Part shown: positions 1 to 64,000 of the stretch, one piece after another | Layout: each line of letters opens with the position of its first letter | Position numbering within the stretch: position 1 is the first letter of the stretch | IMG/VR virus record: IMGVR_UViG_3300032157_000003 | Direction: 5' to 3' (one strand) | Length of the DNA: 64,000 bases | DNA from: a virus | Made by a program: the position numbers and the translations under genes | The notes under the pieces: generated by a model | Databases searched by the model: none | The model's input: only the letters and a program-made list of their open reading frames with translations | Told to the model about the DNA's origin: nothing

Positions 1-628
1 GCTTGACCAGCATGTAGCAGTCGGTCATGCAGGTGTGCATGGGCGTCCCTGTCATCGGGATGAAAGCCGTGTCAGGGTCTTCCGGGTTGCCCACGTAGTT
101 CTCCACGTGCATGGCGAACACCTTGCCGGGAGTTTTCCACTTCTGCGATTCGTCGGTGATCAGGACGTCGTAGCCCGCCGCCTTCATCACCAAATCCATC
201 TTGCGCACGGCGAACATCTCGTAGGACATCACCATCATTTCAGGCCACGAGTTGTCGGCCTTCCACTGCGCAATCAGCTTGTTCCGCTTCGCCGGCTCTT
301 CGTCGAGGATATGGACCCGAACGTACTTGTCGATGCCCACGAACTCGGAGTAGACCGACTCTGCGAACTGCACGGTCAGCGAGGCCAAGGTCACGACCAG
401 CACCTTGTTGCCGAGGCCGATGTAATGCAGGGCGGTGGCGACAGCAGGGAGGGACTTGCCCGCCCCTGTCTGATCCAGCAACCCGTACCACTGGTAATGC
501 GCGCAGAGCGACAGCCCTGTCACCTGCGAACCGAACGGCTTCTTGTCCAAGCGCACGAAGGGTGCGAAGGCCGGGTATCGTTGGATACCCGCCGCCTGGA
601 AGTATTCAGCCAACGTCGGACCATCCAT
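1..628 (-). CDS. SF2/SNF2-like DNA helicase (N-terminal part; runs off window)
   Basis: Hand-translated, not in ORF track: MDGPTLAEYFQ...LLDQTGAGKS (Walker A)...VLITDESQKWK (DExx)...PMTGTP (motif III). Start overlaps primase stop. Confidence 0.85.
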   Translation of the reverse strand, partial: MDGPTLAEYFQAAGIQRYPAFAPFVRLDKKPFGSQVTGLSLCAHYQWYGLLDQTGAGKSLPAVATALHYIGLGNKVLVVTLASLTVQFAESVYSEFVGIDKYVRVHILDEEPAKRNKLIAQWKADNSWPEMMVMSYEMFAVRKMDLVMKAAGYDVLITDESQKWKTPGKVFAMHVENYVGNPEDPDTAFIPMTGTPMHTCMTDCYMLVK

Positions 629-3497
629 CACTGACCCCTCCTGTAATCAGGCCGGTGTCGATATTCTTCTCGGCCATCTTCTTGATGTCGAGGAACAGCA
701 TCGGGCGACCGTTGCCCATTTTCTCGAACGGGCGAAGGCCAGCAAAGTAGGACTCTTCCCTGATGAGTGTGAGGAACTGCTTGACCCCGGTGATGACCGG
801 CGGCGTGCGTTCCTCGTTGTTCATGAAGCGGACGTAGGCCGCGTGGCAGAACACCGGGTCGACGATCAGGAACTGGCCCTTCGCCGGAACGATGTACATC
901 AAGCCTTCGCGCAGGTACGGGTTCATCAGGCCGGCTTCTTCCATACCCTTCGACAGCGCAATGATCATCGCCAGTTTGGACACGACCAGATCGGTTTCCG
1001 AATGGACCGTAGAACCAACCATGCCGCCGGAAGCCATCTCCAGCAGGTCCTCTTCTTCGTCACGGACCTTCGAGGTCGAGCGGCTGTACTTGGCGAGCAA
1101 CTGCTTGGCGTAATCGTCCAGCAGGCTCTCCGCCTTCGCCAGCTTCAGGGAGGCGGCTACCTTGCGCGCCTGCCACAGACCCACAATGACGCACTGCAAC
1201 GAATAACGAGGGCGGTCGTCCATGGAATCCGGCAGCAAGGCGCTGGCCTTATCCATCAGGGCTTCCATCTCGGGCAGTGTCGTGTTCATCGCCTGAATCA
1301 TCAGCGCCTTGCCGAAGCTGCGCAGGTGCTGACGGTTGCGACGGGCGTACTCGAAGAAATCCTTGCGCCCATAGCGCTTCTGCTTGGTCAGATGAACTCG
1401 CAGGGAGCGTTCCTGAATCGCCGGCATCTCGATCTCTTGCTCAGAGCAGACGATGATCGGGGACGACAGCGGGATCACCACCGTCTCGGCGTTCACCCGG
1501 CCCATGCCGTTGCCGCCGAGTCGGCCCTTGATCGAGGACTCACCGCCCCAGCTCTGTTTGATGCGCTCGCCGGTATCCTTGAACTGCTTCGGCTCCATTT
1601 TCGACTTGTTGTATTCCTCGATGATGCGGGGAATCGTCGTGGTGGCCGACAGGTAGTCGAGCATCCCGTAGGGCGTGGCGCCCGGTGCGTTGATGCCGGA
1701 GTCCAGCGACATGTAATCGGTGCCGTTGAGCCACGTCACGATGCCTGCGGTGATCGACTTACCGGAACCAGCCGAACCCCACAGGCTCAGGACCGGGAAC
1801 TGGTTGTGCAGGTACATCAGGTGAGCCTTGTAGTGGCAGGCCGAAGACCAGCCAACGATGACGCCGATTTCGAGTGGCTTGTTGATTTGCAGCATGCACG
1901 ACAATGCCTCGTCGGCATCCTTGTCGCCCACCTCAGTAACCGAAGCCTTGCCGAAGTACGGGCGAGCCTGGAGCATCCCAAGGTACTGGTGCGTGCCCTT
2001 GACCTTGTGGTTGTTGATCGACATGTCCGGCTCAACGTAGGTGAAGACAGGTTCATCACCCACGAAGTCCAGATGTAGACCCGATGTGTAGACCTGATAT
2101 ACCTCACCCACGTCCTGATCCTCACGGTAAATAGTGATCTTGATCCGCTGCACGTCCCCGTCAGACCCTTGGAAGGTCAGGTCGGAAATGCCCTCGATCT
2201 CTTTCAGGAAGCCGGAGCGACCACTGAACGAGCTCTCTTTGAACGTGAGCTTACCGATCTCCACGCCGCCCTTCATAACGCCCATCCGGGTGCCGATGCG
2301 GCGGGGAGTGGTCCCGTCCTGCGGAACGTCGATGAACACATCCTGCGGTTGCAGAAGGAAATTCGTCACACGCTTCCAGTTGTCACCATAGCGCACGTAG
2401 TACCCATCGACACGGGCTTCTGCGCTGATGTCTAAGTCGCCGCCTTCGCCGTCAGCGTTGCTGCCTGACTCAATCGCGCAGCCTTCGCACGGGCGTTTGC
2501 CCAGCAAGGCGCGGATGGCGTTGCAGCCAAACGAGAAACCGGGCGTGTGCTCAACGTAGCGAATCTGCGCTTCGATATGCTCACGACGGGTGCGGGCGTT
2601 GTGGTACTTGCTGGAGTGGTTCGCCTCGGCAGCACGAGACGCCAGAGCGTCGGCCACCATCGGCTCAGCCCCTGCCCGGACGATGTACGCCGCAAGCTGG
2701 GTCGCCACTTGGTTGAAGTTGGTCTCGCTCTTCAGGTGCTTGGCATCGCAGAGCATCTGGATGCAGGTAGGCGGCTCGTGACGAATCTTCTCCAGCTCGC
2801 CAGAGGTGGCAATGATCACCACCTTCTGCGCCGTGCCGATGCGCTTCTTGGCCGAGTCGAACAGGGCCATCAGCTCCGGCACCTGAACATTGGGCAGCGT
2901 TTCGCAAACTACTTTGCGAGGCCCGCTCACCAGCGTCAGGTACAGCTCAGGGTCCAGCGCCATCAGCTCAGTGACCGTCACCGGTACCCGGTAGCGCCCG
3001 TCGAAACGCTCCACGTTGGGGATGCGGAAGCTGTTGCCACGGCCCCCGGAGTAGACGGAGTAGTCCACGCCTGCCACGTACAGGTCGCGGGCCATTTCCT
3101 TGTAAATCTCGGGCAGGCGCTTGAAGAACCGACCCGACGAGAACAGGCGCTCATCCACAAGGATGTGCAGCCCCTTCGAGCCGGACAGGTAAATCTGGAT
3201 GCCTGCTTCGGGCGTGCCAAGGGTCAGCAGGCGCTTCACCAGCTCGTTGCCGCTGGCGATGGCCTGGGCCAAGTCTCCCTTACAGTCGATGTCGAAGTAC
3301 AGGGGGCCTCGGTATGCGAGGCTGTCCCGGTTCCTTGGGTGGTCGGGATCGTCACCATCCGCGACGATATTGTTTACCGTCAGGATGGTGAGTTTCTTCG
3401 CGCCATTTGACAGGGCTAGGGCAACGGTATCGTCGCCGGCTTTGTCAGAGATGGCGAACCACGAGTCCTTCTCGTGCCGCTGATAATACCTGTACAT
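606..3497 (-). CDS. DNA primase-helicase fusion (AEP primase domain + Cys-rich domain + P-loop ATPase)
   Basis: AEP motifs LYFDID, YLSGSKGLH, FRIPN; PPTC...C...CEGC Cys cluster; Walker A LWGSAGSGKS; 963 aa next to helicase. Confidence 0.85.
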   Translation of the reverse strand: MYRYYQRHEKDSWFAISDKAGDDTVALALSNGAKKLTILTVNNIVADGDDPDHPRNRDSLAYRGPLYFDIDCKGDLAQAIASGNELVKRLLTLGTPEAGIQIYLSGSKGLHILVDERLFSSGRFFKRLPEIYKEMARDLYVAGVDYSVYSGGRGNSFRIPNVERFDGRYRVPVTVTELMALDPELYLTLVSGPRKVVCETLPNVQVPELMALFDSAKKRIGTAQKVVIIATSGELEKIRHEPPTCIQMLCDAKHLKSETNFNQVATQLAAYIVRAGAEPMVADALASRAAEANHSSKYHNARTRREHIEAQIRYVEHTPGFSFGCNAIRALLGKRPCEGCAIESGSNADGEGGDLDISAEARVDGYYVRYGDNWKRVTNFLLQPQDVFIDVPQDGTTPRRIGTRMGVMKGGVEIGKLTFKESSFSGRSGFLKEIEGISDLTFQGSDGDVQRIKITIYREDQDVGEVYQVYTSGLHLDFVGDEPVFTYVEPDMSINNHKVKGTHQYLGMLQARPYFGKASVTEVGDKDADEALSCMLQINKPLEIGVIVGWSSACHYKAHLMYLHNQFPVLSLWGSAGSGKSITAGIVTWLNGTDYMSLDSGINAPGATPYGMLDYLSATTTIPRIIEEYNKSKMEPKQFKDTGERIKQSWGGESSIKGRLGGNGMGRVNAETVVIPLSSPIIVCSEQEIEMPAIQERSLRVHLTKQKRYGRKDFFEYARRNRQHLRSFGKALMIQAMNTTLPEMEALMDKASALLPDSMDDRPRYSLQCVIVGLWQARKVAASLKLAKAESLLDDYAKQLLAKYSRSTSKVRDEEEDLLEMASGGMVGSTVHSETDLVVSKLAMIIALSKGMEEAGLMNPYLREGLMYIVPAKGQFLIVDPVFCHAAYVRFMNNEERTPPVITGVKQFLTLIREESYFAGLRPFEKMGNGRPMLFLDIKKMAEKNIDTGLITGGVSDGWSDVG

Positions 3498-3527
3498 GCA
3501 AATCCCCCACGGCCCGTTCTTTTCTTC

Positions 3528-3794
3528 TTAGCGACCCTTGCTGCTTTGCACGTTGCCGGCCTGAATCTCAAGGATCAGGCGGTCAACGGCCCGAACGGGT
3601 ACCGGTCGATGGCGGGGGGTGCCTTCGGTGGCGAACCAAGCGGCCACGTAATTTGCACTGTAGCCGGTGTAACGTGAAACGTCGTTGCGGGTCAGGCGGT
3701 AGTGCGCCGCCAGTTGCCGCAGGTATGCGGTGCGTTCAGAGTCGGTGATGCTTTCGGTATAAAACACCTTACCGGACTCGGTGGTGATCTTCAT
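3528..3794 (-). CDS. small HTH DNA-binding protein
   Basis: LRQLAAHYRLTRNDVSRYTGYSANYVAAWF resembles an XRE-type HTH; ATG at 3794 with RBS. Confidence 0.6.
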   Translation of the reverse strand: MKITTESGKVFYTESITDSERTAYLRQLAAHYRLTRNDVSRYTGYSANYVAAWFATEGTPRHRPVPVRAVDRLILEIQAGNVQSSKGR

Positions 3795-3825
3795 GGTGGT
3801 TCCCTTTATTGTGCAACCGTCTTGT

Positions 3826-3854
3826 AACTTAGTGTACCTAGTACAGGTTTGCAA
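3826..3854 (-). promoter_or_regulatory. sigma70-like promoter
   Basis: Minus strand TTGCAA-N17-TAAGTT upstream of the HTH/primase/helicase genes; spacer holds inverted repeat TGTAC-N3-GTACA (3833-3845). Confidence 0.5.
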
Positions 3855-3856
3855 GC

Positions 3857-3887
3857 GGAAAAAACCCAGACTCTGACGGGTTTTTCC
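3857..3887 (-). terminator. intrinsic terminator
   Basis: AAAAACCC-N10-GGGTTTTT hairpin just past the stop of 3896-4549. Confidence 0.65.
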
Positions 3888-3895
3888 ACGCCTGA

Positions 3896-4549
3896 CTACT
3901 GCCCCATATCAAGGTCAGGGAGACGGATCGCACGCAGTTCCCTGTCTGCCTCAGCATCCAAGGGGTTGTACTCAGCCATGCGCCCTTCCATGAGGCGATT
4001 GCCGAACTCTTCAGTGGCCGTGAGTGGCCGGTCTTTCCTGACCACCGGTAGGTCCACCAGTGTGGTCATCCGGTTCCCTGCCTTGGGCACAGCATGCAGC
4101 AGGCGCAGGTCCTGCGCGCCACGGACAGCGGCTGCGTCGGCCATTATCCGCGCTTGGTAGGCACGGTTCGGCGGGACCTTCATCGGCGCGTCCGTCAGCT
4201 TCTCCAGCACCAGCGGGCGTTGCCGTGGGCCAAAGTTGTTTCCGTGGATGTCCGCCTTCGCCCTGAACAGGCAGTAATCGTGGTCGCGCACCAACTCCCT
4301 TCCGCAAAGTACTTTGTGAAGGTTGCCGGTGGTCGGCTTGTTCGGCAGGTCCACCACCAACAGCGCCCCGATACTCGCGTCGTTGTAGAGGGCAGCGAGG
4401 CCGTCATAGATCGCGGTCGAGGTCACCACCTGGGGTTTGGCCACCACTTCTTTTGGTCGACCTTCGCGGAAGTAGCTGGCTTCTACGGTCTCTCCTTCGA
4501 GGATGGCGACCGCCAGCGGCAGGCGCACCATTTCAGTGGGGTCATTCAT
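3896..4549 (-). CDS. hypothetical protein
   Basis: 217 aa ORF; ATGA overlap with upstream gene. Confidence 0.7.
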   Translation of the reverse strand: MNDPTEMVRLPLAVAILEGETVEASYFREGRPKEVVAKPQVVTSTAIYDGLAALYNDASIGALLVVDLPNKPTTGNLHKVLCGRELVRDHDYCLFRAKADIHGNNFGPRQRPLVLEKLTDAPMKVPPNRAYQARIMADAAAVRGAQDLRLLHAVPKAGNRMTTLVDLPVVRKDRPLTATEEFGNRLMEGRMAEYNPLDAEADRELRAIRLPDLDMGQ

Positions 4550-5400
4550 TTTGCTTCTCCAAAGCCCAGCAGGGCGACTACGAGTTCATCGGGGTCGGCA
4601 TCGCCGTCCACGAGAGCTGCCAGCACCTGCTCTGGCGTTACATTAAGGCCACCACACAGCTCCATCATCCGCACCGGCTCCCCTGCAATCACAGGCTTCA
4701 GGAAGTTGAGGCGGTCCATCCTGTTCCACGGCTCCTTGGCCAGTGTCAGGTTGTCGAGCGTGTACGGCAGCTCCGGGTTCAGGGGTGTCAACCAGCGCAG
4801 GTCTGGTCGGCTCAGGTCAACGAGGTGACAGAGCACTTCCTGATACGCCCGGACGAAACCGGTCTTGATGTCGCGTTCAAACATGTCATCCAGCGTGCCG
4901 CCCCAGTAGCTGGGAATCCCCTCGGGGTAGCAGGCCTGCATCAGCTTCCATTGCACCCGCAAGGCATCCGGCAGGGTGCCCCAGAACAGGCGCATCAGCA
5001 GCTTCTGCTGACAGCAGTTGTCCCGGCAGCCGGTGTGCTCGACCAGATACCGAGTCAACTGCTCTGTGGTCAGGTAATGATCCTTTCCACAGACGCAGGT
5101 AACCATGTATCGGAGCGAGCCATCCGGCATTCGGTCCTTGTATTGCAGGCGGAATGCGCCGTACCACCACCCCGTAGGCAGTTGGTGGAATACCGTTTGC
5201 TCCGCTTCGTGAAGCATGGCTTGCGCCTCGGCCAGCTTCTTCTCGTCGGTCCAAGTCGTGCGCAGGTGCAGGATGTCTGCGGCCTGTACCAGACAATGGA
5301 CGGCGGGATTGTCCCGACGTACTTGCGGGATTGGTCGCTGCCCCGGCTTCACGGGCTTGTGCTTGGCGATATTCCCGCCAATTCTGACTACGGTGGTCAT
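4546..5400 (-). CDS. degenerate HNH homing-endonuclease-like protein
   Basis: GWWYGAFRL..YMVTCVCGKD..TGCRDNC, QWKLMQAC, YWGG, PYTLDNLTLA and a C-terminal HTH-like tail follow the layout of phage HNH endonucleases; catalytic His/Asn not evident. Confidence 0.45.
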   Translation of the reverse strand: MTTVVRIGGNIAKHKPVKPGQRPIPQVRRDNPAVHCLVQAADILHLRTTWTDEKKLAEAQAMLHEAEQTVFHQLPTGWWYGAFRLQYKDRMPDGSLRYMVTCVCGKDHYLTTEQLTRYLVEHTGCRDNCCQQKLLMRLFWGTLPDALRVQWKLMQACYPEGIPSYWGGTLDDMFERDIKTGFVRAYQEVLCHLVDLSRPDLRWLTPLNPELPYTLDNLTLAKEPWNRMDRLNFLKPVIAGEPVRMMELCGGLNVTPEQVLAALVDGDADPDELVVALLGFGEAK

Positions 5401-5425
5401 CTTCCCCCCTATCTGTTGCGGGATT

Positions 5426-5890
5426 TTATACAGTGTATCGGTAGAGTGTTGACATCGGAATCGTTATCAACGGTTCACCGACATTATTTTTCACCATTTC
5501 ACTATCCATGCGGACCGGCTTTGGGTACAGGTCCAACGCCGATGCAGCAAAGAAGCGTGCCGCCATCTTCCCTGTTGCATGGTCGAAGACCTTATTGACC
5601 CTGAACAAAAGCTGGTACCACCCCTCATGAAATACCCCGAAGAACCTGAACTGGGCCTTCGGGTCAACATCGAGATTGTTGGCCGGCATCAACTCCATCA
5701 GGTAGCGGATGACAGCCTCGGCAGACCAACGCAGGACTTCTGCATCAGTGCAGGGTCCAGTCGTCAGTTGCCGGAAATCTCGGATCACGCCCTCCAAGAC
5801 AGGGAGCCCAGCAGGCCCCTGTGTAACCTTCTCTTCGACGTGATCATCCCGTTGCTTACGGCGTGTCGTGAAACAGTGAATCGACCCCAT
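5426..5890 (-). CDS. hypothetical protein
   Basis: 154 aa ORF in operon orientation with RBS-like GGGG. Confidence 0.6.
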   Translation of the reverse strand: MGSIHCFTTRRKQRDDHVEEKVTQGPAGLPVLEGVIRDFRQLTTGPCTDAEVLRWSAEAVIRYLMELMPANNLDVDPKAQFRFFGVFHEGWYQLLFRVNKVFDHATGKMAARFFAASALDLYPKPVRMDSEMVKNNVGEPLITIPMSTLYRYTV

Positions 5891-5894
5891 CTTT

Positions 5895-6665
5895 TTACGC
5901 CCCTAGATTCTTATTAGTGTTCCTAGTGTACATGATCGGATCGTCTGTATTAACCAGTCTGTGTACCCAATAACCCTCATATAGCCGGTTACCAGAACGC
6001 GGTAGCTTTCTGGCTGCGGTGAATATGTAGGGCACCAGCAGTATCTCCCCCTGCGGGCGGTGGTCCAACGGTTCATCGTTGTCCAGCCTTGGGTTCTTCA
6101 TGCGCTCCTTTAACGTCTCCGGGTTGAAGTAACGGCGTTGGAACTTCGAGTTGTTCAACTTCTTCGAGAGTTCCTCCACCTTGTAATAGGGTTGCTCATC
6201 CTCCCTGAACCGCAACACGCGGAACTGCTGGTTGGCCTCGTCGAAGGCGAGGATCGAGTAGAAGTCGACCTCGCACTTCAGCACCGTTGCCTCTTCGTCC
6301 TTCTCCAGCAGAACCTCTCCAGGCCAGATAGCCATCTGACTGATCGGGTACCACGCCTTGCTCCAGTTACTGCGACCCATCATTCGCAAGGTAACCGGCT
6401 CAGTGCGTTCGTCGTTGAAGTTCAGGGCCAGCGGCAGGGAGTCACCCTGCGTCGGCCCCACGCCAATGCTGGCCAATTCCTCCAGCAAGTCGGCCTCCAA
6501 CACCCATGCGAGCGAGCCTTCACCGTCCCTGTTCACCTCGACATCCTCGCAGTCCTCCGGCAGGCCCTCGCCACGGATGGCTTGGAAGCCCTCCACGACG
6601 TGGGACACTGCAAGGACTCGACGCCAGATGAGCTTTTCAACGGCGATCAAGTCCTGTCTGTTCAT
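5895..6665 (-). CDS. hypothetical protein
   Basis: Start MNRQDL overlaps stop of the upstream gene (ATGA); 256 aa. Confidence 0.7.
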   Translation of the reverse strand: MNRQDLIAVEKLIWRRVLAVSHVVEGFQAIRGEGLPEDCEDVEVNRDGEGSLAWVLEADLLEELASIGVGPTQGDSLPLALNFNDERTEPVTLRMMGRSNWSKAWYPISQMAIWPGEVLLEKDEEATVLKCEVDFYSILAFDEANQQFRVLRFREDEQPYYKVEELSKKLNNSKFQRRYFNPETLKERMKNPRLDNDEPLDHRPQGEILLVPYIFTAARKLPRSGNRLYEGYWVHRLVNTDDPIMYTRNTNKNLGA

Positions 6666-6931
6666 GTTGGGTAGGACTCCAACGTGACCGGCTCTTCCAG
6701 AAGGTCGGCAGGGTCGAAGGTGCGGAAACTGCCCGCCTCCACGTCCCAGCAGATGATCAGGTTCTCCGGGTACTTGCGAGGTGCCTTGCTCGGGTCCTTG
6801 GGTGGCGGCGGAGGCAGGATCGACGGGTGCAGCGATGCACGCATTTCGCGGCGCTCGCCGGTTGCCTTCTTCTGGAACACGATGCGAACCAGACCTTGTT
6901 CCAGCATTGCCATGACTTGTGCTTTGTCCAT
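6662..6931 (-). CDS. WYL-like/SH3 beta-barrel small protein (DUF2693/WYL_2-like)
   Basis: LVRIVFQKKATGERREMRAS...IICWDVEAGSFRTF matches the common phage F.KxxGxxRxM..T / .wD.e...wRsF pattern. Confidence 0.7.
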   Translation of the reverse strand: MDKAQVMAMLEQGLVRIVFQKKATGERREMRASLHPSILPPPPPKDPSKAPRKYPENLIICWDVEAGSFRTFDPADLLEEPVTLESYPT

Positions 6932-6939
6932 GTTTCACC

Positions 6940-7791
6940 TCACAGGTAGCGCAGGGGATTGAAGCGGTTGATGTTGTTGGTTAACGCGATTTCCAGCAGC
7001 GAGTCGTTGGGGAAGTCGTTCGCAAAGTCCTTTGCAACCGACTTCTTGTACGTCTCGCTGTAGGCCTTCCAGAGCATGTCAGCCTCGATTTGCAGCTTGG
7101 CCAGCTCGTTCTGCATCTGCTGGTACTGCTCGTGCGCGGCGTCCACCTCCTTGGCGTGGGCCTTCTGCGGCCACAGGCCGAGGTCGATCTGGGTCAGCAG
7201 GGGTTTCACCTGCTGGGCGTTGAAGGCTTCGAGGGCCACGATCAGCACCTCCTGCATCCTCGCCAAAGCGATCTTGGCCTCCCGCAGCAGGGAGGTGCGC
7301 AGCTTGTGCCCTGCCAATGCCGCCGCATCCTCGGCACGCTGGCGCTGGGATTCAATGGTACGCAGCCCCTTGACCGAGTAGGGCTGATCGACCGTCAACT
7401 CCAGATGCACGCGAGGCGGGGTCCGCTGCAAACCTGCCTCGACCTGATAGGCCAGCGACACGGATTGGCGGAGCTGGACACCCCATTCTTGGCCCTTCAG
7501 CACCTCACCGAGTTTGTTCGAGAACGTCTGATAGGCCTTCTTTACTGGCTCAGGCAGGTACTGGAACGACGGCTCGCCGTCGTAAGGTTCCAGGCTCAGG
7601 TAGGCGGTGGCCGAGGCGTGGGCGTACCGGCCACCCCCTTCCGTGACATGCTCCGTGGACGTGGTGACGTCTGGCACGAGGTCCAGCGGCAGGTCCTTGT
7701 CCTCGAAGTTGTCGATATTGCATTCGTCCGGCAGGTAGAGCAGGACGAGATTGAGGTCCGCGTAGAAGCGGTGCGCTACGTTGAACAGCAT
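6940..7791 (-). CDS. hypothetical protein (coiled-coil C-terminus)
   Basis: 283 aa ORF with RBS GAGGA and the CCTTCATCGAGGA leader motif. Confidence 0.75.
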   Translation of the reverse strand: MLFNVAHRFYADLNLVLLYLPDECNIDNFEDKDLPLDLVPDVTTSTEHVTEGGGRYAHASATAYLSLEPYDGEPSFQYLPEPVKKAYQTFSNKLGEVLKGQEWGVQLRQSVSLAYQVEAGLQRTPPRVHLELTVDQPYSVKGLRTIESQRQRAEDAAALAGHKLRTSLLREAKIALARMQEVLIVALEAFNAQQVKPLLTQIDLGLWPQKAHAKEVDAAHEQYQQMQNELAKLQIEADMLWKAYSETYKKSVAKDFANDFPNDSLLEIALTNNINRFNPLRYL

Positions 7792-7850
7792 GTTGATTTC
7801 CTCGATGAAGGTTCAGATGCAACAACCCCGGCGGAGGCCGGGGTTGGGTG

Positions 7851-8108
7851 TTAGCTCTTGGCCTCGATTCGCTCCTTGAGGGAGACGGCCTCGGCGTCAG
7901 AGATGACCCCGTAGTGGTGCATGTCGTTGACGGCAGCCTTGAGGATGTTAGCCAGTGGCGCACCCATGTTGGCTGGCGCAGCCGGCGCGGCGGCTTCTGC
8001 CACTGCCTCGGCGTTTGCTTCAACGGCGGCTTCAGCAGCAACAGTCTCGACGGTCTCAGGGACCGGCGCGGCGGCTTGGTTGAAAGCGGGGCGGTTCTTG
8101 TTTGTCAT
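7851..8108 (-). CDS. Ala/Glu-rich hypothetical protein
   Basis: 85 aa; RBS GAGGA; palindrome directly upstream. Confidence 0.7.
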   Translation of the reverse strand: MTNKNRPAFNQAAAPVPETVETVAAEAAVEANAEAVAEAAAPAAPANMGAPLANILKAAVNDMHHYGVISDAEAVSLKERIEAKS

Positions 8109-8146
8109 CTATGTTTCCTCGGTTGTTCGCAAAGTGCTTTGCGAGA

Positions 8147-8257
8147 TCAGTGACGTTTCGGCTTCTTCTCGATGAGCATCAGCACTGCCAAGACAGTAGC
8201 TAAAAATGCGATCTCGATCAGATTTGAATACTCAAGTGACGTATCAATCGGGCACAT
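8147..8257 (-). CDS. 36-aa predicted membrane micropeptide
   Basis: Hand-found MCPIDTSLEYSNLIEIAFLATVLAVLMLIEKKPKRH; TGATG coupling to upstream stop. Confidence 0.5.
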   Translation of the reverse strand: MCPIDTSLEYSNLIEIAFLATVLAVLMLIEKKPKRH

Positions 8258-8631
8258 CAAGACTCCAAGTAACTCTTGAGCGAACCTGATGCGGCTTCAA
8301 AGGTACTGCGCCAAGACCACTCACCCCTGAAGTACGCCCGGAAGGAGTCCCCGTCGATGGTGAAGGTTTCGTCGATTGACATCTTCACCATGTCGATCAC
8401 GTTGATGTACTCGTTGCCGTAGTAACCCGGCTTTGGCAGGCGCAAGGTCACGTCGGAGTAGTCACCCTTGTCGGTACGTTCCAGCGCCTCGGTCAGGAAG
8501 CGGCGCACCGCTGCCTTATAGTCATCCAGCGCCTGAGCGTACTCGGCGTCGTGCGTTTGCTTACCCTTCACCAGCGCCTCAAGCAAAGCCTCACGCTTGA
8601 CGGTCACCTGTTGCTGTCGCAGATTGATCAC
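8257..8631 (-). CDS. hypothetical protein
   Basis: GTG start after GAGGGG RBS; 124 aa. Confidence 0.7.
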   Translation of the reverse strand: MINLRQQQVTVKREALLEALVKGKQTHDAEYAQALDDYKAAVRRFLTEALERTDKGDYSDVTLRLPKPGYYGNEYINVIDMVKMSIDETFTIDGDSFRAYFRGEWSWRSTFEAASGSLKSYLES

Positions 8632-8642
8632 TGTCTTCCCCC

Positions 8643-8804
8643 TCAGTCTTTCGATTTGAACATGAGCATGACCGCCATGAGCGCGCCGACCAATACAAAG
8701 TCGGCGCACATGGAAAGCAGACGGCTGGCCGAATCGACCAGCACGACTGCACCGGCCAGCCCGAAAGCCGCCCAAAGGCGAAACTTATCGAGCCAGCCTT
8801 TCAT
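8643..8804 (-). CDS. 53-aa membrane protein
   Basis: Hand-found MKGWLDKFRLWAAFGLAGAVVLVDSASRLLSMCADFVLVGALMAVMLMFKSKD; TAATG coupling. Confidence 0.65.
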   Translation of the reverse strand: MKGWLDKFRLWAAFGLAGAVVLVDSASRLLSMCADFVLVGALMAVMLMFKSKD

Positions 8805-9529
8805 TACAAGGTCCTCACGAAGTCTTGCAACTTCTTGTACTTCTCGGCCAGCTCAGCGTTGTCCTCACGCAGCAGCGCGGCTTCCTCTATGCGCGCAGCG
8901 ATGGACTTCAGGCGAGCGTTGAACTCTTCGCCCATCGTCACGACCTCAGCGGCCAGCTCGCTCAACACGTCCAACGACTTGTTGTGAGTTGGGGCCGGGG
9001 TCGGGGTCGGTTCCTCGGCAGGGGCCGGGGCCTCTTTCAAGGCCTCGACCGGAGCCGGGGCTTCGACCACTTCCACCACCGGGGCGTCCGCCACAGGCGT
9101 GACCACCGCCGTGACCACAGCCGTAGCCTCTGCCGTGACCTCTGCCTCGACCAAAGCCGGGGCCTCGATCACAGTCTCAACTGGTTCCGGTTCCTCGACA
9201 GGGTGAATCACCACCGCTGCAACCACGACCGGCTGCGGCACCAGCATCCCCTGCTCAACCTGCTGGGGAACAGGCTTGCGGCCCGGTCGGCCACGACGCT
9301 TGAACTGGCCGGCTTTCGGCTCAGTAATCAGGCGGGCGTCCTTCAAAGCTCCCAGGCATGCAAGCAGCTTGGGTTGCTCGATGGTGCCAACCAGCTCGTT
9401 CTTTTCCAGATAGCGCTTGATCATCGGAAGGTCTTTCAGCTCGTCGTCCGACATGGCACTGAAAACCTTCTGTGCCAGTGCTGATTGTCCGCGAAGCATG
9501 GCGTCCATGCGCGTTGCCGAGGCCATCAC
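8804..9529 (-). CDS. wHTH-like protein with AT-hook-like motif and low-complexity linker
   Basis: LACLGALKDARLITEPKAGQF, then KRRGRPGRKP, a Pro/Ala/Val/Glu-rich linker and a coiled-coil end. Confidence 0.6.
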   Translation of the reverse strand: MMASATRMDAMLRGQSALAQKVFSAMSDDELKDLPMIKRYLEKNELVGTIEQPKLLACLGALKDARLITEPKAGQFKRRGRPGRKPVPQQVEQGMLVPQPVVVAAVVIHPVEEPEPVETVIEAPALVEAEVTAEATAVVTAVVTPVADAPVVEVVEAPAPVEALKEAPAPAEEPTPTPAPTHNKSLDVLSELAAEVVTMGEEFNARLKSIAARIEEAALLREDNAELAEKYKKLQDFVRTL

Positions 9530-9972
9530 AGGAAGTCCTTCAGACGCAGGTTCAGGCAGCCAGCCGCCTGTTCCAGAACTTCCATCTCAGCCGGAACCTG
9601 AATCTCGCCATCCGCCTCAGCGACGGTCAGCATGAAGTTCAGGACGATGCCAGCGTTGTCCGGGTCGTGCGCCAAATCCCCCAGCTCTTTCTTCGCGTTC
9701 ATGCGAATGATGCGAGCGCCCCCTTCCAGATAGTCAGCCTTGGCGCGATCAATGATCAGGCCCAGCTCAGCCCCAAAGCCGGCCAGTTGCGGCGCGTTGC
9801 GCAGCAGGCGGTCGGTCTTGTCCATTTCCTTCGTTCCGATCTCCCCGTCAGCACTGGCCACCCAGTAGCAGCCGTAGATCGCAGCCTGTGCAAGGTCGCG
9901 GTTCTCGAACTTCACGACGGCCTGAGTGGCTTTACGTGCGTTACGACCGAACATTTTCCCCAAACCCAACAT
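9526..9972 (-). CDS. terB: TerB-family tellurite resistance protein
   Basis: VASADGEIGTKE and TVAEADGEIQVPAEMEVL: the paired ADG.I motifs of TerB. Confidence 0.85.
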   Translation of the reverse strand: MLGLGKMFGRNARKATQAVVKFENRDLAQAAIYGCYWVASADGEIGTKEMDKTDRLLRNAPQLAGFGAELGLIIDRAKADYLEGGARIIRMNAKKELGDLAHDPDNAGIVLNFMLTVAEADGEIQVPAEMEVLEQAAGCLNLRLKDFL

Positions 9973-9989
9973 ATGTATTCCCCTAGTGC

Positions 9990-10214
9990 TTATTGGCCGG
10001 ACGATTCCGGCTTAGTTTTCCTGTCTGCGCGGTTGCTACAGATCAGGTGGTTTTGCCTGTGGCTCAAATGCCAAGGCGTTTCATGGTGGCAATCGGGACA
10101 GTGGACAAAGCCCACCGGATCGCCCGGTTGCACATCATTCATCTCCTGCATATGGCAGGTTGCAAGTCTTACAACGTCAGGGTTGCCGCAGTTTGCGCAG
10201 TGGTGCTCCGCCAT
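9990..10214 (-). CDS. small Zn-ribbon protein
   Basis: CANCG...CPDC. Confidence 0.55.
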   Translation of the reverse strand: MAEHHCANCGNPDVVRLATCHMQEMNDVQPGDPVGFVHCPDCHHETPWHLSHRQNHLICSNRADRKTKPESSGQ

Positions 10215-10226
10215 GGCGTCCTCTTC

Positions 10227-10448
10227 TTAGCTGTAACCGCGTTTGAAGTTCACCCCCCGAATCCAGAGTTTGGAGTGGGTATCAAACACAGCATTGCCAG
10301 GATTCTGCTGACGGTAAAGCGAGAAATCGCGGGTGGCCGTAGCCGGGGCAATGCCGAAGTAGTCCTCCAACTGGTCAGGCCCCACGCTGCCGTAGTGCAG
10401 CAGCAGGAAGTCGATCAGGCGCAGGCGTTGCTCTACGGCGTACCTCAT
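10227..10448 (-). CDS. stand-alone CapW/BrxR-like winged-HTH protein (copy 1)
   Basis: EQRLRLIDFLL..G.V....L.DYFGI....ATRDFSLY....PGN..FD...K.W.R...F resembles the N-terminal wHTH of WYL regulators; no WYL/WCX domain. Confidence 0.7.
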   Translation of the reverse strand: MRYAVEQRLRLIDFLLLHYGSVGPDQLEDYFGIAPATATRDFSLYRQQNPGNAVFDTHSKLWIRGVNFKRGYS

Positions 10449-10675
10449 CTCTCCGGCAGCTCCAGCAGTTGCTCATGGGTCAGGTGCGGAACTTCCCGGC
10501 TGCGCCCCGGCTGGCTGTACAGGTAGCAGGCCTTGACCGCAGTGAAGACGTCTTCAATCAGAATCCGACAGAACTTCTTGCGGTCATAGCTGAGCACCAC
10601 GCAATCGCGCACAGGTGCCAGCGCCCCTGCCTTGTCCCCGAGTTCGACAAACGAGAAGTCGGTCCACGCCTTCAT
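10445..10675 (-). CDS. hypothetical protein
   Basis: MKAWTDFSFVELGD...VLSYDRKKFC; coupled to both neighbours. Confidence 0.7.
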   Translation of the reverse strand: MKAWTDFSFVELGDKAGALAPVRDCVVLSYDRKKFCRILIEDVFTAVKACYLYSQPGRSREVPHLTHEQLLELPER

Positions 10676-11127
10676 TGCAGCGGGTTCCTTTGGTGCGAGT
10701 GCATGACCCGTTCGTAGGCCTGACAGGTCGGGCAGCACTTGTCCCACTGCGGCACGCTGGTCAGGTGGCCGTTGATCTGCTCGGCCAGTTCGTTGCCCAT
10801 GGCTTGGTCGCAGCCTTCATTCAGGGCCACGCGCCACGACACCAGTTGTTCCACCGGCACCGGGATGCGGTCCCATGGATTGAAGATCACCGGGGCCAGA
10901 ACAGGGGCTGGCGCCACCCGGTCCCATTCCATCGGGGATTCCTGGCCGGTCCAGATCAGGTTGAAAATCTCCTGAGTGCTGATGTTTTTCGCAAAGTCTT
11001 TGCGATGCCAGCCGTGCATGAAGAACGGACAGTCGCCTTCACAGCGGATGAACACGGAGACGCTGGTGAACTCAGGGTTGCGGGTGTCGAAGCGCAACTC
11101 GTCGTAGAAAGAAATACAGTCAGCCAT
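10672..11127 (-). CDS. hypothetical protein
   Basis: 151 aa; RBS GGAGGG; contains an in-frame palindrome copy. Confidence 0.65.
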   Translation of the reverse strand: MADCISFYDELRFDTRNPEFTSVSVFIRCEGDCPFFMHGWHRKDFAKNISTQEIFNLIWTGQESPMEWDRVAPAPVLAPVIFNPWDRIPVPVEQLVSWRVALNEGCDQAMGNELAEQINGHLTSVPQWDKCCPTCQAYERVMHSHQRNPLQ

Positions 11128-11140
11128 GGTGACCCTCCAG

Positions 11141-11362
11141 TTATTCGTACACACGCGCAAACGTCGCGCTACGTTCCCAGCGTTTGGTGCTGGCGTTGTA
11201 TTCCATGTTGCCGTCTGCCATTTCCCGGTACATCGCGATGTCGAGGCTGGCCTGCGCCATGCTGATCCCGCTGTAGTTCATCAGCGCGTCCCGTTGGACA
11301 TAGCCGTAGTACGCCAGCAGGAAGTCGATCAGGAGCATGCGCCGTTCGATAGCGTAGTTCAT
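11141..11362 (-). CDS. stand-alone CapW/BrxR-like winged-HTH protein (copy 2)
   Basis: MNYAIERRMLLIDFLL...GISMAQASLDIAMY; 73 aa, 32/73 identical (ungapped) to 10227-10448; RBS GGGGGAGG. Confidence 0.75.
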   Translation of the reverse strand: MNYAIERRMLLIDFLLAYYGYVQRDALMNYSGISMAQASLDIAMYREMADGNMEYNASTKRWERSATFARVYE

Positions 11363-11730
11363 GCCTCCCCCTTGCCCGTGATCGGTCCGACCATGTAGGT
11401 CGGTGGGCGTGGTAGGCCCCCGCCAATCGGGCGCCACAGGTGCAGGCAGTTCGGGTGGAACGACACGTACTCGGAGTGCGGCGGATGGAGTTGCATCACG
11501 CAATCCTCCGGCCCCCAGCACAGGTCTTTGATCCGGTTCATAACCTGCCAGCTCGGCATCACGTCAGGGTTGCTCACGCTGACGTGTTCCCAGCCGTCGC
11601 CGTCACCGGCCATGATTTTCCACTCCACGCCAAGGTAGACGACGAGGAACATGCCGTTGTTGCCGTAGCTTTCATCGGAGCCGAACAGCCCTTCACGGAC
11701 CCGACACCTTTCAGGAACCTTGAATGTCAT
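11359..11730 (-). CDS. conserved phage protein (DUF7694-like)
   Basis: GWEHVSVS...PSWQVMNRIKDLCWGPEDCVMQLHPPHSEYVSFHPNCLHLWRP. Confidence 0.75.
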   Translation of the reverse strand: MTFKVPERCRVREGLFGSDESYGNNGMFLVVYLGVEWKIMAGDGDGWEHVSVSNPDVMPSWQVMNRIKDLCWGPEDCVMQLHPPHSEYVSFHPNCLHLWRPIGGGLPRPPTYMVGPITGKGEA

Positions 11731-12016
11731 TTTTCTTCTCCATGATCCGGTAGCCCATCTTGCGATAGGCCTCTTCAAAGCGTTTCTGCCAAACGGCCCG
11801 CGCTGCCTGGAAACGCTCGTAGCGCTCTTCGTGGTCGGCAGACCCTGCCAGCGTGCCCATCCAGAAGCCAACGATCATGTTGATGAACAGCACCACCCAG
11901 ACGTTCCAGCCGGCCACTTCCAGCAGCATCAGATGCAGGCAGAAGGTTGCCAGCATGCCCATCCAGAAGCGCCATCCCAGCAGGCTGTCCCTGAGCACGT
12001 TTAGGAATCTGCGCAT
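11711..12016 (-). CDS. membrane protein
   Basis: Two hydrophobic segments. Confidence 0.6.
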   Translation of the reverse strand: MRRFLNVLRDSLLGWRFWMGMLATFCLHLMLLEVAGWNVWVVLFINMIVGFWMGTLAGSADHEERYERFQAARAVWQKRFEEAYRKMGYRIMEKKNDIQGS

Positions 12017-12207
12017 TGCTCTGGCTCCACTTTCACCATGCGGTCAACGAAGTCCGCAGGCAGTCGGTTGTACAACTGGCCGGTCTTCAGGTCGCGGTAC
12101 ACGAGCGTGGTTAGGCCCCGGTAGGTGCCCGCACTGATGCAGGCACCCAGCAGTTCGTAACGGCTGTCGGGCACGCCGACGTAGGTGTAAATGTCCCCAT
12201 CACTCAT
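12001..12207 (-). CDS. small protein (DUF1653-like)
   Basis: LVYRDLKTGQLYNRLPADF pattern. Confidence 0.5.
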   Translation of the reverse strand: MSDGDIYTYVGVPDSRYELLGACISAGTYRGLTTLVYRDLKTGQLYNRLPADFVDRMVKVEPEQCADS

Positions 12208-12614
12208 GGCCAACCTCCCCCCAATGGATATTCGAGTTCAATCAGTTCCTCGACGGCCCGCATAACGTCGCGGTACGCCAACTCGTGATTGTTCAGCACG
12301 TACAGCTCCAACTTGAACAACGCCACCGCATGCAACCCGTCGTATTTATTCTTCTCAACGTAGTGCGCCATGCTGATTGGCAGCGTGCTTCGACGTCGCT
12401 GCCAGTTATCGAACGGCATCAGTTCGGCGCGAAGTTTCAGGCAGTGCTGCGCCTTCTCCAAGTCCTGATAGCCGTTCTTCTTTTTAAAGCGTGACAGATA
12501 TTTCAAGGCGGTATGCGCAGCCGCATCCCAGCCATTTTTCACAGAGAACTCCATCGGTTGAAGCAACATGCCTTTGTAATGCTTACCACCAATTTGCTCT
12601 TCTAGTGCCCCCAT
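12204..12614 (-). CDS. DUF3310 / T7 gp1.7-like putative nucleotide kinase
   Basis: QIGGKHYK..QPMEF...ALKYLSRFKKKNGYQDLEKA. Confidence 0.8.
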   Translation of the reverse strand: MGALEEQIGGKHYKGMLLQPMEFSVKNGWDAAAHTALKYLSRFKKKNGYQDLEKAQHCLKLRAELMPFDNWQRRRSTLPISMAHYVEKNKYDGLHAVALFKLELYVLNNHELAYRDVMRAVEELIELEYPLGGGWP

Positions 12615-12617
12615 TTT

Positions 12618-12842
12618 TTAATCCTTTTCCCTCAATCGTTTGTCAGAGTTAAAGTTGATTCGACGCTTGCCTTCAAAGTTCAGGCGAGCATAGAACGTGC
12701 CCAAGCCGGGGATTCGCAGGCGGTCGTCTTCCCAGAGAGCGTCTGCGATGGAGCTGATCATTGCCTCCAGCATGCGCTCGGCGGATCGGCGGTCTACGCC
12801 CGACTTGGCCGCGATGCGGTCCACCAGTTCTGTCTTCAGCAT
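12618..12842 (-). CDS. HU/IHF-like DNA-binding protein (short arm)
   Basis: MLKTELVDRIAAKSGVDRRSAERMLEAMISSIADAL..DDRLRIPGLGTF; 74 aa. Confidence 0.85.
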   Translation of the reverse strand: MLKTELVDRIAAKSGVDRRSAERMLEAMISSIADALWEDDRLRIPGLGTFYARLNFEGKRRINFNSDKRLREKD

Positions 12843-12895
12843 GGCTGTTTCCTCTGGCCCCCAACTGTATGGGAGCCTTATGCGTAAGTGGGTCC

Positions 12896-12924
12896 ATTGT
12901 ACACTATATGGATACTATTGTCAA
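12896..12924 (-). promoter_or_regulatory. sigma70 promoter
   Basis: TTGACA-N17-TACAAT on the minus strand upstream of the HU-like gene. Confidence 0.8.
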
Positions 12925-12934
12925 CCCCTATATT

Positions 12935-13453
12935 TTACTCACTTTGCGCTTCCCGTGGCGCGAAGCACTGGCGCAGATGGGTCGTCATCAGGTGTGCTGA
13001 CCGGTTCGCCTGCGACACCCCCAGGTCCGCGAAGTCGAAGTCGTACAGGGGTTTGGCTTCCCAGTCCTCCAAGACGCCGAACACCGTCAGCCCCTTCTGC
13101 GTCGTCTTCATCTCGAACTCGATGAAGTGGTGCAGGACGTCCACGTTGTCCCTGTACAGGTAGGACCACTCCGGCGGACGACCCCCGGTCAGCTCAATGT
13201 TGCGAGCCGTTACCGAGTCGAAGGCCTCCCTGAGCCCTTCGTCGCTGACCATGCCGCCCTGCTCCAAGGCAGTCTCAGCACGGGCGGCGCGCTCCCCCAC
13301 CCGAACGATGGTCAGGGTCAGCGCCTTGCTGATTCGCTTCAGGTCGGCGCTGCCCATCTTGTCCAGAATCTTGGGGTCGCGGATAACTTCCTTGATCGTG
13401 TCGGCCCACTCGTTCTGCTTGTCTACCACTGCATACTTCAACTTGTTAGCCAC
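12935..13453 (-). CDS. hypothetical protein
   Basis: 172 aa, GTG start, RBS AGGA. Confidence 0.65.
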   Translation of the reverse strand: MANKLKYAVVDKQNEWADTIKEVIRDPKILDKMGSADLKRISKALTLTIVRVGERAARAETALEQGGMVSDEGLREAFDSVTARNIELTGGRPPEWSYLYRDNVDVLHHFIEFEMKTTQKGLTVFGVLEDWEAKPLYDFDFADLGVSQANRSAHLMTTHLRQCFAPREAQSE

Positions 13454-13484
13454 CGGGGTATTCCTTTCGCAAAATGCTTTGTAA

Positions 13485-14915
13485 TTATTCTTCGGGGAAG
13501 TTTTCTTTCTCGATCAAGTACGTGTCGATCACTGTCCGAAGTTGTTTCGCTGTTTGTGCCAGCGCATAACCTTCAACGTCGCTCACCGTGGTGCGGATCA
13601 AGTAGCACAACTGCTTCATCAGCAAGTTGCCGGCGATCTGCACCGCCCACACGCCTTCCATTTCCAGAACTTCGTCGTTCCAGTAGAGCTGCCGCTGCAA
13701 CCACTCTAAGGTGCTGATCAAGTGGGTGCGGCTCACCATCTGGAAGTTGTAGGTGCTGCTGTACGCGAATGGCATACCCTTGCCGCACAGCAGGGTGTTG
13801 GCGATCATCGGCAGCCACGTGCTGCACGCTGGCACCTGATCAGCCTCAATCAGGGCGTCGTCGTCAGTGTCGCGGTCGGCCAGTTCGCACAGCCACAGCG
13901 GGAGGACTTCCATGAAGCCGGTGGCGTCGTGGTGCGCGAGTGAGCAGGAGAGCAGCCCTGTCCCGTCCGGCTCCAGCCACAGCTTGCCGCTGCGGATCGT
14001 GAAGTCGGAGTCGACCTTCAGCCTGTCCGCCAGTGCCGCGCCGTCCACGGCGCAGTCGGTGTAGCCGGTGGCGCCATCCCAACGGATGCGGTTGGCGATG
14101 ACCTTCAGCCGGTACGGCTCAGGCAGGCTGTGCTGCTTGGCGTGCTCGACCAGCGCATCGACCAGCGTTCCCAGGTGCTCGACGTAATCGTCCCACTCTT
14201 CCGAGGCGTCAAAGAGGTCGTCGCCTTCTTCATCGGGGATGGAGTCGGCCTCCCCCAACTTGGCGCGCTGTGTCCAGCCGCAGCGGGTGCAGCGCACGTA
14301 GGGTCCGCTGAGGTGTTCAAAGCCGGTGCAGTCGCAGGCCTCTTCCAACATCTCCGGCAAGTCCTTCGGCGTTGGCGTACCGGCCCACCCAAACGGTTTC
14401 TTGATGGTTTCGCTGTGCCCGCAACTGTCGCAATCCAGCGTGAAGAACAGGTCGAGCTGGTCCTGCCACAGGTCATGGAGGTCATAGGAGAAGGTGCCTT
14501 GCAGCTTGGCCTTCACTTCCCCGTTCTGGTCGTACAGGCCGTTCTCGTCGATCAGCGCAACGACCAGCCGGCGCATGGCGTCCCGCTGCGAGTTCTCCTT
14601 GCGGTTGTCGAAGTCCGCCACCGCGCTGAGCAGCGCGTGGGTGTGGTTCACGGGGAGGCTGGCCCAGCGCCGCGCAACGACGTGTTGGCGGTGCATCCTC
14701 TTGGCCACCATCCCCTTCATAGCCTTCGGCACACCCAGCAGGTCCATGTTGAGCATGGCGCGCAGCAGGATGTACGTCAGCTCTGGCTTGTCCGCCATGC
14801 GCAGTTGCTGGAAGGCCAGCGCCGAAACGCCGTGCTTGTTCAGCAGCGCAGGGAGCTGGTGGAAGTGGGTCAGCGCGCCGTAGTTCGGGCCGTAGGTAAA
14901 GAAACGATCGTTCAT
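13485..14915 (-). CDS. hypothetical protein with CxxC Zn-ribbon motifs
   Basis: 476 aa; CDSCG and CTRCG motifs; leader motif and palindrome upstream. Confidence 0.75.
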   Translation of the reverse strand: MNDRFFTYGPNYGALTHFHQLPALLNKHGVSALAFQQLRMADKPELTYILLRAMLNMDLLGVPKAMKGMVAKRMHRQHVVARRWASLPVNHTHALLSAVADFDNRKENSQRDAMRRLVVALIDENGLYDQNGEVKAKLQGTFSYDLHDLWQDQLDLFFTLDCDSCGHSETIKKPFGWAGTPTPKDLPEMLEEACDCTGFEHLSGPYVRCTRCGWTQRAKLGEADSIPDEEGDDLFDASEEWDDYVEHLGTLVDALVEHAKQHSLPEPYRLKVIANRIRWDGATGYTDCAVDGAALADRLKVDSDFTIRSGKLWLEPDGTGLLSCSLAHHDATGFMEVLPLWLCELADRDTDDDALIEADQVPACSTWLPMIANTLLCGKGMPFAYSSTYNFQMVSRTHLISTLEWLQRQLYWNDEVLEMEGVWAVQIAGNLLMKQLCYLIRTTVSDVEGYALAQTAKQLRTVIDTYLIEKENFPEE

Positions 14916-14968
14916 GATGCTGTCCTCTCTGAAGGTGACTCGCAAAGACTTTGCGAGCGATGGAACGC

Positions 14969-15586
14969 TTAGTTGTCCGTCACCGCCGGAATCTCGCGGT
15001 GGCAGTGGTCGCAGGTGAGCTGGTTCCCCGGCTCTTCGTAGTTCACCGACCAGCCATTGACCAGATAGTCAAAGTCGGTTTCGTTGCGCATGGCGTAGAC
15101 CACCGTGACCATCTCCTGCCGAACGCAGGATTGGCACAACGCCCGGTCCGTCGCCGTGGTGAAGTAGGCGTGTTCCTTCAACGCCAACTTGTTCATCGCC
15201 CGCAGAGTGGCGGCGAGCTGCCGTCCGGTGCGGATGTCCGAACACAGGTGTTCGTAGCCCAGCCGCAGCGCACGCGGCACCGGAACCGACCTGAAGTCGT
15301 ACAGGGTGCCGTCCACCACGCCCAGATAGCTGCGCGCCTTGATCAGGCTGCTCAGGTAGGCGTGGCGGGCGTTGGCCCGTTCCTCGCTGGTGAAAAACTC
15401 CGGCTCACAGATGCCTGGAATGTGCAGCAGCCAGCCATGTACCTTCGCCGGCCTCTTCACCCAGTTGCACGCCGATGGCCAGCTCACCCACTGAAAGTGG
15501 GGTTGTGGCTTGGCCGGCGGGAAGGGCACGCACTCCAGATCGAGCAGGTAGTGGAATCCATTCAAACGCTGTTGTTCAACGATCAT
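14969..15586 (-). CDS. hypothetical protein
   Basis: 205 aa; CQSC and CDHC motifs. Confidence 0.65.
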   Translation of the reverse strand: MIVEQQRLNGFHYLLDLECVPFPPAKPQPHFQWVSWPSACNWVKRPAKVHGWLLHIPGICEPEFFTSEERANARHAYLSSLIKARSYLGVVDGTLYDFRSVPVPRALRLGYEHLCSDIRTGRQLAATLRAMNKLALKEHAYFTTATDRALCQSCVRQEMVTVVYAMRNETDFDYLVNGWSVNYEEPGNQLTCDHCHREIPAVTDN

Positions 15587-15595
15587 CCTGAAGCC

Positions 15596-15853
15596 TCAGT
15601 GCAAGGTGTGAAGGGACAAGGTATCGGTGTCACCGTTGCCGTTAACCATCGTCACCGTGCGCTGTGGGCGGCACGGATCGAAGGCTTCCAACAGGTCGGT
15701 GGCGTTGACCCTTTCCGCCGGGTTCACCAAACGGCGATAGCCCGACAAACACCTGAGCAATTCGGTCTCCTGATGACAGAAGAACACGTACTCACGCGGG
15801 TGCTCGTCAACGACGACGGACCTCCGCTGCTTGCTTACAACCTTGCACAACAT
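15596..15853 (-). CDS. hypothetical protein
   Basis: ORF in operon orientation. Confidence 0.55.
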   Translation of the reverse strand: MLCKVVSKQRRSVVVDEHPREYVFFCHQETELLRCLSGYRRLVNPAERVNATDLLEAFDPCRPQRTVTMVNGNGDTDTLSLHTLH

Positions 15854-15939
15854 GGCTGCCACCCCCACCGTTTCTTATTCTGCTTCCTGCGTAGAACATA
15901 GACGAAGCGAGGGCTCAGTACATAGTTTGTTTCTGCATA

Positions 15940-16311
15940 TCAAACCGGAGTTACTACCCCTTCATGTAGCAGTCGGCGCATCCGGTCAACTGACGCCTTG
16001 CACCCTCGCGAATCGGTGGTGCTGTCCTCCCGGTGCAGGGCGAAGGTGATCCGCGCATTCCGTGGGCCGATCCGTTCGGCGGCGTTGGTCAGCACCGCAG
16101 CCAGCGCCCGCAGCGCCACTTCCTCAGCACCCAGCGTCTGTACCTGAGCCAGCAGATTGCGCCGGTCAGCGCTCAGCAGAACGCCAAGCTCTTCCTCCAT
16201 GCGCAGGACCAGCACAGGCAGCAGGGCGTCCAGCGAACAGCAGAGCTGGAAAGCCCTTTCCCGGTCGCCGTCTGACGCGCCGGGTAGTAATTCGATATTG
16301 AACTTGGACAT
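15940..16311 (-). CDS. hypothetical protein
   Basis: 123 aa; RBS GGAGG. Confidence 0.65.
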   Translation of the reverse strand: MSKFNIELLPGASDGDRERAFQLCCSLDALLPVLVLRMEEELGVLLSADRRNLLAQVQTLGAEEVALRALAAVLTNAAERIGPRNARITFALHREDSTTDSRGCKASVDRMRRLLHEGVVTPV

Positions 16312-16334
16312 CTTAGTTCCTCCGAGGGGGGTAG

Positions 16335-16366
16335 TCCCCGGTGGCAGTGTACACTGCCACCGGGGA
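16335..16366. repeat. perfect 32-bp palindrome
   Basis: TCCCCGGTGGCAGTGT|ACACTGCCACCGGGGA, no loop, intergenic. Confidence 0.9.
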
Positions 16367-16370
16367 GCTG

Positions 16371-17054
16371 TCAGATGGCCTCTTCGTCAGCGGCGGTCAG
16401 CCCCCCTTGTTTGCCGTCCAGCCGATCAAGCCCTGACTCAGCAGCCAGAATGTTGACCGCTTCATAGGGCTTCAGCTTGTCCTCCATCAGCCCTGCGACC
16501 ACCTGCGGCTTTTCGTAGTAGGTGTCGTTCAACTCCAGGCCATAGAAGCGCTTCAGGTGGGCCTCCAACTTGCGGGTGTAGACCTCCTGCTCCGATTGGT
16601 CACCGGGCAGCAGCGGCAGGCGGGCCTCCACCGCCCAGCGCTTGATCATCACCTTCATCTCTGCGAGCTCCGGCACCATCCAGTTGTCCGAGATTTGGTA
16701 CCAGTCCTTGTCGGAGGTTTCGCGCAGCAGGAAGCTCGCAAAGTCTTTGCGTTTATGGTCAGGCCAGTGGAAGGCCGGTTCGAGGAAGTCGTAGGCGAAC
16801 ACGCCGACGCCCTGTTCCTCTAGCGCCTCCCAATCGACCATGGACTTCAGGGTTTGGCAGGCGTAGGTGGCGTACATCAGCGCGCCACCCATCAGCCGGT
16901 CGAAGCCCGTGTTGATCCGGGCCGACAGGTTCTTCTTGTTGCCCTTGGCGTCCAAGTCCATGTACAGCAGCTTGGCCAGCCCGCCGAACAGGGTTCCGAC
17001 GTCAATGTCATCGCCACGGGCAATGGTCACGCTATCCAGCCTTGTCAGGTTCAT
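16371..17054 (-). CDS. hypothetical protein
   Basis: 227 aa; ATGA coupling. Confidence 0.7.
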   Translation of the reverse strand: MNLTRLDSVTIARGDDIDVGTLFGGLAKLLYMDLDAKGNKKNLSARINTGFDRLMGGALMYATYACQTLKSMVDWEALEEQGVGVFAYDFLEPAFHWPDHKRKDFASFLLRETSDKDWYQISDNWMVPELAEMKVMIKRWAVEARLPLLPGDQSEQEVYTRKLEAHLKRFYGLELNDTYYEKPQVVAGLMEDKLKPYEAVNILAAESGLDRLDGKQGGLTAADEEAI

Positions 17055-17308
17055 GATTGTTCCTCTCGCAGTTTCTTGTGGGCTGCCACCAGCACGTCGC
17101 GGTCCGCCCAGATGATCAGGGCTTCCCGCTTACGGGCGACCACCACGTCGTACAGCGTCTCGTGAGTGATGAAGGTCAGGTTGACTGACCCGTCCTTGTT
17201 GGTCTTCTGGTTGCCGGTCAGGCTACTGCCCAGCGTTTGATACGTCAGGTTGTCCACGCCGACTGCTTGCAGCAGGTCGATGAGGGTTACTTCCTTCTTG
17301 TCACTCAT
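17051..17308 (-). CDS. hypothetical protein
   Basis: Start MSDKKEV; 85 aa. Confidence 0.65.
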   Translation of the reverse strand: MSDKKEVTLIDLLQAVGVDNLTYQTLGSSLTGNQKTNKDGSVNLTFITHETLYDVVVARKREALIIWADRDVLVAAHKKLREEQS

Positions 17309-17693
17309 CGTCCACCCCCACACCGTTGAAGCGGCCCAGCCCCATGCGCAGGTACTCAAGCCCTTCCTCGTCCATGGCGCTGCCCCTGACCGTGCATTCG
17401 GCTGCGATTTCGTGCAGGTCGATGCCCCGCAGGATGTCGTAGTCAACCGCCGAGACCTTGCCTTCCCTTGCGTGAACCACCAGCACCTCCCGCACCGGCT
17501 TGAGCTCTTCGCTGGGCTCTTCGCTGTGGAAGGTGCCATCGGGAGTTAACCACGTCTCCAGCACGTCGCCGGTCTTGATCCGGGTGCCGTCCTTGTCCAG
17601 GCAGCGGGTATCCTCCACAGGCATGGATTGCCCCCGGATCATCACGGAGACCAAGCCCCAGACCACGTGGAGTACTTCGTCTAACTCGTCCAT
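17301..17693 (-). CDS. hypothetical protein
   Basis: Start MDELDEV after GAGGA. Confidence 0.6.
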   Translation of the reverse strand: MDELDEVLHVVWGLVSVMIRGQSMPVEDTRCLDKDGTRIKTGDVLETWLTPDGTFHSEEPSEELKPVREVLVVHAREGKVSAVDYDILRGIDLHEIAAECTVRGSAMDEEGLEYLRMGLGRFNGVGVDDE

Positions 17694-17703
17694 TGCATGT
17701 TCC

Positions 17704-18150
17704 TCAGTCGATGAACCCAGCAACAGCCCTGCCATCCATGAAGTCACCTTCCTTTTCCGACAGGTCGAACACGAACTCGCGCAGGTTCTGGTACAGGGTG
17801 GAATAATCGTTGGCCAGCTTGGCTTGCCCGTCCTCGTAGAACTTCCAGCTCAGCATGTTGACGACCAGCAGAGTCAGGCCGGCGCCGAACGCCACCGCCT
17901 GCATGTTGCAGTTGCTGTAGTAGTTGCTCGGAACCGTCACGTCGTAGGTCATATGGTCGGCGGGATACCAGAAGCCGACAGTGCCTTCTTCGTTGGTTAC
18001 GAAGTTCAGGCAGCCACCGTCATAGCTATCCTTGGCAAAGTCCCGCGCCATGGCACAGAAGGCGTTCTCCAGTGGCATGGCGAATACCCCGAACACCTTG
18101 TTCACGGCGTTCGCCATCTTGGTTGAGTCGCTTGGGGTGAATTGCTTCAT
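17704..18150 (-). CDS. antirestriction protein (ArdB/KlcA family)
   Basis: E..FCAMARDFAKDSYDGGCLNF...GFWYP...NYYS..MQAVAFG...Y..LREFV...AVAGFID matches the ArdB/KlcA pattern (YxGGxW, P, AG, terminal ID). Confidence 0.75.
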   Translation of the reverse strand: MKQFTPSDSTKMANAVNKVFGVFAMPLENAFCAMARDFAKDSYDGGCLNFVTNEEGTVGFWYPADHMTYDVTVPSNYYSNCNMQAVAFGAGLTLLVVNMLSWKFYEDGQAKLANDYSTLYQNLREFVFDLSEKEGDFMDGRAVAGFID

Positions 18151-18203
18151 GTTGCAGTCCTCGGTGAAGGGGGCTCGCAAAGTTATTTTGCGAGCCGGGT
18201 TGG

Positions 18204-18488
18204 TTACTCTTTCGGGAGGTCGTAGAAACCTTCCGGTTCAGGGCGACGGGCGATCCAGCCTTCCGGCTTGTCGTCGCCTGTCTTCATGGCCTCAAAGGCT
18301 TTAACGGCCAAGGCCGGGTCCTTGAAGCAGTAGCGCGTTTCGTAGCCCGTCATGTCCATGTTCACGAACAGCGCGGTGGTGAACATCAGCTTTCCCAAGC
18401 CAATGATCGTGCCGTCTTCCAGCTTACGGACTTGTTCGTAGTAGCCCAGCTTCTTGATCCGCTCAAGCAGGGCTTCGTCAGGGGTCAT
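18204..18488 (-). CDS. hypothetical protein
   Basis: 94 aa; ATGA coupling. Confidence 0.7.
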   Translation of the reverse strand: MTPDEALLERIKKLGYYEQVRKLEDGTIIGLGKLMFTTALFVNMDMTGYETRYCFKDPALAVKAFEAMKTGDDKPEGWIARRPEPEGFYDLPKE

Positions 18489-19033
18489 AGGTCCTCCATG
18501 TCGCCTTCGTCATCGTCTTCGTCGCTGTCGTCCAACTTCAGCGGCCCCCAGTCCTCGTATGCCATCGGAGGTCTTTGGAACGTGTCAGGGTCGTAGTCCT
18601 CCGGCTGGAACTTCTCCCAGTCCAGCTCGCCGGTTTCGAGGTAGTACCGCAGCACCTGCGCGGCGATCTCTGCCGTGATCCATTCGTTTTCCGTACCGCC
18701 GTCACGGAACAACTTGGTGGCGAACTGCGACTCCATCGCGCTGTAGGGGTCCAGCCCCAGCAGGGTCATCGCCCGGTCCCTGACGCTATCCCACGGCATC
18801 TCACCGGCCTCGTTGCGCGAGGCGCGGATCAGGTCCACGTCATAGGGGTCGTTGAACTCCACCACGGCGCCGGCCACACAGCAAACGGCGCCGCACTCGG
18901 TAAAGTTCACACCCACGTCCATGCAGAACCACCTGACATCCATCCCGTTGTCCAAGATTTCGTGCGGGGCTCCCTGCTCCAGCCAGCGGGCCACCCGTTC
19001 CAGGCGGCGCCGCCCCTCAATGCTGAGTCTCAT
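18485..19033 (-). CDS. hypothetical protein (CGxxCCxAG motif)
   Basis: ECGAVCCVAG; acidic tail. Confidence 0.7.
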   Translation of the reverse strand: MRLSIEGRRRLERVARWLEQGAPHEILDNGMDVRWFCMDVGVNFTECGAVCCVAGAVVEFNDPYDVDLIRASRNEAGEMPWDSVRDRAMTLLGLDPYSAMESQFATKLFRDGGTENEWITAEIAAQVLRYYLETGELDWEKFQPEDYDPDTFQRPPMAYEDWGPLKLDDSDEDDDEGDMEDL

Positions 19034-19532
19034 TTTTGCCCACCTCGTTGATGACGTCCTTGGCCTCAGTGGCGATGGCCAGCAGCAGGTCGGGGACGTC
19101 GATGTACTTCGATGTTGGGGATTTGCTGAGCAGCAGCATCCGCTTGCTCAGCACGCCATCGGCCAGTCGCATCAGATGTGCCTCCAAGACGTTGATCCGC
19201 ATCTGTGCCTCGATCCAGTTGCGCTCAGCCGGGGAACAGACCTCGGCCTCCTGCGCCGCCTCGATGGCCCTCTGCACTGCCTCTGGCTCCGTGCAGGGCA
19301 CCAGCCGCTCGAACAACGGCATGTGCTTTTCCATAATGGCGAACGGGGCCATGGTGAACTCTTCGCCCACTTCCTCCGGGTGGTGGGTCACCGCGCACAC
19401 CGCGTCGACAAAGTTGTTGGTCTGCCGGTCGTAGCAGACCACCAGCGCCAGATCGTTGTTGGCAGCCGCCTGCCGGAGGACCTTCAAGTTGTTCTCGTTG
19501 CCGGGGCTGATTTGCGGGATTTCAGTCTTCAT
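19017..19532 (-). CDS. hypothetical protein
   Basis: 171 aa ORF. Confidence 0.65.
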   Translation of the reverse strand: MKTEIPQISPGNENNLKVLRQAAANNDLALVVCYDRQTNNFVDAVCAVTHHPEEVGEEFTMAPFAIMEKHMPLFERLVPCTEPEAVQRAIEAAQEAEVCSPAERNWIEAQMRINVLEAHLMRLADGVLSKRMLLLSKSPTSKYIDVPDLLLAIATEAKDVINEVGKNETQH

Positions 19533-19938
19533 TCTTTTCCTCCACGGCTGGGTCCAGGTTTTCCATTTCCTTCTTCAGCATCGCGATCAGTTCGTCATCG
19601 ACGAAGCACATACCCTTGGGCGGCACGGGCGTGTCACCGAAGAAGTTGGGCCACACCGAGGCCCGCATATGGGCGATCTTGCCGGTGCGATGCGCGCCAC
19701 GCAGGGTGACGCTGCCGTTGGGTTCCTTCTTGCTGAGATTGGGGTCGGCGCCGATCAAGGCAATGAAGCCGTCGTCCAGCAGCTTCTGGTGCTCTTCGCA
19801 CATGGCGAAGCCGGTGACGGTTTCCTTCTCAAAGCGGTCCTTCATGCGTTTGTCGATCAGCAGGGCGCCTGTAGAGTGCTGCTTGCCGCAGACCGGACAG
19901 ATCGCCGCCTCCAAGGTGACAAAGGATTTCTCGCTCAT
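19522..19938 (-). CDS. hypothetical Zn-binding protein
   Basis: CPVCG...CEEH; RBS AAGGAG, leader motif and palindrome upstream. Confidence 0.75.
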   Translation of the reverse strand: MSEKSFVTLEAAICPVCGKQHSTGALLIDKRMKDRFEKETVTGFAMCEEHQKLLDDGFIALIGADPNLSKKEPNGSVTLRGAHRTGKIAHMRASVWPNFFGDTPVPPKGMCFVDDELIAMLKKEMENLDPAVEEKNED

Positions 19939-19991
19939 TGTTTGCTCCTTGATGAAGGTGGCTCGCAAAGTGGCTTTGCGAGCCGGTTGGG

Positions 19992-20477
19992 TTACACGTT
20001 GTCTAGTTCATTACGCATTCGCTCGGCCTCGTCCCTTGCAGCCTCTGGCGTCGGGAAAGGGCCGGCATGAAACAGCTTCCCTGCTCGCCGGAATTTGACG
20101 AGAAACTTCCCTCGTTTCTTGTACACGTTCAGGTAACCAACCCCTGAACGGACCACCTTCAGGTTTGCATTGTTTACCTCATAGCCAGCCGCACGCAGGT
20201 TGAGGAACCGGTTGTTTCCGGGGTTCCCGTCCCTGTGGTCAACCAGCGATGGGGGCCAGAAGCCCGTGACTATCAGCCAAGCCAAGCGGTGCGCTTTGTA
20301 GCGCCGCTTGGCAATGGTGATGATCCTGTAACCTTTGCTGTCGGTAGTCCCGGCAGGCACACCGGCTGCGTGGCCGGGGGTGGCCTTCACTCGAATGAAC
20401 TCTCCAGTCTCAGGGTCATAACTGACGTTCTGGAGGACTTCTTCAACGGTCGGTATAAAGGCCGCAGGTTTCGTCAT
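19992..20477 (-). mobile_element. free-standing HNH endonuclease with AP2 domain
   Basis: YKAHRLAW...VDHRDGNPGNNRFLNLR (HNH) plus SGVGYLNVY...GPFPTPEAA (AP2). Confidence 0.9.
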
Positions 20478-20484
20478 AGTTCCC

Positions 20485-20880
20485 CTACACGTTGCGGTAG
20501 CCGTGGATGGTCACCACGAACTCCCGGCGTTTGGTTTGGCTGGCACTACCGTTGTATTGCCAGTGCCCGCAGCAGTCGAACTCACACCGGCAACCGCCAG
20601 AGAACGCTTCGCCCACGGCGAGGCACAGGAACTGGCTGAAGGTCGGCACCTTGTCATGGTGACGTTTCGCCTCCCGATAGTTGGCCTTGGCCGCTTCCAA
20701 GGCCAACGGGCTGACCGTCACCACGCAGGCGGAGGTGGACGAGTCGAGATCATTGCGGCCACGCACGGTGCGCAGCAGGGTGTGCTGCGCGAGGCAGGCG
20801 TAGGCGTACTTGTCGAGCGAGGCCCACCCCTGAACGTAGTGGTGGGTCAGGCGGTATTCGAGACTCAGTGAAGTCTTCAT
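20485..20880 (-). CDS. hypothetical protein
   Basis: Start MKTSLSL; CRCEFDCCGHW motif. Confidence 0.7.
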   Translation of the reverse strand: MKTSLSLEYRLTHHYVQGWASLDKYAYACLAQHTLLRTVRGRNDLDSSTSACVVTVSPLALEAAKANYREAKRHHDKVPTFSQFLCLAVGEAFSGGCRCEFDCCGHWQYNGSASQTKRREFVVTIHGYRNV

Positions 20881-20890
20881 AGTTGGTGCC

Positions 20891-21211
20891 TCAGTAAATC
20901 GGTAGTCCCGGCTGCACGGCGGCGTGGGTATCCAGTCGCACCCAGCGGTCGGTGAAGTTGTTGTCTTCCAGCCACTTGCGCAGGTCTTGCAGACACTTCG
21001 GCAGCGGCTCTTTCTCCAGCGGCATGTCCGGGTGGAAGAAGTGCAGGAAGTAGCCGTACTCCCACTCCACACAGACGCACCACGGGCTGTCGTTGCGGTC
21101 CTTGTCCAATCGAGCACAGGTCGCAGCATCAAGGTGCTTCGTGCTCAGCACCGGTATCCGGTGTACCTCGCAAAGTTCTTTGCGAGTTCCGGTGCGTAGT
21201 TTCTTTGTCAC
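20891..21211 (-). CDS. DUF5983-like protein
   Basis: VLSTKHLDAAT...EYGYFL...LPKCL...WVRLD. Confidence 0.6.
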   Translation of the reverse strand: MTKKLRTGTRKELCEVHRIPVLSTKHLDAATCARLDKDRNDSPWCVCVEWEYGYFLHFFHPDMPLEKEPLPKCLQDLRKWLEDNNFTDRWVRLDTHAAVQPGLPIY

Positions 21212-21213
21212 GG

Positions 21214-21717
21214 TTATCCCCTTCTACGTTTATCCAAGTAGGCAATCGCGGCGGCTACAGGCGGTGCGTGCTTGAACTCAGGCTTGCCGCCTTCGTCGTC
21301 CGCCCACTTCTTCCCACAGCCGTCGCAGATTTCCCATATCGCCCCACCACGGTGGGTTTCTTCGTGCTGACAGGTTTCGCTGTCGATGTGCTCCACCAAG
21401 TCCTTCAGCAAGTACTCGGCCTTGCTGAACCGTTCGACGGCGGCATGGATGGGCCAGAAGTCCTCGTCCAGCCGCTTCAACCTCCGATTGAGCAGGCGAT
21501 GGATGCCCCGCACGTCATGCAGGAAGTCCTTGTCGTTTGCTTCCGCCAGCTCCTGCAACTTCAAAGGGCAGGCGAAGGCGTGACAGGTGCCGATGTCCTT
21601 CGTCAGTTGCATGGAGCTGGCCACTAGACTCCCTTCCGTGGCCAGCTTCATGGCGCGACCGATGATCATGCCCAGATACAGCGGTTCGTTCCCTTTCAGG
21701 TTGAACTCTTCGAGCAC
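21214..21717 (-). CDS. DUF6874-like protein with C-terminal Zn ribbon
   Basis: PLKLQELAEANDKDFLHDVRGIHRLLNR...F.P; CDGCG. Confidence 0.6.
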   Translation of the reverse strand: MLEEFNLKGNEPLYLGMIIGRAMKLATEGSLVASSMQLTKDIGTCHAFACPLKLQELAEANDKDFLHDVRGIHRLLNRRLKRLDEDFWPIHAAVERFSKAEYLLKDLVEHIDSETCQHEETHRGGAIWEICDGCGKKWADDEGGKPEFKHAPPVAAAIAYLDKRRRG

Positions 21718-21720
21718 GGG

Positions 21721-22170
21721 TTAGCCCTCAATCTCGATGGTGGTGGCCAGTTTCAGGTCGCGGTAGCCAGTCAGTTTCAGGTCGTCAGTCCACTCGGCCC
21801 CGCAACCGTTGCAGTGCGCGTCCTGCCAGTAGCCGTCATCGTCGCTCTGCACGGCACCCTGACTCTCGACGTCCTTGGAGCAGCATTTAGGGCACAGTTG
21901 CCCGCCGTGCTCGACGTACTCTTCCTGGCCCATCACGCGCTCACCCAGCACGATGCTGGCCGGCTGTTTATCCGGGTCGAACGCCACCCGGAACATGCCC
22001 ACCTCATGGTGGGTGTGGGGGCTGGCGACGATCAGGTCAATCAGCGTATCCACGGAGCGACTGTGGGTGTCGTGCTGGGTCAGGATGGACAGCATCCAGC
22101 GCAGCGGCTCTTCGCGCAGTTCGGCAGTCTCGCCAGCTTTGCCGACTTCAAACACACGTTCAGTTTTCAT
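21721..22170 (-). CDS. hypothetical Zn-ribbon protein
   Basis: CPKC...CNGCGAEW. Confidence 0.65.
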   Translation of the reverse strand: MKTERVFEVGKAGETAELREEPLRWMLSILTQHDTHSRSVDTLIDLIVASPHTHHEVGMFRVAFDPDKQPASIVLGERVMGQEEYVEHGGQLCPKCCSKDVESQGAVQSDDDGYWQDAHCNGCGAEWTDDLKLTGYRDLKLATTIEIEG

Positions 22171-22181
22171 GGTCTTACCCT

Positions 22182-22358
22182 CTAGGTGCTGCGGTTGCGC
22201 AGTTCCGCTTCGATGGCCTTCACCTTGTCGTCGGCCATCCGGTATTCGCTGAACTGCATGTTTTCGTCGGCGTGCTCCCGCAATGCCTTGTTCCATTCCA
22301 AGGCGGCGCGCAGCTCGTCGGTGCTCATTTCTTTGGCCTGCTGTTTAAGGTCAGGCAT
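22182..22358 (-). CDS. hypothetical protein
   Basis: 58 aa; RBS GAGGA. Confidence 0.6.
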   Translation of the reverse strand: MPDLKQQAKEMSTDELRAALEWNKALREHADENMQFSEYRMADDKVKAIEAELRNRST

Positions 22359-22579
22359 GTGCGTTTCCTCTTCTGTTTCACTGATTTGACGAACGCCTCC
22401 ATCGCTCGGCAGTTCGCCGTGATCTGTTCCCCCGATGACAGCTCGGCTTGGCAGACGCTGCACACGGACATTTCTATCCGCACCACGCCGGTTTGGCCGT
22501 TGTGTTTCACCTCATGGTCAAAACTGGCGTCGTGCAGGACGCCCTCCCCGCATACCGGGCACTGCTCCAATTCGTCCAC
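22325..22579 (-). CDS. MqsA/YgiT-type Zn-finger protein lacking the HTH domain
   Basis: CPVCGEG...VCSVCQAELSSGEQITANCRAMEAFVKSV parallels the MqsA N-terminal domain. Confidence 0.7.
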   Translation of the reverse strand: MDELEQCPVCGEGVLHDASFDHEVKHNGQTGVVRIEMSVCSVCQAELSSGEQITANCRAMEAFVKSVKQKRKRTCLTLNSRPKK

Positions 22580-22581
22580 GG

Positions 22582-22818
22582 TCAGCAGACCAGCACGATA
22601 TGCACGCAGCCCACGCGGGTGTCGCAGGGGTTGCGCTCGGGGTCTTTCTTCCCGCCGGGGTCGCCTGCCCTACGGATAGTCCAGCCGTGGGTGGTGCCGG
22701 CTGGCTGAGCTTCGTTGGCGAAGGTCTCCACCTCTTCGTCAGTGAAACCTTCCGGTACGCACACCTGAAGGTGGAACAGGGCCATGCGGGTGACCTCCGG
22801 CTTCAGTTCGTCACTCAA
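22582..22818 (-). CDS. hypothetical protein
   Basis: QVCVP....EEVETFAN...GTTHGW; TTG start, or ATG at 22785. Confidence 0.65.
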   Translation of the reverse strand: MSDELKPEVTRMALFHLQVCVPEGFTDEEVETFANEAQPAGTTHGWTIRRAGDPGGKKDPERNPCDTRVGCVHIVLVC

Positions 22819-22820
22819 TT

Positions 22821-23030
22821 TCAGTCCTCCAAGTCTTTCAGGGTGATGTTCTCCAGCCACAGCGGGCCGAACTGGTTGCGCACCTGTTGCAGCAGGGTGC
22901 GGTCGGCTTCCGAGCTGTGGGGGTAGGTCGCAAGCATCCAGCAGCGGTGCAGTCCGGCCTTCCATCCCCCTCCGTATTGCTCGGCAAAGCGGCGCACGGC
23001 GGCGCGTTGTTCCATGTCGGGTTGCTTCAT
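22821..23030 (-). CDS. hypothetical protein
   Basis: 69 aa; LQQVRNQFGPLWL. Confidence 0.65.
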   Translation of the reverse strand: MKQPDMEQRAAVRRFAEQYGGGWKAGLHRCWMLATYPHSSEADRTLLQQVRNQFGPLWLENITLKDLED

Positions 23031-23032
23031 CG

Positions 23033-23197
23033 TTACCTCCGGCGATTCAGCTCATGGATGCGCTCATCAACCCGTTCGTTGTAGTTGCGGTTGTTCAGGG
23101 CAATCAGAATCCAGACGATGGCCCACGGGAAGAACAGAATCGACAGGATCAGATGGCCGATGTGATTGGTTTTGCGGTACTGGTACAGCTTGCTCAT
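23033..23197 (-). CDS. 54-aa membrane protein
   Basis: Hand-found MSKLYQYRKTNHIGHLILSILFFPWAIVWILIAL...; RBS AAGGAG. Confidence 0.65.
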   Translation of the reverse strand: MSKLYQYRKTNHIGHLILSILFFPWAIVWILIALNNRNYNERVDERIHELNRRR

Positions 23198-23442
23198 TTG
23201 CTCTCCTTAGATGGGGTTGTCGGGTTGGTTGCTGCACCACCTCCCGGTGGCAGGATGTAGCAGTGGGTCACACCTCGATCCATGAGCTCTTTAAGGCAGG
23301 CATTGGCCTCTTCCTCGGTGTCCCAACGCATCGTGCTCATGCACCACTCCGGGGGGTCGGTGACGACTGTCCACTGGGTTGGGTGCCACAGCACGATGTT
23401 GTCGCGGGCCATGGCTTTACGCTGTTGCCACGTGCTCATCAC
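23194..23442 (-). CDS. hypothetical protein
   Basis: 82 aa; coupled to neighbours. Confidence 0.55.
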   Translation of the reverse strand: MMSTWQQRKAMARDNIVLWHPTQWTVVTDPPEWCMSTMRWDTEEEANACLKELMDRGVTHCYILPPGGGAATNPTTPSKESK

Positions 23443-23660
23443 TCGTCCCCTTCGTCGACGGGCTCGAAACGCCAGTTGCCCAGCACGACCTCACCCCCAT
23501 CACTGAGGGTGTGGCGCGCTTCGACGGCCTTGGCGGTCTGGTCTACGGTGAAACCACCGCCTGCTGCGTGCAGCAGGTACTGCGTCAGGACGGTGGCCTG
23601 AATGGGGACTATCCCGCTCTCACCGTTGGGCGGGGTCACTTTCACGTTCTTCGTTGCCAT
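23439..23660 (-). CDS. hypothetical protein
   Basis: Start MATKNV; leader motif and palindrome upstream. Confidence 0.7.
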   Translation of the reverse strand: MATKNVKVTPPNGESGIVPIQATVLTQYLLHAAGGGFTVDQTAKAVEARHTLSDGGEVVLGNWRFEPVDEGDE

Positions 23661-23688
23661 GTGTTGCTCTCCTTGATGAAGGTTGTTG

Positions 23689-24054
23689 TTATTCGCAAAG
23701 CTGCTTTGCGAGTTCGTCCAAGACCAGCTCTTCGGTGGACCAGCCAGTGGACGAGTCGCCGTGCTTTTCGTAGCCCTCGAAGCACACCCCGCCGTCGTCA
23801 ACCACCACGCGGCATGCCTCCTGCCGGAACTCGGTGTTTTCTTCGAGGACCCCCGGCTCGATCTCGTTGAAGAATTTGCAGCGGGCGTCCCAGGCCTCGA
23901 CCTTGTACAGGTCGTTGGCCTTGATCACCTTGGTCCAGTGCAGCCACGTCAGCACGTCGAGAGTGCTGATCTCGACCTTGGCCTTGTCCGGTCTGAGCGT
24001 CAGCCCGCCGTCATTGTCGTAGTGAACTTCGACCTCAAAGGTAAGAGTGGCCAT
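23689..24054 (-). CDS. hypothetical protein
   Basis: 121 aa; C-terminus LAKQLCE* is encoded by a palindrome copy. Confidence 0.7.
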   Translation of the reverse strand: MATLTFEVEVHYDNDGGLTLRPDKAKVEISTLDVLTWLHWTKVIKANDLYKVEAWDARCKFFNEIEPGVLEENTEFRQEACRVVVDDGGVCFEGYEKHGDSSTGWSTEELVLDELAKQLCE

Positions 24055-24081
24055 CTTGTTGCTCTCCTGTATGAAGGATGG

Positions 24082-25194
24082 TTACAGCGTGCTTTCCAGA
24101 TGCTTGAGCATGTCCAGCAGCTCGCGGGCCTCCCCGTCTTGCTGCGCCAGCAACTCGTAAATCTGGCGCTCGTCGTACTGCCGGCGTTTCTGGATCAGGC
24201 GGGCCTTCACCTGAACAATCTGATCCATCCGCGACTGCACCCCGGTGGCGAAGGTCTCGTTGAACACGCCGAGGATGGCCGACCGCGCCATGCCCTGAAG
24301 GTCCGGGTCGTCCCGTTCGATCAGGCCGATGGAGAACGGGTTGCTGGTGTCCTCCGACGCCTTGCGATGCACCACGGCATAGTCGCCAATCCGGGTGTCC
24401 ACCGGGGCGAAGTAGAAGTACTCCTGCGAGCCCGTACCTGCGAAGGTCACGACCACCACCTTCATAGCTGTGGACTCCAGGCCGTTCATGGGGGCGTAGG
24501 CGCCATTCGCCTCGCCGTAGGCCATCTCAGCCACCGGCTCCAACGGCGGCAGGGGCTTGGGTGCTGCCTCTGCCGCTGTCTTCTTGACCTCTTCCCACTC
24601 CCCTTCCGTCACCTCATCCGGGGCTGGCGCAGGTTCCGCTGCTGGCGCGGGGGCCACCGGCAGCTCTGGAAACTCCGCCATGGCTTCCATCATGGCCTCG
24701 TGCGAGATGTTCAAGTGCTCACCACCACTGGTCACCATCTCGTCGAACGCGGGCTCGGCAGGGGCTGCTGGCGCGGGGGCCTTGGCCTTCTTCACCTTCT
24801 TGGTTGGCGCTGGCTCGACCGGCACCTTCACGCCCTTGAAGCTCCAGTGGTAGCGGAACTCCGTGGGCGAGTCCACGGCATGCGACCAAGGCAACAGGTC
24901 GTACAGGTTCTTCGGCACGTTGCGGAAGCCCTTCGCCAGCCGGGTGCGGAACAGGTCCGCGCACTTGTTCAGTTCCCAGTCGTGCGAGCCGGGGAACTCG
25001 ACCTTCACATAGTCCATCCAGTCCTTCTTATCCAGACGGGCGATGCAGTTCTTCACGTCGGGCGTGTCCTTGATCCGGCAGAAGCCGGAGTCGACCAACT
25101 GCTTCAACGTCGGACCTTTCGCGCCCAGCTTGTACTTGCTCACCCAGTCCGTCAGGCGGTCAAGGTCAGGGTTGTGATCCACTTTCTTCTTCAT
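24082..25194 (-). CDS. hypothetical two-domain protein with Pro/Ala/Glu linker
   Basis: 370 aa from MKKKVDH. Confidence 0.7.
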   Translation of the reverse strand: MKKKVDHNPDLDRLTDWVSKYKLGAKGPTLKQLVDSGFCRIKDTPDVKNCIARLDKKDWMDYVKVEFPGSHDWELNKCADLFRTRLAKGFRNVPKNLYDLLPWSHAVDSPTEFRYHWSFKGVKVPVEPAPTKKVKKAKAPAPAAPAEPAFDEMVTSGGEHLNISHEAMMEAMAEFPELPVAPAPAAEPAPAPDEVTEGEWEEVKKTAAEAAPKPLPPLEPVAEMAYGEANGAYAPMNGLESTAMKVVVVTFAGTGSQEYFYFAPVDTRIGDYAVVHRKASEDTSNPFSIGLIERDDPDLQGMARSAILGVFNETFATGVQSRMDQIVQVKARLIQKRRQYDERQIYELLAQQDGEARELLDMLKHLESTL

Positions 25195-25648
25195 GATGCA
25201 GCCCCTCTCGGGTGATGTAGCTGTTGGGCACCCTGACAAGGGTGCGGAGTCCCGTCTTTGGCGGGGTTTTGTTGGGTGGCAGGCCGAAGGCATCGTCCAC
25301 CGACTTCCCTTCCTTGAGCCGGCGGTGGATGGTCCGTTCGCTGGCCTTGGCAAACACCGCCAGTTCCTTGACCGTTCCGGTCCGCCCCTGCCACGTATAC
25401 AAATGGTTGTCCCGGCGAGCGGTTCGCGCCCGGTCCAGAGCCGCCAGCATCTTCTCGCTGGCACCCTTGGGCCGGTTCGCGTTGCCGATCTTGTTGCCGA
25501 GGGTCTTCCCCCGCTTGGCCCAAACGATGTCCGGCCAACACTTCAAAATCTCCCAGAAATACTCCCGGCACATGCCCAGCGCCTTCATGGTCTGGGTCTT
25601 CGACAGGCCGTTGGCGGCACTGGCCCGGATGAACTCTTCCGTGTTCAC
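25166..25648 (-). CDS. HTH-containing phage protein
   Basis: NTEEFIRASAANGLSKTQTMKALG...; C-terminal TVKELAVFAKASERTIHRRLKEG HTH. Confidence 0.65.
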   Translation of the reverse strand: MNTEEFIRASAANGLSKTQTMKALGMCREYFWEILKCWPDIVWAKRGKTLGNKIGNANRPKGASEKMLAALDRARTARRDNHLYTWQGRTGTVKELAVFAKASERTIHRRLKEGKSVDDAFGLPPNKTPPKTGLRTLVRVPNSYITREGLHHEEESGSQP

Positions 25649-26043
25649 GGTTGCTCGGCCTCCACTTCCCGCATCGCCTTGATGTCCGGCATCTCTTCGA
25701 TGAAGGCGTTGGCCGCATGGAAGCCGTCGATGCCAAACCGCTCGGCCTCTTTGCGCGCTTCGACGTGCGCAGGGCCGAAGTTGTGGTCGTTCCAGCAGTA
25801 GGCGATCCACAGCGTTCGACGGGCCAAGGCTTGGATGGCCTGCTGGTGCTTCTCCAGCTCCGCTACCCGGCGTTCGGCCACTTCCAGGCGGTTGTCCAGC
25901 GGCTTGCAGTGCTGCAATACGAACGGCGTCCAGCCCTGATTGCAGGTGGCGGCGTACTCATCCGCCGCCTCCTGTGTAGGGAAGGCCTTGCTGGTCATCG
26001 AGATCAGCTTGCCTTCCGCGTCGTGTCCAACGACATAGAACAT
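25645..26043 (-). CDS. hypothetical protein
   Basis: Start MFYVVG; RBS AAGGAG; palindrome upstream. Confidence 0.7.
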   Translation of the reverse strand: MFYVVGHDAEGKLISMTSKAFPTQEAADEYAATCNQGWTPFVLQHCKPLDNRLEVAERRVAELEKHQQAIQALARRTLWIAYCWNDHNFGPAHVEARKEAERFGIDGFHAANAFIEEMPDIKAMREVEAEQP

Positions 26044-26083
26044 GGTTGTCTCCTTCTTAGTTCGCAAAGTGCTTTGCGAAGCC

Positions 26084-26443
26084 CTAGCGGACCGGTTCGA
26101 GGTTGATGAACTCTTCGGTGACGATGACCTTGACGCCCCTCGACCCTTCCCGGCCCAGCATGGTGGTCAGGTCCCTGACCGGCAGGAACTGGCCGAAGTC
26201 GTCGCCGCCGAAACGCTCGCGAGCGTTGTCCCACCAGTCCTCGTCCTTCTCCGGGTCGCAGAAGGGGAAGTAGAAGATGACTTTCTGGTCGGGCTCAGAA
26301 CCGACTGTGGCGCCAACATAGGCGCCTTGATCTTTTGCCACGAAGAACTTTTCCAGCCCGTTGCACTGGCAGAAGGTGACCAGCCGGTCCACCTGCTCCC
26401 GGTTCAGGGAGAGGACCTGGGTTTGTGTCTTTGAGTGGTGCAT
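26084..26443 (-). CDS. DUF3085-family protein
   Basis: FFVAKDQGAYV...FGGDDFGQFL. Confidence 0.75.
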   Translation of the reverse strand: MHHSKTQTQVLSLNREQVDRLVTFCQCNGLEKFFVAKDQGAYVGATVGSEPDQKVIFYFPFCDPEKDEDWWDNARERFGGDDFGQFLPVRDLTTMLGREGSRGVKVIVTEEFINLEPVR

Positions 26444-26455
26444 TTCAGCCTCTTC

Positions 26456-26590
26456 TTATTTTCGTTTGGTCAGGTCGGCCCAGATCATCGCCAGCACAAA
26501 CAGGCCGGCGAAGACCTTGAACACGGCAATCAGGTAGCCGATGAGGATTACCTTTCCCCACCACGGCAGCAGGTCGATCATCTTCCACAT
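26456..26590 (-). CDS. 44-aa membrane protein
   Basis: MWKMIDLLPWWGKVILIGYLIAVFKVFAGLFVLAMIWADLTKRK; RBS GGAGG. Confidence 0.55.
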   Translation of the reverse strand: MWKMIDLLPWWGKVILIGYLIAVFKVFAGLFVLAMIWADLTKRK

Positions 26591-26757
26591 CACCCGTCCT
26601 CCGAGTTGTCGATGTACAGCCAGAAACACTTCAGGACGCACCAGACCACGTACACCGCCGCTATCCATAGGGCGATGTACTTGAAGGTCCACAGTACCCA
26701 CAGCCAGAGCACCAGCTTTGCCTGCCACGGTATGGCGTCGAGTATTTTCCAAATCAC
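26590..26757 (-). CDS. 55-aa membrane protein
   Basis: MIWKILDAIPWQAKLVLWLWVLWTFKY...; similar to its neighbour. Confidence 0.55.
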   Translation of the reverse strand: MIWKILDAIPWQAKLVLWLWVLWTFKYIALWIAAVYVVWCVLKCFWLYIDNSEDG

Positions 26758-27086
26758 TTGTCGTCCTTCCAGCCGGGGCCATGGCCCTTGATGGGTTTCC
26801 AGCCGCGTCCGTCCTCGCCTTTCGGCAGCTTCGGCGGCGTCCTCTTCTTTGGTTCCGGTAGCCTGAAGTCCGTGTCCGGGGCGTAGGTGCCTGAGTACAG
26901 CTCCTGCAAGTACTTCTCCCATTCTGCGTCCCGCAGGTTGTCCGGCAGGACGGGAGCCGCGCCCAACTTGATCTTGTTGGGCTTCTCCGGGCTGGCGTAG
27001 CGCACCACTTCACCGCCGTACTGCTGGAACTCTTCCCTCTTCTCGGCCAGCAACTTGGCCAACTCTTCTTTGTTCATGACGGTCAT
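26754..27086 (-). CDS. protein with SutA-like RNAP-binding motif
   Basis: KEELAKLLAEKREEFQQYGGEVVRY resembles the SutA C-domain (ERDALAKAMEEFLSRGGKVQEI, from memory). Confidence 0.45.
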   Translation of the reverse strand: MTVMNKEELAKLLAEKREEFQQYGGEVVRYASPEKPNKIKLGAAPVLPDNLRDAEWEKYLQELYSGTYAPDTDFRLPEPKKRTPPKLPKGEDGRGWKPIKGHGPGWKDDK

Positions 27087-27556
27087 CAGTCGGGCTGTTG
27101 TTGTTGTGGGTCGCTGCCCTCGGGGAGGGTCAGGCCGTCGTTGGTAACTGCCACGGTATGCACCTCATCCGTGACCTCATCGAACACGTCGACGATCAGC
27201 CCTTCGTGGGTGTAGTTCACCGTGGTAAAGCCATGGCCTTGCTTGCGCACGTTGACCCGGCTGTCGTCCGTGATGGGGCGCACCTCGATGTAAATGCCGG
27301 GGGCGTACTCCAGCTCAAACGGTTCGTCGATGCTGCCGCGAGCCACGGCCAGTTCCCGGTTCAACATGTGGTACAGGTTGCGGTCAGGCGGCAGCAGCAG
27401 GATGGCCACGATCTGCGCGTACTGGCTGGGCGTGATGTTCAGGTGGTTGGTCTTGCCCCCGGCATCACTGCCCATTTGCAGGGTGTAGTGGTGCTCCGCC
27501 TGAGCGAGCTGCTTGAGTTGCGCGGCGATGTAGGCCCGTTGGATTGTCTCGTTCAT
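27086..27556 (-). CDS. hypothetical protein
   Basis: 156 aa; coupled. Confidence 0.7.
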   Translation of the reverse strand: MNETIQRAYIAAQLKQLAQAEHHYTLQMGSDAGGKTNHLNITPSQYAQIVAILLLPPDRNLYHMLNRELAVARGSIDEPFELEYAPGIYIEVRPITDDSRVNVRKQGHGFTTVNYTHEGLIVDVFDEVTDEVHTVAVTNDGLTLPEGSDPQQQQPD

Positions 27557-27750
27557 GACTGATCCTCCACGTAGGAGTCGGTCGGACCACCCACGGCTTC
27601 CAGCATTTCGTCGTTGGCCATCAGGTCGTTGGCACGCTTGATCAGCGCGTCGTACATCTGCTGCGCCGTCACGTCCTCGCCTTCCTTGTCAGTCGAATGA
27701 GGCACTTCAAAGGCGATGACGAACGCATGGTTGTAGGTCTTGGTGCTCAT
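27553..27750 (-). CDS. hypothetical protein
   Basis: 65 aa; ATGA overlaps at both ends. Confidence 0.7.
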   Translation of the reverse strand: MSTKTYNHAFVIAFEVPHSTDKEGEDVTAQQMYDALIKRANDLMANDEMLEAVGGPTDSYVEDQS

Positions 27751-28190
27751 GACTGCTTCTCCTTGATCTGCCGGCGGTACACCGCGTCTTCGTAGATGTC
27801 TTCCAGCTCCTGCAAGGTGCCGCTGAGGAACAGGTAGGTCGCGCCGCCGCGATGCGGCAGGGTGTCCTCTTCCAACATGCAGTTGCCAGAGCAGGAGTGG
27901 GACAGACCGTCGCTGTCGATGGCGCAGACCCGCATCCGCAGCCGGTCCACCAGCTCAAGGTTGGCGGTGAACTCCAGCTTCGTGACCTTGAAGCTGTAGT
28001 TTTCCAAGTCCATCGCCCACCGCAGGCAGGCGTCGTACAACTCGCAAAGTGGCTTTGCGAACCGCGCACGGGCCTGACGCCACGTCATCGTGATCGGCTC
28101 GGGGGTGTCCTCGATGCCAGCGACCAGTACCTTGATCGACAGGTTGTCCGCCCCTTCGACGGACTTGGTGATGTCGTTCATGATTGACAT
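27747..28190 (-). CDS. hypothetical protein
   Basis: 147 aa; contains an in-frame palindrome copy. Confidence 0.65.
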   Translation of the reverse strand: MSIMNDITKSVEGADNLSIKVLVAGIEDTPEPITMTWRQARARFAKPLCELYDACLRWAMDLENYSFKVTKLEFTANLELVDRLRMRVCAIDSDGLSHSCSGNCMLEEDTLPHRGGATYLFLSGTLQELEDIYEDAVYRRQIKEKQS

Positions 28191-28193
28191 GGC

Positions 28194-28562
28194 TCAGTCC
28201 TCGTCCGGCTGGAACACGAAGAAGGCGTACACCGGCTCTACGCTGTCATCCTCCGAATCGACCTGTTCCAGGTCCTCGAACATCCGCCGCTTGCCCTTGA
28301 TCGCCGGACGTATCCGGTTCACCGCCGCATGGGCGCGCATGTACCACACGTCCCCTTCCACGCCGGAGTCATCGCGGGTGCGAGGGTCGTTGCCGGCCAC
28401 CGCCCCCTCATTCAGTTCGCTGTGCAGCGCAGCGCGCAGCTCCGACAGGTGCATGCCCCGGTGGACCGGCACCTGAATGTGCGGCAGGTGATGCCCGCCC
28501 CAGTAGCACGACAGGCAGGTGTCGGCGTGGGCGCAAATGAGTTTGCTGTTGTTCATGGCCAT
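28194..28562 (-). CDS. hypothetical protein
   Basis: DTCLSCYWGGHHLP motif. Confidence 0.7.
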   Translation of the reverse strand: MAMNNSKLICAHADTCLSCYWGGHHLPHIQVPVHRGMHLSELRAALHSELNEGAVAGNDPRTRDDSGVEGDVWYMRAHAAVNRIRPAIKGKRRMFEDLEQVDSEDDSVEPVYAFFVFQPDED

Positions 28563-28566
28563 CCCC

Positions 28567-29175
28567 TTACGAGTGAAATTCAGGGATGGCAGACAGGGTG
28601 CGCTGGATGCCTGCGAGGAAGAACTTGTTGCCTTCCTTGCTCTTGAACAGCATCCCGTTCTCCAGCCAGCCGACCGGCTCGCTCTTGCCTTCCTCGACCA
28701 CACGCACGCCGAGGTAGACGTTGATCGCTTCGTAGCCGACGTATCCGCCATCCGTGAATTGCAGGATGCGGCGCAGGCAGGCGATGTACATCGACAGGTC
28801 GTTGGGGGTGGCTCGCTGGATCAGCAGGTAGGCCTTGTTCCAGTCGCAGAGGTCGTAACCGTCCTCGTCCTGCGGCATTGCAGCGCGCAGCGGGAGCGTG
28901 GGATAGATGTGCAGGAGGTCTTTGAACTTGTTCAGTTCGTTGATCTCTGCCGTCGTCAGGGGCTCGACGTTGGGGATGCGGGGGACGAGCGGGAGCTTAC
29001 GCAGCTCAGGGCAGGCCTTCAGGCGCAGGGACAGCAGGTTGAGGCGTTCGACGAGGGCACGCCGAGCCACAGCGGGGAAGGCAGGGGTGTCTTCGATGTG
29101 TTGCAGCAGGCTGATGATCTCTTCGAGTTCATTCATGTCCGTGGCTGTCAGCACGTAGGCGAGTTCGTGGTTCAT
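28567..29175 (-). CDS. hypothetical protein
   Basis: 202 aa; leader motif upstream. Confidence 0.7.
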   Translation of the reverse strand: MNHELAYVLTATDMNELEEIISLLQHIEDTPAFPAVARRALVERLNLLSLRLKACPELRKLPLVPRIPNVEPLTTAEINELNKFKDLLHIYPTLPLRAAMPQDEDGYDLCDWNKAYLLIQRATPNDLSMYIACLRRILQFTDGGYVGYEAINVYLGVRVVEEGKSEPVGWLENGMLFKSKEGNKFFLAGIQRTLSAIPEFHS

Positions 29176-29233
29176 GATCGTTTTCCTGTATGAAGGAGTG
29201 GGTGCAGCGGTGGGTGGATGGAGTACCGGGTGG

Positions 29234-29569
29234 TCAGTTCCAAACCCGGCGGTGAAACAGCACAGCGGGTCCAACGATGAAGTTGAGCGCTTCCGGGTCT
29301 ACCGTTGGGTGGCTGCTCAGCCAGTTGTTGCGGTAGATCGTCGTCGCCTTCTCATTCCTTGGCAGCCCCTTCGAGAAGCCCATCTCGTCGACGAACATGT
29401 CCGTGTACTTGCCATCGTGCAGCACGGTCACGTGGTCCATGTAGGTGCCGGGGCCAAGGATCGGCTCGACGATCAGGCTGATCCGTTCGCTGCCTGGGAA
29501 CTCAGGAAGTTCCTCGACGTAATCAACAGCCTCCCCTGCCGGGGTGATGACGGTGTACTTGGTTTCCAT
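29234..29569 (-). CDS. DUF3846-like protein
   Basis: MFVDEMG..KGLPRNEKAT...IVGPAVL. Confidence 0.65.
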   Translation of the reverse strand: METKYTVITPAGEAVDYVEELPEFPGSERISLIVEPILGPGTYMDHVTVLHDGKYTDMFVDEMGFSKGLPRNEKATTIYRNNWLSSHPTVDPEALNFIVGPAVLFHRRVWN

Positions 29570-29616
29570 TGGCTTGATCCCTTCATAGTTGTGGGGTTCG
29601 CAAAGTGCTTTGCGAG

Positions 29617-29961
29617 TCAGTGGGCCGGGGCCGTACTGGTGTGGATCGCCACCTGCCACGCCTTGCGGCTGGCGTACAGGCGCTTGATCGTCGGCAGGCG
29701 GCTGGCCACCAGCTCCAGCTCTGCCTCCGACATGCTCAGCACACTCTTGAACTCCCACTCCACGGAGCGCCCCACGCCCTTGGCACCAACGCCGAAGCCG
29801 GCCTTGGCCACGAAGCACAGGGTCATCATTTCGTGCGGCGCCTTCGTCACTTCGTCCAGCAGGAACTGGCAGGCACGCGGGCCGAGGGTGGGCAGCACGT
29901 GTTCGATCAGTTCCTCGGTGGAGCAGGGCAGGGCTTGGATGCCCAGATGTTCAGCGGTCAT
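29617..29961 (-). CDS. hypothetical protein
   Basis: 114 aa ORF. Confidence 0.55.
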   Translation of the reverse strand: MTAEHLGIQALPCSTEELIEHVLPTLGPRACQFLLDEVTKAPHEMMTLCFVAKAGFGVGAKGVGRSVEWEFKSVLSMSEAELELVASRLPTIKRLYASRKAWQVAIHTSTAPAH

Positions 29962-29979
29962 GTTGAAGACCTCTCTTCG

Positions 29980-30390
29980 TTACTGGTTGGTTGGCCCGCT
30001 GGCACGCGCCAGTGGGTGGATGTAAATGGTCAGGAAGCCGGCCTTCCTCGGGCCGGCTTCGGCGTGCCGGGGTGGCGGCAGGAAGCACACATGGAAGAAC
30101 ACTTCCTCCGCTTGGCCGGGACTGGCAGGCAGGCCGTAGTCGTTGTTGGTGGCCCGCACGTTGGTTTCACTGCTGATCAGGGACAGACCCAGCGCGTGGG
30201 CGACCGCCAGAATGTCCTCTTCGGTGTGGACCCGTTCGCCCACGTTGGCGTTGATCGACTTCTGCAAACTGCGCAGGGTGGCGTGGGCGGTCTTCGCGGT
30301 CGGAGTGTCGATGATCAGGGTGGTGGTGGGGTTGGCCTCCGGGTTGGCAGGGGTTGGGGCGGGACCGGTGTTAGGGGTCAGCGCGTTCAT
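29980..30390 (-). CDS. hypothetical protein
   Basis: 136 aa; RBS AAGGAG. Confidence 0.6.
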   Translation of the reverse strand: MNALTPNTGPAPTPANPEANPTTTLIIDTPTAKTAHATLRSLQKSINANVGERVHTEEDILAVAHALGLSLISSETNVRATNNDYGLPASPGQAEEVFFHVCFLPPPRHAEAGPRKAGFLTIYIHPLARASGPTNQ

Positions 30391-30494
30391 AGTTGATCTC
30401 CTTCAATCGTGTCGCTAATTTCGGGGAACTGGGTTCGCAAAGGACTTTGCGAACCCTTCGTGGTTGGACGGTGACTACCGTTGGTAGTCGGGGG

Positions 30495-31193
30495 TCAATG
30501 CCGGGTGCGGGTGCGGCAGGCCAAGGCGTGGATCAGTTTCAGCAGGCCCAGTGGCAGGTCGGCATTCTGCGGGACGGCTACGCCCGCCTCGTGCAAGTCT
30601 TCGATGATCTTGCGGCGTTCGTCGTTCGCCTCCGCTTCCCGCTTGGCTATCGCGTAGTCCTTCACACTGACCACGTTCAGATTAGCGTCATTGCCGACGA
30701 TGAAGTGGTCCAGCAGTTCCACATCCAACAGCTTCAACATGCCGCCGAGGTTTTCCGTCAGGGACAGGTCGTTGTCGCTCGGCTCAGCCACGCCGCTGGG
30801 GTGGTTGTGGTAGACGATGCAGGCATGGGCGTTATAGCCCAGCGCATTGCGCAGCACCTGCTGGATGCACACCTGCGTTTCCGTGCGGGTGCCGACGCTG
30901 ACCACCACGTCTTCGATCAGGTAACCCTGGCCGTCGAGCCAGAGCACGCCGAACATCTCCCGGTCCTCGTGCGGGCCGACCTTGAGCCGCAGGTAGTCGT
31001 GAACCTGTGCCGGGTCTTCAAACAGCGGCTGGCCGGCAGGGTCACGCAGGGAGGCCTTCAGCGCGGCAAGGGCACGCGGGATCAGGTCGAAGTCGGGGTC
31101 GGCAGCCAGATGGCGCTTGCGTGCCGCCGCTTTGCCTCGGGTAGAGGCGTCGGCCAAGGTTTCAGGGGTTGGGTCAGACTTCTTCGTAGCCAT
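30495..31193 (-). CDS. radC: RadC-family JAB-domain protein
   Basis: DREMFGVLWLD...YHNHPSGVAEPSDND...LDVELLDHFIVG; complete JAB metal site. Confidence 0.9.
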   Translation of the reverse strand: MATKKSDPTPETLADASTRGKAAARKRHLAADPDFDLIPRALAALKASLRDPAGQPLFEDPAQVHDYLRLKVGPHEDREMFGVLWLDGQGYLIEDVVVSVGTRTETQVCIQQVLRNALGYNAHACIVYHNHPSGVAEPSDNDLSLTENLGGMLKLLDVELLDHFIVGNDANLNVVSVKDYAIAKREAEANDERRKIIEDLHEAGVAVPQNADLPLGLLKLIHALACRTRTRH

Positions 31194-31286
31194 TTCGTGT
31201 CTCCAAGATGAAGGGACGGGGTGGATCAGGGTGTGCAACAAACACAAAAGCCCCTCGCAAAGTACTTTGCGAAGGGCTGGGGTGGA

Positions 31287-31646
31287 TCAGTGGGTGTCGT
31301 CGGCTTCGACATCCATGCCTGCGGCACCGTGGGCGTCCATGGGGATCGTCCGCATGGAGCCCGTGAGGATCAGCGTCAGGTGGGGCCGTGGCGCGGGCTT
31401 CCCGGCCTCGCGGATCATCGCCCGGCAGGGGTACTTGCCTTCGATGCCCACGAACAGGCTCAAGGCCATGCGGGTGCCACGGTACAGGCAGGGACGACTG
31501 CACTCCCGATTCTCCTGCCAGTAGTCGCGGATACCCTGCAACACCTTCTCGTAAGAGGTGGCTCCGAGGTAGGCCTTGCAGTCGGCCAAGGCCGCGTCAG
31601 TACGGGCCTGCCGCGTGGCTTGGTCGTAGCGGATGGTGGTCTTCAT
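31287..31646 (-). CDS. hypothetical protein
   Basis: 119 aa ORF. Confidence 0.65.
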   Translation of the reverse strand: MKTTIRYDQATRQARTDAALADCKAYLGATSYEKVLQGIRDYWQENRECSRPCLYRGTRMALSLFVGIEGKYPCRAMIREAGKPAPRPHLTLILTGSMRTIPMDAHGAAGMDVEADDTH

Positions 31647-31649
31647 GGC

Positions 31650-31895
31650 TCAGCCCTCGATCTTGAGCCAGCGGCCATCGGCTTGTTTCTGGTACTTCTG
31701 GCCACGCCCTTCCGTGCAGGCGCCGCCGAGTCCCAGGCCACGATCCCAGCAGGCGGGACACATATTGGCCCACGGGCCACGCAGCGTGGCACCGTCGATA
31801 AAGGTGTCTTCAAAGTCCTTGCGGCAGATGTCGCAGGCTTTCGGGTCGGTGCCCATCCAATAGCGTTTCTGGGCGGGTTTGTTCGAGGTAGGCAT
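31650..31895 (-). CDS. small Cys-motif phage protein
   Basis: CDIC...FIDGAT..GPWANMCPAC...GRGQKY. Confidence 0.75.
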   Translation of the reverse strand: MPTSNKPAQKRYWMGTDPKACDICRKDFEDTFIDGATLRGPWANMCPACWDRGLGLGGACTEGRGQKYQKQADGRWLKIEG

Positions 31896-31982
31896 GATCT
31901 GTAGCTCCAACTTTGATGAAGGTGGGCTCGCAAAGTGCTTTGCGAGCCGGGGGTGGAACAGGTGGAACGGGTGGTTCATAGC

Positions 31983-32255
31983 TCAGTGGCGGTCCGCAGG
32001 GATGCGCGCCGTGGCTTCACGCTCAGCGATGGCACGCGCCTTCCGTGCCGCGATGTCCCGGCGAATCTTGCGGATCATCAGTTGGTGACTGATCTCGTTG
32101 ATCACCAGCATCAGAACCACGGTGAGGATCATCGGCCACATAGGGGCCAGCAGGGTCAGGGCCGGATAGGCCGGGGCCTTTCGCTCGATCCACTGGAACA
32201 GCATTTCGGCTATCTGGCCGTAGTAGGCCCACAGCAGGGAGAGTGCGTTGCTCAT
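31983..32255 (-). CDS. membrane protein
   Basis: Start MSNALS; hydrophobic segment; leader motif upstream. Confidence 0.6.
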   Translation of the reverse strand: MSNALSLLWAYYGQIAEMLFQWIERKAPAYPALTLLAPMWPMILTVVLMLVINEISHQLMIRKIRRDIAARKARAIAEREATARIPADRH

Positions 32256-32279
32256 TTTCTTCTTCCTCGATGAAGGATC

Positions 32280-33660
32280 GGGTTTGGTGGCACGGGTGTG
32301 TATATGGGGAGGCCCCCTCCCCCCTGTTCCTTTAGCTACGGCAGGGGGCATTCGTCGCGTTCTTACTTGATGCCGATTTCGCAAAGCCCTTTGCGAGAGG
32401 CGGGTGGTACGGGTGTGGCAGGTGGAACTCGCAAAGTCCTTTGCGAACTGGGGTGGCTCGCCCTTGGGCCATCCTGCCTGTTGTCCTCCCACTGTTTGGC
32501 GTTGGCCGGGGAGGGTGGCTGGCAGGTAGTCCGAGGCCCAAGGAGAGCCGGTATTGCACACACGGTGATGCCTTGTGGCGCGTTCCCTTTCTGGGCCATC
32601 GACCACCGCTGACTTCAGGCCCCCTAGAGTCGTGGGATCGCGCCATTGTAGCAGCTCTGTGTGTACAATGCCAGTACCGTTCGTCGGAATGTCCACTGGC
32701 ATTGTACACGCTCTGGGCGTGCAGGGGTAGCTGGTTATTTGGACTGGGACACGCCCGTCCAGTTGTTAGTGGGGATAGTAAAAATTGACCCCATTGTATT
32801 GGGTGTCTTCTGGGTACTTTGTACAGAATACGCGAAAAACGTGTGTCTATCGAGTATGGGTACACGGTAAAAGTCATTCATGCCCATTTTGAGACGTCAA
32901 CCGGAAATATATATTTCACTTTGGGGGTTGACGCGGATTTGGTCTGGGCCGGGTGCCGAGTACACAAATGGGTGGATTATGAGCAAATCCCTAAATCAAG
33001 TGCGTTGTACATGGTGATGCTCTGAAAGGTGCTAGCTAGAGCGATTATGGCACTTTGATTCAGGGGGACGCATCGTGGAGATAGGTGGGTAGCCTCCGGG
33101 TTCATTTGTGAGTCAGACACGCTGGCGGTCTGCTTCCGCCACAGATTTGGTGATAGCTTTTGGCCACCTCTCTTCTTAAAAAATACTTTGTACACTCTTT
33201 TATATATATTATTTAGGTAGATAAAATAATAAAGAAAAGAGAAGAGGGCAGGGATCGTTTCTCGCCCGCTCCCTGCCGGTTTGGCAAAGCGCTTTGCGAG
33301 ATCACGCCTGCGGGCCTTCTCAGCGTGGTGGTGCTTACCCCTGTGGGTCAGGGCCGTGGCGTGGCCAAAGTTTCCCTAATCAATTCACCGGGGACGCTCC
33401 TCGCGATTCCGGGGCCTGGGATAACCTCCCTCGCGCTATGGCGGCGCAAAAGCCAAGTCCAATGGGTTGGCTCCCTTCCTGCTAGGCCGGAACTCGCAAA
33501 GTGGCTTTGCGAGTTCCGGGTCTGGTGCGCTCGCCTGCGGAATGCGAAGGCGTGGGCGTTTCGCAAAGCGCTTTGCGTAGTGCGAGCCGGGGCCGGGGCC
33601 AGCGGACAACACAAACGAAAAGCCCCGGCACAAGGGCCGGGGCTTTTCGTTTGCAGTGTC
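32280..33660. other. large non-coding control region (candidate origin or genome-end region)
   Basis: No credible ORF; AT-rich tract about 33170-33245; five TGTACA; five TCGCAAAG-type palindromes. Confidence 0.55.
33613..33653. terminator. long intrinsic terminator hairpin
   Basis: AAACGAAAAGCCCCGGC-ACAAGG-GCCGGGGCTTTTCGTTT. Confidence 0.8.
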
Positions 33661-33663
33661 GCG

Positions 33664-33792
33664 CTATAGGCCAGCGACCTTTAGCGCGGCGGTGATGCTG
33701 GCAATGGTGTCCATCGCCGGGAGCACGATCGTATAGGCGACGACAGCGAGCAGGGCCAGCGGGAAAAGCAGCGAGCAGATAGCGCGAAACAT
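33664..33792 (-). CDS. 42-aa membrane micropeptide
   Basis: Hand-found MFRAICSLLFPLALLAVVAYTIVLPAMDTIASITAALKVAGL; RBS GGAG. Confidence 0.6.
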   Translation of the reverse strand: MFRAICSLLFPLALLAVVAYTIVLPAMDTIASITAALKVAGL

Positions 33793-33843
33793 GGCGGTTA
33801 CTCCTGTAGTGAGGGGGCCGGAATGGCCCCCTCGGTTCAACGG

Positions 33844-35118
33844 TTAGGCGCGACGGCTGGCGCTGGTTTGACGTTTGCCACCCTTGCCACTGTTAGCCAC
33901 CAACGCGGCCAGCTTGTCAGCGCTAGCGGCTGGCGCTGGTGTGGTGCCGACTACCTGCCCAACGCCAGCGGCCTTTTGGTCGTCGGTCAGGGTTGGCGAC
34001 ATGGTGACGGTGGAATCGGTCAGGTTAGTGGCTGGATCAACCGGGGCGGAAACGTCCACCACGTTAGCGCTGGCGCTGGTGTCCGCCACCTGTGGAACGT
34101 CCAGAGCAGCGGGAGCAGGATCAACAACGGGAGCGCCAGCGGCTGGCGCAGTAGTGGCGCCGGTAGCAGTGACGCCAGCGGGAGCCGGGGCCAGCGCATC
34201 ACGTTGCAGGTTCACAAGGCGCATGCAAAGGGCCGCCAACTTTTCGAGCCGCGCAATATCCCAGCTAGTGAGCTGCGCAGCCAGTTGGGACGGCGACAGC
34301 TCGTGAATAAACGGGATTTTTTCGCCTTTGGAATCGACCACGCCGCGCATATCAGAAACGTCTGATTCACCCTCACCAGCGGGAGCCGGAAGCGCTTTTT
34401 TGTCGTCGGCCTTGCGCGCTTCTGCTTCCATCCGTTTAACATTCTGGCCCAGAGCTTTTTTGTCATGGGCAAGGGCCGCTTTAACATCGTCGATACTGGC
34501 GCCCGGTGGAACGACAGTAACCACAGCGGCCATGTCAGTACGGTTAAGCTGGATTGATACGGCGGCGAATTTGGCGCCCGGTAGCATTTCCTTTTGCCAT
34601 ACCTGCTGACACAAGGCCCGGACACTGTTACCAGCGGCCATAAACTTTGACCGGGCAATGTCGCATTCCTTTGCGTGTTCAATCCGTTGTTCCTGAGTGG
34701 CGCCCGCTTGCAACTCAGGAACCTTGAAACCGTCGGCCACTTCGGCAAAGGAATAACCGAGCATCTCAGCCGCTTGTGCCGGGGCCAGTCCCATAGCAAA
34801 GCGCACGGGCTTGATCATGCCGTGGGAAGCATTGCCCAGCTTTAACGCCACTTCGCTGATTTGGTGCGCACCTTCGCGCAATTGTTCCATCGTTAGCACG
34901 GGGTAAACGATAGCGGCGGGAGCAGTGTCGCCGGTAGTTTGCAGCTCCGTGCCAGTGTCGCCGGTAGTGTCGCCGGGAGCGGCATCACCAGCGGGAGCGG
35001 CATCACCAGCGGGAGCGGCGGCGGGATCTTGCAAAGTACTTTGCAAGTCAGCGGGAGCAGCGGCGGCGGCGGGAGCAGCGGCGGCGGCGGGAGTGGTAGC
35101 GGTTGCAGTAGTAGCCAT
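33844..35118 (-). CDS. 424-aa Ala/Pro/Thr-rich protein with globular core
   Basis: RBS GAGG; low-complexity termini; codon usage differs from neighbours. Confidence 0.75.
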   Translation of the reverse strand: MATTATATTPAAAAAPAAAAAPADLQSTLQDPAAAPAGDAAPAGDAAPGDTTGDTGTELQTTGDTAPAAIVYPVLTMEQLREGAHQISEVALKLGNASHGMIKPVRFAMGLAPAQAAEMLGYSFAEVADGFKVPELQAGATQEQRIEHAKECDIARSKFMAAGNSVRALCQQVWQKEMLPGAKFAAVSIQLNRTDMAAVVTVVPPGASIDDVKAALAHDKKALGQNVKRMEAEARKADDKKALPAPAGEGESDVSDMRGVVDSKGEKIPFIHELSPSQLAAQLTSWDIARLEKLAALCMRLVNLQRDALAPAPAGVTATGATTAPAAGAPVVDPAPAALDVPQVADTSASANVVDVSAPVDPATNLTDSTVTMSPTLTDDQKAAGVGQVVGTTPAPAASADKLAALVANSGKGGKRQTSASRRA

Positions 35119-35301
35119 GATGACACCTCGATGATGAACGATGCGAATGAGAAGCATTCGCGTTTGGCCCAGAGTGGCCCCGGTAGTGACGGAATGACAC
35201 TACCAGTTACTAGCCTAGTCCTTTTGCACTTCGCGAAGTGGCGAGCCGACAAACGGTGTCACCTGTACACAAGGCAAGGGCAAGGGCAGGGCCAGCCACT
35301 A

Positions 35302-35388
35302 GGGCAAGGGCAAGGGCAAGGGCAAGGGCAAGGGCAAGGGCAAGGGCAAGGGCAAGGGCAAGGGCAAGGGCAAGGGCAAGGGCAAGGG
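35302..35388 (+). repeat. (GGGCAA)14 GGG tandem repeat
   Basis: 14 perfect hexamers plus GGG counted directly; degenerate copies at about 35273-35292. Confidence 0.95.
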
Positions 35389-35802
35389 ACGACAGCGGGA
35401 GCCGTCACACATTAGGCCAGGTTGAAGCGTGGCAGTGACGTGCTACAAAACCACCGACGATGTGGCACGCTACAGACGTGCTACTCCTCACACGTAAAGA
35501 AGGCTCAGGCGCGATCACGTAGCAAGACCCCGGCCACACTTTTTACCGTCCGTCGGGACACCCTCCGGGCGGACTGACCCCCTGACCATTCGTCCGATAC
35601 CGCAAATCCCATGTGTACAAGGTCACCCTCCCCCTATAGAGTCACCGCACCCCACCAGTGACTGTCCCCCCCTTCGCTGAACACTGGTGGGTACCGGCCC
35701 GTCCCCGGTGGGTGCCCAAAAGATGGGGCAGATCACCTACACCGGGGCGGGGCTGGGCCTTTGGCTCCCAGCCAGACCATTACCACGGAACAGGACCCCC
35801 GC

Positions 35803-36036
35803 ATGACCAAACCCTCCGAAATGCTCGTCAACATCCCCTACGTCATCATCAACGACGGGGAATGCCACCATGCCGCCTACAGCCTGGGTGTGCTGGAGCA
35901 GAAGGCCCACGAAGGCACCATCACCCCGAGTGAAGCCCTCCACCGCCTGACGCTGGAGCGTGCCATCCTCGACTATCAGGTGAGCAAGGCCTTCATCATC
36001 GTCCATGGCAACGCCCCGACTTTCACCAAGCTCTAA
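35803..36036 (+). CDS. hypothetical protein
   Basis: Start MTKPSEM; RBS AGGA. Confidence 0.65.
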
Positions 36037-36062
36037 CCCCCTCCCACGGAAAGGAAATACCC

Positions 36063-36260
36063 ATGCTCATCCTCACCCGCAAATGCAACGAAACCCTCGT
36101 CATCGGTGAAGGCGACGATCAGGTCCGCATCACCGTCATCGCCGTGCAGGGCCAGTCGGTCCGCCTCGGCTGCCACGCCAAGTCCCACATCCCGGTCCAC
36201 CGCGAAGAAATCTACCAGCGCATCCTGCGGGAGCGCGAAACCGAGCATTCAGGGGAGTAA
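36063..36260 (+). CDS. csrA: carbon storage regulator CsrA/RsmA homologue
   Basis: MLILTRK..ETLVIG...[17 protein letters not shown]...[12 protein letters not shown]. Confidence 0.95.
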
Positions 36261-36265
36261 CGACC

Positions 36266-36904
36266 ATGCAGCCGTACTTCAACCGCATCACCGCCGCTGG
36301 CGACACCTACGAGCAGGGCGAGGTCATCGCCCCTCCCTGCCACCTGCACTGGAAGGACCCGGACGGCTACTGGAACTTCTGGTGCCCGGTCACCAGCGAC
36401 ACCTCCGGCAGTAGCAGCAGCCCGCGCACCGAGCTGCGCGAGACCCAGCGTGACACCGCCGAGCTGTACAACTGGCGCCCTGCCGACCACAAGAGCAGCC
36501 GCTTGGAAGGTGCCGCCCTGATCCGCCGGGTGCCGAGCTCGATGAAGGTGATCGTCGCCCAAGTCCACGCTTTCGGCGCCGCCAACCCCTACGTCAAAAT
36601 CCTCCAAATGGGCAATGAGCTGCGGGCCGAAGTGCGCGCCCGTGCCGAGGATTCGGGCAGCCCTGCCGTGATCCGCGTGCCGATCACCACCCTGACCCCA
36701 CGCGCCTACTACACCATCGAAGTCACCGACACAGGCCGGCTGATCATCAACCTCAACGGCCAGCGCTATGAGAGCACGGTCCACCCGAGCTGGCTGCCGA
36801 CGCCGTTCTACTTCAAGGCCGGCGCCTACGTCATCGACAACGTAGGCCCTGCCACCGAAGGCGGCTGGGTGATCTACGAAAGCCTCAACGTCATCCACGT
36901 GTAA
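36266..36904 (+). CDS. polysaccharide lyase family 7 (alginate lyase-like)
   Basis: PL7 motifs PRTELRE, AQVH, FYFKAGAY. Confidence 0.85.
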   Translation: MQPYFNRITAAGDTYEQGEVIAPPCHLHWKDPDGYWNFWCPVTSDTSGSSSSPRTELRETQRDTAELYNWRPADHKSSRLEGAALIRRVPSSMKVIVAQVHAFGAANPYVKILQMGNELRAEVRARAEDSGSPAVIRVPITTLTPRAYYTIEVTDTGRLIINLNGQRYESTVHPSWLPTPFYFKAGAYVIDNVGPATEGGWVIYESLNVIHV

Positions 36905-36982
36905 CCAGTCACAAGAAATGCCTGGAGTTGACCGGGTACAGCGGGGTAGCCTACTCCCCTGTACCCAACTAGGACCCCGGCC

Positions 36983-37375
36983 ATGACCACCTACGTCGTC
37001 ACCCCCCTCCCTACGATCACCGTCTACGGCCTGTACCAGTCGTGGCACACCCGTGGCTATACCCAAGCCGACCTGCACCGCGTATTCGACACCGAGGCCG
37101 AAGCCAAGGCCCACGGCACCTCCTTGCAGCAGGCCAGCGATGCCGGCCACCCGCACTGCCGCCATTGGTACTACGTCGCGCCGATCAAGTGCGTGGCCCG
37201 CCTGTGGGTGGTCATGTATCAGGAGTGCTATGAGGGGGCGATCAGCATCGGCATTTGCCGCAGCCGCGAGGACGCCGAAGCGCTGAAGGCCAAGGTCATC
37301 GAGGACCCTGAACGCTACATCGGCAACCAGATTGACCCCGATGAGGTGTTCATCGAAGAAGACGTGTTGCGCTAA
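36983..37375 (+). CDS. hypothetical protein
   Basis: 130 aa; RBS AGGA. Confidence 0.65.
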   Translation: MTTYVVTPLPTITVYGLYQSWHTRGYTQADLHRVFDTEAEAKAHGTSLQQASDAGHPHCRHWYYVAPIKCVARLWVVMYQECYEGAISIGICRSREDAEALKAKVIEDPERYIGNQIDPDEVFIEEDVLR

Positions 37376-37572
37376 CGCCCACGGCTGACCTATAGTCGGT
37401 CCCCGAAGGGCGGGGCTCGCCTCTTCTCGTGGCAAGGGGTACTTGCTTCTTGAAGTTGAGCCTCGTCCTTCACCCCCTAGTTGCGAAAGTTGTGCGACCC
37501 CTAGCATTCCGGCCCTCCCCAAGCCAGCATGCGCCTCCTTGGAGACCAGTTTTTCGCCGGACCGGTCTTCCG

Positions 37573-37613
37573 AAAACCCCACCCCGTCACCATCCGGGCG
37601 TGGGGTTTTTGTT
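37573..37613 (+). terminator. intrinsic terminator
   Basis: AAAACCCCAC...GTGGGGTTTTTGTT. Confidence 0.6.
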
Positions 37614-37685
37614 ATCTACCCACCCCCAAACCCCAGCACGAACGCCTAAACTCAATTGCAAAGTCCTTTGCGAAGGAGCCCCGCC

Positions 37686-38078
37686 ATGCCAGTTCGTGCC
37701 CCCGCCTGCCAATCCGAATTGCTCGACCGCCTGCAAGAAGTCCTCGACCTTGCCTCGACCGGGCAAATCACCAGCCTGACCCGCCACCCCAAGGGCTACG
37801 AAGAGTTCTGGGCGCCCGGTGAGATCAACGCCGAATCCGAGCACCACGCCCTGACCTGCCGCGCCTTGCTCAAGACCCTGGCCGGACTCGACAGCGATCT
37901 GGTGTTCTGCCGCCATGAAGACGACCGCCTGCACCTGATCTGCGTCCGCCAAGGCTGGGCGATGGACAGCCGCTGTGGCTGGGTGTGTCGTCGCGAGACC
38001 CTGCCCTATCAGTGGATCGCGGCGCTGCGCCACGATGGCACTTGGTACCCGATCCTCAAACGGAGGCAAAACGCATGA
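37686..38078 (+). CDS. hypothetical protein
   Basis: RBS AAGGAG immediately after a palindrome copy. Confidence 0.65.
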   Translation: MPVRAPACQSELLDRLQEVLDLASTGQITSLTRHPKGYEEFWAPGEINAESEHHALTCRALLKTLAGLDSDLVFCRHEDDRLHLICVRQGWAMDSRCGWVCRRETLPYQWIAALRHDGTWYPILKRRQNA

Positions 38079-38458
38079 CATTCAATCTGAGTCCGCGCAG
38101 CCTGGAAAAGATGCGCGGGGTCCACCCGGACCTGATCCAAGTGGTGAAGTTGGCCATCACCCTGACCACCGTGGACTTCGCCGTCACCGAGGGCCTGCGC
38201 ACGCTGGAGCGGCAGAAGGAGCTGTACAACAAAGGGGCCAGCCGGACCCTGAAATCGCGGCATCTGACCGGGCACGCGGTGGATTTGGTGGCCTATATTG
38301 GCACCGAGGTGCGCTGGGACTGGCCCCTCTTCCACAAGCTGGCCGACGCCATGAAAGCCGCTGCCAAGGAGCTCAACGTGGCCATCGTCTGGGGCGGGGA
38401 TTGGACGAGTTTTCGGGACGGACCGCACTTCGAGCTGGATCGCAAGGTTTACCCCTAA
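38075..38458 (+). CDS. endolysin, M15-family L-Ala-D-Glu peptidase
   Basis: EGLRTLERQKEL...SRHLTGHAVDL...WGGDW..FRDGPHFEL (T5 endolysin-like). Confidence 0.92.
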   Translation: MTFNLSPRSLEKMRGVHPDLIQVVKLAITLTTVDFAVTEGLRTLERQKELYNKGASRTLKSRHLTGHAVDLVAYIGTEVRWDWPLFHKLADAMKAAAKELNVAIVWGGDWTSFRDGPHFELDRKVYP

Positions 38459-38464
38459 AGGCGT

Positions 38465-38492
38465 CAAAACCGGGCCTTTTGACCCGGTTTTG
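38465..38492 (+). terminator. intrinsic terminator
   Basis: CAAAACCGGG-N8-CCCGGTTTTG after the endolysin. Confidence 0.6.
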
Positions 38493-38628
38493 GTCATTTT
38501 TATGCGGTTTCGCCCCGCTTTCTCCCCAAAACTGGGGCTTTTCAGGGCGAAACCGTCGCTTTTTATGCGTAAACAGACCCTATACTGGGGCCTGAAAACC
38601 CCTTCCCGTACTGCCTGGAGCCTCCGCC

Positions 38629-39012
38629 ATGACCAAATGGGCACACGCCGACGTCCTCGATCAGGGGCCGAATTTCATCAAATCCAACTGCAACAAGCTG
38701 TGCGTGATCAGCGCCTACTCGGCGGCGGACTCCTACGCCACCGTCAACGGCAATATCTTGGCCGAAGTGACCATGGCCTCGGGTGACTTCACCCTTGCCA
38801 CCTCCGGCAGTGATCGAACATTGACGACCGCCGCCGGCAAGTCAGACGCCAGCGCCAACGCCACGGGCGCGGCCAGTCATCTGGCGTTCGTCGACACCGC
38901 CAACAGCAAGGTACTGTGGGTCACGGAGGAAACTTCCGGGCAGACCATCACCTCGGGCAACCCGGTGAACTTCCCGAGCCTCGTCTACACCGCTAAACAG
39001 CCAACTGCATAA
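38629..39012 (+). CDS. small virion structural protein (fibre-associated)
   Basis: MTKWAHADVLD...QTITSGNPVNFPS; Thr/Ser/Ala-rich, heads the fibre cluster. Confidence 0.6.
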   Translation: MTKWAHADVLDQGPNFIKSNCNKLCVISAYSAADSYATVNGNILAEVTMASGDFTLATSGSDRTLTTAAGKSDASANATGAASHLAFVDTANSKVLWVTEETSGQTITSGNPVNFPSLVYTAKQPTA

Positions 39013-39030
39013 CTTCAGGGGAAATCCATC

Positions 39031-39459
39031 ATGAGTAAGGGCAATACATTCGAGAACGACCTGTTGAAGTTGATCTTCAACGCCACGGCCATCGGCAACA
39101 TCGCGGACAACGCGGCTTCCAGCCCGCTGACCAACCTGTACGTGAGTCTGCACACCGCCGATCCGGGCGAGGCCGGCGACCAGACCACCAGTGAGATCAG
39201 CTACACCGGCTACGCCCGAGTGGCGGTAGCGCGTACCACTGGTGGCTGGACCGTGACCAACAACAGCGTGTCGCCGGTCGCCAACATCGACTTCGGCGCC
39301 TGTACCGCAGGCTCCGGCACGGCCACCTACTTCGCGGTGGGTACGGCGTCGTCGGGCGCGGGCAAGCTGCTGTACAGCGGCGCTGTCTCCCCGTCGCTGG
39401 CAGTGTCCAACGGCGTGACGCCACGCTTGACCACGGCCAGTACCGTTACGGAAGACTGA
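39031..39459 (+). CDS. Gp80-like virion/tail-fibre protein
   Basis: LYVSLHTADPGEAGDQTTSEISYTGYARVAV. Confidence 0.75.
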   Translation: MSKGNTFENDLLKLIFNATAIGNIADNAASSPLTNLYVSLHTADPGEAGDQTTSEISYTGYARVAVARTTGGWTVTNNSVSPVANIDFGACTAGSGTATYFAVGTASSGAGKLLYSGAVSPSLAVSNGVTPRLTTASTVTED

Positions 39460-39463
39460 AGCC

Positions 39464-39718
39464 ATGGCTCTCGACACCAGCGGCCTCATCGAAACCTGCG
39501 ACCCCTACGTGTGGATCGAGGAAAAGACAGAGGGCTACGTCCGTTACGTCAACCTCGACGGGCGACGGTGGGAGGTCTTTGGCGTTTGCGACAATCGTGG
39601 CGATTGCTGGGAGGGGGCGGTTGGACCCGCCCCCGAGCTGGACTGCCCGGTCACCCCTGAGTTCACTGGCTGCTGCCCCTTCACCTACGTGGAGCTGCCC
39701 CCTGCCGAGGTTGACTGA
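39464..39718 (+). CDS. Cys-rich small protein
   Basis: GVCDNRGDC...LDCPVTPEFTGCCPF. Confidence 0.65.
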   Translation: MALDTSGLIETCDPYVWIEEKTEGYVRYVNLDGRRWEVFGVCDNRGDCWEGAVGPAPELDCPVTPEFTGCCPFTYVELPPAEVD

Positions 39719-42321
39719 TGGCAACTAAGCTCTATTTCCACGCCGCCGCCAACGCCCTCTCTGGGACCTACCCAACCGGCGAGCAAGGCGCTGGCACACC
39801 CAGCTATTCGGGTACCGGCGCCACCACGCTGCGCAAGATGGACACCACGATTGGTACCAGCCAGACCTCAATGGCCGGTAGCTCGCTGGGCAGCACGGCG
39901 TTCCAGTTCGGGTTCTACGGGTTCTGGTGCTCACCGAAATTGAGCGGTGATCAGACCATTGGTGGCTCAGGCCTCGGTTACCGCCTCAACATCGCCAACG
40001 CCCAGTCCAACCTGAACATGGACTTTGGCGAAGAATGTGACGCCACGGCCTACATTTGGAACCCGTCAACCGGCGCTGTTCAGGGCACTTTGTTTGACTG
40101 GTCCAGCACGAATGGTGGCAACGGCCACGGTGCCCTAGAGCCTACGTCGGCATCTTCCGAACAGGTCAACCACGTCGTCGGACCTGAAACCAGTGCGGTC
40201 AACGCCAGCGACGGCTACGTGATCATTGTCGAAATCTGGATGCGGCACCAGCAGCCGATGGGTTCGTCCTATACCGGCACCATCTACTACGACGGCACCA
40301 CCGAGAACACCACGCCGCAAGCGGTGGTCAGCAACCACGCGAGCTTCATCGAGTTCGACCAGAACATCGTATTCCAAGGGTCGAGCAGCTCAATGGTGGG
40401 CAGCGCCGCTGGTACGGGCGCTGCCTCCGGCACCGGGCGGGTGACTTTTGCCGGTGTGGGTACTGCCGCTGGCACCTCGACGGCCTCCGGCACCGGGCGC
40501 GAGACGACTGCCGGTACGGCCTCCGCCACTGGTACGGGTGCTGCCTCCGGCACCGGGCGCGAGACGGCAGCGGCGACCGCCTCCGCCGCTGGTACATCGA
40601 CCGCCGATGGTGTCGGGCGCGAGACGGCTGCCGCCACGGCCTCCGGCGCAGGTACTTCGACCGCTGCCGGTGTCGGCCTGGAAACGGCTGCCGCCACTGC
40701 GACCGGTGCAGGGACTGCTGGGGGCACCGCCACCGGTACCGCCATCAATGCCTTGGCGGGTACTGCTGCCGGGACATCGACCGCTGCCGCGTCCGGCTCT
40801 GCTGTGTCCTCCAGCCCCGCGACCGCCGCTGGCACCTCGACGGCCTCAGCCGTTGGCGCGCTCGTGTTGCCCGCTGTTGCCTCTGCCGCTGGTACCTCGA
40901 CGGCTTCCGGTGTCGGCGCAGAAACTGCTGCCGCGACCGCCACGGCAGCAGGCACTTCGACTGTAGCCGCGACCGGCGCAGAAACGGCTGCCACGGTGGG
41001 CAGCAGCGCCGGGGTAGCCACTGCCAGCGGCACCCTTGCCGCCACGCACACCCTGACCGGCAACAACGCCCAGACCACGCCGACTTCCAGCACAGGCGCG
41101 ATCAGCCAGACCCACCTGCTGACCGGCAACAACGTCCAGGCCACAGCGGCCTGCACCGCTGCGGCAGTCGGCCAGAGCCACATCCTGTCCGGCAGTGCGG
41201 CCAGGACCATTCCGACCAGCAGCGTCGGGTCGATCAGCCAGAGCCACGTACTGGGTGGCAACGCGGTCAGAACCACCCCGGTTTCGAGCAACGGCGCGGT
41301 CGGGCAGACGCACCAGTTGCTGGGCGATGCGGCCAACCAGCCGAACATCAGCGGCACGGGCAGCGTCAGCTCCAGTGGCGACCTCACCGGCAACAGCACG
41401 CGCACCCTGCATATCAGCAGCGTTGGCAGCATCCAGCAGACGCAGACCGTCGCCGGGAATGCGGCCAACCAGCCGAACATCAGCAGCACCGGCAGCATCC
41501 AGCAGACGCACACGCTGACGGGCAACTCGGTCAACCAGCCGAACACCAGCAGCACGGGCGCCATTGGCCAGCAGGTAGACCTCACCGGCAACTCGGTGCT
41601 GGGCTACCATACCAGCACGAATGGCGAGATCAGCCAGACCAGCAACCCCGGCGTGTTCGTCCTGAAAGCGCTGCTGGCCATTGTTCAACTGAAAACGGGA
41701 GCGCATTTCTTGACGACACAAACCCACGACATCACGATGGCCAAGGGCAAGACCTTCTCCTTGCAGCTCAGCTATGCCGAGGACGAACTGGTCTACAAGC
41801 CGATCACGGCAATCCCGACCCTTGCCCCGGCAAGGCTCACCGTCACCGCCCACGGCCTGCCGTCGCGCTGGCCGGTACGCACCGAGAGCGCCATTGCGCC
41901 GACCGAGCTGGCCATGGTCGCGCCGAACTGGCGACTGGGCACCCGGTTTGACGCCAACACCGTCGAGCTCAACGACCTCAACCTGCTCAGCGCCAAGCCG
42001 TTTGTGGGTCCAGCCGTGCTGGTCTATCAGAAGCCGGCGGACATGACCGGCTGGAAGCTGCGCATGCAGATTCGAGACCTGACCAGCAACGCCCTGCTGC
42101 TCAGCGCGTCCAGCGACGTGTCAGACGGCGCCGTGGGCACCATCGACGTGGACGTCCCCAACAGCGCCTTTGTCGTCAACTTTACAGCGGCCACCACCGC
42201 CGCCGTGGCCTGGACCAAGGCCGGTTATGACATCGAAGCGATCCTGCCGGATGGCAGCGTGGTCAGCCTGATCGGCCCGAGCAAAATCACCGCCGAGAAG
42301 GAGTACACCGTATGGCCGTAA
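39718..42321 (+). CDS. long fibre-like virion protein with two repeat types and a C-terminal adaptor-like domain
   Basis: GTAAGTSTASG-type repeats, then HxLxGNxxQxxxSSxGxIxQ repeats, then the KGKTFSL...YDIE domain. Confidence 0.75.
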   Translation: MATKLYFHAAANALSGTYPTGEQGAGTPSYSGTGATTLRKMDTTIGTSQTSMAGSSLGSTAFQFGFYGFWCSPKLSGDQTIGGSGLGYRLNIANAQSNLNMDFGEECDATAYIWNPSTGAVQGTLFDWSSTNGGNGHGALEPTSASSEQVNHVVGPETSAVNASDGYVIIVEIWMRHQQPMGSSYTGTIYYDGTTENTTPQAVVSNHASFIEFDQNIVFQGSSSSMVGSAAGTGAASGTGRVTFAGVGTAAGTSTASGTGRETTAGTASATGTGAASGTGRETAAATASAAGTSTADGVGRETAAATASGAGTSTAAGVGLETAAATATGAGTAGGTATGTAINALAGTAAGTSTAAASGSAVSSSPATAAGTSTASAVGALVLPAVASAAGTSTASGVGAETAAATATAAGTSTVAATGAETAATVGSSAGVATASGTLAATHTLTGNNAQTTPTSSTGAISQTHLLTGNNVQATAACTAAAVGQSHILSGSAARTIPTSSVGSISQSHVLGGNAVRTTPVSSNGAVGQTHQLLGDAANQPNISGTGSVSSSGDLTGNSTRTLHISSVGSIQQTQTVAGNAANQPNISSTGSIQQTHTLTGNSVNQPNTSSTGAIGQQVDLTGNSVLGYHTSTNGEISQTSNPGVFVLKALLAIVQLKTGAHFLTTQTHDITMAKGKTFSLQLSYAEDELVYKPITAIPTLAPARLTVTAHGLPSRWPVRTESAIAPTELAMVAPNWRLGTRFDANTVELNDLNLLSAKPFVGPAVLVYQKPADMTGWKLRMQIRDLTSNALLLSASSDVSDGAVGTIDVDVPNSAFVVNFTAATTAAVAWTKAGYDIEAILPDGSVVSLIGPSKITAEKEYTVWP

Positions 42322-43139
42322 TCGTCTTCAACCCACTGGGCAAGGTGCTGGTCCTGCCCGGTCGGAATGCGTCGAACGTACCGGTCTCGGCAGGCGGTAT
42401 TCGCGGGGCTGATGGCCGCGCCATCAACCTTCGCAAGAGCGGCAGCAAAATCCAGCACCAACTGGATGGCGACCCATCGTGGACCGATATTGTCGACCTC
42501 TCCGAGATCACCGGCCCTGCGGGTACGAACGGCACCAATGGCACGGACGGCGTGGACGGGCGTGACGTTGAGTTCGGGGTCAGCGGCGGCTATATCAATT
42601 GGCGCTTTGTGGGCGAAACCAACTGGATCGCCCTGCTCTCCTTGGCCACCATCACCGGCCCTGCGGGTACGAACGGTACCAACGGCATCAATGGTTCCAA
42701 CGGCACCGATGGCGTGGACGGTACCAACGGCGTGGACGGCGACGATGGTCGTGAAGTCGAGTTGCAGGTGACTGGCACGCACATCCAATGGCGCTACGTG
42801 GGTGACGTGAGCTGGACCAACCTTGTAGCCCTGAGCGTCATCACCGGCCCTGCGGGTACGAACGGCACCAACGGCACCAACGGCGTGGACGGCGTGGACG
42901 GCGTGGACGGGGAGGATGGCACCAGCTTCACCAACGTCATGACCGCCTCGGGCGACCTGATTTACGGGGCCACGGCAGGTGCCGCGACCCGGCTGGCGAA
43001 GGGCACGGACGGCCATTACTTGGTGCTGGTCAGCGGGCTCCCGGCGTGGACCGCCCTGCCAGCCTTCGTGAGCCAGTCCACCTATGACACCGACATGGGC
43101 GACATCGCCGCCGCCCTCGCAGCCATTCTGGGGTCCTAA
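42312..43139 (+). CDS. collagen-like repeat fibre protein
   Basis: Three ITGPAGTNGTNG.. Gly-X-Y blocks alternating with REVE..GGYI.WR domains. Confidence 0.8.
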   Translation: MAVIVFNPLGKVLVLPGRNASNVPVSAGGIRGADGRAINLRKSGSKIQHQLDGDPSWTDIVDLSEITGPAGTNGTNGTDGVDGRDVEFGVSGGYINWRFVGETNWIALLSLATITGPAGTNGTNGINGSNGTDGVDGTNGVDGDDGREVELQVTGTHIQWRYVGDVSWTNLVALSVITGPAGTNGTNGTNGVDGVDGVDGEDGTSFTNVMTASGDLIYGATAGAATRLAKGTDGHYLVLVSGLPAWTALPAFVSQSTYDTDMGDIAAALAAILGS

Positions 43140-43141
43140 AT

Positions 43142-45409
43142 ATGACCATCGCAACGCAACTGACGGACCTCAACGACATCAAGCTGGCGATCAAGGCAGC
43201 CATCGAGGGCAAGGGCGTCACCGTGGGCAGTGCGGCCTACAACACCTACGCCGCCAAGATCGCGTCGATCTCTTCGGGCGTGGCCCGTCCGTCGCAGCCG
43301 TCCAACTACAGCGAGCCGGCCTGGGTGCGCCCTGCCGACTGGCTGACCCTGCCGACCATCACCGCAGGCACCGACCGACTGGTGGGCCTGTTCGGCGTGT
43401 TCGACCACGGCATGAACGTCGTTTCGGTCAAGGCAGCCGGCAACTACTCGGTGGACTGGGGCGACGGTTCGGCGGTACAGAACGTCAACTCCGGCGTGGC
43501 GGCATCGCACACCTTCACCTACTCCAGCATCGACTCTGGCACGCTGACCAGCCAAGGCTTCCGGCAGGTCATCATCCAGATTTACGCCCAAGGCGGCGCG
43601 ACCCTGACCAACGTCAGCATCAACTCCAAGCCGACCGAGTACGGCGCGGGCAACAACCACTCCCCGGCGTGGCTGGATGTTCACATTGCAGGGCCAAGCC
43701 TCACCTCGATCAACGTGGCGAGTAGCGCCTACCCGGCGGCTTCCGGCACGCTTGAGGCTCGCCTGTCGCAGCTCAGAAAGCTGAAGCTGAACGTCCCCGG
43801 CGTGACCAACTTTTTGAACATGTGCAACACGCTGTACGGGCTGTGTTCGGTGGAGATTCTGGGCGCTGGCAGCGTCACCAGCATGCAGTCCCTGTTCGAC
43901 AACTGCCGGTCGCTGGTAGAGGTCAGCATCGCCCCAAGCACGCTGGCCGTTACCAACTGCATCAACATGTTCAACGGCTGCTACAGCCTGCGCACGGTGC
44001 CGCTGTTCGACACCTCGCACGTCACCCGTACCGACACCATGTTTCAGGACTGCCGAGTGCTGACCACGGTGCCGCAGTTCAACTTGGCGGAAAGCACCAA
44101 CTGCAACAGCATGTTCAAGGACTGCCGCTCGCTGATTTCTGTCCCGGTGCTCAACACAGTGAAAGTGACGGACATGACCTCCATGTTCGCGTTCTGCATG
44201 AACCTGATCACCATTGAGCTGAGCAACTGCACCGCCTGCACCACCATGAACTCGATGTTCAACACCTGCTATGCGCTACAGAAAATCAAGCTGACGAACA
44301 CGGCGTCGGTCACCAACTTTGCCATCTTTGCGAGCACCTGCCGGTCGCTGACTGAGTGCGAGATTGGGTCCACGGCAGCGGCCACGTCGATGATCTCCAT
44401 GTTCCAAAACTGCCATCAACTGACCTATGGCCCGACGCTGGACACCGGCAACGTCACGCGCATGGACACCATGTTCCAGAACTGCTATTCGCTGCACAGC
44501 ACCCCGGCGTACAACTCGGTCAAAGTGACGAACTTCAGCAACATGTTCGATAGCTGCTTCGCCCTGATCAAGCCGGGGGCGCTGAACATGACGGCGGCTG
44601 TGACGCTCGACTCCATGTTCACGAGCTGCATCAGCTTGGCCGAAACCCAAGTCTGGGCGTTTCCGGCAGGGGTCACCTTCCCCTCGATGTTCAACAACTG
44701 CCCGAATCTGCAAACATTCGAGATGACCAGTTGTCCCGTGGGCACGACCTTCAACAACATGTTCAACGCCTGCGGAGCCTTGAAATCGGCAAAGATGGGC
44801 ACCCTGCCATCGGCCACCAACTTTGCAAACCTGTTCATGTCTTGCCGAGCTCTGGAATACCTGGAACTGGTCAACACCTCAACCGTGATGACCACGTGCG
44901 CCAACATGTTCAACGGTTGCTACGCCTTGGCGGACGTGCCGCTGTTCAATACGGCCAACTGCACCAACATGTCCAACATGTTTCAGGACTGCTACAGCCT
45001 GACCCGGCCACCGCTGTTCGTCACAACCAACGTCACCAACATGAGCAGCATGTTCAACGGCTGTGTCGCGCTCCAGAGCCTGCCGCTGTTCGACACAGCG
45101 AAAGTGACGACGATGAACGCCATGCTCTCGCTGTGCTACTCGCTGACGGCGCTTCCGGCCTGGGACGTGACGCTGGTCACCGACTTCGGCTCGTTTATCT
45201 CCAGCGGGCTGAGCATTGCGCGGGTAAAGTTCGTCAACCTCAAAGTGACGATCTCCCTCACCACGCAGATGATGGGCGCCACGGAGTTGAACGAGCTGTA
45301 CACCGCCCTCGCCACCGTGACGTCCAAGACGCTGACGGTATCCGGTAACCCCGGCTACGCGACCAGCACCACGTCGATTGCCACGGCCAAGGGATGGACC
45401 GTCAACTAA
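43142..45409 (+). CDS. BspA/DUF285-type leucine-rich-repeat protein, putative adhesin or receptor-binding protein
   Basis: About 19-20 repeats of ~23 aa (P.F.T..VT.M.SMF..C..L); SVDWGDGS PKD-like motif. Confidence 0.85.
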   Translation: MTIATQLTDLNDIKLAIKAAIEGKGVTVGSAAYNTYAAKIASISSGVARPSQPSNYSEPAWVRPADWLTLPTITAGTDRLVGLFGVFDHGMNVVSVKAAGNYSVDWGDGSAVQNVNSGVAASHTFTYSSIDSGTLTSQGFRQVIIQIYAQGGATLTNVSINSKPTEYGAGNNHSPAWLDVHIAGPSLTSINVASSAYPAASGTLEARLSQLRKLKLNVPGVTNFLNMCNTLYGLCSVEILGAGSVTSMQSLFDNCRSLVEVSIAPSTLAVTNCINMFNGCYSLRTVPLFDTSHVTRTDTMFQDCRVLTTVPQFNLAESTNCNSMFKDCRSLISVPVLNTVKVTDMTSMFAFCMNLITIELSNCTACTTMNSMFNTCYALQKIKLTNTASVTNFAIFASTCRSLTECEIGSTAAATSMISMFQNCHQLTYGPTLDTGNVTRMDTMFQNCYSLHSTPAYNSVKVTNFSNMFDSCFALIKPGALNMTAAVTLDSMFTSCISLAETQVWAFPAGVTFPSMFNNCPNLQTFEMTSCPVGTTFNNMFNACGALKSAKMGTLPSATNFANLFMSCRALEYLELVNTSTVMTTCANMFNGCYALADVPLFNTANCTNMSNMFQDCYSLTRPPLFVTTNVTNMSSMFNGCVALQSLPLFDTAKVTTMNAMLSLCYSLTALPAWDVTLVTDFGSFISSGLSIARVKFVNLKVTISLTTQMMGATELNELYTALATVTSKTLTVSGNPGYATSTTSIATAKGWTVN

Positions 45410-45411
45410 CA

Positions 45412-45441
45412 AAAAGGCCACCCGAGGGTGGCCTTTCTTTT
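45412..45441. terminator. bidirectional terminator
   Basis: AAAAGGCCACC-CGAG-GGTGGCCTTTCTTTT between convergent genes. Confidence 0.85.
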
Positions 45442-46018
45442 ACAGTACCGTACACCAGCCCTTTCGAGCCCCCCCGTCATACGGTCGGGCCATCCCTGAC
45501 AGCACCATGTCCTCCACCACGTCCTGCCCGTCGATCATCAGACCGCCGAGCAGACGCCCGTACTTCTCCGTTTTCACGTTCACCAGCTCGATGCGCTTGG
45601 CGCTGCGCAACATGACCTCAAGCTGAATCTGCGCCAGCGCCGCCTGCTTCTTCTCCGATTCGCAAAGTCCTTTGCGTTCCGGCGTGTCCATCCCCACGAT
45701 CCGCACGCCCATCTTCTTGCAGAGGAACGGCAGCTTGTCGGCGCACTCCGGCAGGCGGATGAAGAACGTGTCGCCGTCATACACCGACAAAACGTCCCTC
45801 GGGTTGATCAGGTAGTTACCCTTCTCAGGCGGCGTGCTGTAGACCACCGGAGCTGTCGAATCCGCCAGTGCCTCGACCTTCTCCGCCGACAGCACCACCT
45901 TGTCGCTGGAGTGGGCCAACGGTGAGTACCAGCAAAAGGAAGCCCCCACCATCGTGATCAACGCCCCCGCGATGAACCCGTTTCCAAACCAAACTCCCTT
46001 AGTCATGCGGTCCCCCAT
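45440..46018 (-). CDS. thermonuclease (SNase family) with N-terminal membrane anchor
   Basis: VYDGDTF, VRIVGMDTPE, EKYGRLL, YDGGARKGWC. Confidence 0.88.
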   Translation of the reverse strand: MGDRMTKGVWFGNGFIAGALITMVGASFCWYSPLAHSSDKVVLSAEKVEALADSTAPVVYSTPPEKGNYLINPRDVLSVYDGDTFFIRLPECADKLPFLCKKMGVRIVGMDTPERKGLCESEKKQAALAQIQLEVMLRSAKRIELVNVKTEKYGRLLGGLMIDGQDVVEDMVLSGMARPYDGGARKGWCTVL

Positions 46019-46320
46019 TACCTGATCCCTTTCTGTAGTTGTGAAAGGCCATATTCTCTCACTTCTTCCACCATTGTGTACAGGGCATCCGGTCGGATAC
46101 TGAGAACTTGTGCCATCGCGGCGATGGTCCAGAAGATCGCTCGCTGGGTTTCAACCGACTGGATCAGCGGCGCACCGGCAGGAATCGCGGTGGTGCGATA
46201 CACCTCCCACAGTTCCTCGGCGCTGCTGACCCGCTTGAGCTGTTCAACCAGCCGGTCGCGGGCCTTGCGGGTATTTGGGTCCAGCTCAAACGCGGCGTTA
46301 ACCGTGTTCTCAATGCTCAT
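46018..46320 (-). CDS. hypothetical protein
   Basis: Start MSIENTV; RBS GGAG. Confidence 0.6.
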   Translation of the reverse strand: MSIENTVNAAFELDPNTRKARDRLVEQLKRVSSAEELWEVYRTTAIPAGAPLIQSVETQRAIFWTIAAMAQVLSIRPDALYTMVEEVREYGLSQLQKGIR

Positions 46321-46699
46321 TGCACAATCTCCCGTACAGGCCGAGGGTCGCAATCGTCAGGAAGGCGATGCACGCCGCAACCGGAATGTCGAAGTAGAGG
46401 GCGACGACGCCATGCCAAGCGGCGGCGCAGATACTAAGGGTGGTCTCGACGGAACAGAGGGTGAAGTCTTGCCAGGATTCTTGGAACAGCTTCACCGACA
46501 TTCGGATGTACCACGCCAGCAAGGCCCCGGTGTAGAGCCACGCTGCGACTTCTGGGGAACCTTGGTACATGACGATGAGGAATACGGAGGCTGTGATGAG
46601 TGCAACTTGGTGCATCGGGTAGAGGATTTTCACGTGGGCAGCCCTCCCAACCTGACTGACTTCAACATGCGCAGTGAAGTTGTTCGATTTGGCGTTCAT
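46310..46699 (-). CDS. multi-TM membrane protein
   Basis: Three to four hydrophobic segments. Confidence 0.6.
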   Translation of the reverse strand: MNAKSNNFTAHVEVSQVGRAAHVKILYPMHQVALITASVFLIVMYQGSPEVAAWLYTGALLAWYIRMSVKLFQESWQDFTLCSVETTLSICAAAWHGVVALYFDIPVAACIAFLTIATLGLYGRLCNEH

Positions 46700-47100
46700 G
46701 CCTTACTCCCTTGGGCGACGGTCTTGCCGTCATAGATGGCGATGTCATCCGGGCCGAGGATAGAGTTACGAATCAGGGAGACGATGCGCTCTTCAACTTG
46801 CCACGCCATCCCCGAGCGGGTGTTGATCGTTTCATTGGACAGTTTAAACGCTACCCGCCCACTGAGGGTCGCTTTCAGCTTGAACTCGTCCTTTCCTTGC
46901 CCGTCAGCGGAGGTTCCGCGCTGGACCAGACTGGTGCCGCAGAGGATTTCCAGCCACATCCCGAAGGCCCGCCCGCCGCACAAAACCACCGGGTGCTTGG
47001 CCTCAACCTTCATCAGCGCAGCCATCAGCGCCTGCATCGCCTCTTCTTCATTCGACATGCCCGAGCCTTGGCCCGTCGTTGTGGTGTGAATTTGCGCCAT
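46696..47100 (-). CDS. hypothetical protein
   Basis: 134 aa; RBS GGGGAG. Confidence 0.6.
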   Translation of the reverse strand: MAQIHTTTTGQGSGMSNEEEAMQALMAALMKVEAKHPVVLCGGRAFGMWLEILCGTSLVQRGTSADGQGKDEFKLKATLSGRVAFKLSNETINTRSGMAWQVEERIVSLIRNSILGPDDIAIYDGKTVAQGSKA

Positions 47101-47126
47101 TGTGCTGCTCCCCTCAGTTGTGTTGC

Positions 47127-47154
47127 TTGAAAATCAAGGCAATACGGTTATTCT
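47127..47154 (+). promoter_or_regulatory. possible sigma70 promoter in divergent AT-rich intergenic region
   Basis: TTGAAA-N16-TATTCT ahead of the terminase operon. Confidence 0.4.
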
Positions 47155-47204
47155 ATTAGAAGAAATTAATCCAAGCCACGCTCGCTTGCTGACATTACGG
47201 ATAT

Positions 47205-47477
47205 ATGGAGTCACCAGTGGCTGAAGTGCGTAAGCCGATCACTGTCCTCTGGATACGACACGGCAAAGGCCGGTCGATCAAGGTCGAACTGTTTGAGGCG
47301 GCGCAGTTTCCGAGCCTGGAACGCTTCACCGACAAGCGGGGGCAGCCGGTCACACCGAACAACATCGCCAAGTTCTACCGATTGCGGCTGAACGGCGTGT
47401 GGTTTCCCCGAGGACAACGGGCGCTATTCACCCGCAATCAGTGCGTTGCGCTCATCAAGAAGGCAGTTTTCACATGA
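47205..47477 (+). CDS. hypothetical protein
   Basis: 90 aa; ATGA overlap with next gene. Confidence 0.6.
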   Translation: MESPVAEVRKPITVLWIRHGKGRSIKVELFEAAQFPSLERFTDKRGQPVTPNNIAKFYRLRLNGVWFPRGQRALFTRNQCVALIKKAVFT

Positions 47478-47857
47478 TCAGCATGTCCGCTTATATGCAG
47501 AAACGAATCAGCGATGCCAAAGAGCTGAACTATACCCTCTGGCTGCGCATTTGCGGCCTGTGCTGGTGGGCCAGTTTGGCGAAAGGGCGCGGCTTTTTGA
47601 CCAAGGACGGCGAGGTGGTGCAGAACTTGGCCGGCAACGGCGCCCTGCGTGTGCTGCTGGGTGGTTTCATCGCCATGCTGGCCGCGTTGTTCATCATGCT
47701 GCGCGCCCTGATCAACATCGTTTTCCTGCTGATCGGCCTGCCCCTGATCCCCCTGTTCGCGCTGGGTTTTCACATCTGGACCAACCGCAAACTCGCAAAG
47801 TCTTTGCGAGATTTTGAGGCCAAGGTGGCTGCGGCCCGTTCGGGGGTGAAGCCGTGA
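47474..47857 (+). CDS. membrane protein (possible holin)
   Basis: Two TM segments, basic C-terminus; holin role is speculative. Confidence 0.5.
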   Translation: MISMSAYMQKRISDAKELNYTLWLRICGLCWWASLAKGRGFLTKDGEVVQNLAGNGALRVLLGGFIAMLAALFIMLRALINIVFLLIGLPLIPLFALGFHIWTNRKLAKSLRDFEAKVAAARSGVKP

Positions 47858-48387
47858 GTTTCAGCGACTACGATACCCGTCCCGAGGACATGCCCGCCGG
47901 CTCTGCGGCGGCAGCCACGGCGGCGGAGACTGCATCCGTTGCCCAACAGGTGGCGGTCAACGAGTTCATGCGCAAGTGGGTGAAGAACCTGACCCGCGAG
48001 CAGGCCCAGCGCCTGTTCGACGCCATTCCTCACGACCTCCTGACCGAAGAGCAGATCGACGGCGCGGGCAACACCTCCGACTACGGCGCCGACTTCAGTC
48101 TGGCCGACGAGATCGGCTTGCAGATCACCGCCGTAAAGGCGCTGCGCCAGAGCGTGTTCCCCGGTGGTCGCCTCAAGTCCGACGCCACCACCCGTGACGC
48201 CAAAGAGGTGCTGACCACCTGCAACCAGATGATCAAGACGCTGATGGATAGCCACGGCAAGATCATGAACATGGAGCGGTTCCGCGCCGTGGAATCGGCC
48301 ACGCTGGACGTGCTGGCCGACATCGAACCCGAGCTCAAGGAACGCTTTCTGGTGCAGCTTGAGTCCAAACTTTCCGAGGTGAACTGA
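47854..48387 (+). CDS. probable terminase small subunit
   Basis: Helical protein coupled (TGATG) to the large terminase; call rests on position. Confidence 0.55.
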   Translation: MSFSDYDTRPEDMPAGSAAAATAAETASVAQQVAVNEFMRKWVKNLTREQAQRLFDAIPHDLLTEEQIDGAGNTSDYGADFSLADEIGLQITAVKALRQSVFPGGRLKSDATTRDAKEVLTTCNQMIKTLMDSHGKIMNMERFRAVESATLDVLADIEPELKERFLVQLESKLSEVN

Positions 48388-50177
48388 TGCGCCCAGAGCT
48401 TCAGGTGTACCTCGACCGCCTGCGACTGGCGGCGTTTGACGCCCGTGACTTCAGCGGCATTCCGCGCTGGCTGGAAACCCACACCAAAGACCCGGTGCAT
48501 AACGACCGCAAGTGGTCGTTCCGCGAGCACGAGTACCAGCAGGAGATTCTGGCCGACACCACGCCGGAAATTTCCATGCAGAAGTGCTCGCAGGTGGGCG
48601 CCTCGGAAATCTGGGTCCGCATGATGCTGGCGATGATGATCATCTCGAAGAAGATCACCATCATCTACATCCTCCCCAGCAGCGCCATGTCCAAACGATT
48701 CAGCTCTGGCCGTATCCAGCCGGTGATCGACGACTCCCCTACCCTCAAGGGTCAGGTGGACCGCGAGCTGAACAACACCGAACTGAAACGCATCGGGCGT
48801 TCACTTCTGTACATCTCCGGCACCTACGGCCAGTCGGCGGCGATCTCCGTCCCTGCGCAGGCCCTGTTCCGAGACGAAGTGGACTTCTGTAATCCCCGCG
48901 TACTGACCACCTACGACTCCCGTCTGGGCCACAGCAAGGAAGGCGAAGCGCTCAAGCGCTCGTTCTCCACGCCGACCGTCTACAAGTACGGGATCAACCT
49001 GCTCTACGAACAAGGTTCGCAGGCGCAGTACATGGTCAAGCACAGCCGTTGCGGCCAGTGGATCGCCATCGACTACTTCCGCGACGTGGTGATCCCAGGC
49101 TACGAGAACACCCTGCGCGAGCTGGAGCGTGAAGACCTGATCGGCGGCAACGTCAACATCGACGCGGCGTTCTTCCTCTGCCCGCACTGCCGCAACGAGA
49201 TCGTCCACGCCGAGTTCTGCGACCCGGCGAACCGCCAGTGGGTCCACGCCTTCCCTGACCGGCACATGCACCACAGCTACCAAGTGCTGCCCATCGACGT
49301 GCCGACGATCAACCCGCTGGCCCGGACCCTGCGTCAGCTCAAGGACTACGACAACAAAAAGGACTGGGTGAACTTCAAGGTGGGCTTGCCGTTTGAGGAC
49401 GCCCAGTCGTCGTTCCTCGAAGAGGCGATGAACGCGAACGCCACCACCAACTACGTGCCCCGTCCGGGCGACGGCGTGGAAACCCGGCTGGTGAACGGCT
49501 GCCATATGGGTGTCGACGTCGGCAAAACCAGTTGGGTCGTCATCTCCCGCCCGAAAGACGGCGCCGACAACGAGGTGGTCTACGCTGAGCGTGTACGGCA
49601 GGACGGCGACAACTATGCGGGCAAGCGCATCAGCCAACTGTTCACCGTGTTCGGCTGCATCCAAGGCGTGATCGACGCCGGCCCTGACATCTCGCTGGCG
49701 CAGTATCTGGTGCAGAAGCACAAGGGCAAGTTCATGGCGTGCCGCTATGACACCCGCTCCGCCTCCCGCGTGCGAACCCTCGACGTGCTGGTGAGCATCG
49801 ACGAAGAGGAAGGGATCGTCGTGGTGAACCGTACCGGCCTGTTCGACGGGCTGGTACGCAAGGTGAACAAGGGCTCCACCCGTCTGACCAGCCGCTCGAC
49901 AGAATTTGAGCTGATGAAGAACCACCTGAAGTCGCTCAAGCGTATTGAGTTGACCGACAGTGACAGTGGCGAGTACATCGTGAACTGGGTAAACACAGGC
50001 GACGACCACTACGGACACGCCCTCGGGTACGCCGACGTGGCACGCCGCCTGCGAGAAGTACCGAACACCGACGCCGTGACACCCTACATCCCAAGCGTTG
50101 GTGGAGTACGCATGAAGGACCTGGAGCAGGACGAGGAACTATCTCGTTTGATCCTGCCCGCGTATTTTCAGCGGTAA
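48387..50177 (+). CDS. terL: terminase large subunit (lambda GpA-like)
   Basis: MQKCSQVGASE, LFRDEVD, FSTPT, CPHC Zn module, nuclease GVDVG...DDHYGHA. Confidence 0.92.
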   Translation: MRPELQVYLDRLRLAAFDARDFSGIPRWLETHTKDPVHNDRKWSFREHEYQQEILADTTPEISMQKCSQVGASEIWVRMMLAMMIISKKITIIYILPSSAMSKRFSSGRIQPVIDDSPTLKGQVDRELNNTELKRIGRSLLYISGTYGQSAAISVPAQALFRDEVDFCNPRVLTTYDSRLGHSKEGEALKRSFSTPTVYKYGINLLYEQGSQAQYMVKHSRCGQWIAIDYFRDVVIPGYENTLRELEREDLIGGNVNIDAAFFLCPHCRNEIVHAEFCDPANRQWVHAFPDRHMHHSYQVLPIDVPTINPLARTLRQLKDYDNKKDWVNFKVGLPFEDAQSSFLEEAMNANATTNYVPRPGDGVETRLVNGCHMGVDVGKTSWVVISRPKDGADNEVVYAERVRQDGDNYAGKRISQLFTVFGCIQGVIDAGPDISLAQYLVQKHKGKFMACRYDTRSASRVRTLDVLVSIDEEEGIVVVNRTGLFDGLVRKVNKGSTRLTSRSTEFELMKNHLKSLKRIELTDSDSGEYIVNWVNTGDDHYGHALGYADVARRLREVPNTDAVTPYIPSVGGVRMKDLEQDEELSRLILPAYFQR

Positions 50178-50213
50178 TGTATATAATCCGAAGAACTAAG
50201 CAGCGATGCTTCT

Positions 50214-51668
50214 ATGCCAAGGGGACTCTACGTGGCTGGTGAAACTCAAACCGTGGTTCTGCCGAACCGGTTGGTGAACAAAGCGGTCACCGAGACCGTG
50301 GCGGATCGTGCAGGCGCCGGCCAAAACGTACCCCGCGACAGTCGCCAGACTGTCAACGAGTCGATTACCGTCGCTCGACAGTCCAACAACCTCATCACGT
50401 CGTTGCGCTCGCTGTACTCCCGCGACGGCACTTTCTCTACCGCAGTGTTCAACTTTGTCGAGGTGGCCATGAGCGGCCACAGCGTCAAGGCCTACAACAC
50501 CAAGACCTCACAGTTCGACCTACAGGGCAGTCTGCTGGCGGAGCAAATCATCGCCAGCATGGACACCCTGTACGACTACAGTCTGGGCTACGGTGACAAG
50601 GACGGGATGAACCCCCTGCTGGAACGCTGCATCCTTGAGACGCTGCTGACCGGCACCCTTGCCAACGAACTGGTTCTGAACAAGGCCCGCCTGCCTGAGA
50701 AGGTGCTGGTGATCCCGTTTGAAACCATGGAATGGAAGAACGGCAAGGGTAAGCGGTTCCCGATCCAGAACCGTAGCCAAGGCGACCCGGTACAACTGGA
50801 CCTCGCCACCATCTTTGTGACCGAGCTGCACCGGCAGGCCAACCGCGCCTACGCCGATTCCATGCTCGCCGCTGGTGTGAACTCGACCATGCAGTACGCC
50901 GAGTTCATCCAAGAGATGCGCCGCGCCGTCCGCCGTCAGGGCCATGGCCGGATGATTCTGACCATCAGCCTTGAGACGGTGATGGCCGCGCTGCCGGAAG
51001 AGATCAAGGCCGACAACGAGAAGCTGCAACGCGCACTGGACGACATCAAGGACCGCATCGAAAGCGAGCTGGGTGGCCTCAACCCCGAAGACGCGCTGGT
51101 CATGTATGACACGGTGACCACCGACATGCTCAAGGGTGAAGGCGAGAAGTCTGACTACGTGCCGCTGATCGAAACCATGTCCGGCCAGCTCGCCATGTCG
51201 CTGAAGACCCCGCCGTCGATCCTCGGTCTGCGCCTGGAAGGTAGCCAGTCCCTGTCCAACACCGAGTCGCTGATCTTCCTGAAGACCGCCAACTCGGTAC
51301 GTCGTCCTACCGAAGTGAACATGAGCCGCATCCTGACACTGGCTGCGCGCCTGTTCGGGTCGGACGTTTACGTCGATTTCAAGTTCAACCCCATCGACCT
51401 TCGCCCGGAGCTGGAACTGGAGGCGTTCAAGACCATGCGTCAACAACGCATCCTCGAACTGCTTTCCGAAGGCTTCATCACCGATGAAGAGGCCGGCTGG
51501 GAACTGGGCACAGGGGTTCGCGCCCCCGGCGCACCGAAGCTGTCTGGTACAGCCTTTTTGCGCGGCTCCAAGGCGGTTGACGCCAAGGACGCCAGCCCGA
51601 ACGCCGACCCGCAAGGTCGCGCCCTACAGTCCAGCAGCCCGAAAAAGGCCGGAGGAAAGTCGCAATGA
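50214..51668 (+). CDS. portal protein
   Basis: 484 aa between terminase and protease; LSMSLKTP..LG / FNPIDL-type portal features. Confidence 0.8.
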   Translation: MPRGLYVAGETQTVVLPNRLVNKAVTETVADRAGAGQNVPRDSRQTVNESITVARQSNNLITSLRSLYSRDGTFSTAVFNFVEVAMSGHSVKAYNTKTSQFDLQGSLLAEQIIASMDTLYDYSLGYGDKDGMNPLLERCILETLLTGTLANELVLNKARLPEKVLVIPFETMEWKNGKGKRFPIQNRSQGDPVQLDLATIFVTELHRQANRAYADSMLAAGVNSTMQYAEFIQEMRRAVRRQGHGRMILTISLETVMAALPEEIKADNEKLQRALDDIKDRIESELGGLNPEDALVMYDTVTTDMLKGEGEKSDYVPLIETMSGQLAMSLKTPPSILGLRLEGSQSLSNTESLIFLKTANSVRRPTEVNMSRILTLAARLFGSDVYVDFKFNPIDLRPELELEAFKTMRQQRILELLSEGFITDEEAGWELGTGVRAPGAPKLSGTAFLRGSKAVDAKDASPNADPQGRALQSSSPKKAGGKSQ

Positions 51669-53176
51669 GTAAGCGCAAACGCCAGCCCAAGATGCTGGCC
51701 ACCCTGCACACCAGCCCGCAGCTTGCGTGGTTTGGCGATGACGTAAGTTTCGTCGCCTACCGCGAGGCGCTTACCCGCCTGCAAGCCACCGACCCGAGCA
51801 TGTTCCACAACGATGACGACGAAGAGGAAGAAGAGGTCCAGTTCGGCGGCGACTACAAGTACATGCTCCAAGCACACGGCGATGTCGCTGTGTTGCAGGT
51901 GTACGGCTCCTTGGTACCCAAGGAATCGTGGCTGAACCGCTACTTCGGTCTGGTCTCCTACGAGGAAATCCGCAACGCGGCCATCAGCGCCTCAGAAAGC
52001 GGGGCACGGGCCATCCTGCTGGACTTCGATACCGGTGGCGGTGCCGTTTCTGGCATCGGTGAGTTGTCTGACTTCCTCACTGATTTTAGTAATAACGTAG
52101 CGCCTGTTTATAGCTATACTGGCGCTAACATGCTTTCGGCAGGCTACTGGCTGGGCGCCGTTGGCAAGAAAGTCTTCTCCAGTTCGATGGCTCTGTCTGG
52201 CTCGATTGGTGTGATCAGCTCGCACTTCTCCTACGCCCGGATGCTGAAAGAACAGGGGATCGACGTAACGATGTTCCGTAAGGGCGAGTTCAAGGCACTT
52301 GGCTCGCCTTATGAGCAGTTGGACGACAAAGCGAAGGCTGACATTGAGGCGCGCTTGGGGGGCTACTACGATAAGTTCCTCGAACACGTCTCCCAAGGCC
52401 GGGGCATCGCCGTTCCGACACTGATCGAAACCGCCGCAGAAGGCCGAGTCTTCATGGGAGACGATGCCATCAAGGTGGGGCTGGTAGATGTCGTGACCTC
52501 GTTTGACAAGGCGGTCGCCGCCATTCAGAACGAGCTCGGAGATCGAAAGCCAAGGATCGCCGTACCAACCCATTCGACCTTAATGGCAGGAAACGACATG
52601 AAGCGAAAACTGAATGACGCCGGCCTCGCGGCAGTCGCTTCGGGCGTAGATCAAGCAGTAGCCCTGATTGATCCAAAGCTGTCCGAAGAAGTGACCGAAG
52701 AGACTGTAGTTGAGCAGCCCGCAGACGCCGCTCCAGCAGATGAAGCCCCGGAAGGCGAAGACGACGGTGCCAAGGTAGTCGATCAACCGAAGGTCCAGGC
52801 TGAACAGCCGAAGGCCTCCGGCACTGACACTGCCATGATCGACCGCCTTGTCGAGCTGACCACCAAGCTGACCACTGCCGAAGCCGAGCTCGCTGCTCTG
52901 AAAACCGCTGACGCTACCCGTGAAACGCAGTTCAAGGCGCTGATGAAGATCGCCGTGGACAGCGTGAACCGCATGGAAATGCCTCTGGGCCGCACCGCAA
53001 CTGACCTGAAAAACGCTGACGCCGCCACCGTCCTGAGTACCTATCAGCACGTGATTTCGGCATTCAACAGCCAGTTCAAGGTCGGCGGTGTGTCCGAAGT
53101 TCCTGCGGCTGAGAACCTCGGGACTCAGGCTCAGCAACCACTCGCAAACCTCTCGCCGTCTCTGGCGGCTCTGTAA
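51665..53176 (+). CDS. S49 prohead protease fused to scaffold
   Basis: ILLDFDTGGGAVSG, MLSAGYWL, SGSIGV, GRVFMGDDAIKVGLVD. Confidence 0.92.
   Translation: MSKRKRQPKMLATLHTSPQLAWFGDDVSFVAYREALTRLQATDPSMFHNDDDEEEEEVQFGGDYKYMLQAHGDVAVLQVYGSLVPKESWLNRYFGLVSYEEIRNAAISASESGARAILLDFDTGGGAVSGIGELSDFLTDFSNNVAPVYSYTGANMLSAGYWLGAVGKKVFSSSMALSGSIGVISSHFSYARMLKEQGIDVTMFRKGEFKALGSPYEQLDDKAKADIEARLGGYYDKFLEHVSQGRGIAVPTLIETAAEGRVFMGDDAIKVGLVDVVTSFDKAVAAIQNELGDRKPRIAVPTHSTLMAGNDMKRKLNDAGLAAVASGVDQAVALIDPKLSEEVTEETVVEQPADAAPADEAPEGEDDGAKVVDQPKVQAEQPKASGTDTAMIDRLVELTTKLTTAEAELAALKTADATRETQFKALMKIAVDSVNRMEMPLGRTATDLKNADAATVLSTYQHVISAFNSQFKVGGVSEVPAAENLGTQAQQPLANLSPSLAAL
52598..53176 (+). CDS. nested in-frame scaffolding protein
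   Basis: In-frame ATG after CAGGAAAC at the protease/scaffold boundary; analogous to lambda C/Nu3. Confidence 0.55.
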   Translation: MKRKLNDAGLAAVASGVDQAVALIDPKLSEEVTEETVVEQPADAAPADEAPEGEDDGAKVVDQPKVQAEQPKASGTDTAMIDRLVELTTKLTTAEAELAALKTADATRETQFKALMKIAVDSVNRMEMPLGRTATDLKNADAATVLSTYQHVISAFNSQFKVGGVSEVPAAENLGTQAQQPLANLSPSLAAL

Positions 53177-53191
53177 TCTCGGAGAAGACAC

Positions 53192-53671
53192 ATGACTACC
53201 TTTGCTTTTGGCGAGAACGTAACCGAGGCCTTGAAGGACACCATCTCGGCAGCCCTCGGCGCTGCTGCGGCGTCGGGCATCGGCACCAACGATCTGGATA
53301 AGGCCTACAAGATGGGCACCCTCCAGAACTACGTGCCTTGCGCCGATGGTGACCCAATCGAAGGCTTCGTGAACGCGATTGAAGGTTTCACCGTCAACAA
53401 CGGCTTCAGCTTCGGCTCGATCCAGCGCCGTGGCCGCAAGACCGTTCAGAACGGTGCAGGCCAAGCTACTCTGGCTGTTGGCGACACCGTAGTTGCTTTC
53501 ACCCAACTGGCTATCGGCACTGCCGGTCTGGCTCAGGTGAAAAAAGCTACCGCCACTGCGGCCACTGATGACGGTGGTCTCACTCAGTCTGGCCTGTATG
53601 CGTGGAAAGTGATTCGCATCCTGACCGGCACTGGTGTTGCTGGCGACAAAGTACTGATCGAGCGCGTCTAA
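53192..53671 (+). CDS. capsid decoration/cement protein
   Basis: Between protease and capsid genes; CADGDPIEGFV...VGDTVV. Confidence 0.7.
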   Translation: MTTFAFGENVTEALKDTISAALGAAAASGIGTNDLDKAYKMGTLQNYVPCADGDPIEGFVNAIEGFTVNNGFSFGSIQRRGRKTVQNGAGQATLAVGDTVVAFTQLAIGTAGLAQVKKATATAATDDGGLTQSGLYAWKVIRILTGTGVAGDKVLIERV

Positions 53672-53700
53672 GACGCTCATCGACAACCCTTCGGAGAGAT

Positions 53701-54909
53701 ATGATGAGCGAACTCGAAACCAAACTGAAGATTCGTGGCACCAACGGCGAACTGATGGAAGTTCCTTTCCACGTTCGCATGTACGCCGAAGCAGGCGATG
53801 CGGGTGTCACCCTGTCTCAGCTTCTGAACCAGAAGTACGGTGCTTCCACCGACATGGGCAAGTACGGCGACGTACTGAATCAGGCCATGTTGAACGGTGG
53901 CATGCTGACCCGTAACGAAGGTCAGTTCGGCCTGAAGCCGCCAAGCATGAAAGAGATGCTGGATACCGGTATCCAGATGGGCTCCATCACCCGTAGCGAC
54001 GGTTCCGACCGCCACTCGGTTGCTGGCCGCATGCTGTACCCGGAAATCCTGATGCGTGTGATCGAATCGCAACTGCGCGACGATTACTCGGACGTGTTGG
54101 GCACTTGGTCGGGCATGATTGCTCAGACCCAGACCATCACTGGTCCGAAGTTCGACCAGCCAATCATCAACGTGCAACGTCCTCGTGACTACTCGTCGAT
54201 GCCTATCGCCCAGCTCGCTGAGCCGGACGTGATGCTGTCGATCACCACCAGCTCCAAGTCGTACAGCATTCCTACCAAATCCATCGGTATGTTGATCTCC
54301 GATGAGGCTGCTGCACACTCGCCGCTGGACTTGGTGAACCTGGCAATGACTGCTCAGGCTCGTCAGGAACGCATCAACATGGTGTATGCCGACATCTCGG
54401 CCATCGTGAACGGCGACACCGACCGCAACGAAGCCGCCAAGGCGACCTTCACCGCTGACTCCCTGGACCCAGTTGGCATCACTGCTGCTGGCCAGATGAC
54501 TCACGCGGCATGGGTGAAGTACATGCACAAAAACCGTCGCGTAATGCACGTCAACGCAGCTATCTGCGACTTGGCGACCGCAATGGCGATGGAAGCTCGC
54601 TCCGGCAAGCCAACCCGCGACACTGTGTTCGTGAAGCAGGCTGAAGGCTTCAACCAAGGCGTGACCATCGACAACCTGACCGGCGAAGATCCACGTCTGC
54701 TGATCGTCGATGACGGCGTTGTTCCTGCGAACACTTTCGTGGGTATCGACACCCGTTACGCCATGCGTCGTGTGATCAACATCGCGGCTGCCTACAGCGC
54801 GATTGAGCAGTTCGTACTGCGCCGTGCAACCGCGTTCCGTGTGGACTTCGGTGAGACGACTCACAGCTTGTACCCTGAAGCATTCAAGGTGATGACCCTC
54901 ACCGTGTAA
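53701..54909 (+). CDS. major capsid protein
   Basis: 402 aa; position, highly-expressed codon bias, followed by a terminator. Confidence 0.85.
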   Translation: MMSELETKLKIRGTNGELMEVPFHVRMYAEAGDAGVTLSQLLNQKYGASTDMGKYGDVLNQAMLNGGMLTRNEGQFGLKPPSMKEMLDTGIQMGSITRSDGSDRHSVAGRMLYPEILMRVIESQLRDDYSDVLGTWSGMIAQTQTITGPKFDQPIINVQRPRDYSSMPIAQLAEPDVMLSITTSSKSYSIPTKSIGMLISDEAAAHSPLDLVNLAMTAQARQERINMVYADISAIVNGDTDRNEAAKATFTADSLDPVGITAAGQMTHAAWVKYMHKNRRVMHVNAAICDLATAMAMEARSGKPTRDTVFVKQAEGFNQGVTIDNLTGEDPRLLIVDDGVVPANTFVGIDTRYAMRRVINIAAAYSAIEQFVLRRATAFRVDFGETTHSLYPEAFKVMTLTV

Positions 54910-54919
54910 TGATGAAGAC

Positions 54920-54946
54920 GCCGGGGGCTTAGGCCCCCGGCTTTCT
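54920..54946 (+). terminator. intrinsic terminator
   Basis: GCCGGGGGC-TTAG-GCCCCCGGC-TTTCTT. Confidence 0.85.
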
Positions 54947-54978
54947 TCGCAAAGTACTTTGCGAGAGAGAGAACCCAG

Positions 54979-55221
54979 ATGAGCGATATTGAACTCACCC
55001 CGCCGCCAGCCAAGCCAGCGAAAGCCAAGGTCGAAAAGGCCGAAGCCCCAGCTCCTGCGTCGTGGTCCAAATACCTGCGGTCGTCGACAGGCTTTGCCTA
55101 CGCCGATCCAACCACCGGCATCCGCTACGAGCCGCACATCCCTGTGCGTGTCGATGCAGAGCCGAAAGAAGGTTCGTGGCTTGATAGCCAGATGAAAGCC
55201 GGCTACATCATCGAGGCGTAA
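54979..55221 (+). CDS. small head-associated hypothetical protein
   Basis: 80 aa after the capsid gene. Confidence 0.7.
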   Translation: MSDIELTPPPAKPAKAKVEKAEAPAPASWSKYLRSSTGFAYADPTTGIRYEPHIPVRVDAEPKEGSWLDSQMKAGYIIEA

Positions 55222-55230
55222 GGGGCAGGC

Positions 55231-55713
55231 ATGGCGACTCTTGGCGACTACACCACTACCGAAGCTGTCCGTGGCTGTCTTGGCATTGACGCCAGCGACT
55301 GCCCGGACGCAATGATGGTCGACTCCAACCTCGACCTTGAGTTGGTGCTGGACCTCGATTCCTTCCTGCCGACCCACGCTGCGTTGTATGCCACAGGGAC
55401 AGGCGGTGGTGCGACGGCCCCTCAGAAGGCCGTCTCCAACCGCATCAAGCTGTACTCGCAGTGGTTCTGCGCGCTGGAGATGGCTCGCCGCCCCCTGACC
55501 GTTCCGCAAATCAACACGGACGGCAAGGCGCAGTTCGACCGATTCAAGGTCGATCTGGAACGGTTGGCAGAACTGTGTGCTATCAAGGTGGCGAAGTACC
55601 GGGCCGACCTGCAAGAGCTGGTCAACAACGTGGTCAAGCCGGTTGGCTTGCCGATCTCGTTGGTGAGCGCCGCGCAGCCGACTCAAGACCCAATTACCGA
55701 GGCGATTCAGTAA
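55231..55713 (+). CDS. head-tail adaptor (neck) protein
   Basis: [14 protein letters not shown] start; position. Confidence 0.65.
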
Positions 55714-55952
55714 TGGATAACCAGCACAAGAAGATCAGCGGCTACCGCGACCTGAGCCAAGAAGAGATCGACGGCATGAACTCGATCAAGGCTCTGGAGG
55801 CGGAGTTGGGCGCGCTGTTCCTGAAGCTCTGCGAAGTGGAAGGTGTCGATCACCGTCACATGGCGCTGGCTCGCACCAACCTGCAACAGGGCTTCATGTG
55901 GTTCGTCCGCGCCATCGCCAAACCTGTCGATCCGTTCGCCTCGGGGAAGTAA
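55713..55952 (+). CDS. acb2: anti-CBASS cyclic-nucleotide sponge Acb2
   Basis: [26 protein letters not shown]...[24 protein letters not shown]; Y11 and K26 in register with Acb2 as recalled. Confidence 0.9.
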
Positions 55953-55953
55953 A

Positions 55954-56550
55954 ATGGCCGACCTGTCCCGCAGTATCGGAGCCTTCTCCAAGACCCCCAT
56001 CCTTGGGTGGAACGGCTCTGTGTGGGTGGACACCGGACTGACCGGCAAGATGCAGGTCTACGACCGATTCATCACCGAGCGGGACTTCGGCCAGCGCAAG
56101 CGCATCTTGACCTTGGCCGGAGATCGGACCGTCGCACCACCCTACGGCGTGCTCCGCCTGCTGGGTGCCAGCACGATCTACCTGCTGGAAAGCATCATCG
56201 AGGACGTGGATGCCTCCAACCTGTACGCCACGACTTGGGCGCTGCACGAAGCGGCCTACCCTGTGCAACTTTGCAAGATGGCTACAGAGAGCACCCGTTC
56301 CGGTGTGAAAGTGAAGACCAGTGAGCAGGTAGTGGAGACGACTTGGGTCGACATCACCCGGTACTCGGCGGTGGACTCCAAGGAGTTTTCCAACACGGAC
56401 TACACCATCTACACCGCGTATTTCGCCAAGGGCATCGCACCTGACACCGACATGTATCTGCGTCGGCTGGACAACGGTGAAGTGCTCGACATCAACGAGG
56501 TGTTCCAGGCTCTGGAACTCCCTGCTGCAAGGTGCCTGCGCCGTGGCTGA
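55954..56550 (+). CDS. head-closure/neck protein
   Basis: 198 aa; position. Confidence 0.6.
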   Translation: MADLSRSIGAFSKTPILGWNGSVWVDTGLTGKMQVYDRFITERDFGQRKRILTLAGDRTVAPPYGVLRLLGASTIYLLESIIEDVDASNLYATTWALHEAAYPVQLCKMATESTRSGVKVKTSEQVVETTWVDITRYSAVDSKEFSNTDYTIYTAYFAKGIAPDTDMYLRRLDNGEVLDINEVFQALELPAARCLRRG

Positions 56551-57019
56551 TGACTTCGCACTCCAGTTCAAGAGCACCATCGACAAGCTCATTGCTGACC
56601 GGGTTGAAATCCTGCGGGACTCCTACCCGACCCTGCAATGGGCCGAAGTCGATGACATGGCGCAGACCGACGAGGTGTTCAAGTCGGAAGAGCCGGCGAT
56701 CATCTGGCAGTTTGCGACCATGGAGCCCTACCCACGCTCGCCCCTGTACCGGGTCGAGTTCATGGTGGGCGTGAAGACCACGCTGGACCCAGGCAACTAC
56801 CTGCTGATCCGGTTGCTGGGTGAAATCCGCAACGTGTTCGACGCAGGCAAGACCCTGTACATCAGGGACTACACCATGCTGGAAGACGACCCGGCAGACG
56901 CCACCGACAAGGGCTACGTCCTGATCGGCAGCAACGAAGTCGCGCCGCAGCAGTTCGACCGGCAATCCGGCATCCGCTACGCTGGGATTGTCGGCAAGGC
57001 GGTGCGCTATGGCGGCTAA
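56543..57019 (+). CDS. tail terminator/completion-like protein
   Basis: GTG start; position. Confidence 0.55.
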   Translation: MADDFALQFKSTIDKLIADRVEILRDSYPTLQWAEVDDMAQTDEVFKSEEPAIIWQFATMEPYPRSPLYRVEFMVGVKTTLDPGNYLLIRLLGEIRNVFDAGKTLYIRDYTMLEDDPADATDKGYVLIGSNEVAPQQFDRQSGIRYAGIVGKAVRYGG

Positions 57020-57788
57020 GTCCAGCGCCAAGATTGACGAGAACAGTCTACGCTTGGCGCAGGGCAAGATTCTGTTGGCAGTGACGCGGACCAAGGAATA
57101 CGCCGACCGCATCGACGAAGAGGCGGCAACGATTTCCGGGCGGCTGGAGCAGACGACTTCGGCCTACTACGAGAGGGCAATCGACCTCATTGCCGACATG
57201 GCCGAAGCGGGTATGTCTGGTGCCCATGAGGCAATGGGTTCACGGCCTATTGAGACCCCGGAAGGGGCAACGATCAAAGTGCAGTTGAAGGGCAAGAAGC
57301 TCTCCAAGAGCTGGCTCGATGACAAAGAAAGCCGCGCCTACGGCGGAGGGAGACGACGCAAGTTCAAGGACGGGCGCAAGCCGAAACGCGGGGCAAGTTT
57401 CGGTGCTGGCCGCTTCTGGTTGGACGAACGAAAGTTGGGGCCTAAGTTGGCCCTGAACCGGGGACTCGGCACTGTGACCGTGACCTCAAAAATTACGGGA
57501 GGCCGGAGAGTAGATTTCAAGATTACTTTCCGAATCGCCCTAAAAGGACTACCGTCACGTTACTTGGACCTAGCGATTCGTAGGTCGTTGGTTCAGGGAG
57601 CAGGGGGGCCAGATCGCGCTTCGGCTATATTGGAGTTCTCGGACAGTCATGCCACGAAGTCCTCTCGCCCTACGGGCGTCGGACGTGGTTTCTGGCCCGA
57701 GGTCCGTAGGCCAACGATGCGACCCATTGCCCAGAGACTTGGTAGAGCACTGAAGAAGCAACTCTTAAAGATCATCAACAGGAGATAA
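57009..57788 (+). CDS. basic tail-completion/neck protein
   Basis: 259 aa, Arg/Lys-rich; precedes tail tube. Confidence 0.55.
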   Translation: MAAKSSAKIDENSLRLAQGKILLAVTRTKEYADRIDEEAATISGRLEQTTSAYYERAIDLIADMAEAGMSGAHEAMGSRPIETPEGATIKVQLKGKKLSKSWLDDKESRAYGGGRRRKFKDGRKPKRGASFGAGRFWLDERKLGPKLALNRGLGTVTVTSKITGGRRVDFKITFRIALKGLPSRYLDLAIRRSLVQGAGGPDRASAILEFSDSHATKSSRPTGVGRGFWPEVRRPTMRPIAQRLGRALKKQLLKIINRR

Positions 57789-57791
57789 CTC

Positions 57792-58601
57792 ATGGCCCTC
57801 GGCTCTCCACAAACGAACAAATTTCAGATCGGTACTGCCGAACTGCGCGTGGGTCCTATGACCTCCGCGATGAAGCTGCTTCAGACTCACTCCATGGGTC
57901 TGGTGGACAGCGTGACGATCACTATCGGTCAGGAATCCGTCGACCTCGAAGGCATGTTCCCGAAACAACTGATCGACTCCGCCATCGTGCGTCAGTCGGC
58001 AGAAGTTTCGGCGGTTCTGCGCGAATACTCGCGTCGTAACCTGAAGATCGCCATCGGTGAAGGCGTATCCACTGCCACCACCGACGTGGCGACCACCATC
58101 GCCTCTCCAGGCACTGCCGGTCAGACGGCGATCACCGTAGCCGCTGCTCAGGGCGCCAACTTCACTGTTGGTGACTTGGTTGTGACCTACAAGACCGCCG
58201 CTCCTGAGAACGTGCAGATTCTGCGCGTGCAGAGTATCGCCACCGATACCCTGACTCTGGATACCGACACTCCGCTGCTGTTCGACATCGCTTCGTCTGA
58301 CCCGATCTTCATCGCCAAGCAAGTGGCAATCGGTGCGGTAACGAAGACCAACTACATGGCCGCAATGGTCGTGCAGAAGGAAAACACCACTGGTCGTCCA
58401 ATCGTCTGGAACTTCTGGAAAGCGTCTGTCTCGGGCAACCTCGACTACGCCACCAACTCCGACGACTTCGCCTCGACTACCGCTACCCTGAAAGCGCTCG
58501 CGCCTTCGGCTGCGGAGTACGGCGTTGGTCAACCGCTGGCTCACCTGTCGGACATCATCCCGACTCACCCTGTAGGTTTCTTCGCCCTCGGCGGCAGCTA
58601 A
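57792..58601 (+). CDS. major tail (tube) protein
   Basis: FQIGTAELRVG...; highly-expressed codon bias; followed by a terminator; no sheath gene nearby. Confidence 0.8.
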   Translation: MALGSPQTNKFQIGTAELRVGPMTSAMKLLQTHSMGLVDSVTITIGQESVDLEGMFPKQLIDSAIVRQSAEVSAVLREYSRRNLKIAIGEGVSTATTDVATTIASPGTAGQTAITVAAAQGANFTVGDLVVTYKTAAPENVQILRVQSIATDTLTLDTDTPLLFDIASSDPIFIAKQVAIGAVTKTNYMAAMVVQKENTTGRPIVWNFWKASVSGNLDYATNSDDFASTTATLKALAPSAAEYGVGQPLAHLSDIIPTHPVGFFALGGS

Positions 58602-58618
58602 TCTATAGGCGGTACCGC

Positions 58619-58647
58619 AAAGCCGGCCTAGTGCCGGCTTTGTTTTG
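58619..58647 (+). terminator. intrinsic terminator
   Basis: AAAGCCGGC-CTAGT-GCCGGCTTTGTTTT. Confidence 0.8.
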
Positions 58648-58692
58648 CCTGTTCGCAAAGCACTTTGCGAGATTTTCAGCCTTGGAGCCCCT

Positions 58693-59250
58693 ATGGCCAG
58701 CCTATTCCGCCGCCACCCAGCTACCCGCATCACCTCCCTGTTCCGAGAGGTGTTCTCTGAAATCGCCATCAGCAGCCCTGACGTCACCCTCGACGTATCC
58801 ATCACCGCTGCTGCCCAAGCCACCGGCATGAAGGACTGCAACGTCGAGGCCATCGCTGAGCGCCTGCTGGGCTTGGCCGAGAAGGCGCAGGCCGACAGGG
58901 AAAAGAAGAAGCCGTCAGGGCCGCGCAAGGAAGGCAGCGGGTTCGGCTCCGGGTTCCACAAGTGGGTGGGTGGGCTGGACACGGACAAGCTGTGCTTGTG
59001 GCTGGCGGACTACGACTACGAGAAGGCTGAGTGGCTGTTTCGCAACGTAGACATCGACGACCTGCCAATCATGGCTACTATGAAAACGGAGCAAACCTGG
59101 CAGGGGATGCGGACTCAATTCGAGGCCTGCGTCATCGGTTTCGGCGGTAAGCTCGAAGGTCAGTCTGATGCGACTGTATACGAGGTGGATATGAACGATA
59201 CTAAGTCCATCGACGATATGGTCAGCCGAATGAAAGCTCTGGGGTTCTGA
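58693..59250 (+). CDS. tail assembly chaperone
   Basis: Between tail tube and tape measure; RBS GGAG. Confidence 0.65.
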   Translation: MASLFRRHPATRITSLFREVFSEIAISSPDVTLDVSITAAAQATGMKDCNVEAIAERLLGLAEKAQADREKKKPSGPRKEGSGFGSGFHKWVGGLDTDKLCLWLADYDYEKAEWLFRNVDIDDLPIMATMKTEQTWQGMRTQFEACVIGFGGKLEGQSDATVYEVDMNDTKSIDDMVSRMKALGF

Positions 59251-59251
59251 C

Positions 59252-62200
59252 ATGGCAAATGAGAAAGGCGGTACCGGCAACATCATCATTGATGTCCTCC
59301 TGCGGGCCGGTTTGCAGCTCGATGAAAAGGACGCCAAGGCCTTAGAGGCCCGCCTGCGGAACGCCGGGGAGTCGGTGAAGAAAGGCGGCAAAGAGGCCAT
59401 GGAGGACATGGCTGTCCAAGCCAAGGAGCTGGACAAGCTGCTGCGCAACTTCGAGCGTCGTCGCGCCCTGCTGGAGCGTGCCGCTCGCAAGGACTTCAAC
59501 ATCGAGGACCGCAAGCCGGGGGTCAAGAAGGGGCTGGCGAAGGGCTTCTCTGACGCCGCCACCCTCGACCGTGAGCTGGGTGTCCTGCTCAACCGCATGC
59601 GCAACCTTGCCGAAGCCAATGGCGAGCGCTTCTTCAACGAAACGAAGACGATGGCGCTCGCCCGCAAGCAGATCACCACGCTTGCCAGCGCGGCGTCGAA
59701 GAACGTCAACGGCGTGGGCCTGGAGCTGCAAAAGAACCTGCGCAAGGAGCGTGAGAACCGCAAGATCGCTGACAGCGAACTGCGTCGGCAGGCGCTTGCG
59801 CGCAACAACGCCCTGCAAAGCGAGCAACTGAAAAAGGGTAAGCAGATTTTCAAACAAGGTCAGAAGTCTGACTTTGTAGGGATCACCAACAAGCGTGACG
59901 CTCAGGAAGCCCTGCGCTTCGCCAAGGTTCAGGCCAAGTACCTTCAGGACACCGTTGAGCTGATGGTCAAGCGCCCCGGTGGCCTTGACTCGCCTGACAC
60001 AAAGCAAGCCAAACGTAAGTCGTTTGAGGCGGCGTCCTATGTCCAGAAGCTGAGTGATCGCGTCAAGGACTTGGGCGACTCCGAAACCCTCAAGCGCCGC
60101 GACGAGGCTTCTGCCCGCCGCATCGCCAAGGCCGAGGCCACCTACGCCGACAACCGCTCCCAGCGTGGCACCCAGCAGCGCAACGGTATGCAGGCGCTGC
60201 TGGAGGCTGGCGGTGTCTTTGCCGGCAACGCCTCGCGCTTCAACTCGACGGAGAAGTTGAGCAAGGCGATGAAGTTCCTCAACGGGGAACTGACCGACTC
60301 CAACAACCTGTTCAAGGTGCTGCGCAACGAGCTGGGCGAGACCCACCCGCGTGTGCTGCGCCTGTCCAACTCCCTGACCAAAATGAGCGGCCTGAAGGCC
60401 GACATGACCGACCGCGACGGCAAGCTGAGAGGGTTGGACAAGGATGCCAAGCAAGCCGAGACGGAAGCCCAGCGGCAGGCCAAGGATGAGGCGAAGCTGC
60501 GCCAGCACCTCGCCAAGATGGATCGCCGGCAGGACAACGGCACTGCGCCCAAAACCGCGCAGGAACTGATCGACGCGGCCATCCTGAAAGGCCGTGAGGA
60601 CAAGGCTGCCAAGAAGATCAAGGCCGACAAGGCGGTGCTGGATAAGGAGGCCAAGCAGCGCGTCAAGGATCAGGAGGCCGTCCAGAAAGCCCTCGGCAAG
60701 ATGGAGGCGCGGGATGTTGCCGGGACGTCCCCTAAGACCCCGCAGCAGTTGATCGACGACGGCCTTGCGAAAGGTCGTGGGTATTCGTCTGCGCAGGAAG
60801 AAAAAGACAGGAAGGTGGCGCAAGCCAAGGTCGCCAAGGCTGACCGCGCCGCCGCTGACCAGCGCGCCCGCGACCCGGAAGCGTACAAGCTGTTCCTCGA
60901 CGCAGCGGCGAACCCGGCCTCCGTGACCAACGTCAAGGACGCCAACCGCGCCCTGCAAGTCGGCAGCAAAGAGCTGGGTACGATGCGTACCAAGCAGGAA
61001 GCGCTGATCACTGCGACCCAGCAGAACACCAACGAGTACCGCCAGCTCACCGCTGAGATTGAGCGTGCGCAGCGGGCCATGGCCTCCCTGAATGACCGCA
61101 AGGCGGTGCTGGCCGGCGAGGCCAAGAAAGGTGGTGGCGGTGGCGGTGGCTACGTCTCTGCCCGCTCCGGCATCTACTCCACTGGCAGGGAAGCGTTCGA
61201 CGCCAGCGTGGGTCGTGCCGGGGGCCTGGAAGGTCTGCGCGGGGAATCCTTCGATCAGGCCAAGTCCTACGCCAGAGCCAAGCTGCAAGAGTCGAAGCAG
61301 GCGTATGACGCCCTGCACCGCTCCGGCACCGCCACGGCGGATCAGATGCGTGCCGCTGGCGATCAGGTTCTGCACTTCGAGGACGCGCTGCGCCGCCTCG
61401 GCGGTGGCGCGGGTGAAGCCAGCAGCAAGATGGCCTACCTGACGAACGTCTTCAAGATGTTCTTCAAGTACGCGGTCGCCTACCAGTCGCTGTACATGTT
61501 GGCCGAGGCCATGGGCGCCGTTGCGCGGTCGGTGGTCAACCTCCAGACCGACCTGCTCGACATTCAGGCCATCACTGCCTCCACCGGCAGCGACATGGCA
61601 AAGCTGAGTTCGGTGGTGCAGTCGGTTGCGCAGAACAGCAAGTTCTCGCTGGATGAGCTGACCAAGGCCACCAAGACCTTGGCGCAGGCCGGTGTGCCGC
61701 TGACTGAGCTGAACACCACCTTGCAGGCCACGGCCAACTTCGCCGCTGCCACCGGTACCAGCCTTGAAACCGCTGCCGACCTCATGTCGACCATGCGCAG
61801 CGTTTACAAGGAACTGAACGACGATGTGATCGCCAACCAACTGGCGAAAGCGATCAACATCTCCAAGCTGACGGGTGAAGGTCTGCGGACCATCATGTCG
61901 CTGGGCGCTCAGACCGCGAAAGACTTCAGCATCTCGTCTGAGCAATTCCTGGGCGCTGTGGCGAGCCTGCGTAACGCCGGCTTGAAGGACTCCACGGCGG
62001 CTACCGGCTTGCGTCAGGCAATGCTGGAAGTGTTCACCCCTGACAACACGCTGGTGCAGGCGCTGAAGACTCGCTACCAAGAAATTGGCGAGACGATCAG
62101 CTCAGAAGCCGTGCGTCAGCGCTTCTTCTCGTTCACTCAGGCCAACAACCCGCTGCTGGCGGCGATGACCGAACTCAAGCGTCTGGGCTTCAGCGATGAA

Positions 62201-64000
62201 GGCCAGATGGTGCTGACCCGCGCCTTTGACGTTCGTTCGTCCAACGCCATCCGGGCGATGATTGCCAACCTCGGAGAGCTGTCGCAGTTCGAGGGTGAGA
62301 TTACTTTCGGGCGTGCCGCTGCTGAAGGCGCTCGCGTCACCATTGAAGGCCTGAACGCGAGCTGGACCCGTCTGGTTTCGACCATCAACAGCTACGCCTA
62401 CAACCGCAGCGAAGGCATCCTCGGCTTCCTGTCGGAAGCGATTCAGGGCCTCGACAAAGCCATCCAGCGTTGGGAGCAGTGGGAGAACCTGAAGAACGCG
62501 GGTGCCGGCCTGCGTGGCGAGGAAGCCGAGGCTCGTCGGCAGGCCGGTCTGGACAGCGAGGGTCGTGAAGACCGGCGCACAGCCGGCCAGAAGTTCTTTG
62601 ACAGCACCGTCGATGCCATCACCTTCAAGGGTGCGCAAGACGACTTCCTGCGGGTCAGGGACATCATCGACCCTGCTGGCGCTGAGCTGCGCAATATCCG
62701 CAAGAACATCTCCGGCACCACCAACGAGATGAACAACTCGGAACGGGTTCGCGACTCCTACAACAAGGAAGCCGACCAGTTCGACATCAACCGGGCACGT
62801 GCAGGTGAAGGTCCGGGTACCGGTGCTGACCAGATCGTCAAAGCGGCGGCGATTGCGGACCAATACACCGCAATGGTCACCAAGGCGTTCGGCCCAGAGA
62901 TGGCGGCGCAAGACGAAGCCATGCAGACGCTGCTGGACAGCTACGTCAACCTGACCCAGAGCCAGCGCAAGGTCCGTGAGCAGGAGCTGCGCGGCCAGTT
63001 CGACACCCTTTCGGTCCTGAAGCCGGAAGAGTTCGACCGTGCGATTACCGATATGGCCAGCGCGGGCAACCAGATGCAGGGCAAGCTCGGGGCCATGGTC
63101 AAGGGCATGAACAAGGCCATTGGCGATGCCAGCGTCGTCTTCACCCAGATGGATGGCGCCCCTGCGCAGAATGCTAACGAGTTCAAGGCACAGACCCTGC
63201 TCTCGCTGCACAAGGCCAACAGTGCGCTGCAACGTGTGCTGGAAGGCACCTCGACCCTTGCTGCTGAAGAGCAGATCAAGATCGTTGAGGCGTTCGGCCA
63301 AGAAGCGGCCACCCAAATCCGTGACGGCGGCGGCAAGCTCTCGCAGAAGACGCTGGTCACTCAGCTTGTACTCAACCTGTCGAACCGCGCCAAGGAACTG
63401 AACCGTACTGCCACCCTTGGCGGCGGCGGGGTCGAGTTCCAGGCGGAGGTGAGCAAGGTAATCACGGCGCAGCAGGACAGCGCCCAAGCCACGCTCGACT
63501 ACCTGGAAGTCCTGCGCACGACGATGCTGGAAGTCTCCCGCGTCATGGGCGGCAACGGCTCGGTCTTTTTCACGGACGGCATCACTCAGGTTGAGAACGC
63601 CATCAAGGCGACGAAGCCGAAGGTCCTGAAGGAAACCGCCGACCGGGTGGCTGGGTTCAACGAGAAGATTCTGCCAACCCTCAAGGACCCGAGCTACAAG
63701 AGGTCCGTCGAGGCCCTGCCAGAGACGGACCCGACCCGTGACCCGCTGCTGGGCATGATCGCCAACCCGCCTTCGGTGGACGAAGCGCGTGGCAACAGCA
63801 AGCCGTACCAGATGCTGGCGAAGAGCACCAAGGGCTTCCAAGACCGCGAGGCTAAGCAGGCTGCTCTCGAAGTCAAGGTAGATGAGACGACCGCCGCACG
63901 CCTGCGGCTGGAAAACCTCAAGGGCGAGGCTGCTACCAAAGCCGCTGAGTTTTCGTCGCGCAACCAGTTCCCTGAAGCTCGTGCCAACAAAGCCGCCGAA
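59252..64000 (+). CDS. tape measure protein (partial; >1580 aa)
   Basis: Hand-read open frame from MANEKGG; helical Ala/Lys/Arg/Glu-rich; TP901-like core (LLDIQAITASTG...ELTKATKTLAQAG) near 61.5-62.3 kb. Confidence 0.88.
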   Translation, partial: MANEKGGTGNIIIDVLLRAGLQLDEKDAKALEARLRNAGESVKKGGKEAMEDMAVQAKELDKLLRNFERRRALLERAARKDFNIEDRKPGVKKGLAKGFSDAATLDRELGVLLNRMRNLAEANGERFFNETKTMALARKQITTLASAASKNVNGVGLELQKNLRKERENRKIADSELRRQALARNNALQSEQLKKGKQIFKQGQKSDFVGITNKRDAQEALRFAKVQAKYLQDTVELMVKRPGGLDSPDTKQAKRKSFEAASYVQKLSDRVKDLGDSETLKRRDEASARRIAKAEATYADNRSQRGTQQRNGMQALLEAGGVFAGNASRFNSTEKLSKAMKFLNGELTDSNNLFKVLRNELGETHPRVLRLSNSLTKMSGLKADMTDRDGKLRGLDKDAKQAETEAQRQAKDEAKLRQHLAKMDRRQDNGTAPKTAQELIDAAILKGREDKAAKKIKADKAVLDKEAKQRVKDQEAVQKALGKMEARDVAGTSPKTPQQLIDDGLAKGRGYSSAQEEKDRKVAQAKVAKADRAAADQRARDPEAYKLFLDAAANPASVTNVKDANRALQVGSKELGTMRTKQEALITATQQNTNEYRQLTAEIERAQRAMASLNDRKAVLAGEAKKGGGGGGGYVSARSGIYSTGREAFDASVGRAGGLEGLRGESFDQAKSYARAKLQESKQAYDALHRSGTATADQMRAAGDQVLHFEDALRRLGGGAGEASSKMAYLTNVFKMFFKYAVAYQSLYMLAEAMGAVARSVVNLQTDLLDIQAITASTGSDMAKLSSVVQSVAQNSKFSLDELTKATKTLAQAGVPLTELNTTLQATANFAAATGTSLETAADLMSTMRSVYKELNDDVIANQLAKAINISKLTGEGLRTIMSLGAQTAKDFSISSEQFLGAVASLRNAGLKDSTAATGLRQAMLEVFTPDNTLVQALKTRYQEIGETISSEAVRQRFFSFTQANNPLLAAMTELKRLGFSDEGQMVLTRAFDVRSSNAIRAMIANLGELSQFEGEITFGRAAAEGARVTIEGLNASWTRLVSTINSYAYNRSEGILGFLSEAIQGLDKAIQRWEQWENLKNAGAGLRGEEAEARRQAGLDSEGREDRRTAGQKFFDSTVDAITFKGAQDDFLRVRDIIDPAGAELRNIRKNISGTTNEMNNSERVRDSYNKEADQFDINRARAGEGPGTGADQIVKAAAIADQYTAMVTKAFGPEMAAQDEAMQTLLDSYVNLTQSQRKVREQELRGQFDTLSVLKPEEFDRAITDMASAGNQMQGKLGAMVKGMNKAIGDASVVFTQMDGAPAQNANEFKAQTLLSLHKANSALQRVLEGTSTLAAEEQIKIVEAFGQEAATQIRDGGGKLSQKTLVTQLVLNLSNRAKELNRTATLGGGGVEFQAEVSKVITAQQDSAQATLDYLEVLRTTMLEVSRVMGGNGSVFFTDGITQVENAIKATKPKVLKETADRVAGFNEKILPTLKDPSYKRSVEALPETDPTRDPLLGMIANPPSVDEARGNSKPYQMLAKSTKGFQDREAKQAALEVKVDETTAARLRLENLKGEAATKAAEFSSRNQFPEARANKAAE

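Follow-up and report, generated by a model that had tools for sequence, protein, structure and literature searches.

To our knowledge, temperate actinophages and IncP plasmids are the only settings in which genome-wide operator arrays acting on elongation have been studied well. In the IncP plasmid RK2, the dimeric global repressor KorB, a member of the ParB family, acts on 12 OB operators found both at promoters and away from them. The temperate Streptomyces phage phiC31 carries conserved inverted repeats (CIRs) of fixed spacing in many early intergenic regions, where they serve as operators for the c repressor. Palindromic half-sites at more than one spacing are recognised by two dimeric helix-turn-helix proteins, the C repressor of phage 16-3 and CytR of E. 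coli. Cluster A mycobacteriophages such as L5 and TipsytheTRex, which are temperate, use stoperators that stop both initiation and elongation, 13-bp asymmetric and orientation-dependent sites of a monomeric two-domain immunity repressor (PMC9283540, PMC6550527).

Here we describe a dispersed palindrome in a virulent-looking, uncultured siphovirus of 89 kb from soil metagenomes, which lacks a close isolate and of which the window (the whole stretch of 64,000 nucleotides that was analysed) forms a part. Its closer relative, G001, is a 66-kb contig with 67–93% nucleotide identity to the window, and a third phage is known from fragments (L163 and L175). Pfam and PHROGs scans of about 80 ORFs of at least 60 aa, taken from the window and the G001 arm and covering ~84 kb of the ~89-kb genome, left the majority without a family of known function and revealed no integrase, repressor family or RNA polymerase family; in the ORFs scanned, Pfam likewise gave no match to a transposase, RAYT, Y1_Tnp or ParB-family protein (ParB_N). 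A primase, a family A DNA polymerase, helicases and an SbcCD-like pair are encoded by the phage.

Conserved arms and a free centre

The word TCGCAAAG-N1-3-CTTTGCGA occurs 18 times exactly in the window and not once in 100 dinucleotide-preserving shuffles, which bears out the original prediction of a palindrome beyond chance. Its count of 29 copies, 18 exact and 11 near-exact, stands for the exact ones, while the total with up to two arm mismatches is 28, the 10 near-exact copies comprising eight with one mismatch and two with two. The latter two being doubtful, the credible set consists of 26 sites, with spacers of 1 nt (n = 4), 2 nt (n = 17) or 3 nt (n = 5); 17 are intergenic or non-coding, eight intragenic and one lies over a stop codon. 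Intergenic copies start 1–22 nt past the upstream stop codon and end 12–44 nt ahead of the next start, in keeping with the stop-to-RBS placement noticed earlier. Arm variants are almost confined to arm positions 1, 2 and 8, and half-sites are scarcely found outside palindromes.

The sites are shown to be real and conserved, and their positions are established. When 19 copies in the window are paired with their G001 orthologues, differences affect 3 of 304 arm positions and 88 of 380 positions in the 10-nt flanks, and the centre differs in 11 of the 19, three times by length, as expected from the conserved arms and variable centre described at first. G001 has the word at the same places and the third phage, whose shared 476-aa protein is ~53% identical, at matching ones; the three phages agree in gene order and site positions, and copies do not border most of their differences in gene content. 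The check in relatives that had been proposed thus came out in favour of a phage-borne cis-acting system. The stems show no covariation, and extended stems are not retained between orthologues. Some one-sided mismatches are stably inherited, at 16736 in three phages and at 37656 and 45660 in two, and rare codons (AAA 0.20 and TTT 0.15 of their amino acid) keep intragenic copies in place, as seen in three phages at two sites. One copy makes a clean 30-bp presence/absence difference between phages, and because it is present in G001, L175 and another metagenome, the window is the one that lost it. Within a single genome, spacers are shared by neighbouring copies, the G001 control region having at least six GG spacers.

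A closer look at the flanks and spacers shows, at the first flank position, a symmetric Y..R preference with Watson-Crick pairs at the level of independence (10 against 10.2 expected; 15 against 12.2). At flank positions 2–3 complementarity slightly exceeds expectation, and 11 sites have at least three extra flank pairs, against 2.5 in shuffles. Flanks of the types CCT/AGG and GGC/GCC recur, and in several early-arm copies the first flank pair, taken in mRNA sense, is a C.A mismatch. Read in the same sense, spacers with a final A (CA, CCA) far outnumber those with an initial T (~18 against 4 informative groups of sites in a rough hand count), a strand bias relative to transcription that is seen on both genome arms. 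Folded as RNA, the core hairpin is weak (-5.7 to -8.3 kcal/mol).

In bacterial genome contigs a scan for the word gave only single matches among the matches listed, and in an even sample of 401 genomes from one order, two held one copy each; the order is that of a Marinomonas genome and is taken by us to include Pseudomonas under GTDB. The word was not found as a repeat family in any bacterial genome searched, so that a REP-like family of the host, named beforehand as an observation that would speak against a phage system, did not appear among the searchable genomes.

Sites around the control region and along both arms

An AT-rich non-coding control region (32650–33300(-), GC 37–54%) with TACAAT-type -10 elements is flanked by three copies upstream and two downstream. 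The downstream pair, 32379–32396 and 32429–32446, are exact, non-coding and 50 bp apart. Those upstream are 33282–33299, at the edge of the AT-rich region, with one mismatch and an exact counterpart in G001; 33494–33512, exact and with seven more complementary flank pairs; and 33561–33578, with one mismatch, 32 nt downstream of the terminator 33611–33647(-). These three have an intrinsic terminator on one side and the AT-rich promoter region on the other, in a layout shared with G001, and little RNA is expected there. Good sigma-70 promoters (TTGACA-17-TACAAT) are conserved and located away from the palindromes, and no sigma-70 match was found in or beside palindrome copies.

Spacing along the leftward arm is 50–850 bp beside the control region (~33 kb), then 1.2–2.5 kb and then 3–4 kb, and right of 45.4 kb there are only four sites; of the 1–4 kb spacing with a sparse structural side proposed earlier, the sparse part holds, while near the control region copies are far denser. 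Going leftward, the exact intergenic copy 31928–31945 is followed by 31255–31272, an exact copy at the top of a terminator-like hairpin (31249–31278(-)) with a T-rich tail, found likewise at L175:458. It alone qualifies in an intrinsic-terminator test (G+C-rich stem plus U tract), and four other copies stand 0–42 nt behind separate terminators. The exact intergenic copy 30435–30452, downstream of a RadC-like gene, is flanked by GGGT/ACCC in the window and by GCCT/AGGC in L175, two double changes that preserve complementarity. Exact copies follow at 29598–29615 (intergenic, 1 nt past a stop codon), 28042–28060 (within gene 27747–28190(-), spacer and arms identical in three phages), 26062–26079 (intergenic, spacer 2 nt in the window and 3 nt in G001 and L175), 23693–23711 (over the stop codon of 23689–24054(-), counterpart L175:8507), 21168–21185 (codon 9 of 20891–21211(-), 28 nt past the upstream stop and identical in G001) and 19963–19981 (intergenic, GGC/GCC flanks, adjoining an HNH gene). 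The one-mismatch copy 18175–18193 is intergenic with the same flank type, and 16736–16752, within gene 16371–17054(-), is the same imperfect copy in G001 and at L163:1915.

The exact intergenic copy 14940–14956, upstream of the 476-aa gene, has orthologous spacers of 1, 3 and 2 nt in the three phages, and 13467–13484 is a decayed copy with three mismatches whose counterparts have one in G001 and one at L163:5232. The exact copy 10989–11005, with a 1-nt spacer, lies within gene 10672–11160(-), codes for RKDFA and is identical in G001 and at L163:7906. Another exact copy, 8127–8144, is intergenic, 2 nt past a stop codon and 18 nt ahead of the ATG of 7851–8108(-). One-mismatch copies with exact orthologues are 7020–7037 (within gene 6940–7791(-), ~80 nt from its 3' end) and 2902–2919 (within the primase gene 606–3497(-), exact in G001), and the two-mismatch look-alike 4302–4319, absent as a site in G001, is probably not a member.

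To the right of the control region, the two-mismatch variant TTGCAAAG/CTTTGCAA at 35029–35046 had been singled out for changes that keep pairing; the changes are indeed symmetric, but it lies within a 437-aa ORF (33844–35157(-)) in a stretch without an alignable counterpart. One-mismatch copies identical in G001 are 37656–37673, 42 nt past the terminator 37577–37613(+) and 12 nt ahead of an ATG, and the intragenic 45660–45677 in an SNase-like gene (45440–46018(-)). The remaining copies are exact: 47793–47809 within the 3' end of 47399–47857(+), 54947–54964 directly behind the terminator 54920–54946(+) that trails the major capsid gene, and 58653–58670, 6 nt past the terminator 58622–58646(+) and 22 nt ahead of an ATG.

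A candidate operator array and its rivals

With about an even chance, the copies would be distributed double-stranded DNA sites for a candidate symmetric, sequence-specific protein that represses or blocks the leftward early operon, and sites for a dimeric protein, one of the candidates raised at the outset, are ranked first here. From the sequence we infer that a protein binds, what kind of protein it is and how it acts on transcription. The binder would be a single symmetric, probably dimeric protein on duplex DNA, with the half-site Y-TCGCAAAG and half-site centres 9–11 bp apart, about one helical turn; a phage-encoded binder is favoured, a host regulator being possible. The sites cluster on either side of the AT-rich promoter region (32.7–33.3 kb) and recur from there down the long leftward early operon, where they mark gene junctions and at times fall inside genes. 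They would let accumulating protein repress initiation at the control region, and the same protein would block or terminate elongating host RNA polymerase at the dispersed ones. The outcome may be a genome-wide shut-off or timing of early genes in this virulent-looking phage.

Double-stranded operators are favoured because the arms are conserved while the centres are free, because the third phage keeps the word at matching places despite its divergence, and because the stems lack covariation and some one-sided mismatches are inherited. The rare codons that keep intragenic copies, the Y..R symmetry without excess Watson-Crick pairing, the scarcity of half-sites outside palindromes, the three sites where little RNA is expected, the drop in density away from the control region and the weakness of the core RNA hairpin all argue in the same direction, as does the existence of dispersed elongation-stopping sites, established in cluster A mycobacteriophages (PMC9283540). 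Against this reading, a rigid dimer would not tolerate a spacer of 1–3 nt that shifts at orthologous sites, a symmetric binder does not predict the spacer strand bias, flank positions 2–3 are complementary above expectation, and one orthologous site has two complementarity-keeping double changes. It also counts against this reading that three other phage contigs with stand-alone BrxR-type winged-helix homologues lack a comparable array within 10 kb.

The main rival, possible but on balance unlikely, is an RNA hairpin in polycistronic mRNA, a cistron-junction module with a 7–8 bp stem and a 3–5 nt loop that would be the target of a sequence-specific RNA-binding or processing factor, or would act as a 5'/3' stabiliser or a translational insulator beside the ribosome-binding site. 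The original prediction preferred a hairpin or cruciform to a rigid operator; here the hairpin ranks below the duplex operator, keeping the modest probability just given. It fits the majority of copies between stop codon and next RBS, the spacer strand bias on both arms, the copy that tops a terminator-like hairpin in two phages, the 11 sites with extra flank pairs and the pairing-preserving changes at 30435, and a variable centre is naturally tolerated. However, invariant stems without compensatory change and varying loops are the reverse of what is usual in protein-bound RNA hairpins, and together with a Y..R flank without extra pairing they lend no support to the earlier preference for a hairpin over an operator. 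Eight intragenic copies kept by rare codons, the C.A mismatches of early-arm copies, the three copies that follow a strong terminator and precede the promoter region, and a weak core stem whose extensions are not retained also speak against it; CsrA (36063–36260), the sole recognised RNA-binding family among the proteins, binds GGA motifs and not the palindrome stem.

More generally, and unlikely in our estimate, the unit read by a phage factor may be single-stranded and folded, in mRNA or in DNA exposed during replication, the factor recognising the sequence of the 8-bp stem and ignoring the loop. Such a reader would mark nearly every junction of the ~30-kb early operon for processing, insulation or priming.

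We consider it quite improbable that the palindrome is selfish or passively spreading (REP/MITE-like) or a set of PeSL-like shuffling modules, without a dedicated trans-acting regulator. Short palindromes directly past stop codons in operons, with occasional discrete presence/absence, are indeed reminiscent of REP/RAYT and T4 PeSL elements, and copying between sites is suggested by the recurring flank types; the spacers shared among neighbours, the 30-bp difference and the HNH homing endonuclease gene beside copy 19963 could be read likewise. The 30-bp difference is, however, a loss, positions are stable over ~50% protein divergence, strong purifying selection acts on the arms, and among the ORFs scanned Pfam recognised neither a transposase nor a RAYT nor an integrase. 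REP elements number hundreds of copies in a host chromosome; here there is no GTAG head, no RAYT (Y1 transposase) gene and no repeat family in the genomes searched. In contrast to PeSL, the unit holds no promoter and its boundaries show no shuffling: synteny is conserved and copies do not border most indels, against the earlier idea of recombination points for early genes.

Very improbable are single-stranded DNA hairpins in replication or recombination, as primase priming signals, nick sites or resolvase targets. The palindrome folds alike on either strand, the phage has the replication genes and SbcCD-like pair listed above, and density peaks around an AT-rich, possible origin region. The distribution nevertheless tracks the early operon, uneven over the genome and sparse in the replication and structural arms; a stable cruciform needs arms longer than 8 bp; and any nicking at a palindrome would affect both strands, leaving the nick sites once suggested unsupported. 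N4-type hairpin promoters, or promoters for another phage-specific transcription system, are scarcely credible: copies lie just upstream of many genes and N4 early promoter hairpins have similar stem and loop sizes, but the scanned ~84 of ~89 kb, large ORFs included, yielded no virion or phage single-subunit RNA polymerase family by Pfam or PHROGs, the conserved canonical sigma-70 promoters lack the motif, and the leader left behind a copy is only 12–24 nt, so this earlier suggestion finds no support.

Significance and comparison with described arrays

About 26–30 sites are held unchanged over ~50% protein divergence in a virulent-looking phage of an unexplored soil lineage, in an array that is forced into coding DNA and tolerates three spacings. 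Were a binder found for the favoured operators, it would represent a new global early-gene switch, with an 18-bp site and a small transcription-blocking protein as a portable part. The mRNA hairpin, if true, would be a new type of cistron-junction signal, and if a phage used, across its genome, a reader that recognises a hairpin by its stem sequence irrespective of the loop, the system would be of a new kind. Under either reading, the regulatory skeleton of this phage, whose scanned ORFs mostly match no family of known function, is marked by a single DNA word.

Among known operators, the half-site CGCAAA presumably resembles those of PurR/LacI type, whose defining central CG step is absent from this palindrome. 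The 16-3 C repressor and CytR, which accept several spacings and so make a variable centre compatible with an operator, have few sites and no genome-wide array. The CIRs of phiC31 are similar as conserved inverted repeats in many early-gene intergenic regions, without any sequence relation to this palindrome. KorB-OB offers a single palindrome dispersed over a replicon, but OB has a fixed 13-bp geometry, whereas spacers here are 1, 2 or 3 nt and change at orthologous sites, and no ParB-family protein was found by Pfam in the ORFs scanned. With respect to cluster A, the word differs as an 8+8 palindrome with a variable centre of 1–3 nt in which only the spacer is strand-biased, and the virulent-looking phage has no homologous repressor (HTH plus stoperator domain) in ~80 ORFs scanned. 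The likeness to cluster A stoperators lies in the dispersal: these number more than 20 copies of a short word, located mainly in short gaps between genes and also at the early promoter, and the 26 credible sites described here, 17 of them intergenic or non-coding, are spread in the same manner and cluster at the AT-rich control region.

Reality and conservation of the palindrome array

The palindrome array is real, functional and specific to one phage lineage. Exact copies of TCGCAAAG-N1-3-CTTTGCGA number 18 in the window, as in the original prediction, against none in 100 dinucleotide-preserving shuffles, whereas the total of 29 proposed there did not hold: allowing up to two arm mismatches yielded 28 sites, 26 of which were accepted (18 exact and 8 with one mismatch). 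Copy 4302 (copies are named by their start position) has two mismatches and is without a counterpart in the relative; copy 35029, within a 437-aa ORF and without an alignable counterpart, does carry the two symmetric mismatches previously described for it. Half-sites alone are nearly absent from the window outside palindromes, and a literature search for the palindromic word matched only unrelated primer sequences.

The original prediction depended on conservation in related phages, and orthologous copies were found both in G001, a syntenic 66-kb relative, and in a third phage, represented by two fragments from one sample (L163 and L175) that share with the window about 53% identity in a 476-aa protein and 56% in RadC. 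G001 holds 25 exact copies, with one at the same place for 21 of the 22 window sites lying in aligned stretches, and the third phage has 13 copies, 10 of them exact, in 19.4 kb, at orthologous places; a copy behind RadC is also present in a fourth fragment (L176). Over 19 orthologous pairs between the window and G001, 3 of 304 arm positions differ, against 88 of 380 positions in the 10-nt flanks on each side (an ungapped comparison, which indels raise somewhat); the spacers are unequal in 11 of the pairs, three of these also in length, and before the 476-aa gene the three phages have spacers of 1, 3 and 2 nt. The peptide RKDFA is encoded by two intragenic copies, in proteins unrelated to each other, and both copies read CGC-AAA-GAC-TTT-GCG in all three phages. 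Since AAA and TTT represent here 20% and 15% of the codons for their amino acids, the retention of these rare codons indicates that selection acts on nucleotides. One copy is missing from the window through a clean 30-bp deletion and is present in G001, in L175 and in another metagenome, and copy 13467 is decaying in the window. The apparent joints 19983>14971, 24079>28042 and 32448, seen with DNA contigs of other metagenomes, were rejected as rearrangements, because the aligner had set a relative's copy on another copy with the same spacer.

In a distant clade (L165-L168, 33% identity) the palindromic word is absent, and the junction hairpins differ in sequence, with one pair (GGCGATACRGCTCGCC) repeated; these hairpins are uninformative, because the G+C-rich DNA of this clade abounds in inverted repeats. 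Within the collections searched, the multi-copy state of the word is confined to this phage lineage. The other viral contigs and the bacterial stretches listed hold single copies, by our estimate in about the chance number for the collection size, and 2 of 401 genomes evenly sampled from one order (that of a Marinomonas genome, which we take to include Pseudomonas under GTDB) have one copy each. As to a REP-like element of the host, against which the original prediction had been set, no repeat family was seen among the bacterial matches listed.

The phage and its gene content

The window belongs to a phage contig of 89,318 bp, whose sequence is present in soil, rhizosphere and plant metagenomes. 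From 47.2 kb onwards, the plus strand carries the structural genes (terminase, portal, protease, major capsid and tape-measure). A block at 35.8-45.4 kb encodes CsrA, an alginate lyase of family PL7 and an M15 endolysin, and about 60 mostly small genes, the last being a primase, read leftward on the minus strand between about 33.8 kb and position 1. The CsrA homologue (Pfam E 1.5e-18) is directly followed by the lyase (36063-36904, plus strand), which is a hint of a host that produces alginate, for example Pseudomonas; in L174, a contig from an unrelated phage, a BrxR-type winged-helix (wHTH) gene lies next to CsrA. Many genes of the early arm, between 8 and 31 kb and in L163, are of kinds usually met in the leading regions of plasmids and in anti-defence islands (RadC-like JAB, TerB, DUF3085, DUF6874, DUF5983 and a weak CbtA-like match), and the early arm of the third phage includes ArdA (Antirestrict).

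A megablast search with 20 kb of sequence brought up no close isolate among 50,697 phage records, the best match of TerL is at 35% identity in Vibrio phage SHOU24-like phages, and Rfam and tRNA scans of the window gave no matches. Relatives exist in DNA contigs of four other metagenomes, and scanning viral and metagenome contigs by protein gave the G001 contig again and nothing else. This IMG/VR contig (66,336 bp) is syntenic with the window at 67-93% nucleotide identity; it continues the leftward arm further, adding genes for a DNA polymerase of family A, helicases of the SNF2 and PIF1-like types and an SbcCD-like pair. About 3.2 kb of the window at 38458-41711 (the genes at 38629-39718 and the first part of an 867-aa ORF) lack a counterpart in G001, where the corresponding interval is 142 bp long. 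Since no integrase, repressor, ParB or RNA polymerase families were found among the ORFs scanned over about 84 kb of the 89-kb genome, the phage looks virulent.

Cistron junctions and the control region

As originally predicted, intergenic copies lie between a stop codon and the next ribosome-binding site: they start 1-22 nt past the upstream stop and end 12-44 nt short of the next start codon, a cistron junction being roughly a copy plus a ribosome-binding site and little else. At one junction, an HNH_3 and AP2 homing-endonuclease gene (19992-20477, minus strand) is missing from G001 and therefore represents an insertion beside copy 19963. Eight early genes on the minus strand (7799-32276) have a leader, CCTTCAYNNAGGA, fused to their Shine-Dalgarno sequence; as four of them carry the palindrome and four do not, leader and palindrome are independent modules. 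We take the CAAGGA core of this leader to resemble a CsrA/Rsm binding site.

The control region lies in a 1.9-kb non-coding stretch (31.98-33.84 kb) with an AT-rich core (GC down to 37%) and several TACAAT-type elements. Three copies stand between a strong terminator (33611-33647, -22 kcal/mol) and the AT-rich core and two on the downstream side, a layout of copies, terminator and core that G001 repeats, and the distance between sites increases away from this region. Another four copies follow strong terminators at a distance of 0-42 nt, and in one case the copy itself makes up the top of a hairpin resembling a terminator; this association is striking but not significant once the few intergenic gaps to which both are confined are allowed for, and it was given little weight. 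The AT-rich region also contains an inverted repeat of 14 bp at 32662-32708 (TGTACAATGCCAGT ... ACTGGCATTGTACA, with about 19 nt between the two), which is kept in G001, and several more TGTACA elements. All of these could serve as -10 elements in divergent orientation, as a second operator or as an origin. Other repeats comprise a GGCAAG hexamer array (19 copies, 91% matches) at 35273-35388, where leftward genes switch to rightward ones, and in G001 about ten direct repeats of CCCTTACATCTTGWTCCA (~50,870-51,650 in reverse-complement coordinates) between the control region and the first early genes, at whose places the window has shorter GTTCCACC / CTGATCCACCCC repeats, including both sides of copy 31255.

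Duplex site or hairpin, and candidate binders

We hold the chances to be about even that the array is a distributed operator and roadblock, in which a putative symmetric DNA-binding protein on dispersed duplex sites would control the leftward early operon. The arms are invariant, without covariation, and the centre is free; variants fall at positions 1, 2 and 8 of the arm, and some mismatches on one side only have been passed on without change, being the same in two or three of the phages. Copies are conserved within genes and also in probably untranscribed spacer, and the core hairpin is weak (-5.7 to -8.3 kcal/mol). Immediately outside the arms the base is Y to the left and R to the right, without extra pairing (10 Watson-Crick pairs observed for 10.2 expected, and 15 for 12.2, with T.G and C.A combinations as frequent as independence predicts), as would suit a half-site of 9 bp but not a longer stem. 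Arms of 8 bp and spacers of 1-3 nt place the half-site centres 9-11 bp apart, about one helical turn, a range that by analogy a flexible dimer could accept; the phage 16-3 C repressor and CytR are precedents for variable spacing.

That the palindrome works as a hairpin in the mRNA we regard as the main alternative, about half as likely. The variable spacer length agrees with such a structure, as do a strand bias of the spacers, which in mRNA sense end in A in about 18 and begin with T in about 4 informative site groups (by hand tally), and a modest excess of complementarity at flank positions 2-3. At least three extra pairs occur at 11 sites versus 2.5 in shuffles, orthologues and paralogues not being independent here, and the flanks of copy 30435, GGGT/ACCC in the window, are GCCT/AGGC in the third phage. 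However, CCT/AGG flanks recur at other copies, so that this change may represent replacement by another copy and not compensation, and extended stems are otherwise not kept between orthologues. Roles in replication, as a mobile cassette or as a hairpin promoter are less probable still, the last, a candidate of the original prediction, being contradicted by a near-consensus sigma-70 promoter (TTGACA-17-TACAAT, 12896-12924, minus strand) before the HU-like gene, internal to the early arm and with no copy nearby, which recurs in the third phage (L163:5795-5830) and indicates that host sigma-70 polymerase transcribes the phage and that the palindrome is not a promoter.

As possible binders for the distributed operator, small candidate DNA-binding proteins show unusually high conservation when the window is compared with the third phage (92% for the HU-like protein, 84% for two BrxR-type winged-helix proteins and 91% for a Cys-rich 74-aa protein), and a protein with a weak HTH_31 match has 99% identity to its G001 counterpart. 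The candidates comprise the products of 3528-3794 (HTH_31 match weak and sub-threshold), 10227-10448 and 11141-11362 (BrxR-type winged-helix), 12618-12842 (HU-like), and 9990-10214 and 31650-31895 (both Cys-rich and possibly zinc-binding). Neither PHROGs nor Pfam named a regulator among the small early proteins. The first winged-helix protein (wHTH1, stand-alone BrxR-type) has homologues in three other phage contigs with no palindrome array, of this or another dispersed kind, within 10 kb, so that co-occurrence gives it no support and no binder is named. The binder is possibly a host regulator.

Altogether, the array is palindromic, of variable geometry, without cognate protein families among the ORFs scanned and carried by a virulent-looking phage, features by which it belongs neither to the stoperators of cluster A mycobacteriophages (PMC9283540) nor to KorB-OB, although it would act like either of them.

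What the first reader, a model, noticed from the sequence alone, without database searches (positions are those of the whole stretch)
10227..11362. Two stand-alone CapW/BrxR-like winged-HTH proteins: possible sensor-less repressors of host defence operons
Seen: two 73-aa ORFs about 700 bp apart, 32/73 identical without gaps, with the pattern E.R...IDFLL..G.V....L..Y.GI..A.A..D...Y...GN..Y/F...K.W.R...F. Established: this matches the N-terminal DNA-binding wHTH of WYL regulators CapW/BrxR. These repress CBASS, BREX and other defence loci and derepress through their WYL sensor domain. Here WYL and WCX are absent. Inference: constitutive operator binders that keep defence genes off, or dominant-negative mimics. 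Two diverged copies could cover different operator families. I know of no characterised anti-defence protein of this type. A lone WYL-like SH3 protein is also encoded at 6662-6931.
Basis: partly seen in the sequence, partly recalled or inferred. Interest (0 to 1): 0.8.

Follow-up and report, generated by a model that had tools for sequence, protein, structure and literature searches.

The report
Phage sensor-less BrxR/CapW winged-helix pair
An uncultured phage carries two small genes that encode only the DNA-binding head of the bacterial repressors (BrxR/CapW) that keep anti-phage defence genes switched off, without the sensor that normally releases them. They belong to an unstudied, almost purely phage-borne family that may lock host defences off, but what DNA they bind is still unknown.

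Summary
Window 10227-10448(-) and 11141-11362(-) encode two 73-aa paralogues (32/72 identical, E 2e-22) under purifying selection.

Both are complete BrxR/CapW-type winged-helix domains and nothing more. They match PDB BrxR/CapW by sequence (E 4e-8 and 5e-10). Their relatives carry Pfam WHD_BrxR. The AF2 model (pLDDT 96) superposes on BrxR/CapW at TM 0.86-0.98, and the next fold scores 0.64.

The stand-alone form is a conserved family carried almost only by phages. Every one of about 70 phage and prophage copies inspected stops right after the domain. In 400 sampled bacterial genomes the domain sat in ~300-aa full-length regulators in 44 of 46 matches.

The upstream copy keeps all four experimentally defined CapW DNA-contact residues. 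The downstream copy belongs to an 'ATATRDF' helix class that is typical of stand-alone proteins. Such mixed pairs recur in at least three phage lineages.

A family-specific hydrophobic patch coincides with a predicted homodimer interface.

The claim that they hold host defence operons off is plausible (the phage also carries Acb2) but untested. I found no operator, and the host is unknown.

I found no paper on this family. The scan noted similar proteins in two other genomes. This is a new variant of a known kind.

The parts
11141..11362 (-). P0002: stand-alone BrxR/CapW-type winged helix, 73 aa, CapW-like recognition helix (S-M-A-Q-A-S-L-D-I). It is the upstream member of the pair.
   Evidence: One search gives the translation. 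PDB phmmer hits Pa CapW 7TB5 at 5e-10, and also 7TB6, 9C5G, 7QFZ and 7T8K; precomputed Pfam PF26109 (WHD_BrxR); contact residues R24, S34, Q37, S39 correspond to Sm CapW R32, S42, Q45, S47 (PMC9122588); dN/dS 0.37.
10227..10448 (-). P0001: stand-alone BrxR/CapW-type winged helix, 73 aa, 'ATATRDF' recognition-helix class. It is the downstream member of the pair.
   Evidence: One search gives the translation. PDB phmmer hits BrxR 7QFZ at 3.8e-8 and CapW 7TB6/7TB5 at about 1e-5. AF2 pLDDT 95.9, Foldseek TMq 0.98 to 7QFZ and 7TB6; the 95% orthologue carries PF26109; dN/dS 0.21.
11359..11730 (-). DUF7694 gene. Its stop overlaps the P0002 start (ATGA). It is part of a cassette that recurs with wHTH pairs in other phages.
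   Evidence: PF24746, 2e-27; the overlap; found near WHD genes in the L016, L018-L023, L029, L034 and L086 phages; a very large family (at least 977 clusters), AF2 pLDDT 89.6, no PDB fold match.
10672..11127 (-). 151-aa Cys-rich protein of unknown function between the two wHTH genes. It is conserved next to wHTH pairs in a second phage lineage.
   Evidence: phmmer 1e-38 to 1e-58 in L018-L023, L029 and L034; no Pfam or PHROG family, and the Atlas search was uninformative.
10445..10675 (-). 76-aa protein of unknown function. It is ATGA-coupled on both sides (to the 151-aa gene and to P0001).
   Evidence: sequence; no family; found only in the window's own lineage.
12896..12924 (-). Sigma-70-like promoter (TTGACA-17-TACAAT, 11/12). 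It probably heads the leftward unit that holds both wHTH genes, as about the 6th and 9th genes.
   Evidence: No terminator-like site on the minus strand between it and the wHTH genes. This is a consensus match only, with no expression data.
6662..6931 (-). It lies in the same leftward arm. No demonstrated link to the wHTH genes.
   Evidence: PF10902 at 27.3 bits against a cutoff of 26.7; PHROG 1086, 1e-11; present with WHD genes only in the window's own lineage (L001/L013).

Best explanation
Each gene encodes a complete BrxR/CapW-type winged-helix DNA-binding domain with no WYL sensor and no WCX dimerisation domain. This part is shown. Inferred: each protein dimerises through a family-specific hydrophobic patch (L15, Y19, Y30) on helices 1 and 2. 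It then binds a roughly 20-bp inverted repeat with the same contact residues as BrxR/CapW. Because it has no single-stranded-DNA sensor, it cannot be released by the infection or DNA-damage signal. The genes appear to be expressed early, from a host-type promoter. The most likely targets are operators of host WYL-controlled defence islands (CBASS, BREX and the like). There the proteins would act as signal-blind super-repressors that stop defence induction. The CapW-like copy (P0002) and the 'ATATRDF'-class copy (P0001) would cover two operator classes. Blocking induction would keep stoichiometric counter-defences, such as this phage's Acb2 sponge, from being out-titrated. The confidence given is for the whole statement including the host target; the domain identity alone is near certain.
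For: Identity. PDB phmmer hits only BrxR/CapW N-termini. Pfam WHD_BrxR is precomputed on P0002 and on all relatives. The AF2 model has pLDDT 95.9. Foldseek's top 15 hits are all BrxR/CapW at TMq 0.86-0.98; the next fold scores 0.64.

DNA-binding competence. R8 is invariant and aligns with BrxR-Efer R17, which is essential for DNA binding (PMC9122601). P0002 keeps R24/S34/Q37/S39, which align with Sm CapW R32/S42/Q45/S47; mutating those abolishes binding (PMC9122588).

Viral form of a host domain. All of about 70 copies in roughly 50 phage or prophage loci end 0-7 aa after the domain. Of 209 domain hits, 147 have no C-terminal extension. IMG/VR gave 36 loci, against 4 in one genome each of 185,579 species. 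In 400 sampled genomes, 44 of 46 matches lie in frames of 277-428 aa.

Conserved target surface. The recognition helix is among the best-conserved parts across phages of 44-61% GC. Mixed-class pairs in the same gene order recur in at least three lineages.

Dimer. The homodimer model scores ipSAE 0.47, best control 0.02. That mark was reached by 20 of 30 solved homodimers and 1 of 23 monomers. The runs agree in 100% of their contacts and the partner pLDDT is at least 91. The pass may come from memory of BrxR/CapW dimers. Interface residues 14-19 and 25-30 coincide with residues conserved only in stand-alone proteins: L15 81%, Y19 80%, Y/F30 88%.

Context. The phage encodes Acb2 (PF24729, 5.6e-21), so it meets CBASS. 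The genes sit in an accessory early operon behind a sigma-70-like promoter. No operator-like site of the inferred chromosomal types occurs in the 64-kb window. No inverted repeat is shared among 37 phage loci.

Rationale. WYL-mediated derepression raises defence-protein levels and overcomes stoichiometric phage inhibitors (bioRxiv 10.1101/2025.11.13.688357).
Against: No target DNA has been identified, and the host is unknown. Published work shows that CapW/BrxR derepression is not needed to stop a first infection. A repressor made after entry cannot remove defence proteins that already exist, so the benefit to a lytic phage may be small. Operators of full-length relatives differ even when their recognition helices are similar, so shared contact residues do not prove shared operators. 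P0001 lacks three of the four CapW contact residues and has P24 in place of the near-invariant R24. The genes travel in a partly conserved cassette with DUF7694 and a 151-aa protein, which could point to a phage-internal role. The negative operator and inverted-repeat scans used perfect short arms and would miss degenerate sites.
Confidence: 0.4

Rival explanations
1. They are the phage's own regulators. As constitutive wHTH repressors they would bind operators in phage promoters. They could be Aca-like autorepressors of an early accessory or anti-defence operon, or an early-to-middle switch, with no action on host genes.
For: Small HTH/wHTH proteins in phage early regions usually regulate phage promoters (general knowledge). 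The genes lie in a unit headed by a strong sigma-70-like promoter. They are embedded in a cassette with DUF7694 and a 151-aa protein that is shared with another lineage. The phage has a 25-copy palindrome that needs a reader. The promoter spacer contains ATCCATATAGT, 10/11 identical to part of the palindrome upstream of a Frateuria CapW-like gene. That match was noticed post hoc and is not significant.
Against: Both genes are mid-operon and translationally coupled. They are not at a divergent promoter or an operon end. No inverted repeat is shared among 37 non-redundant phage loci despite a nearly invariant recognition helix. The dispersed palindrome occurs only in this phage's own lineage and not in other phages with wHTH pairs. 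It has a variable 1-3-nt centre and covarying extended arms, which suits a hairpin better than a dimer operator. Self-regulators normally co-diversify with their operators, whereas this recognition helix is conserved across very different phages.
Confidence: 0.33
2. They work through protein contacts or in another non-repressor way. They could poison host BrxR/CapW dimers (dominant negative), compete for operators without repressing, or act as a DNA-binding accessory to the neighbouring DUF7694 or 151-aa proteins.
For: Helix 1 carries residues conserved only in stand-alone proteins (Y3, A4, E6, L15, Y19), so it could be a protein-binding surface. The cassette is partly conserved.
Against: BrxR/CapW dimers are held by the WYL and WCX domains, which are absent here. 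The stand-alone-specific patch is predicted to be self-complementary. DUF7694 has at least 977 clusters, far more than the wHTH family, so it is not a dedicated partner. All DNA-contact positions shared with the full-length family (R8, R24, D41, Y45) stay at 90-100%, which argues that DNA binding is the selected function.
Confidence: 0.2
3. They are decaying N-terminal remnants of full-length WYL regulators, or chance ORFs.
For: Each covers only the first quarter of a ~295-aa family architecture.
Against: The length is conserved at 72-75 aa with the stop right after the wing in about 70 copies. At least 147 clusters at 50% identity have this form. dN/dS is 0.21 and 0.37. Starts are coupled and have Shine-Dalgarno sites. 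The fold is confidently predicted. No WYL/WCX-like sequence follows either gene.
Confidence: 0.02

Closest known systems
CapW (wHTH-WYL-WCX repressor of CBASS; P. aeruginosa PA17 7TB5, S. maltophilia 7TB6, R. leguminosarum 9C5G)
   Same: Same winged-helix fold and sequence family. P0002 matches 7TB5 at E 5e-10 over residues 4-72. The P0001 model superposes at TMq 0.94-0.98. P0002 keeps the four residues whose mutation abolishes CapW DNA binding, plus the Q-A-S-L-D-I recognition helix of Pa CapW.
   Different: There is no WYL sensor, no WCX domain and no helix-4 linker, so the ssDNA signal cannot act and the native dimer interface is missing. The genes are in a phage early operon, not divergent from a CBASS operon. 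The residues L15, Y19 and Y30 are conserved here but not in CapW.
BrxR (wHTH-WYL-WCX repressor of BREX and defence islands; E. fergusonii 7QFZ, Acinetobacter 7T8K)
   Same: This is P0001's best PDB match (7QFZ, E 3.8e-8; TMq 0.98, rmsd 0.6 A over 73 residues). The invariant R8 aligns with BrxR-Efer R17, which is essential for DNA binding. The P0001 helix A-P-A-T-A-T-R-D-F resembles BrxR-Efer A-P-S-V-A-T-Q-D-F.
   Different: The same domain losses as for CapW. P0001 has T37 and P24. T37 occurs in 52% of stand-alone proteins and was not among the commonest residues in 55 full-length ones. No 10-11-bp inverted repeat with a 5-bp spacer lies nearby.
Other phage stand-alone WHD_BrxR proteins: Stenotrophomonas phage Sonora CPT_Sonora_088 (annotated 'hypothetical protein'), and a 97-aa protein of Pantoea phage LIET2 noted earlier in this scan
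   Same: The same stand-alone architecture in an array of small early genes. Sonora gp088 is 52-59% identical to the window proteins and matches Pa CapW at 5e-15 and Sm CapW at 4e-13.
   Different: These are single copies, whereas the window has a mixed-class pair. None has been characterised.
Aca proteins (anti-CRISPR-associated HTH autorepressors of phage anti-defence operons; from general knowledge)
   Same: Small dimeric DNA-binding proteins encoded within phage accessory or anti-defence operons.
   Different: The fold family differs (HTH, not WHD_BrxR). Aca genes sit at the operon end, with inverted-repeat operators in their own promoter. Here the genes are mid-operon and no such repeat was found.

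Membership tests
Pfam PF26109 WHD_BrxR (BrxR-type winged-helix domain) | Significant match to the domain model | tested here: met
   The precomputed PF26109.1 hit is listed for P0002 itself, for P0001's 95% orthologue and for all 66 relatives. The local Pfam copy lacks this model, so I could not recompute it. Independent phmmer hits to BrxR/CapW PDB chains support it.
Pfam PF26109 WHD_BrxR (BrxR-type winged-helix domain) | Three-helix winged-helix fold that superposes on solved BrxR/CapW | tested here: met
   AF2 predicts H3-19, H24-31, H35-48 and a beta-hairpin at 53-64, pLDDT 95.9. Foldseek gives TMq 0.86-0.98 to 7QFZ, 7TB6, 7TB5, 9C5G and 7T8K; the next fold scores 0.64.
BrxR/CapW wHTH-WYL-WCX transcription regulators | Central WYL (Sm-like SH3) ligand/ssDNA-sensing domain | tested here: not met
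   Both proteins end at residue 73, right after the wing. The downstream genes have no WYL match.
BrxR/CapW wHTH-WYL-WCX transcription regulators | C-terminal WCX domain that forms the domain-swapped dimer | tested here: not met
   Absent, for the same reason. The architecture is described in PMC9122588.
BrxR/CapW wHTH-WYL-WCX transcription regulators | DNA-contact residues (BrxR-Efer R17; Sm CapW R32, S42, Q45, S47) | tested here: met
   P0002 has R8, R24, S34, Q37 and S39, all conserved. P0001 has R8 only, with P24, A34, T37 and T39. So the feature is met for P0002 and only partly met for P0001.
BrxR/CapW wHTH-WYL-WCX transcription regulators | Homodimer | tested here: inconclusive
   The model supports a symmetric dimer: ipSAE 0.47 against a best control of 0.02. 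That mark was reached by 20 of 30 solved homodimers and 1 of 23 monomers. Run agreement is 100% and pLDDT at least 91. The pass may come from likeness to solved BrxR/CapW dimers. No measurement exists.
BrxR/CapW wHTH-WYL-WCX transcription regulators | Encoded beside a defence system, with a palindromic operator in the shared promoter | tested here: not met
   The genes are in a phage early operon among small proteins of unknown function. PADLOC gave no hit. No suitable inverted repeat lies nearby.
Phage anti-defence proteins (functional class) | Demonstrated inhibition of a defence system | not testable with these tools
   Only circumstantial: early accessory location, Acb2 in the same genome, and a phage-restricted distribution.
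Aca-type autorepressors | Last gene of an anti-defence operon, with inverted-repeat operators in its own promoter | tested here: not met
   Both genes are mid-operon and ATGA-coupled on the upstream side. The promoter at 12896-12924 has no clear palindrome. No inverted repeat is shared across 37 loci.

The most novel reading that the evidence does not exclude
Phages use sensor-less copies of the BrxR/CapW DNA-binding domain as signal-blind super-repressors. These would occupy the operators of host WYL-controlled defence islands and block infection-induced up-regulation of CBASS, BREX and linked systems. Mixed pairs (CapW-like plus 'ATATRDF' class) would silence two regulons at once and protect stoichiometric inhibitors such as Acb2. 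That would be anti-defence by repressor mimicry at the level of transcription.
Probability: 0.35. Interest if true: 0.85.

Novelty: new variant of a known kind. Interest (0 to 1): 0.6.

Why it matters
Known phage counter-defences mostly attack defence proteins or their signals. A phage protein that copies only the DNA-binding head of the defence repressor, and so cannot be switched off, would be a different strategy: it would keep the defence genes silent.

It would also give meaning to the recent finding that WYL-mediated induction exists to out-titrate phage inhibitors. The phage would be answering at that same regulatory step.

The family is broad. I counted at least 147 clusters at 50% identity, in Mu-like, integrase-bearing, ~80-kb and >200-kb phages, and none has been studied.

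A cultured example exists: Stenotrophomonas phage Sonora gp088. Its host species is the one in which CapW was solved, so the idea can be tested directly.

Even if the targets prove to be phage promoters, these proteins are minimal, non-inducible versions of a defence regulator. They could be used to map WYL regulons.

Tried and rejected
- **Family libraries.** The local Pfam, NCBIfam and PADLOC scans of both proteins gave nothing significant. PF26109 is missing from the local Pfam copy. PHROGs gave only weak hits.
- **Known phages.** Megablast of the region against known phages found nothing. The large terminase is only about 35% identical to Vibrio phage terminases, so no host could be assigned. 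No whole genome is held for this window.
- **Tree.** A tree of 172 domains is poorly resolved (73 columns). It needs 2-6 switches between the stand-alone and full-length states, so no origin or direction can be claimed.
- **The phage palindrome as operator.** TCGCAAAG-N1-3-CTTTGCGA has 25 copies. I judge it unlikely to be the operator. It occurs only in this phage's own lineage. Its centre length varies, and its arms extend with covarying flanks.
- **Shared inverted repeats.** A search over 37 non-redundant phage loci found nothing above shuffled controls.
- **Operators of chromosomal relatives.** A subset with the helix AAATRD[IL] has ATCATCAT..ATGATGAT palindromes. PQAS-class genes have ATAGT..ACTAT-like palindromes. 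These are not uniform within a helix class, and none occurs in the window above chance.
- **CapW probe sequences.** They are not in the held text or supplements.
- **Resident regulators.** Two of four prophage-bearing genomes also hold a full-length regulator. The Frateuria MAG pair shares the P-Q-A-S-L-D-L helix, but that motif is common in the family and a MAG may mix sources.
- **Neighbours.** DUF7694 has no PDB fold match. The 151-aa protein has no informative Atlas hit.
- **ArdB/KlcA.** The orthologue in L001 carries a precomputed PF03230 hit. My local scan of the window copy at 17704-18180 found nothing at E <= 0.001, although the two proteins are homologous (2e-48).
- **WYL_2.** I found no co-occurrence with the wHTH genes outside this lineage.
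Full report
**Observation.** Each is 73 aa, and they lie 692 bp apart. BLASTP gives 32/72 identities without gaps, E 2e-22.

P0002 starts at an internal ATG that has a GGGGGAGG Shine-Dalgarno. Both starts overlap the stop of the gene upstream (ATGA), so both are translationally coupled within a leftward operon. Against the orthologues in a related 66-kb metagenomic phage contig (L001), dN/dS is 0.21 and 0.37.

The window is a phage, with large terminase, portal, major head protein and primase. It has no close cultured relative: the terminase is about 35% identical to those of Vibrio phages, and megablast finds nothing. The source contig is 89 kb, and no host genome is held.

**What the proteins are.** phmmer against all PDB sequences hits only the N-terminal ~70 residues of BrxR and CapW.
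- P0001 hits 7QFZ at 3.8e-8 and 7TB6/7TB5 at about 1e-5.
- P0002 hits 7TB5 at 5e-10, then 7TB6, 9C5G, 7QFZ and 7T8K.

All relatives, and P0002 itself, carry the precomputed Pfam family PF26109, which a later output names WHD_BrxR. The local Pfam copy lacks that model, which explains my empty hmmscan.

An AF2 model of P0001 built on 54 relatives has pLDDT 95.9 and the topology H-H-H-hairpin. In Foldseek against the PDB the first 15 hits are all BrxR/CapW chains, at TMq 0.86-0.98 and rmsd 0.5-1.4 A. The next fold (IclR) scores 0.64.

**The stand-alone form is a phage family, not a fragment.** A profile search of 1.84 billion cluster representatives found 1729 clusters at E <= 1e-3.
- The roughly 70 best are all short.
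- Full-length proteins of ~290 aa begin at about E 1e-15.
- Of 209 full domain matches, 147 have no C-terminal extension.

In roughly 50 phage or prophage loci that I fetched, all of about 70 copies end 0-7 residues after the wing.

A pattern scan found 36 loci in IMG/VR, but only 4 in one genome each of 185,579 prokaryote species. Those four are Dechloromonas, Luteimonas, a Frateuria MAG and a Geobacter MAG, and all are stand-alone. Conversely, in 400 sampled genomes of one class, 44 of 46 domain matches sat in open frames of 277-428 aa, which is the wHTH-WYL-WCX architecture.

The carriers are diverse. They include Mu-like phages (between gam and gemA/mor), an integrase-bearing phage, PolA-type phages, ~80-kb phages and contigs over 200 kb.

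One cultured phage has a copy. Stenotrophomonas phage Sonora CPT_Sonora_088 is annotated 'hypothetical protein' and matches Pa and Sm CapW at 5e-15 and 4e-13.

**Anatomy.** R8 is invariant in both stand-alone and full-length proteins. It aligns with BrxR-Efer R17, which is essential for DNA binding. The Sm CapW residues whose mutation abolishes DNA binding (R32, S42, Q45, S47) align with positions 24, 34, 37 and 39.
- P0002 has R, S, Q, S, plus a Q-A-S-L-D-I helix like that of Pa CapW.
- P0001 has P, A, T, T within A-T-A-T-R-D-F.

T37 is the commonest residue in stand-alone proteins (52%). It is not among the commonest in 55 full-length ones, which have A 49% and Q 34%.

The two paralogues are as far from each other (44% identity) as each is from the nearest full-length regulators (44-46%). 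The tree cannot resolve origins.

Mixed pairs recur, with a [QC]-A-S-class gene followed by an ATATRDF-class gene. They occur in the window's lineage and in the L018-L023/L029/L034 group. L026 has two adjacent copies of different helix classes (P-Q-A-T-R-D-F and P-Q-A-S-L-D-F). L003 has two near-identical ATATRDF copies.

Residues conserved only in the stand-alone family are L15 (81%), Y19 (80%), Y/F30 (88%) and D29 (75%). They fall on the surface that a homodimer prediction puts in the interface, residues 14-19 and 25-30.

That prediction scored ipSAE 0.47 against a best control of 0.02. The mark was reached by 20 of 30 solved homodimers and 1 of 23 monomers. The runs agree in 100% of their contacts, and the partner pLDDT is at least 91. 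Because BrxR/CapW dimers are solved, the pass may partly reflect memory.

**Context in the window.** A strong sigma-70-like promoter at 12924-12896(-) scores 11/12. It probably drives this gene order:
- HU-like
- DUF3310
- two small genes
- DUF7694
- P0002
- the 151-aa protein
- the 76-aa protein
- P0001
- a Zn-ribbon protein
- TerB-like

DUF7694 and the 151-aa protein also accompany wHTH pairs in a second lineage. DUF7694, however, is a huge family of its own and has no PDB fold match.

Elsewhere the phage encodes Acb2 (PF24729, 5.6e-21), so it meets CBASS.

**What do they bind?** This is the open point.

The 25-copy palindrome TCGCAAAG-N1-3-CTTTGCGA is an unlikely operator. It occurs only in this lineage. 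Its centre length varies. Its arms extend by covarying flanks, as in a hairpin.

No inverted repeat is shared among 37 non-redundant phage loci.

I inferred candidate operators upstream of 31 chromosomal full-length relatives. One example is ATCATCAT..ATGATGAT before genes with an AAATRD[IL] helix. They are not uniform within a helix class, and none occurs in the window above chance.

A Frateuria MAG holds both a stand-alone copy and a full-length CapW-like gene with the same P-Q-A-S-L-D-L helix. That is suggestive only.

**Mechanism and odds.**
- Shown: both genes encode sensor-less BrxR/CapW winged helices, and the family is phage-borne and under selection.
- Inferred: they are dimeric sequence-specific DNA binders that no ssDNA signal can release.

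For the target I put about 0.40 on host WYL-regulated defence operators, that is super-repressor mimicry. Five things support this:
- the exclusive kinship to defence regulators;
- the retained contact residues;
- the helix conserved across unrelated phages;
- the phage-only distribution;
- Acb2 in the same genome.

A recent preprint adds a rationale: derepression works by out-titrating phage inhibitors.

Against it, derepression is dispensable for stopping a first infection, and no operator match was found.

Phage self-regulation gets about 0.33. Protein-contact or other roles get about 0.2. Gene remnants get about 0.02.

**Novelty.** Four full-text searches found no paper on stand-alone WHD_BrxR proteins or on repressor-mimic anti-defence. 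The nearest paper concerns a T7-type kinase/shutoff protein that lowers dnd transcription, which is a different mechanism.

Earlier notes of this scan describe the same kind of protein in Pantoea phage LIET2 and in one other genome. I did not re-test those.

I class this as a new variant of a known kind. The domain is known. The stand-alone, paired, phage-borne form and its proposed role are new.

Noticed in passing
window 7022-58668 (25 sites, e.g. 8129, 19965, 31930, 33496, 54949): The dispersed palindrome TCGCAAAG-N1-3-CTTTGCGA has 25 exact core copies, against 0.03 expected. Most lie just 5' of ribosome-binding sites of genes on either strand. The arms often extend by covarying flanks (up to 15 nt), as in an RNA or DNA hairpin. 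It is present in the related contig L001 but not in other phages that carry wHTH pairs.
   Followed up: partly
window 55713-55952 (+): A 79-aa protein with the Acb2/Tad1 hairpin domain (PF24729, E 5.6e-21). This is a cyclic-nucleotide sponge, so the phage encounters CBASS- or Thoeris-type defence.
   Followed up: partly
window 12896-12924 (-): A strong sigma-70-like promoter (TTGACA-17-TACAAT) lies upstream of the HU-like gene. Its spacer contains ATCCATATAGT, 10/11 identical to part of the palindrome upstream of a Frateuria CapW-like gene (L053). I noticed this post hoc, and it is not statistically significant.
   Followed up: partly
window 16335-16366: A perfect 32-bp palindrome (16-nt arms, no spacer) overlaps a weak promoter-like site just downstream of the gene at 16371-17054.
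   Followed up: no
window 11362-11730 (-): DUF7694 protein. The family is very large in phages and prophages (at least 977 clusters), the AF2 model is confident (pLDDT 89.6), and there is no PDB fold match. Invariant W47-x-H49, H82-P83 and H97-x-W99 suggest a functional site.
   Followed up: partly
window 9526-9972 (-) and 12618-12842 (-): A TerB-like protein (PF05099; PHROG 632, 'tellurite resistance') and a truncated HU-like DNA-binding protein (PF00216) lie in the same early operon.
   Followed up: no
window 17704-18180 (-): This is the homologue (2e-48) of a protein in L001 that carries a precomputed Antirestrict (PF03230) hit. My local Pfam scan of the window copy found nothing at E <= 0.001, so the ArdB/KlcA call is unconfirmed.
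   Followed up: partly
L056-L059 (chromosomal loci of sampled genomes): Full-length wHTH-WYL regulators with the recognition helix [KG][AE]AAATRD[IL] have ATCATCAT-N1-4-ATGATGAT palindromes about 145 nt upstream of the domain. These are candidate operators for that subclass.
   Followed up: partly
L084 3992-4219 (MZ326860.1 59853-60080): Stenotrophomonas phage Sonora CPT_Sonora_088 is annotated 'hypothetical protein'. It is a stand-alone CapW-like winged helix with all CapW DNA-contact residues. It is a cultured system, and its host species is the one whose CapW structure is solved.
   Followed up: partly
L003 8001-8876: An integrase-bearing phage contig carries two near-identical ATATRDF-class wHTH genes about 440 bp apart. 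A 900-bp stretch with no called gene lies upstream of the first.
   Followed up: no
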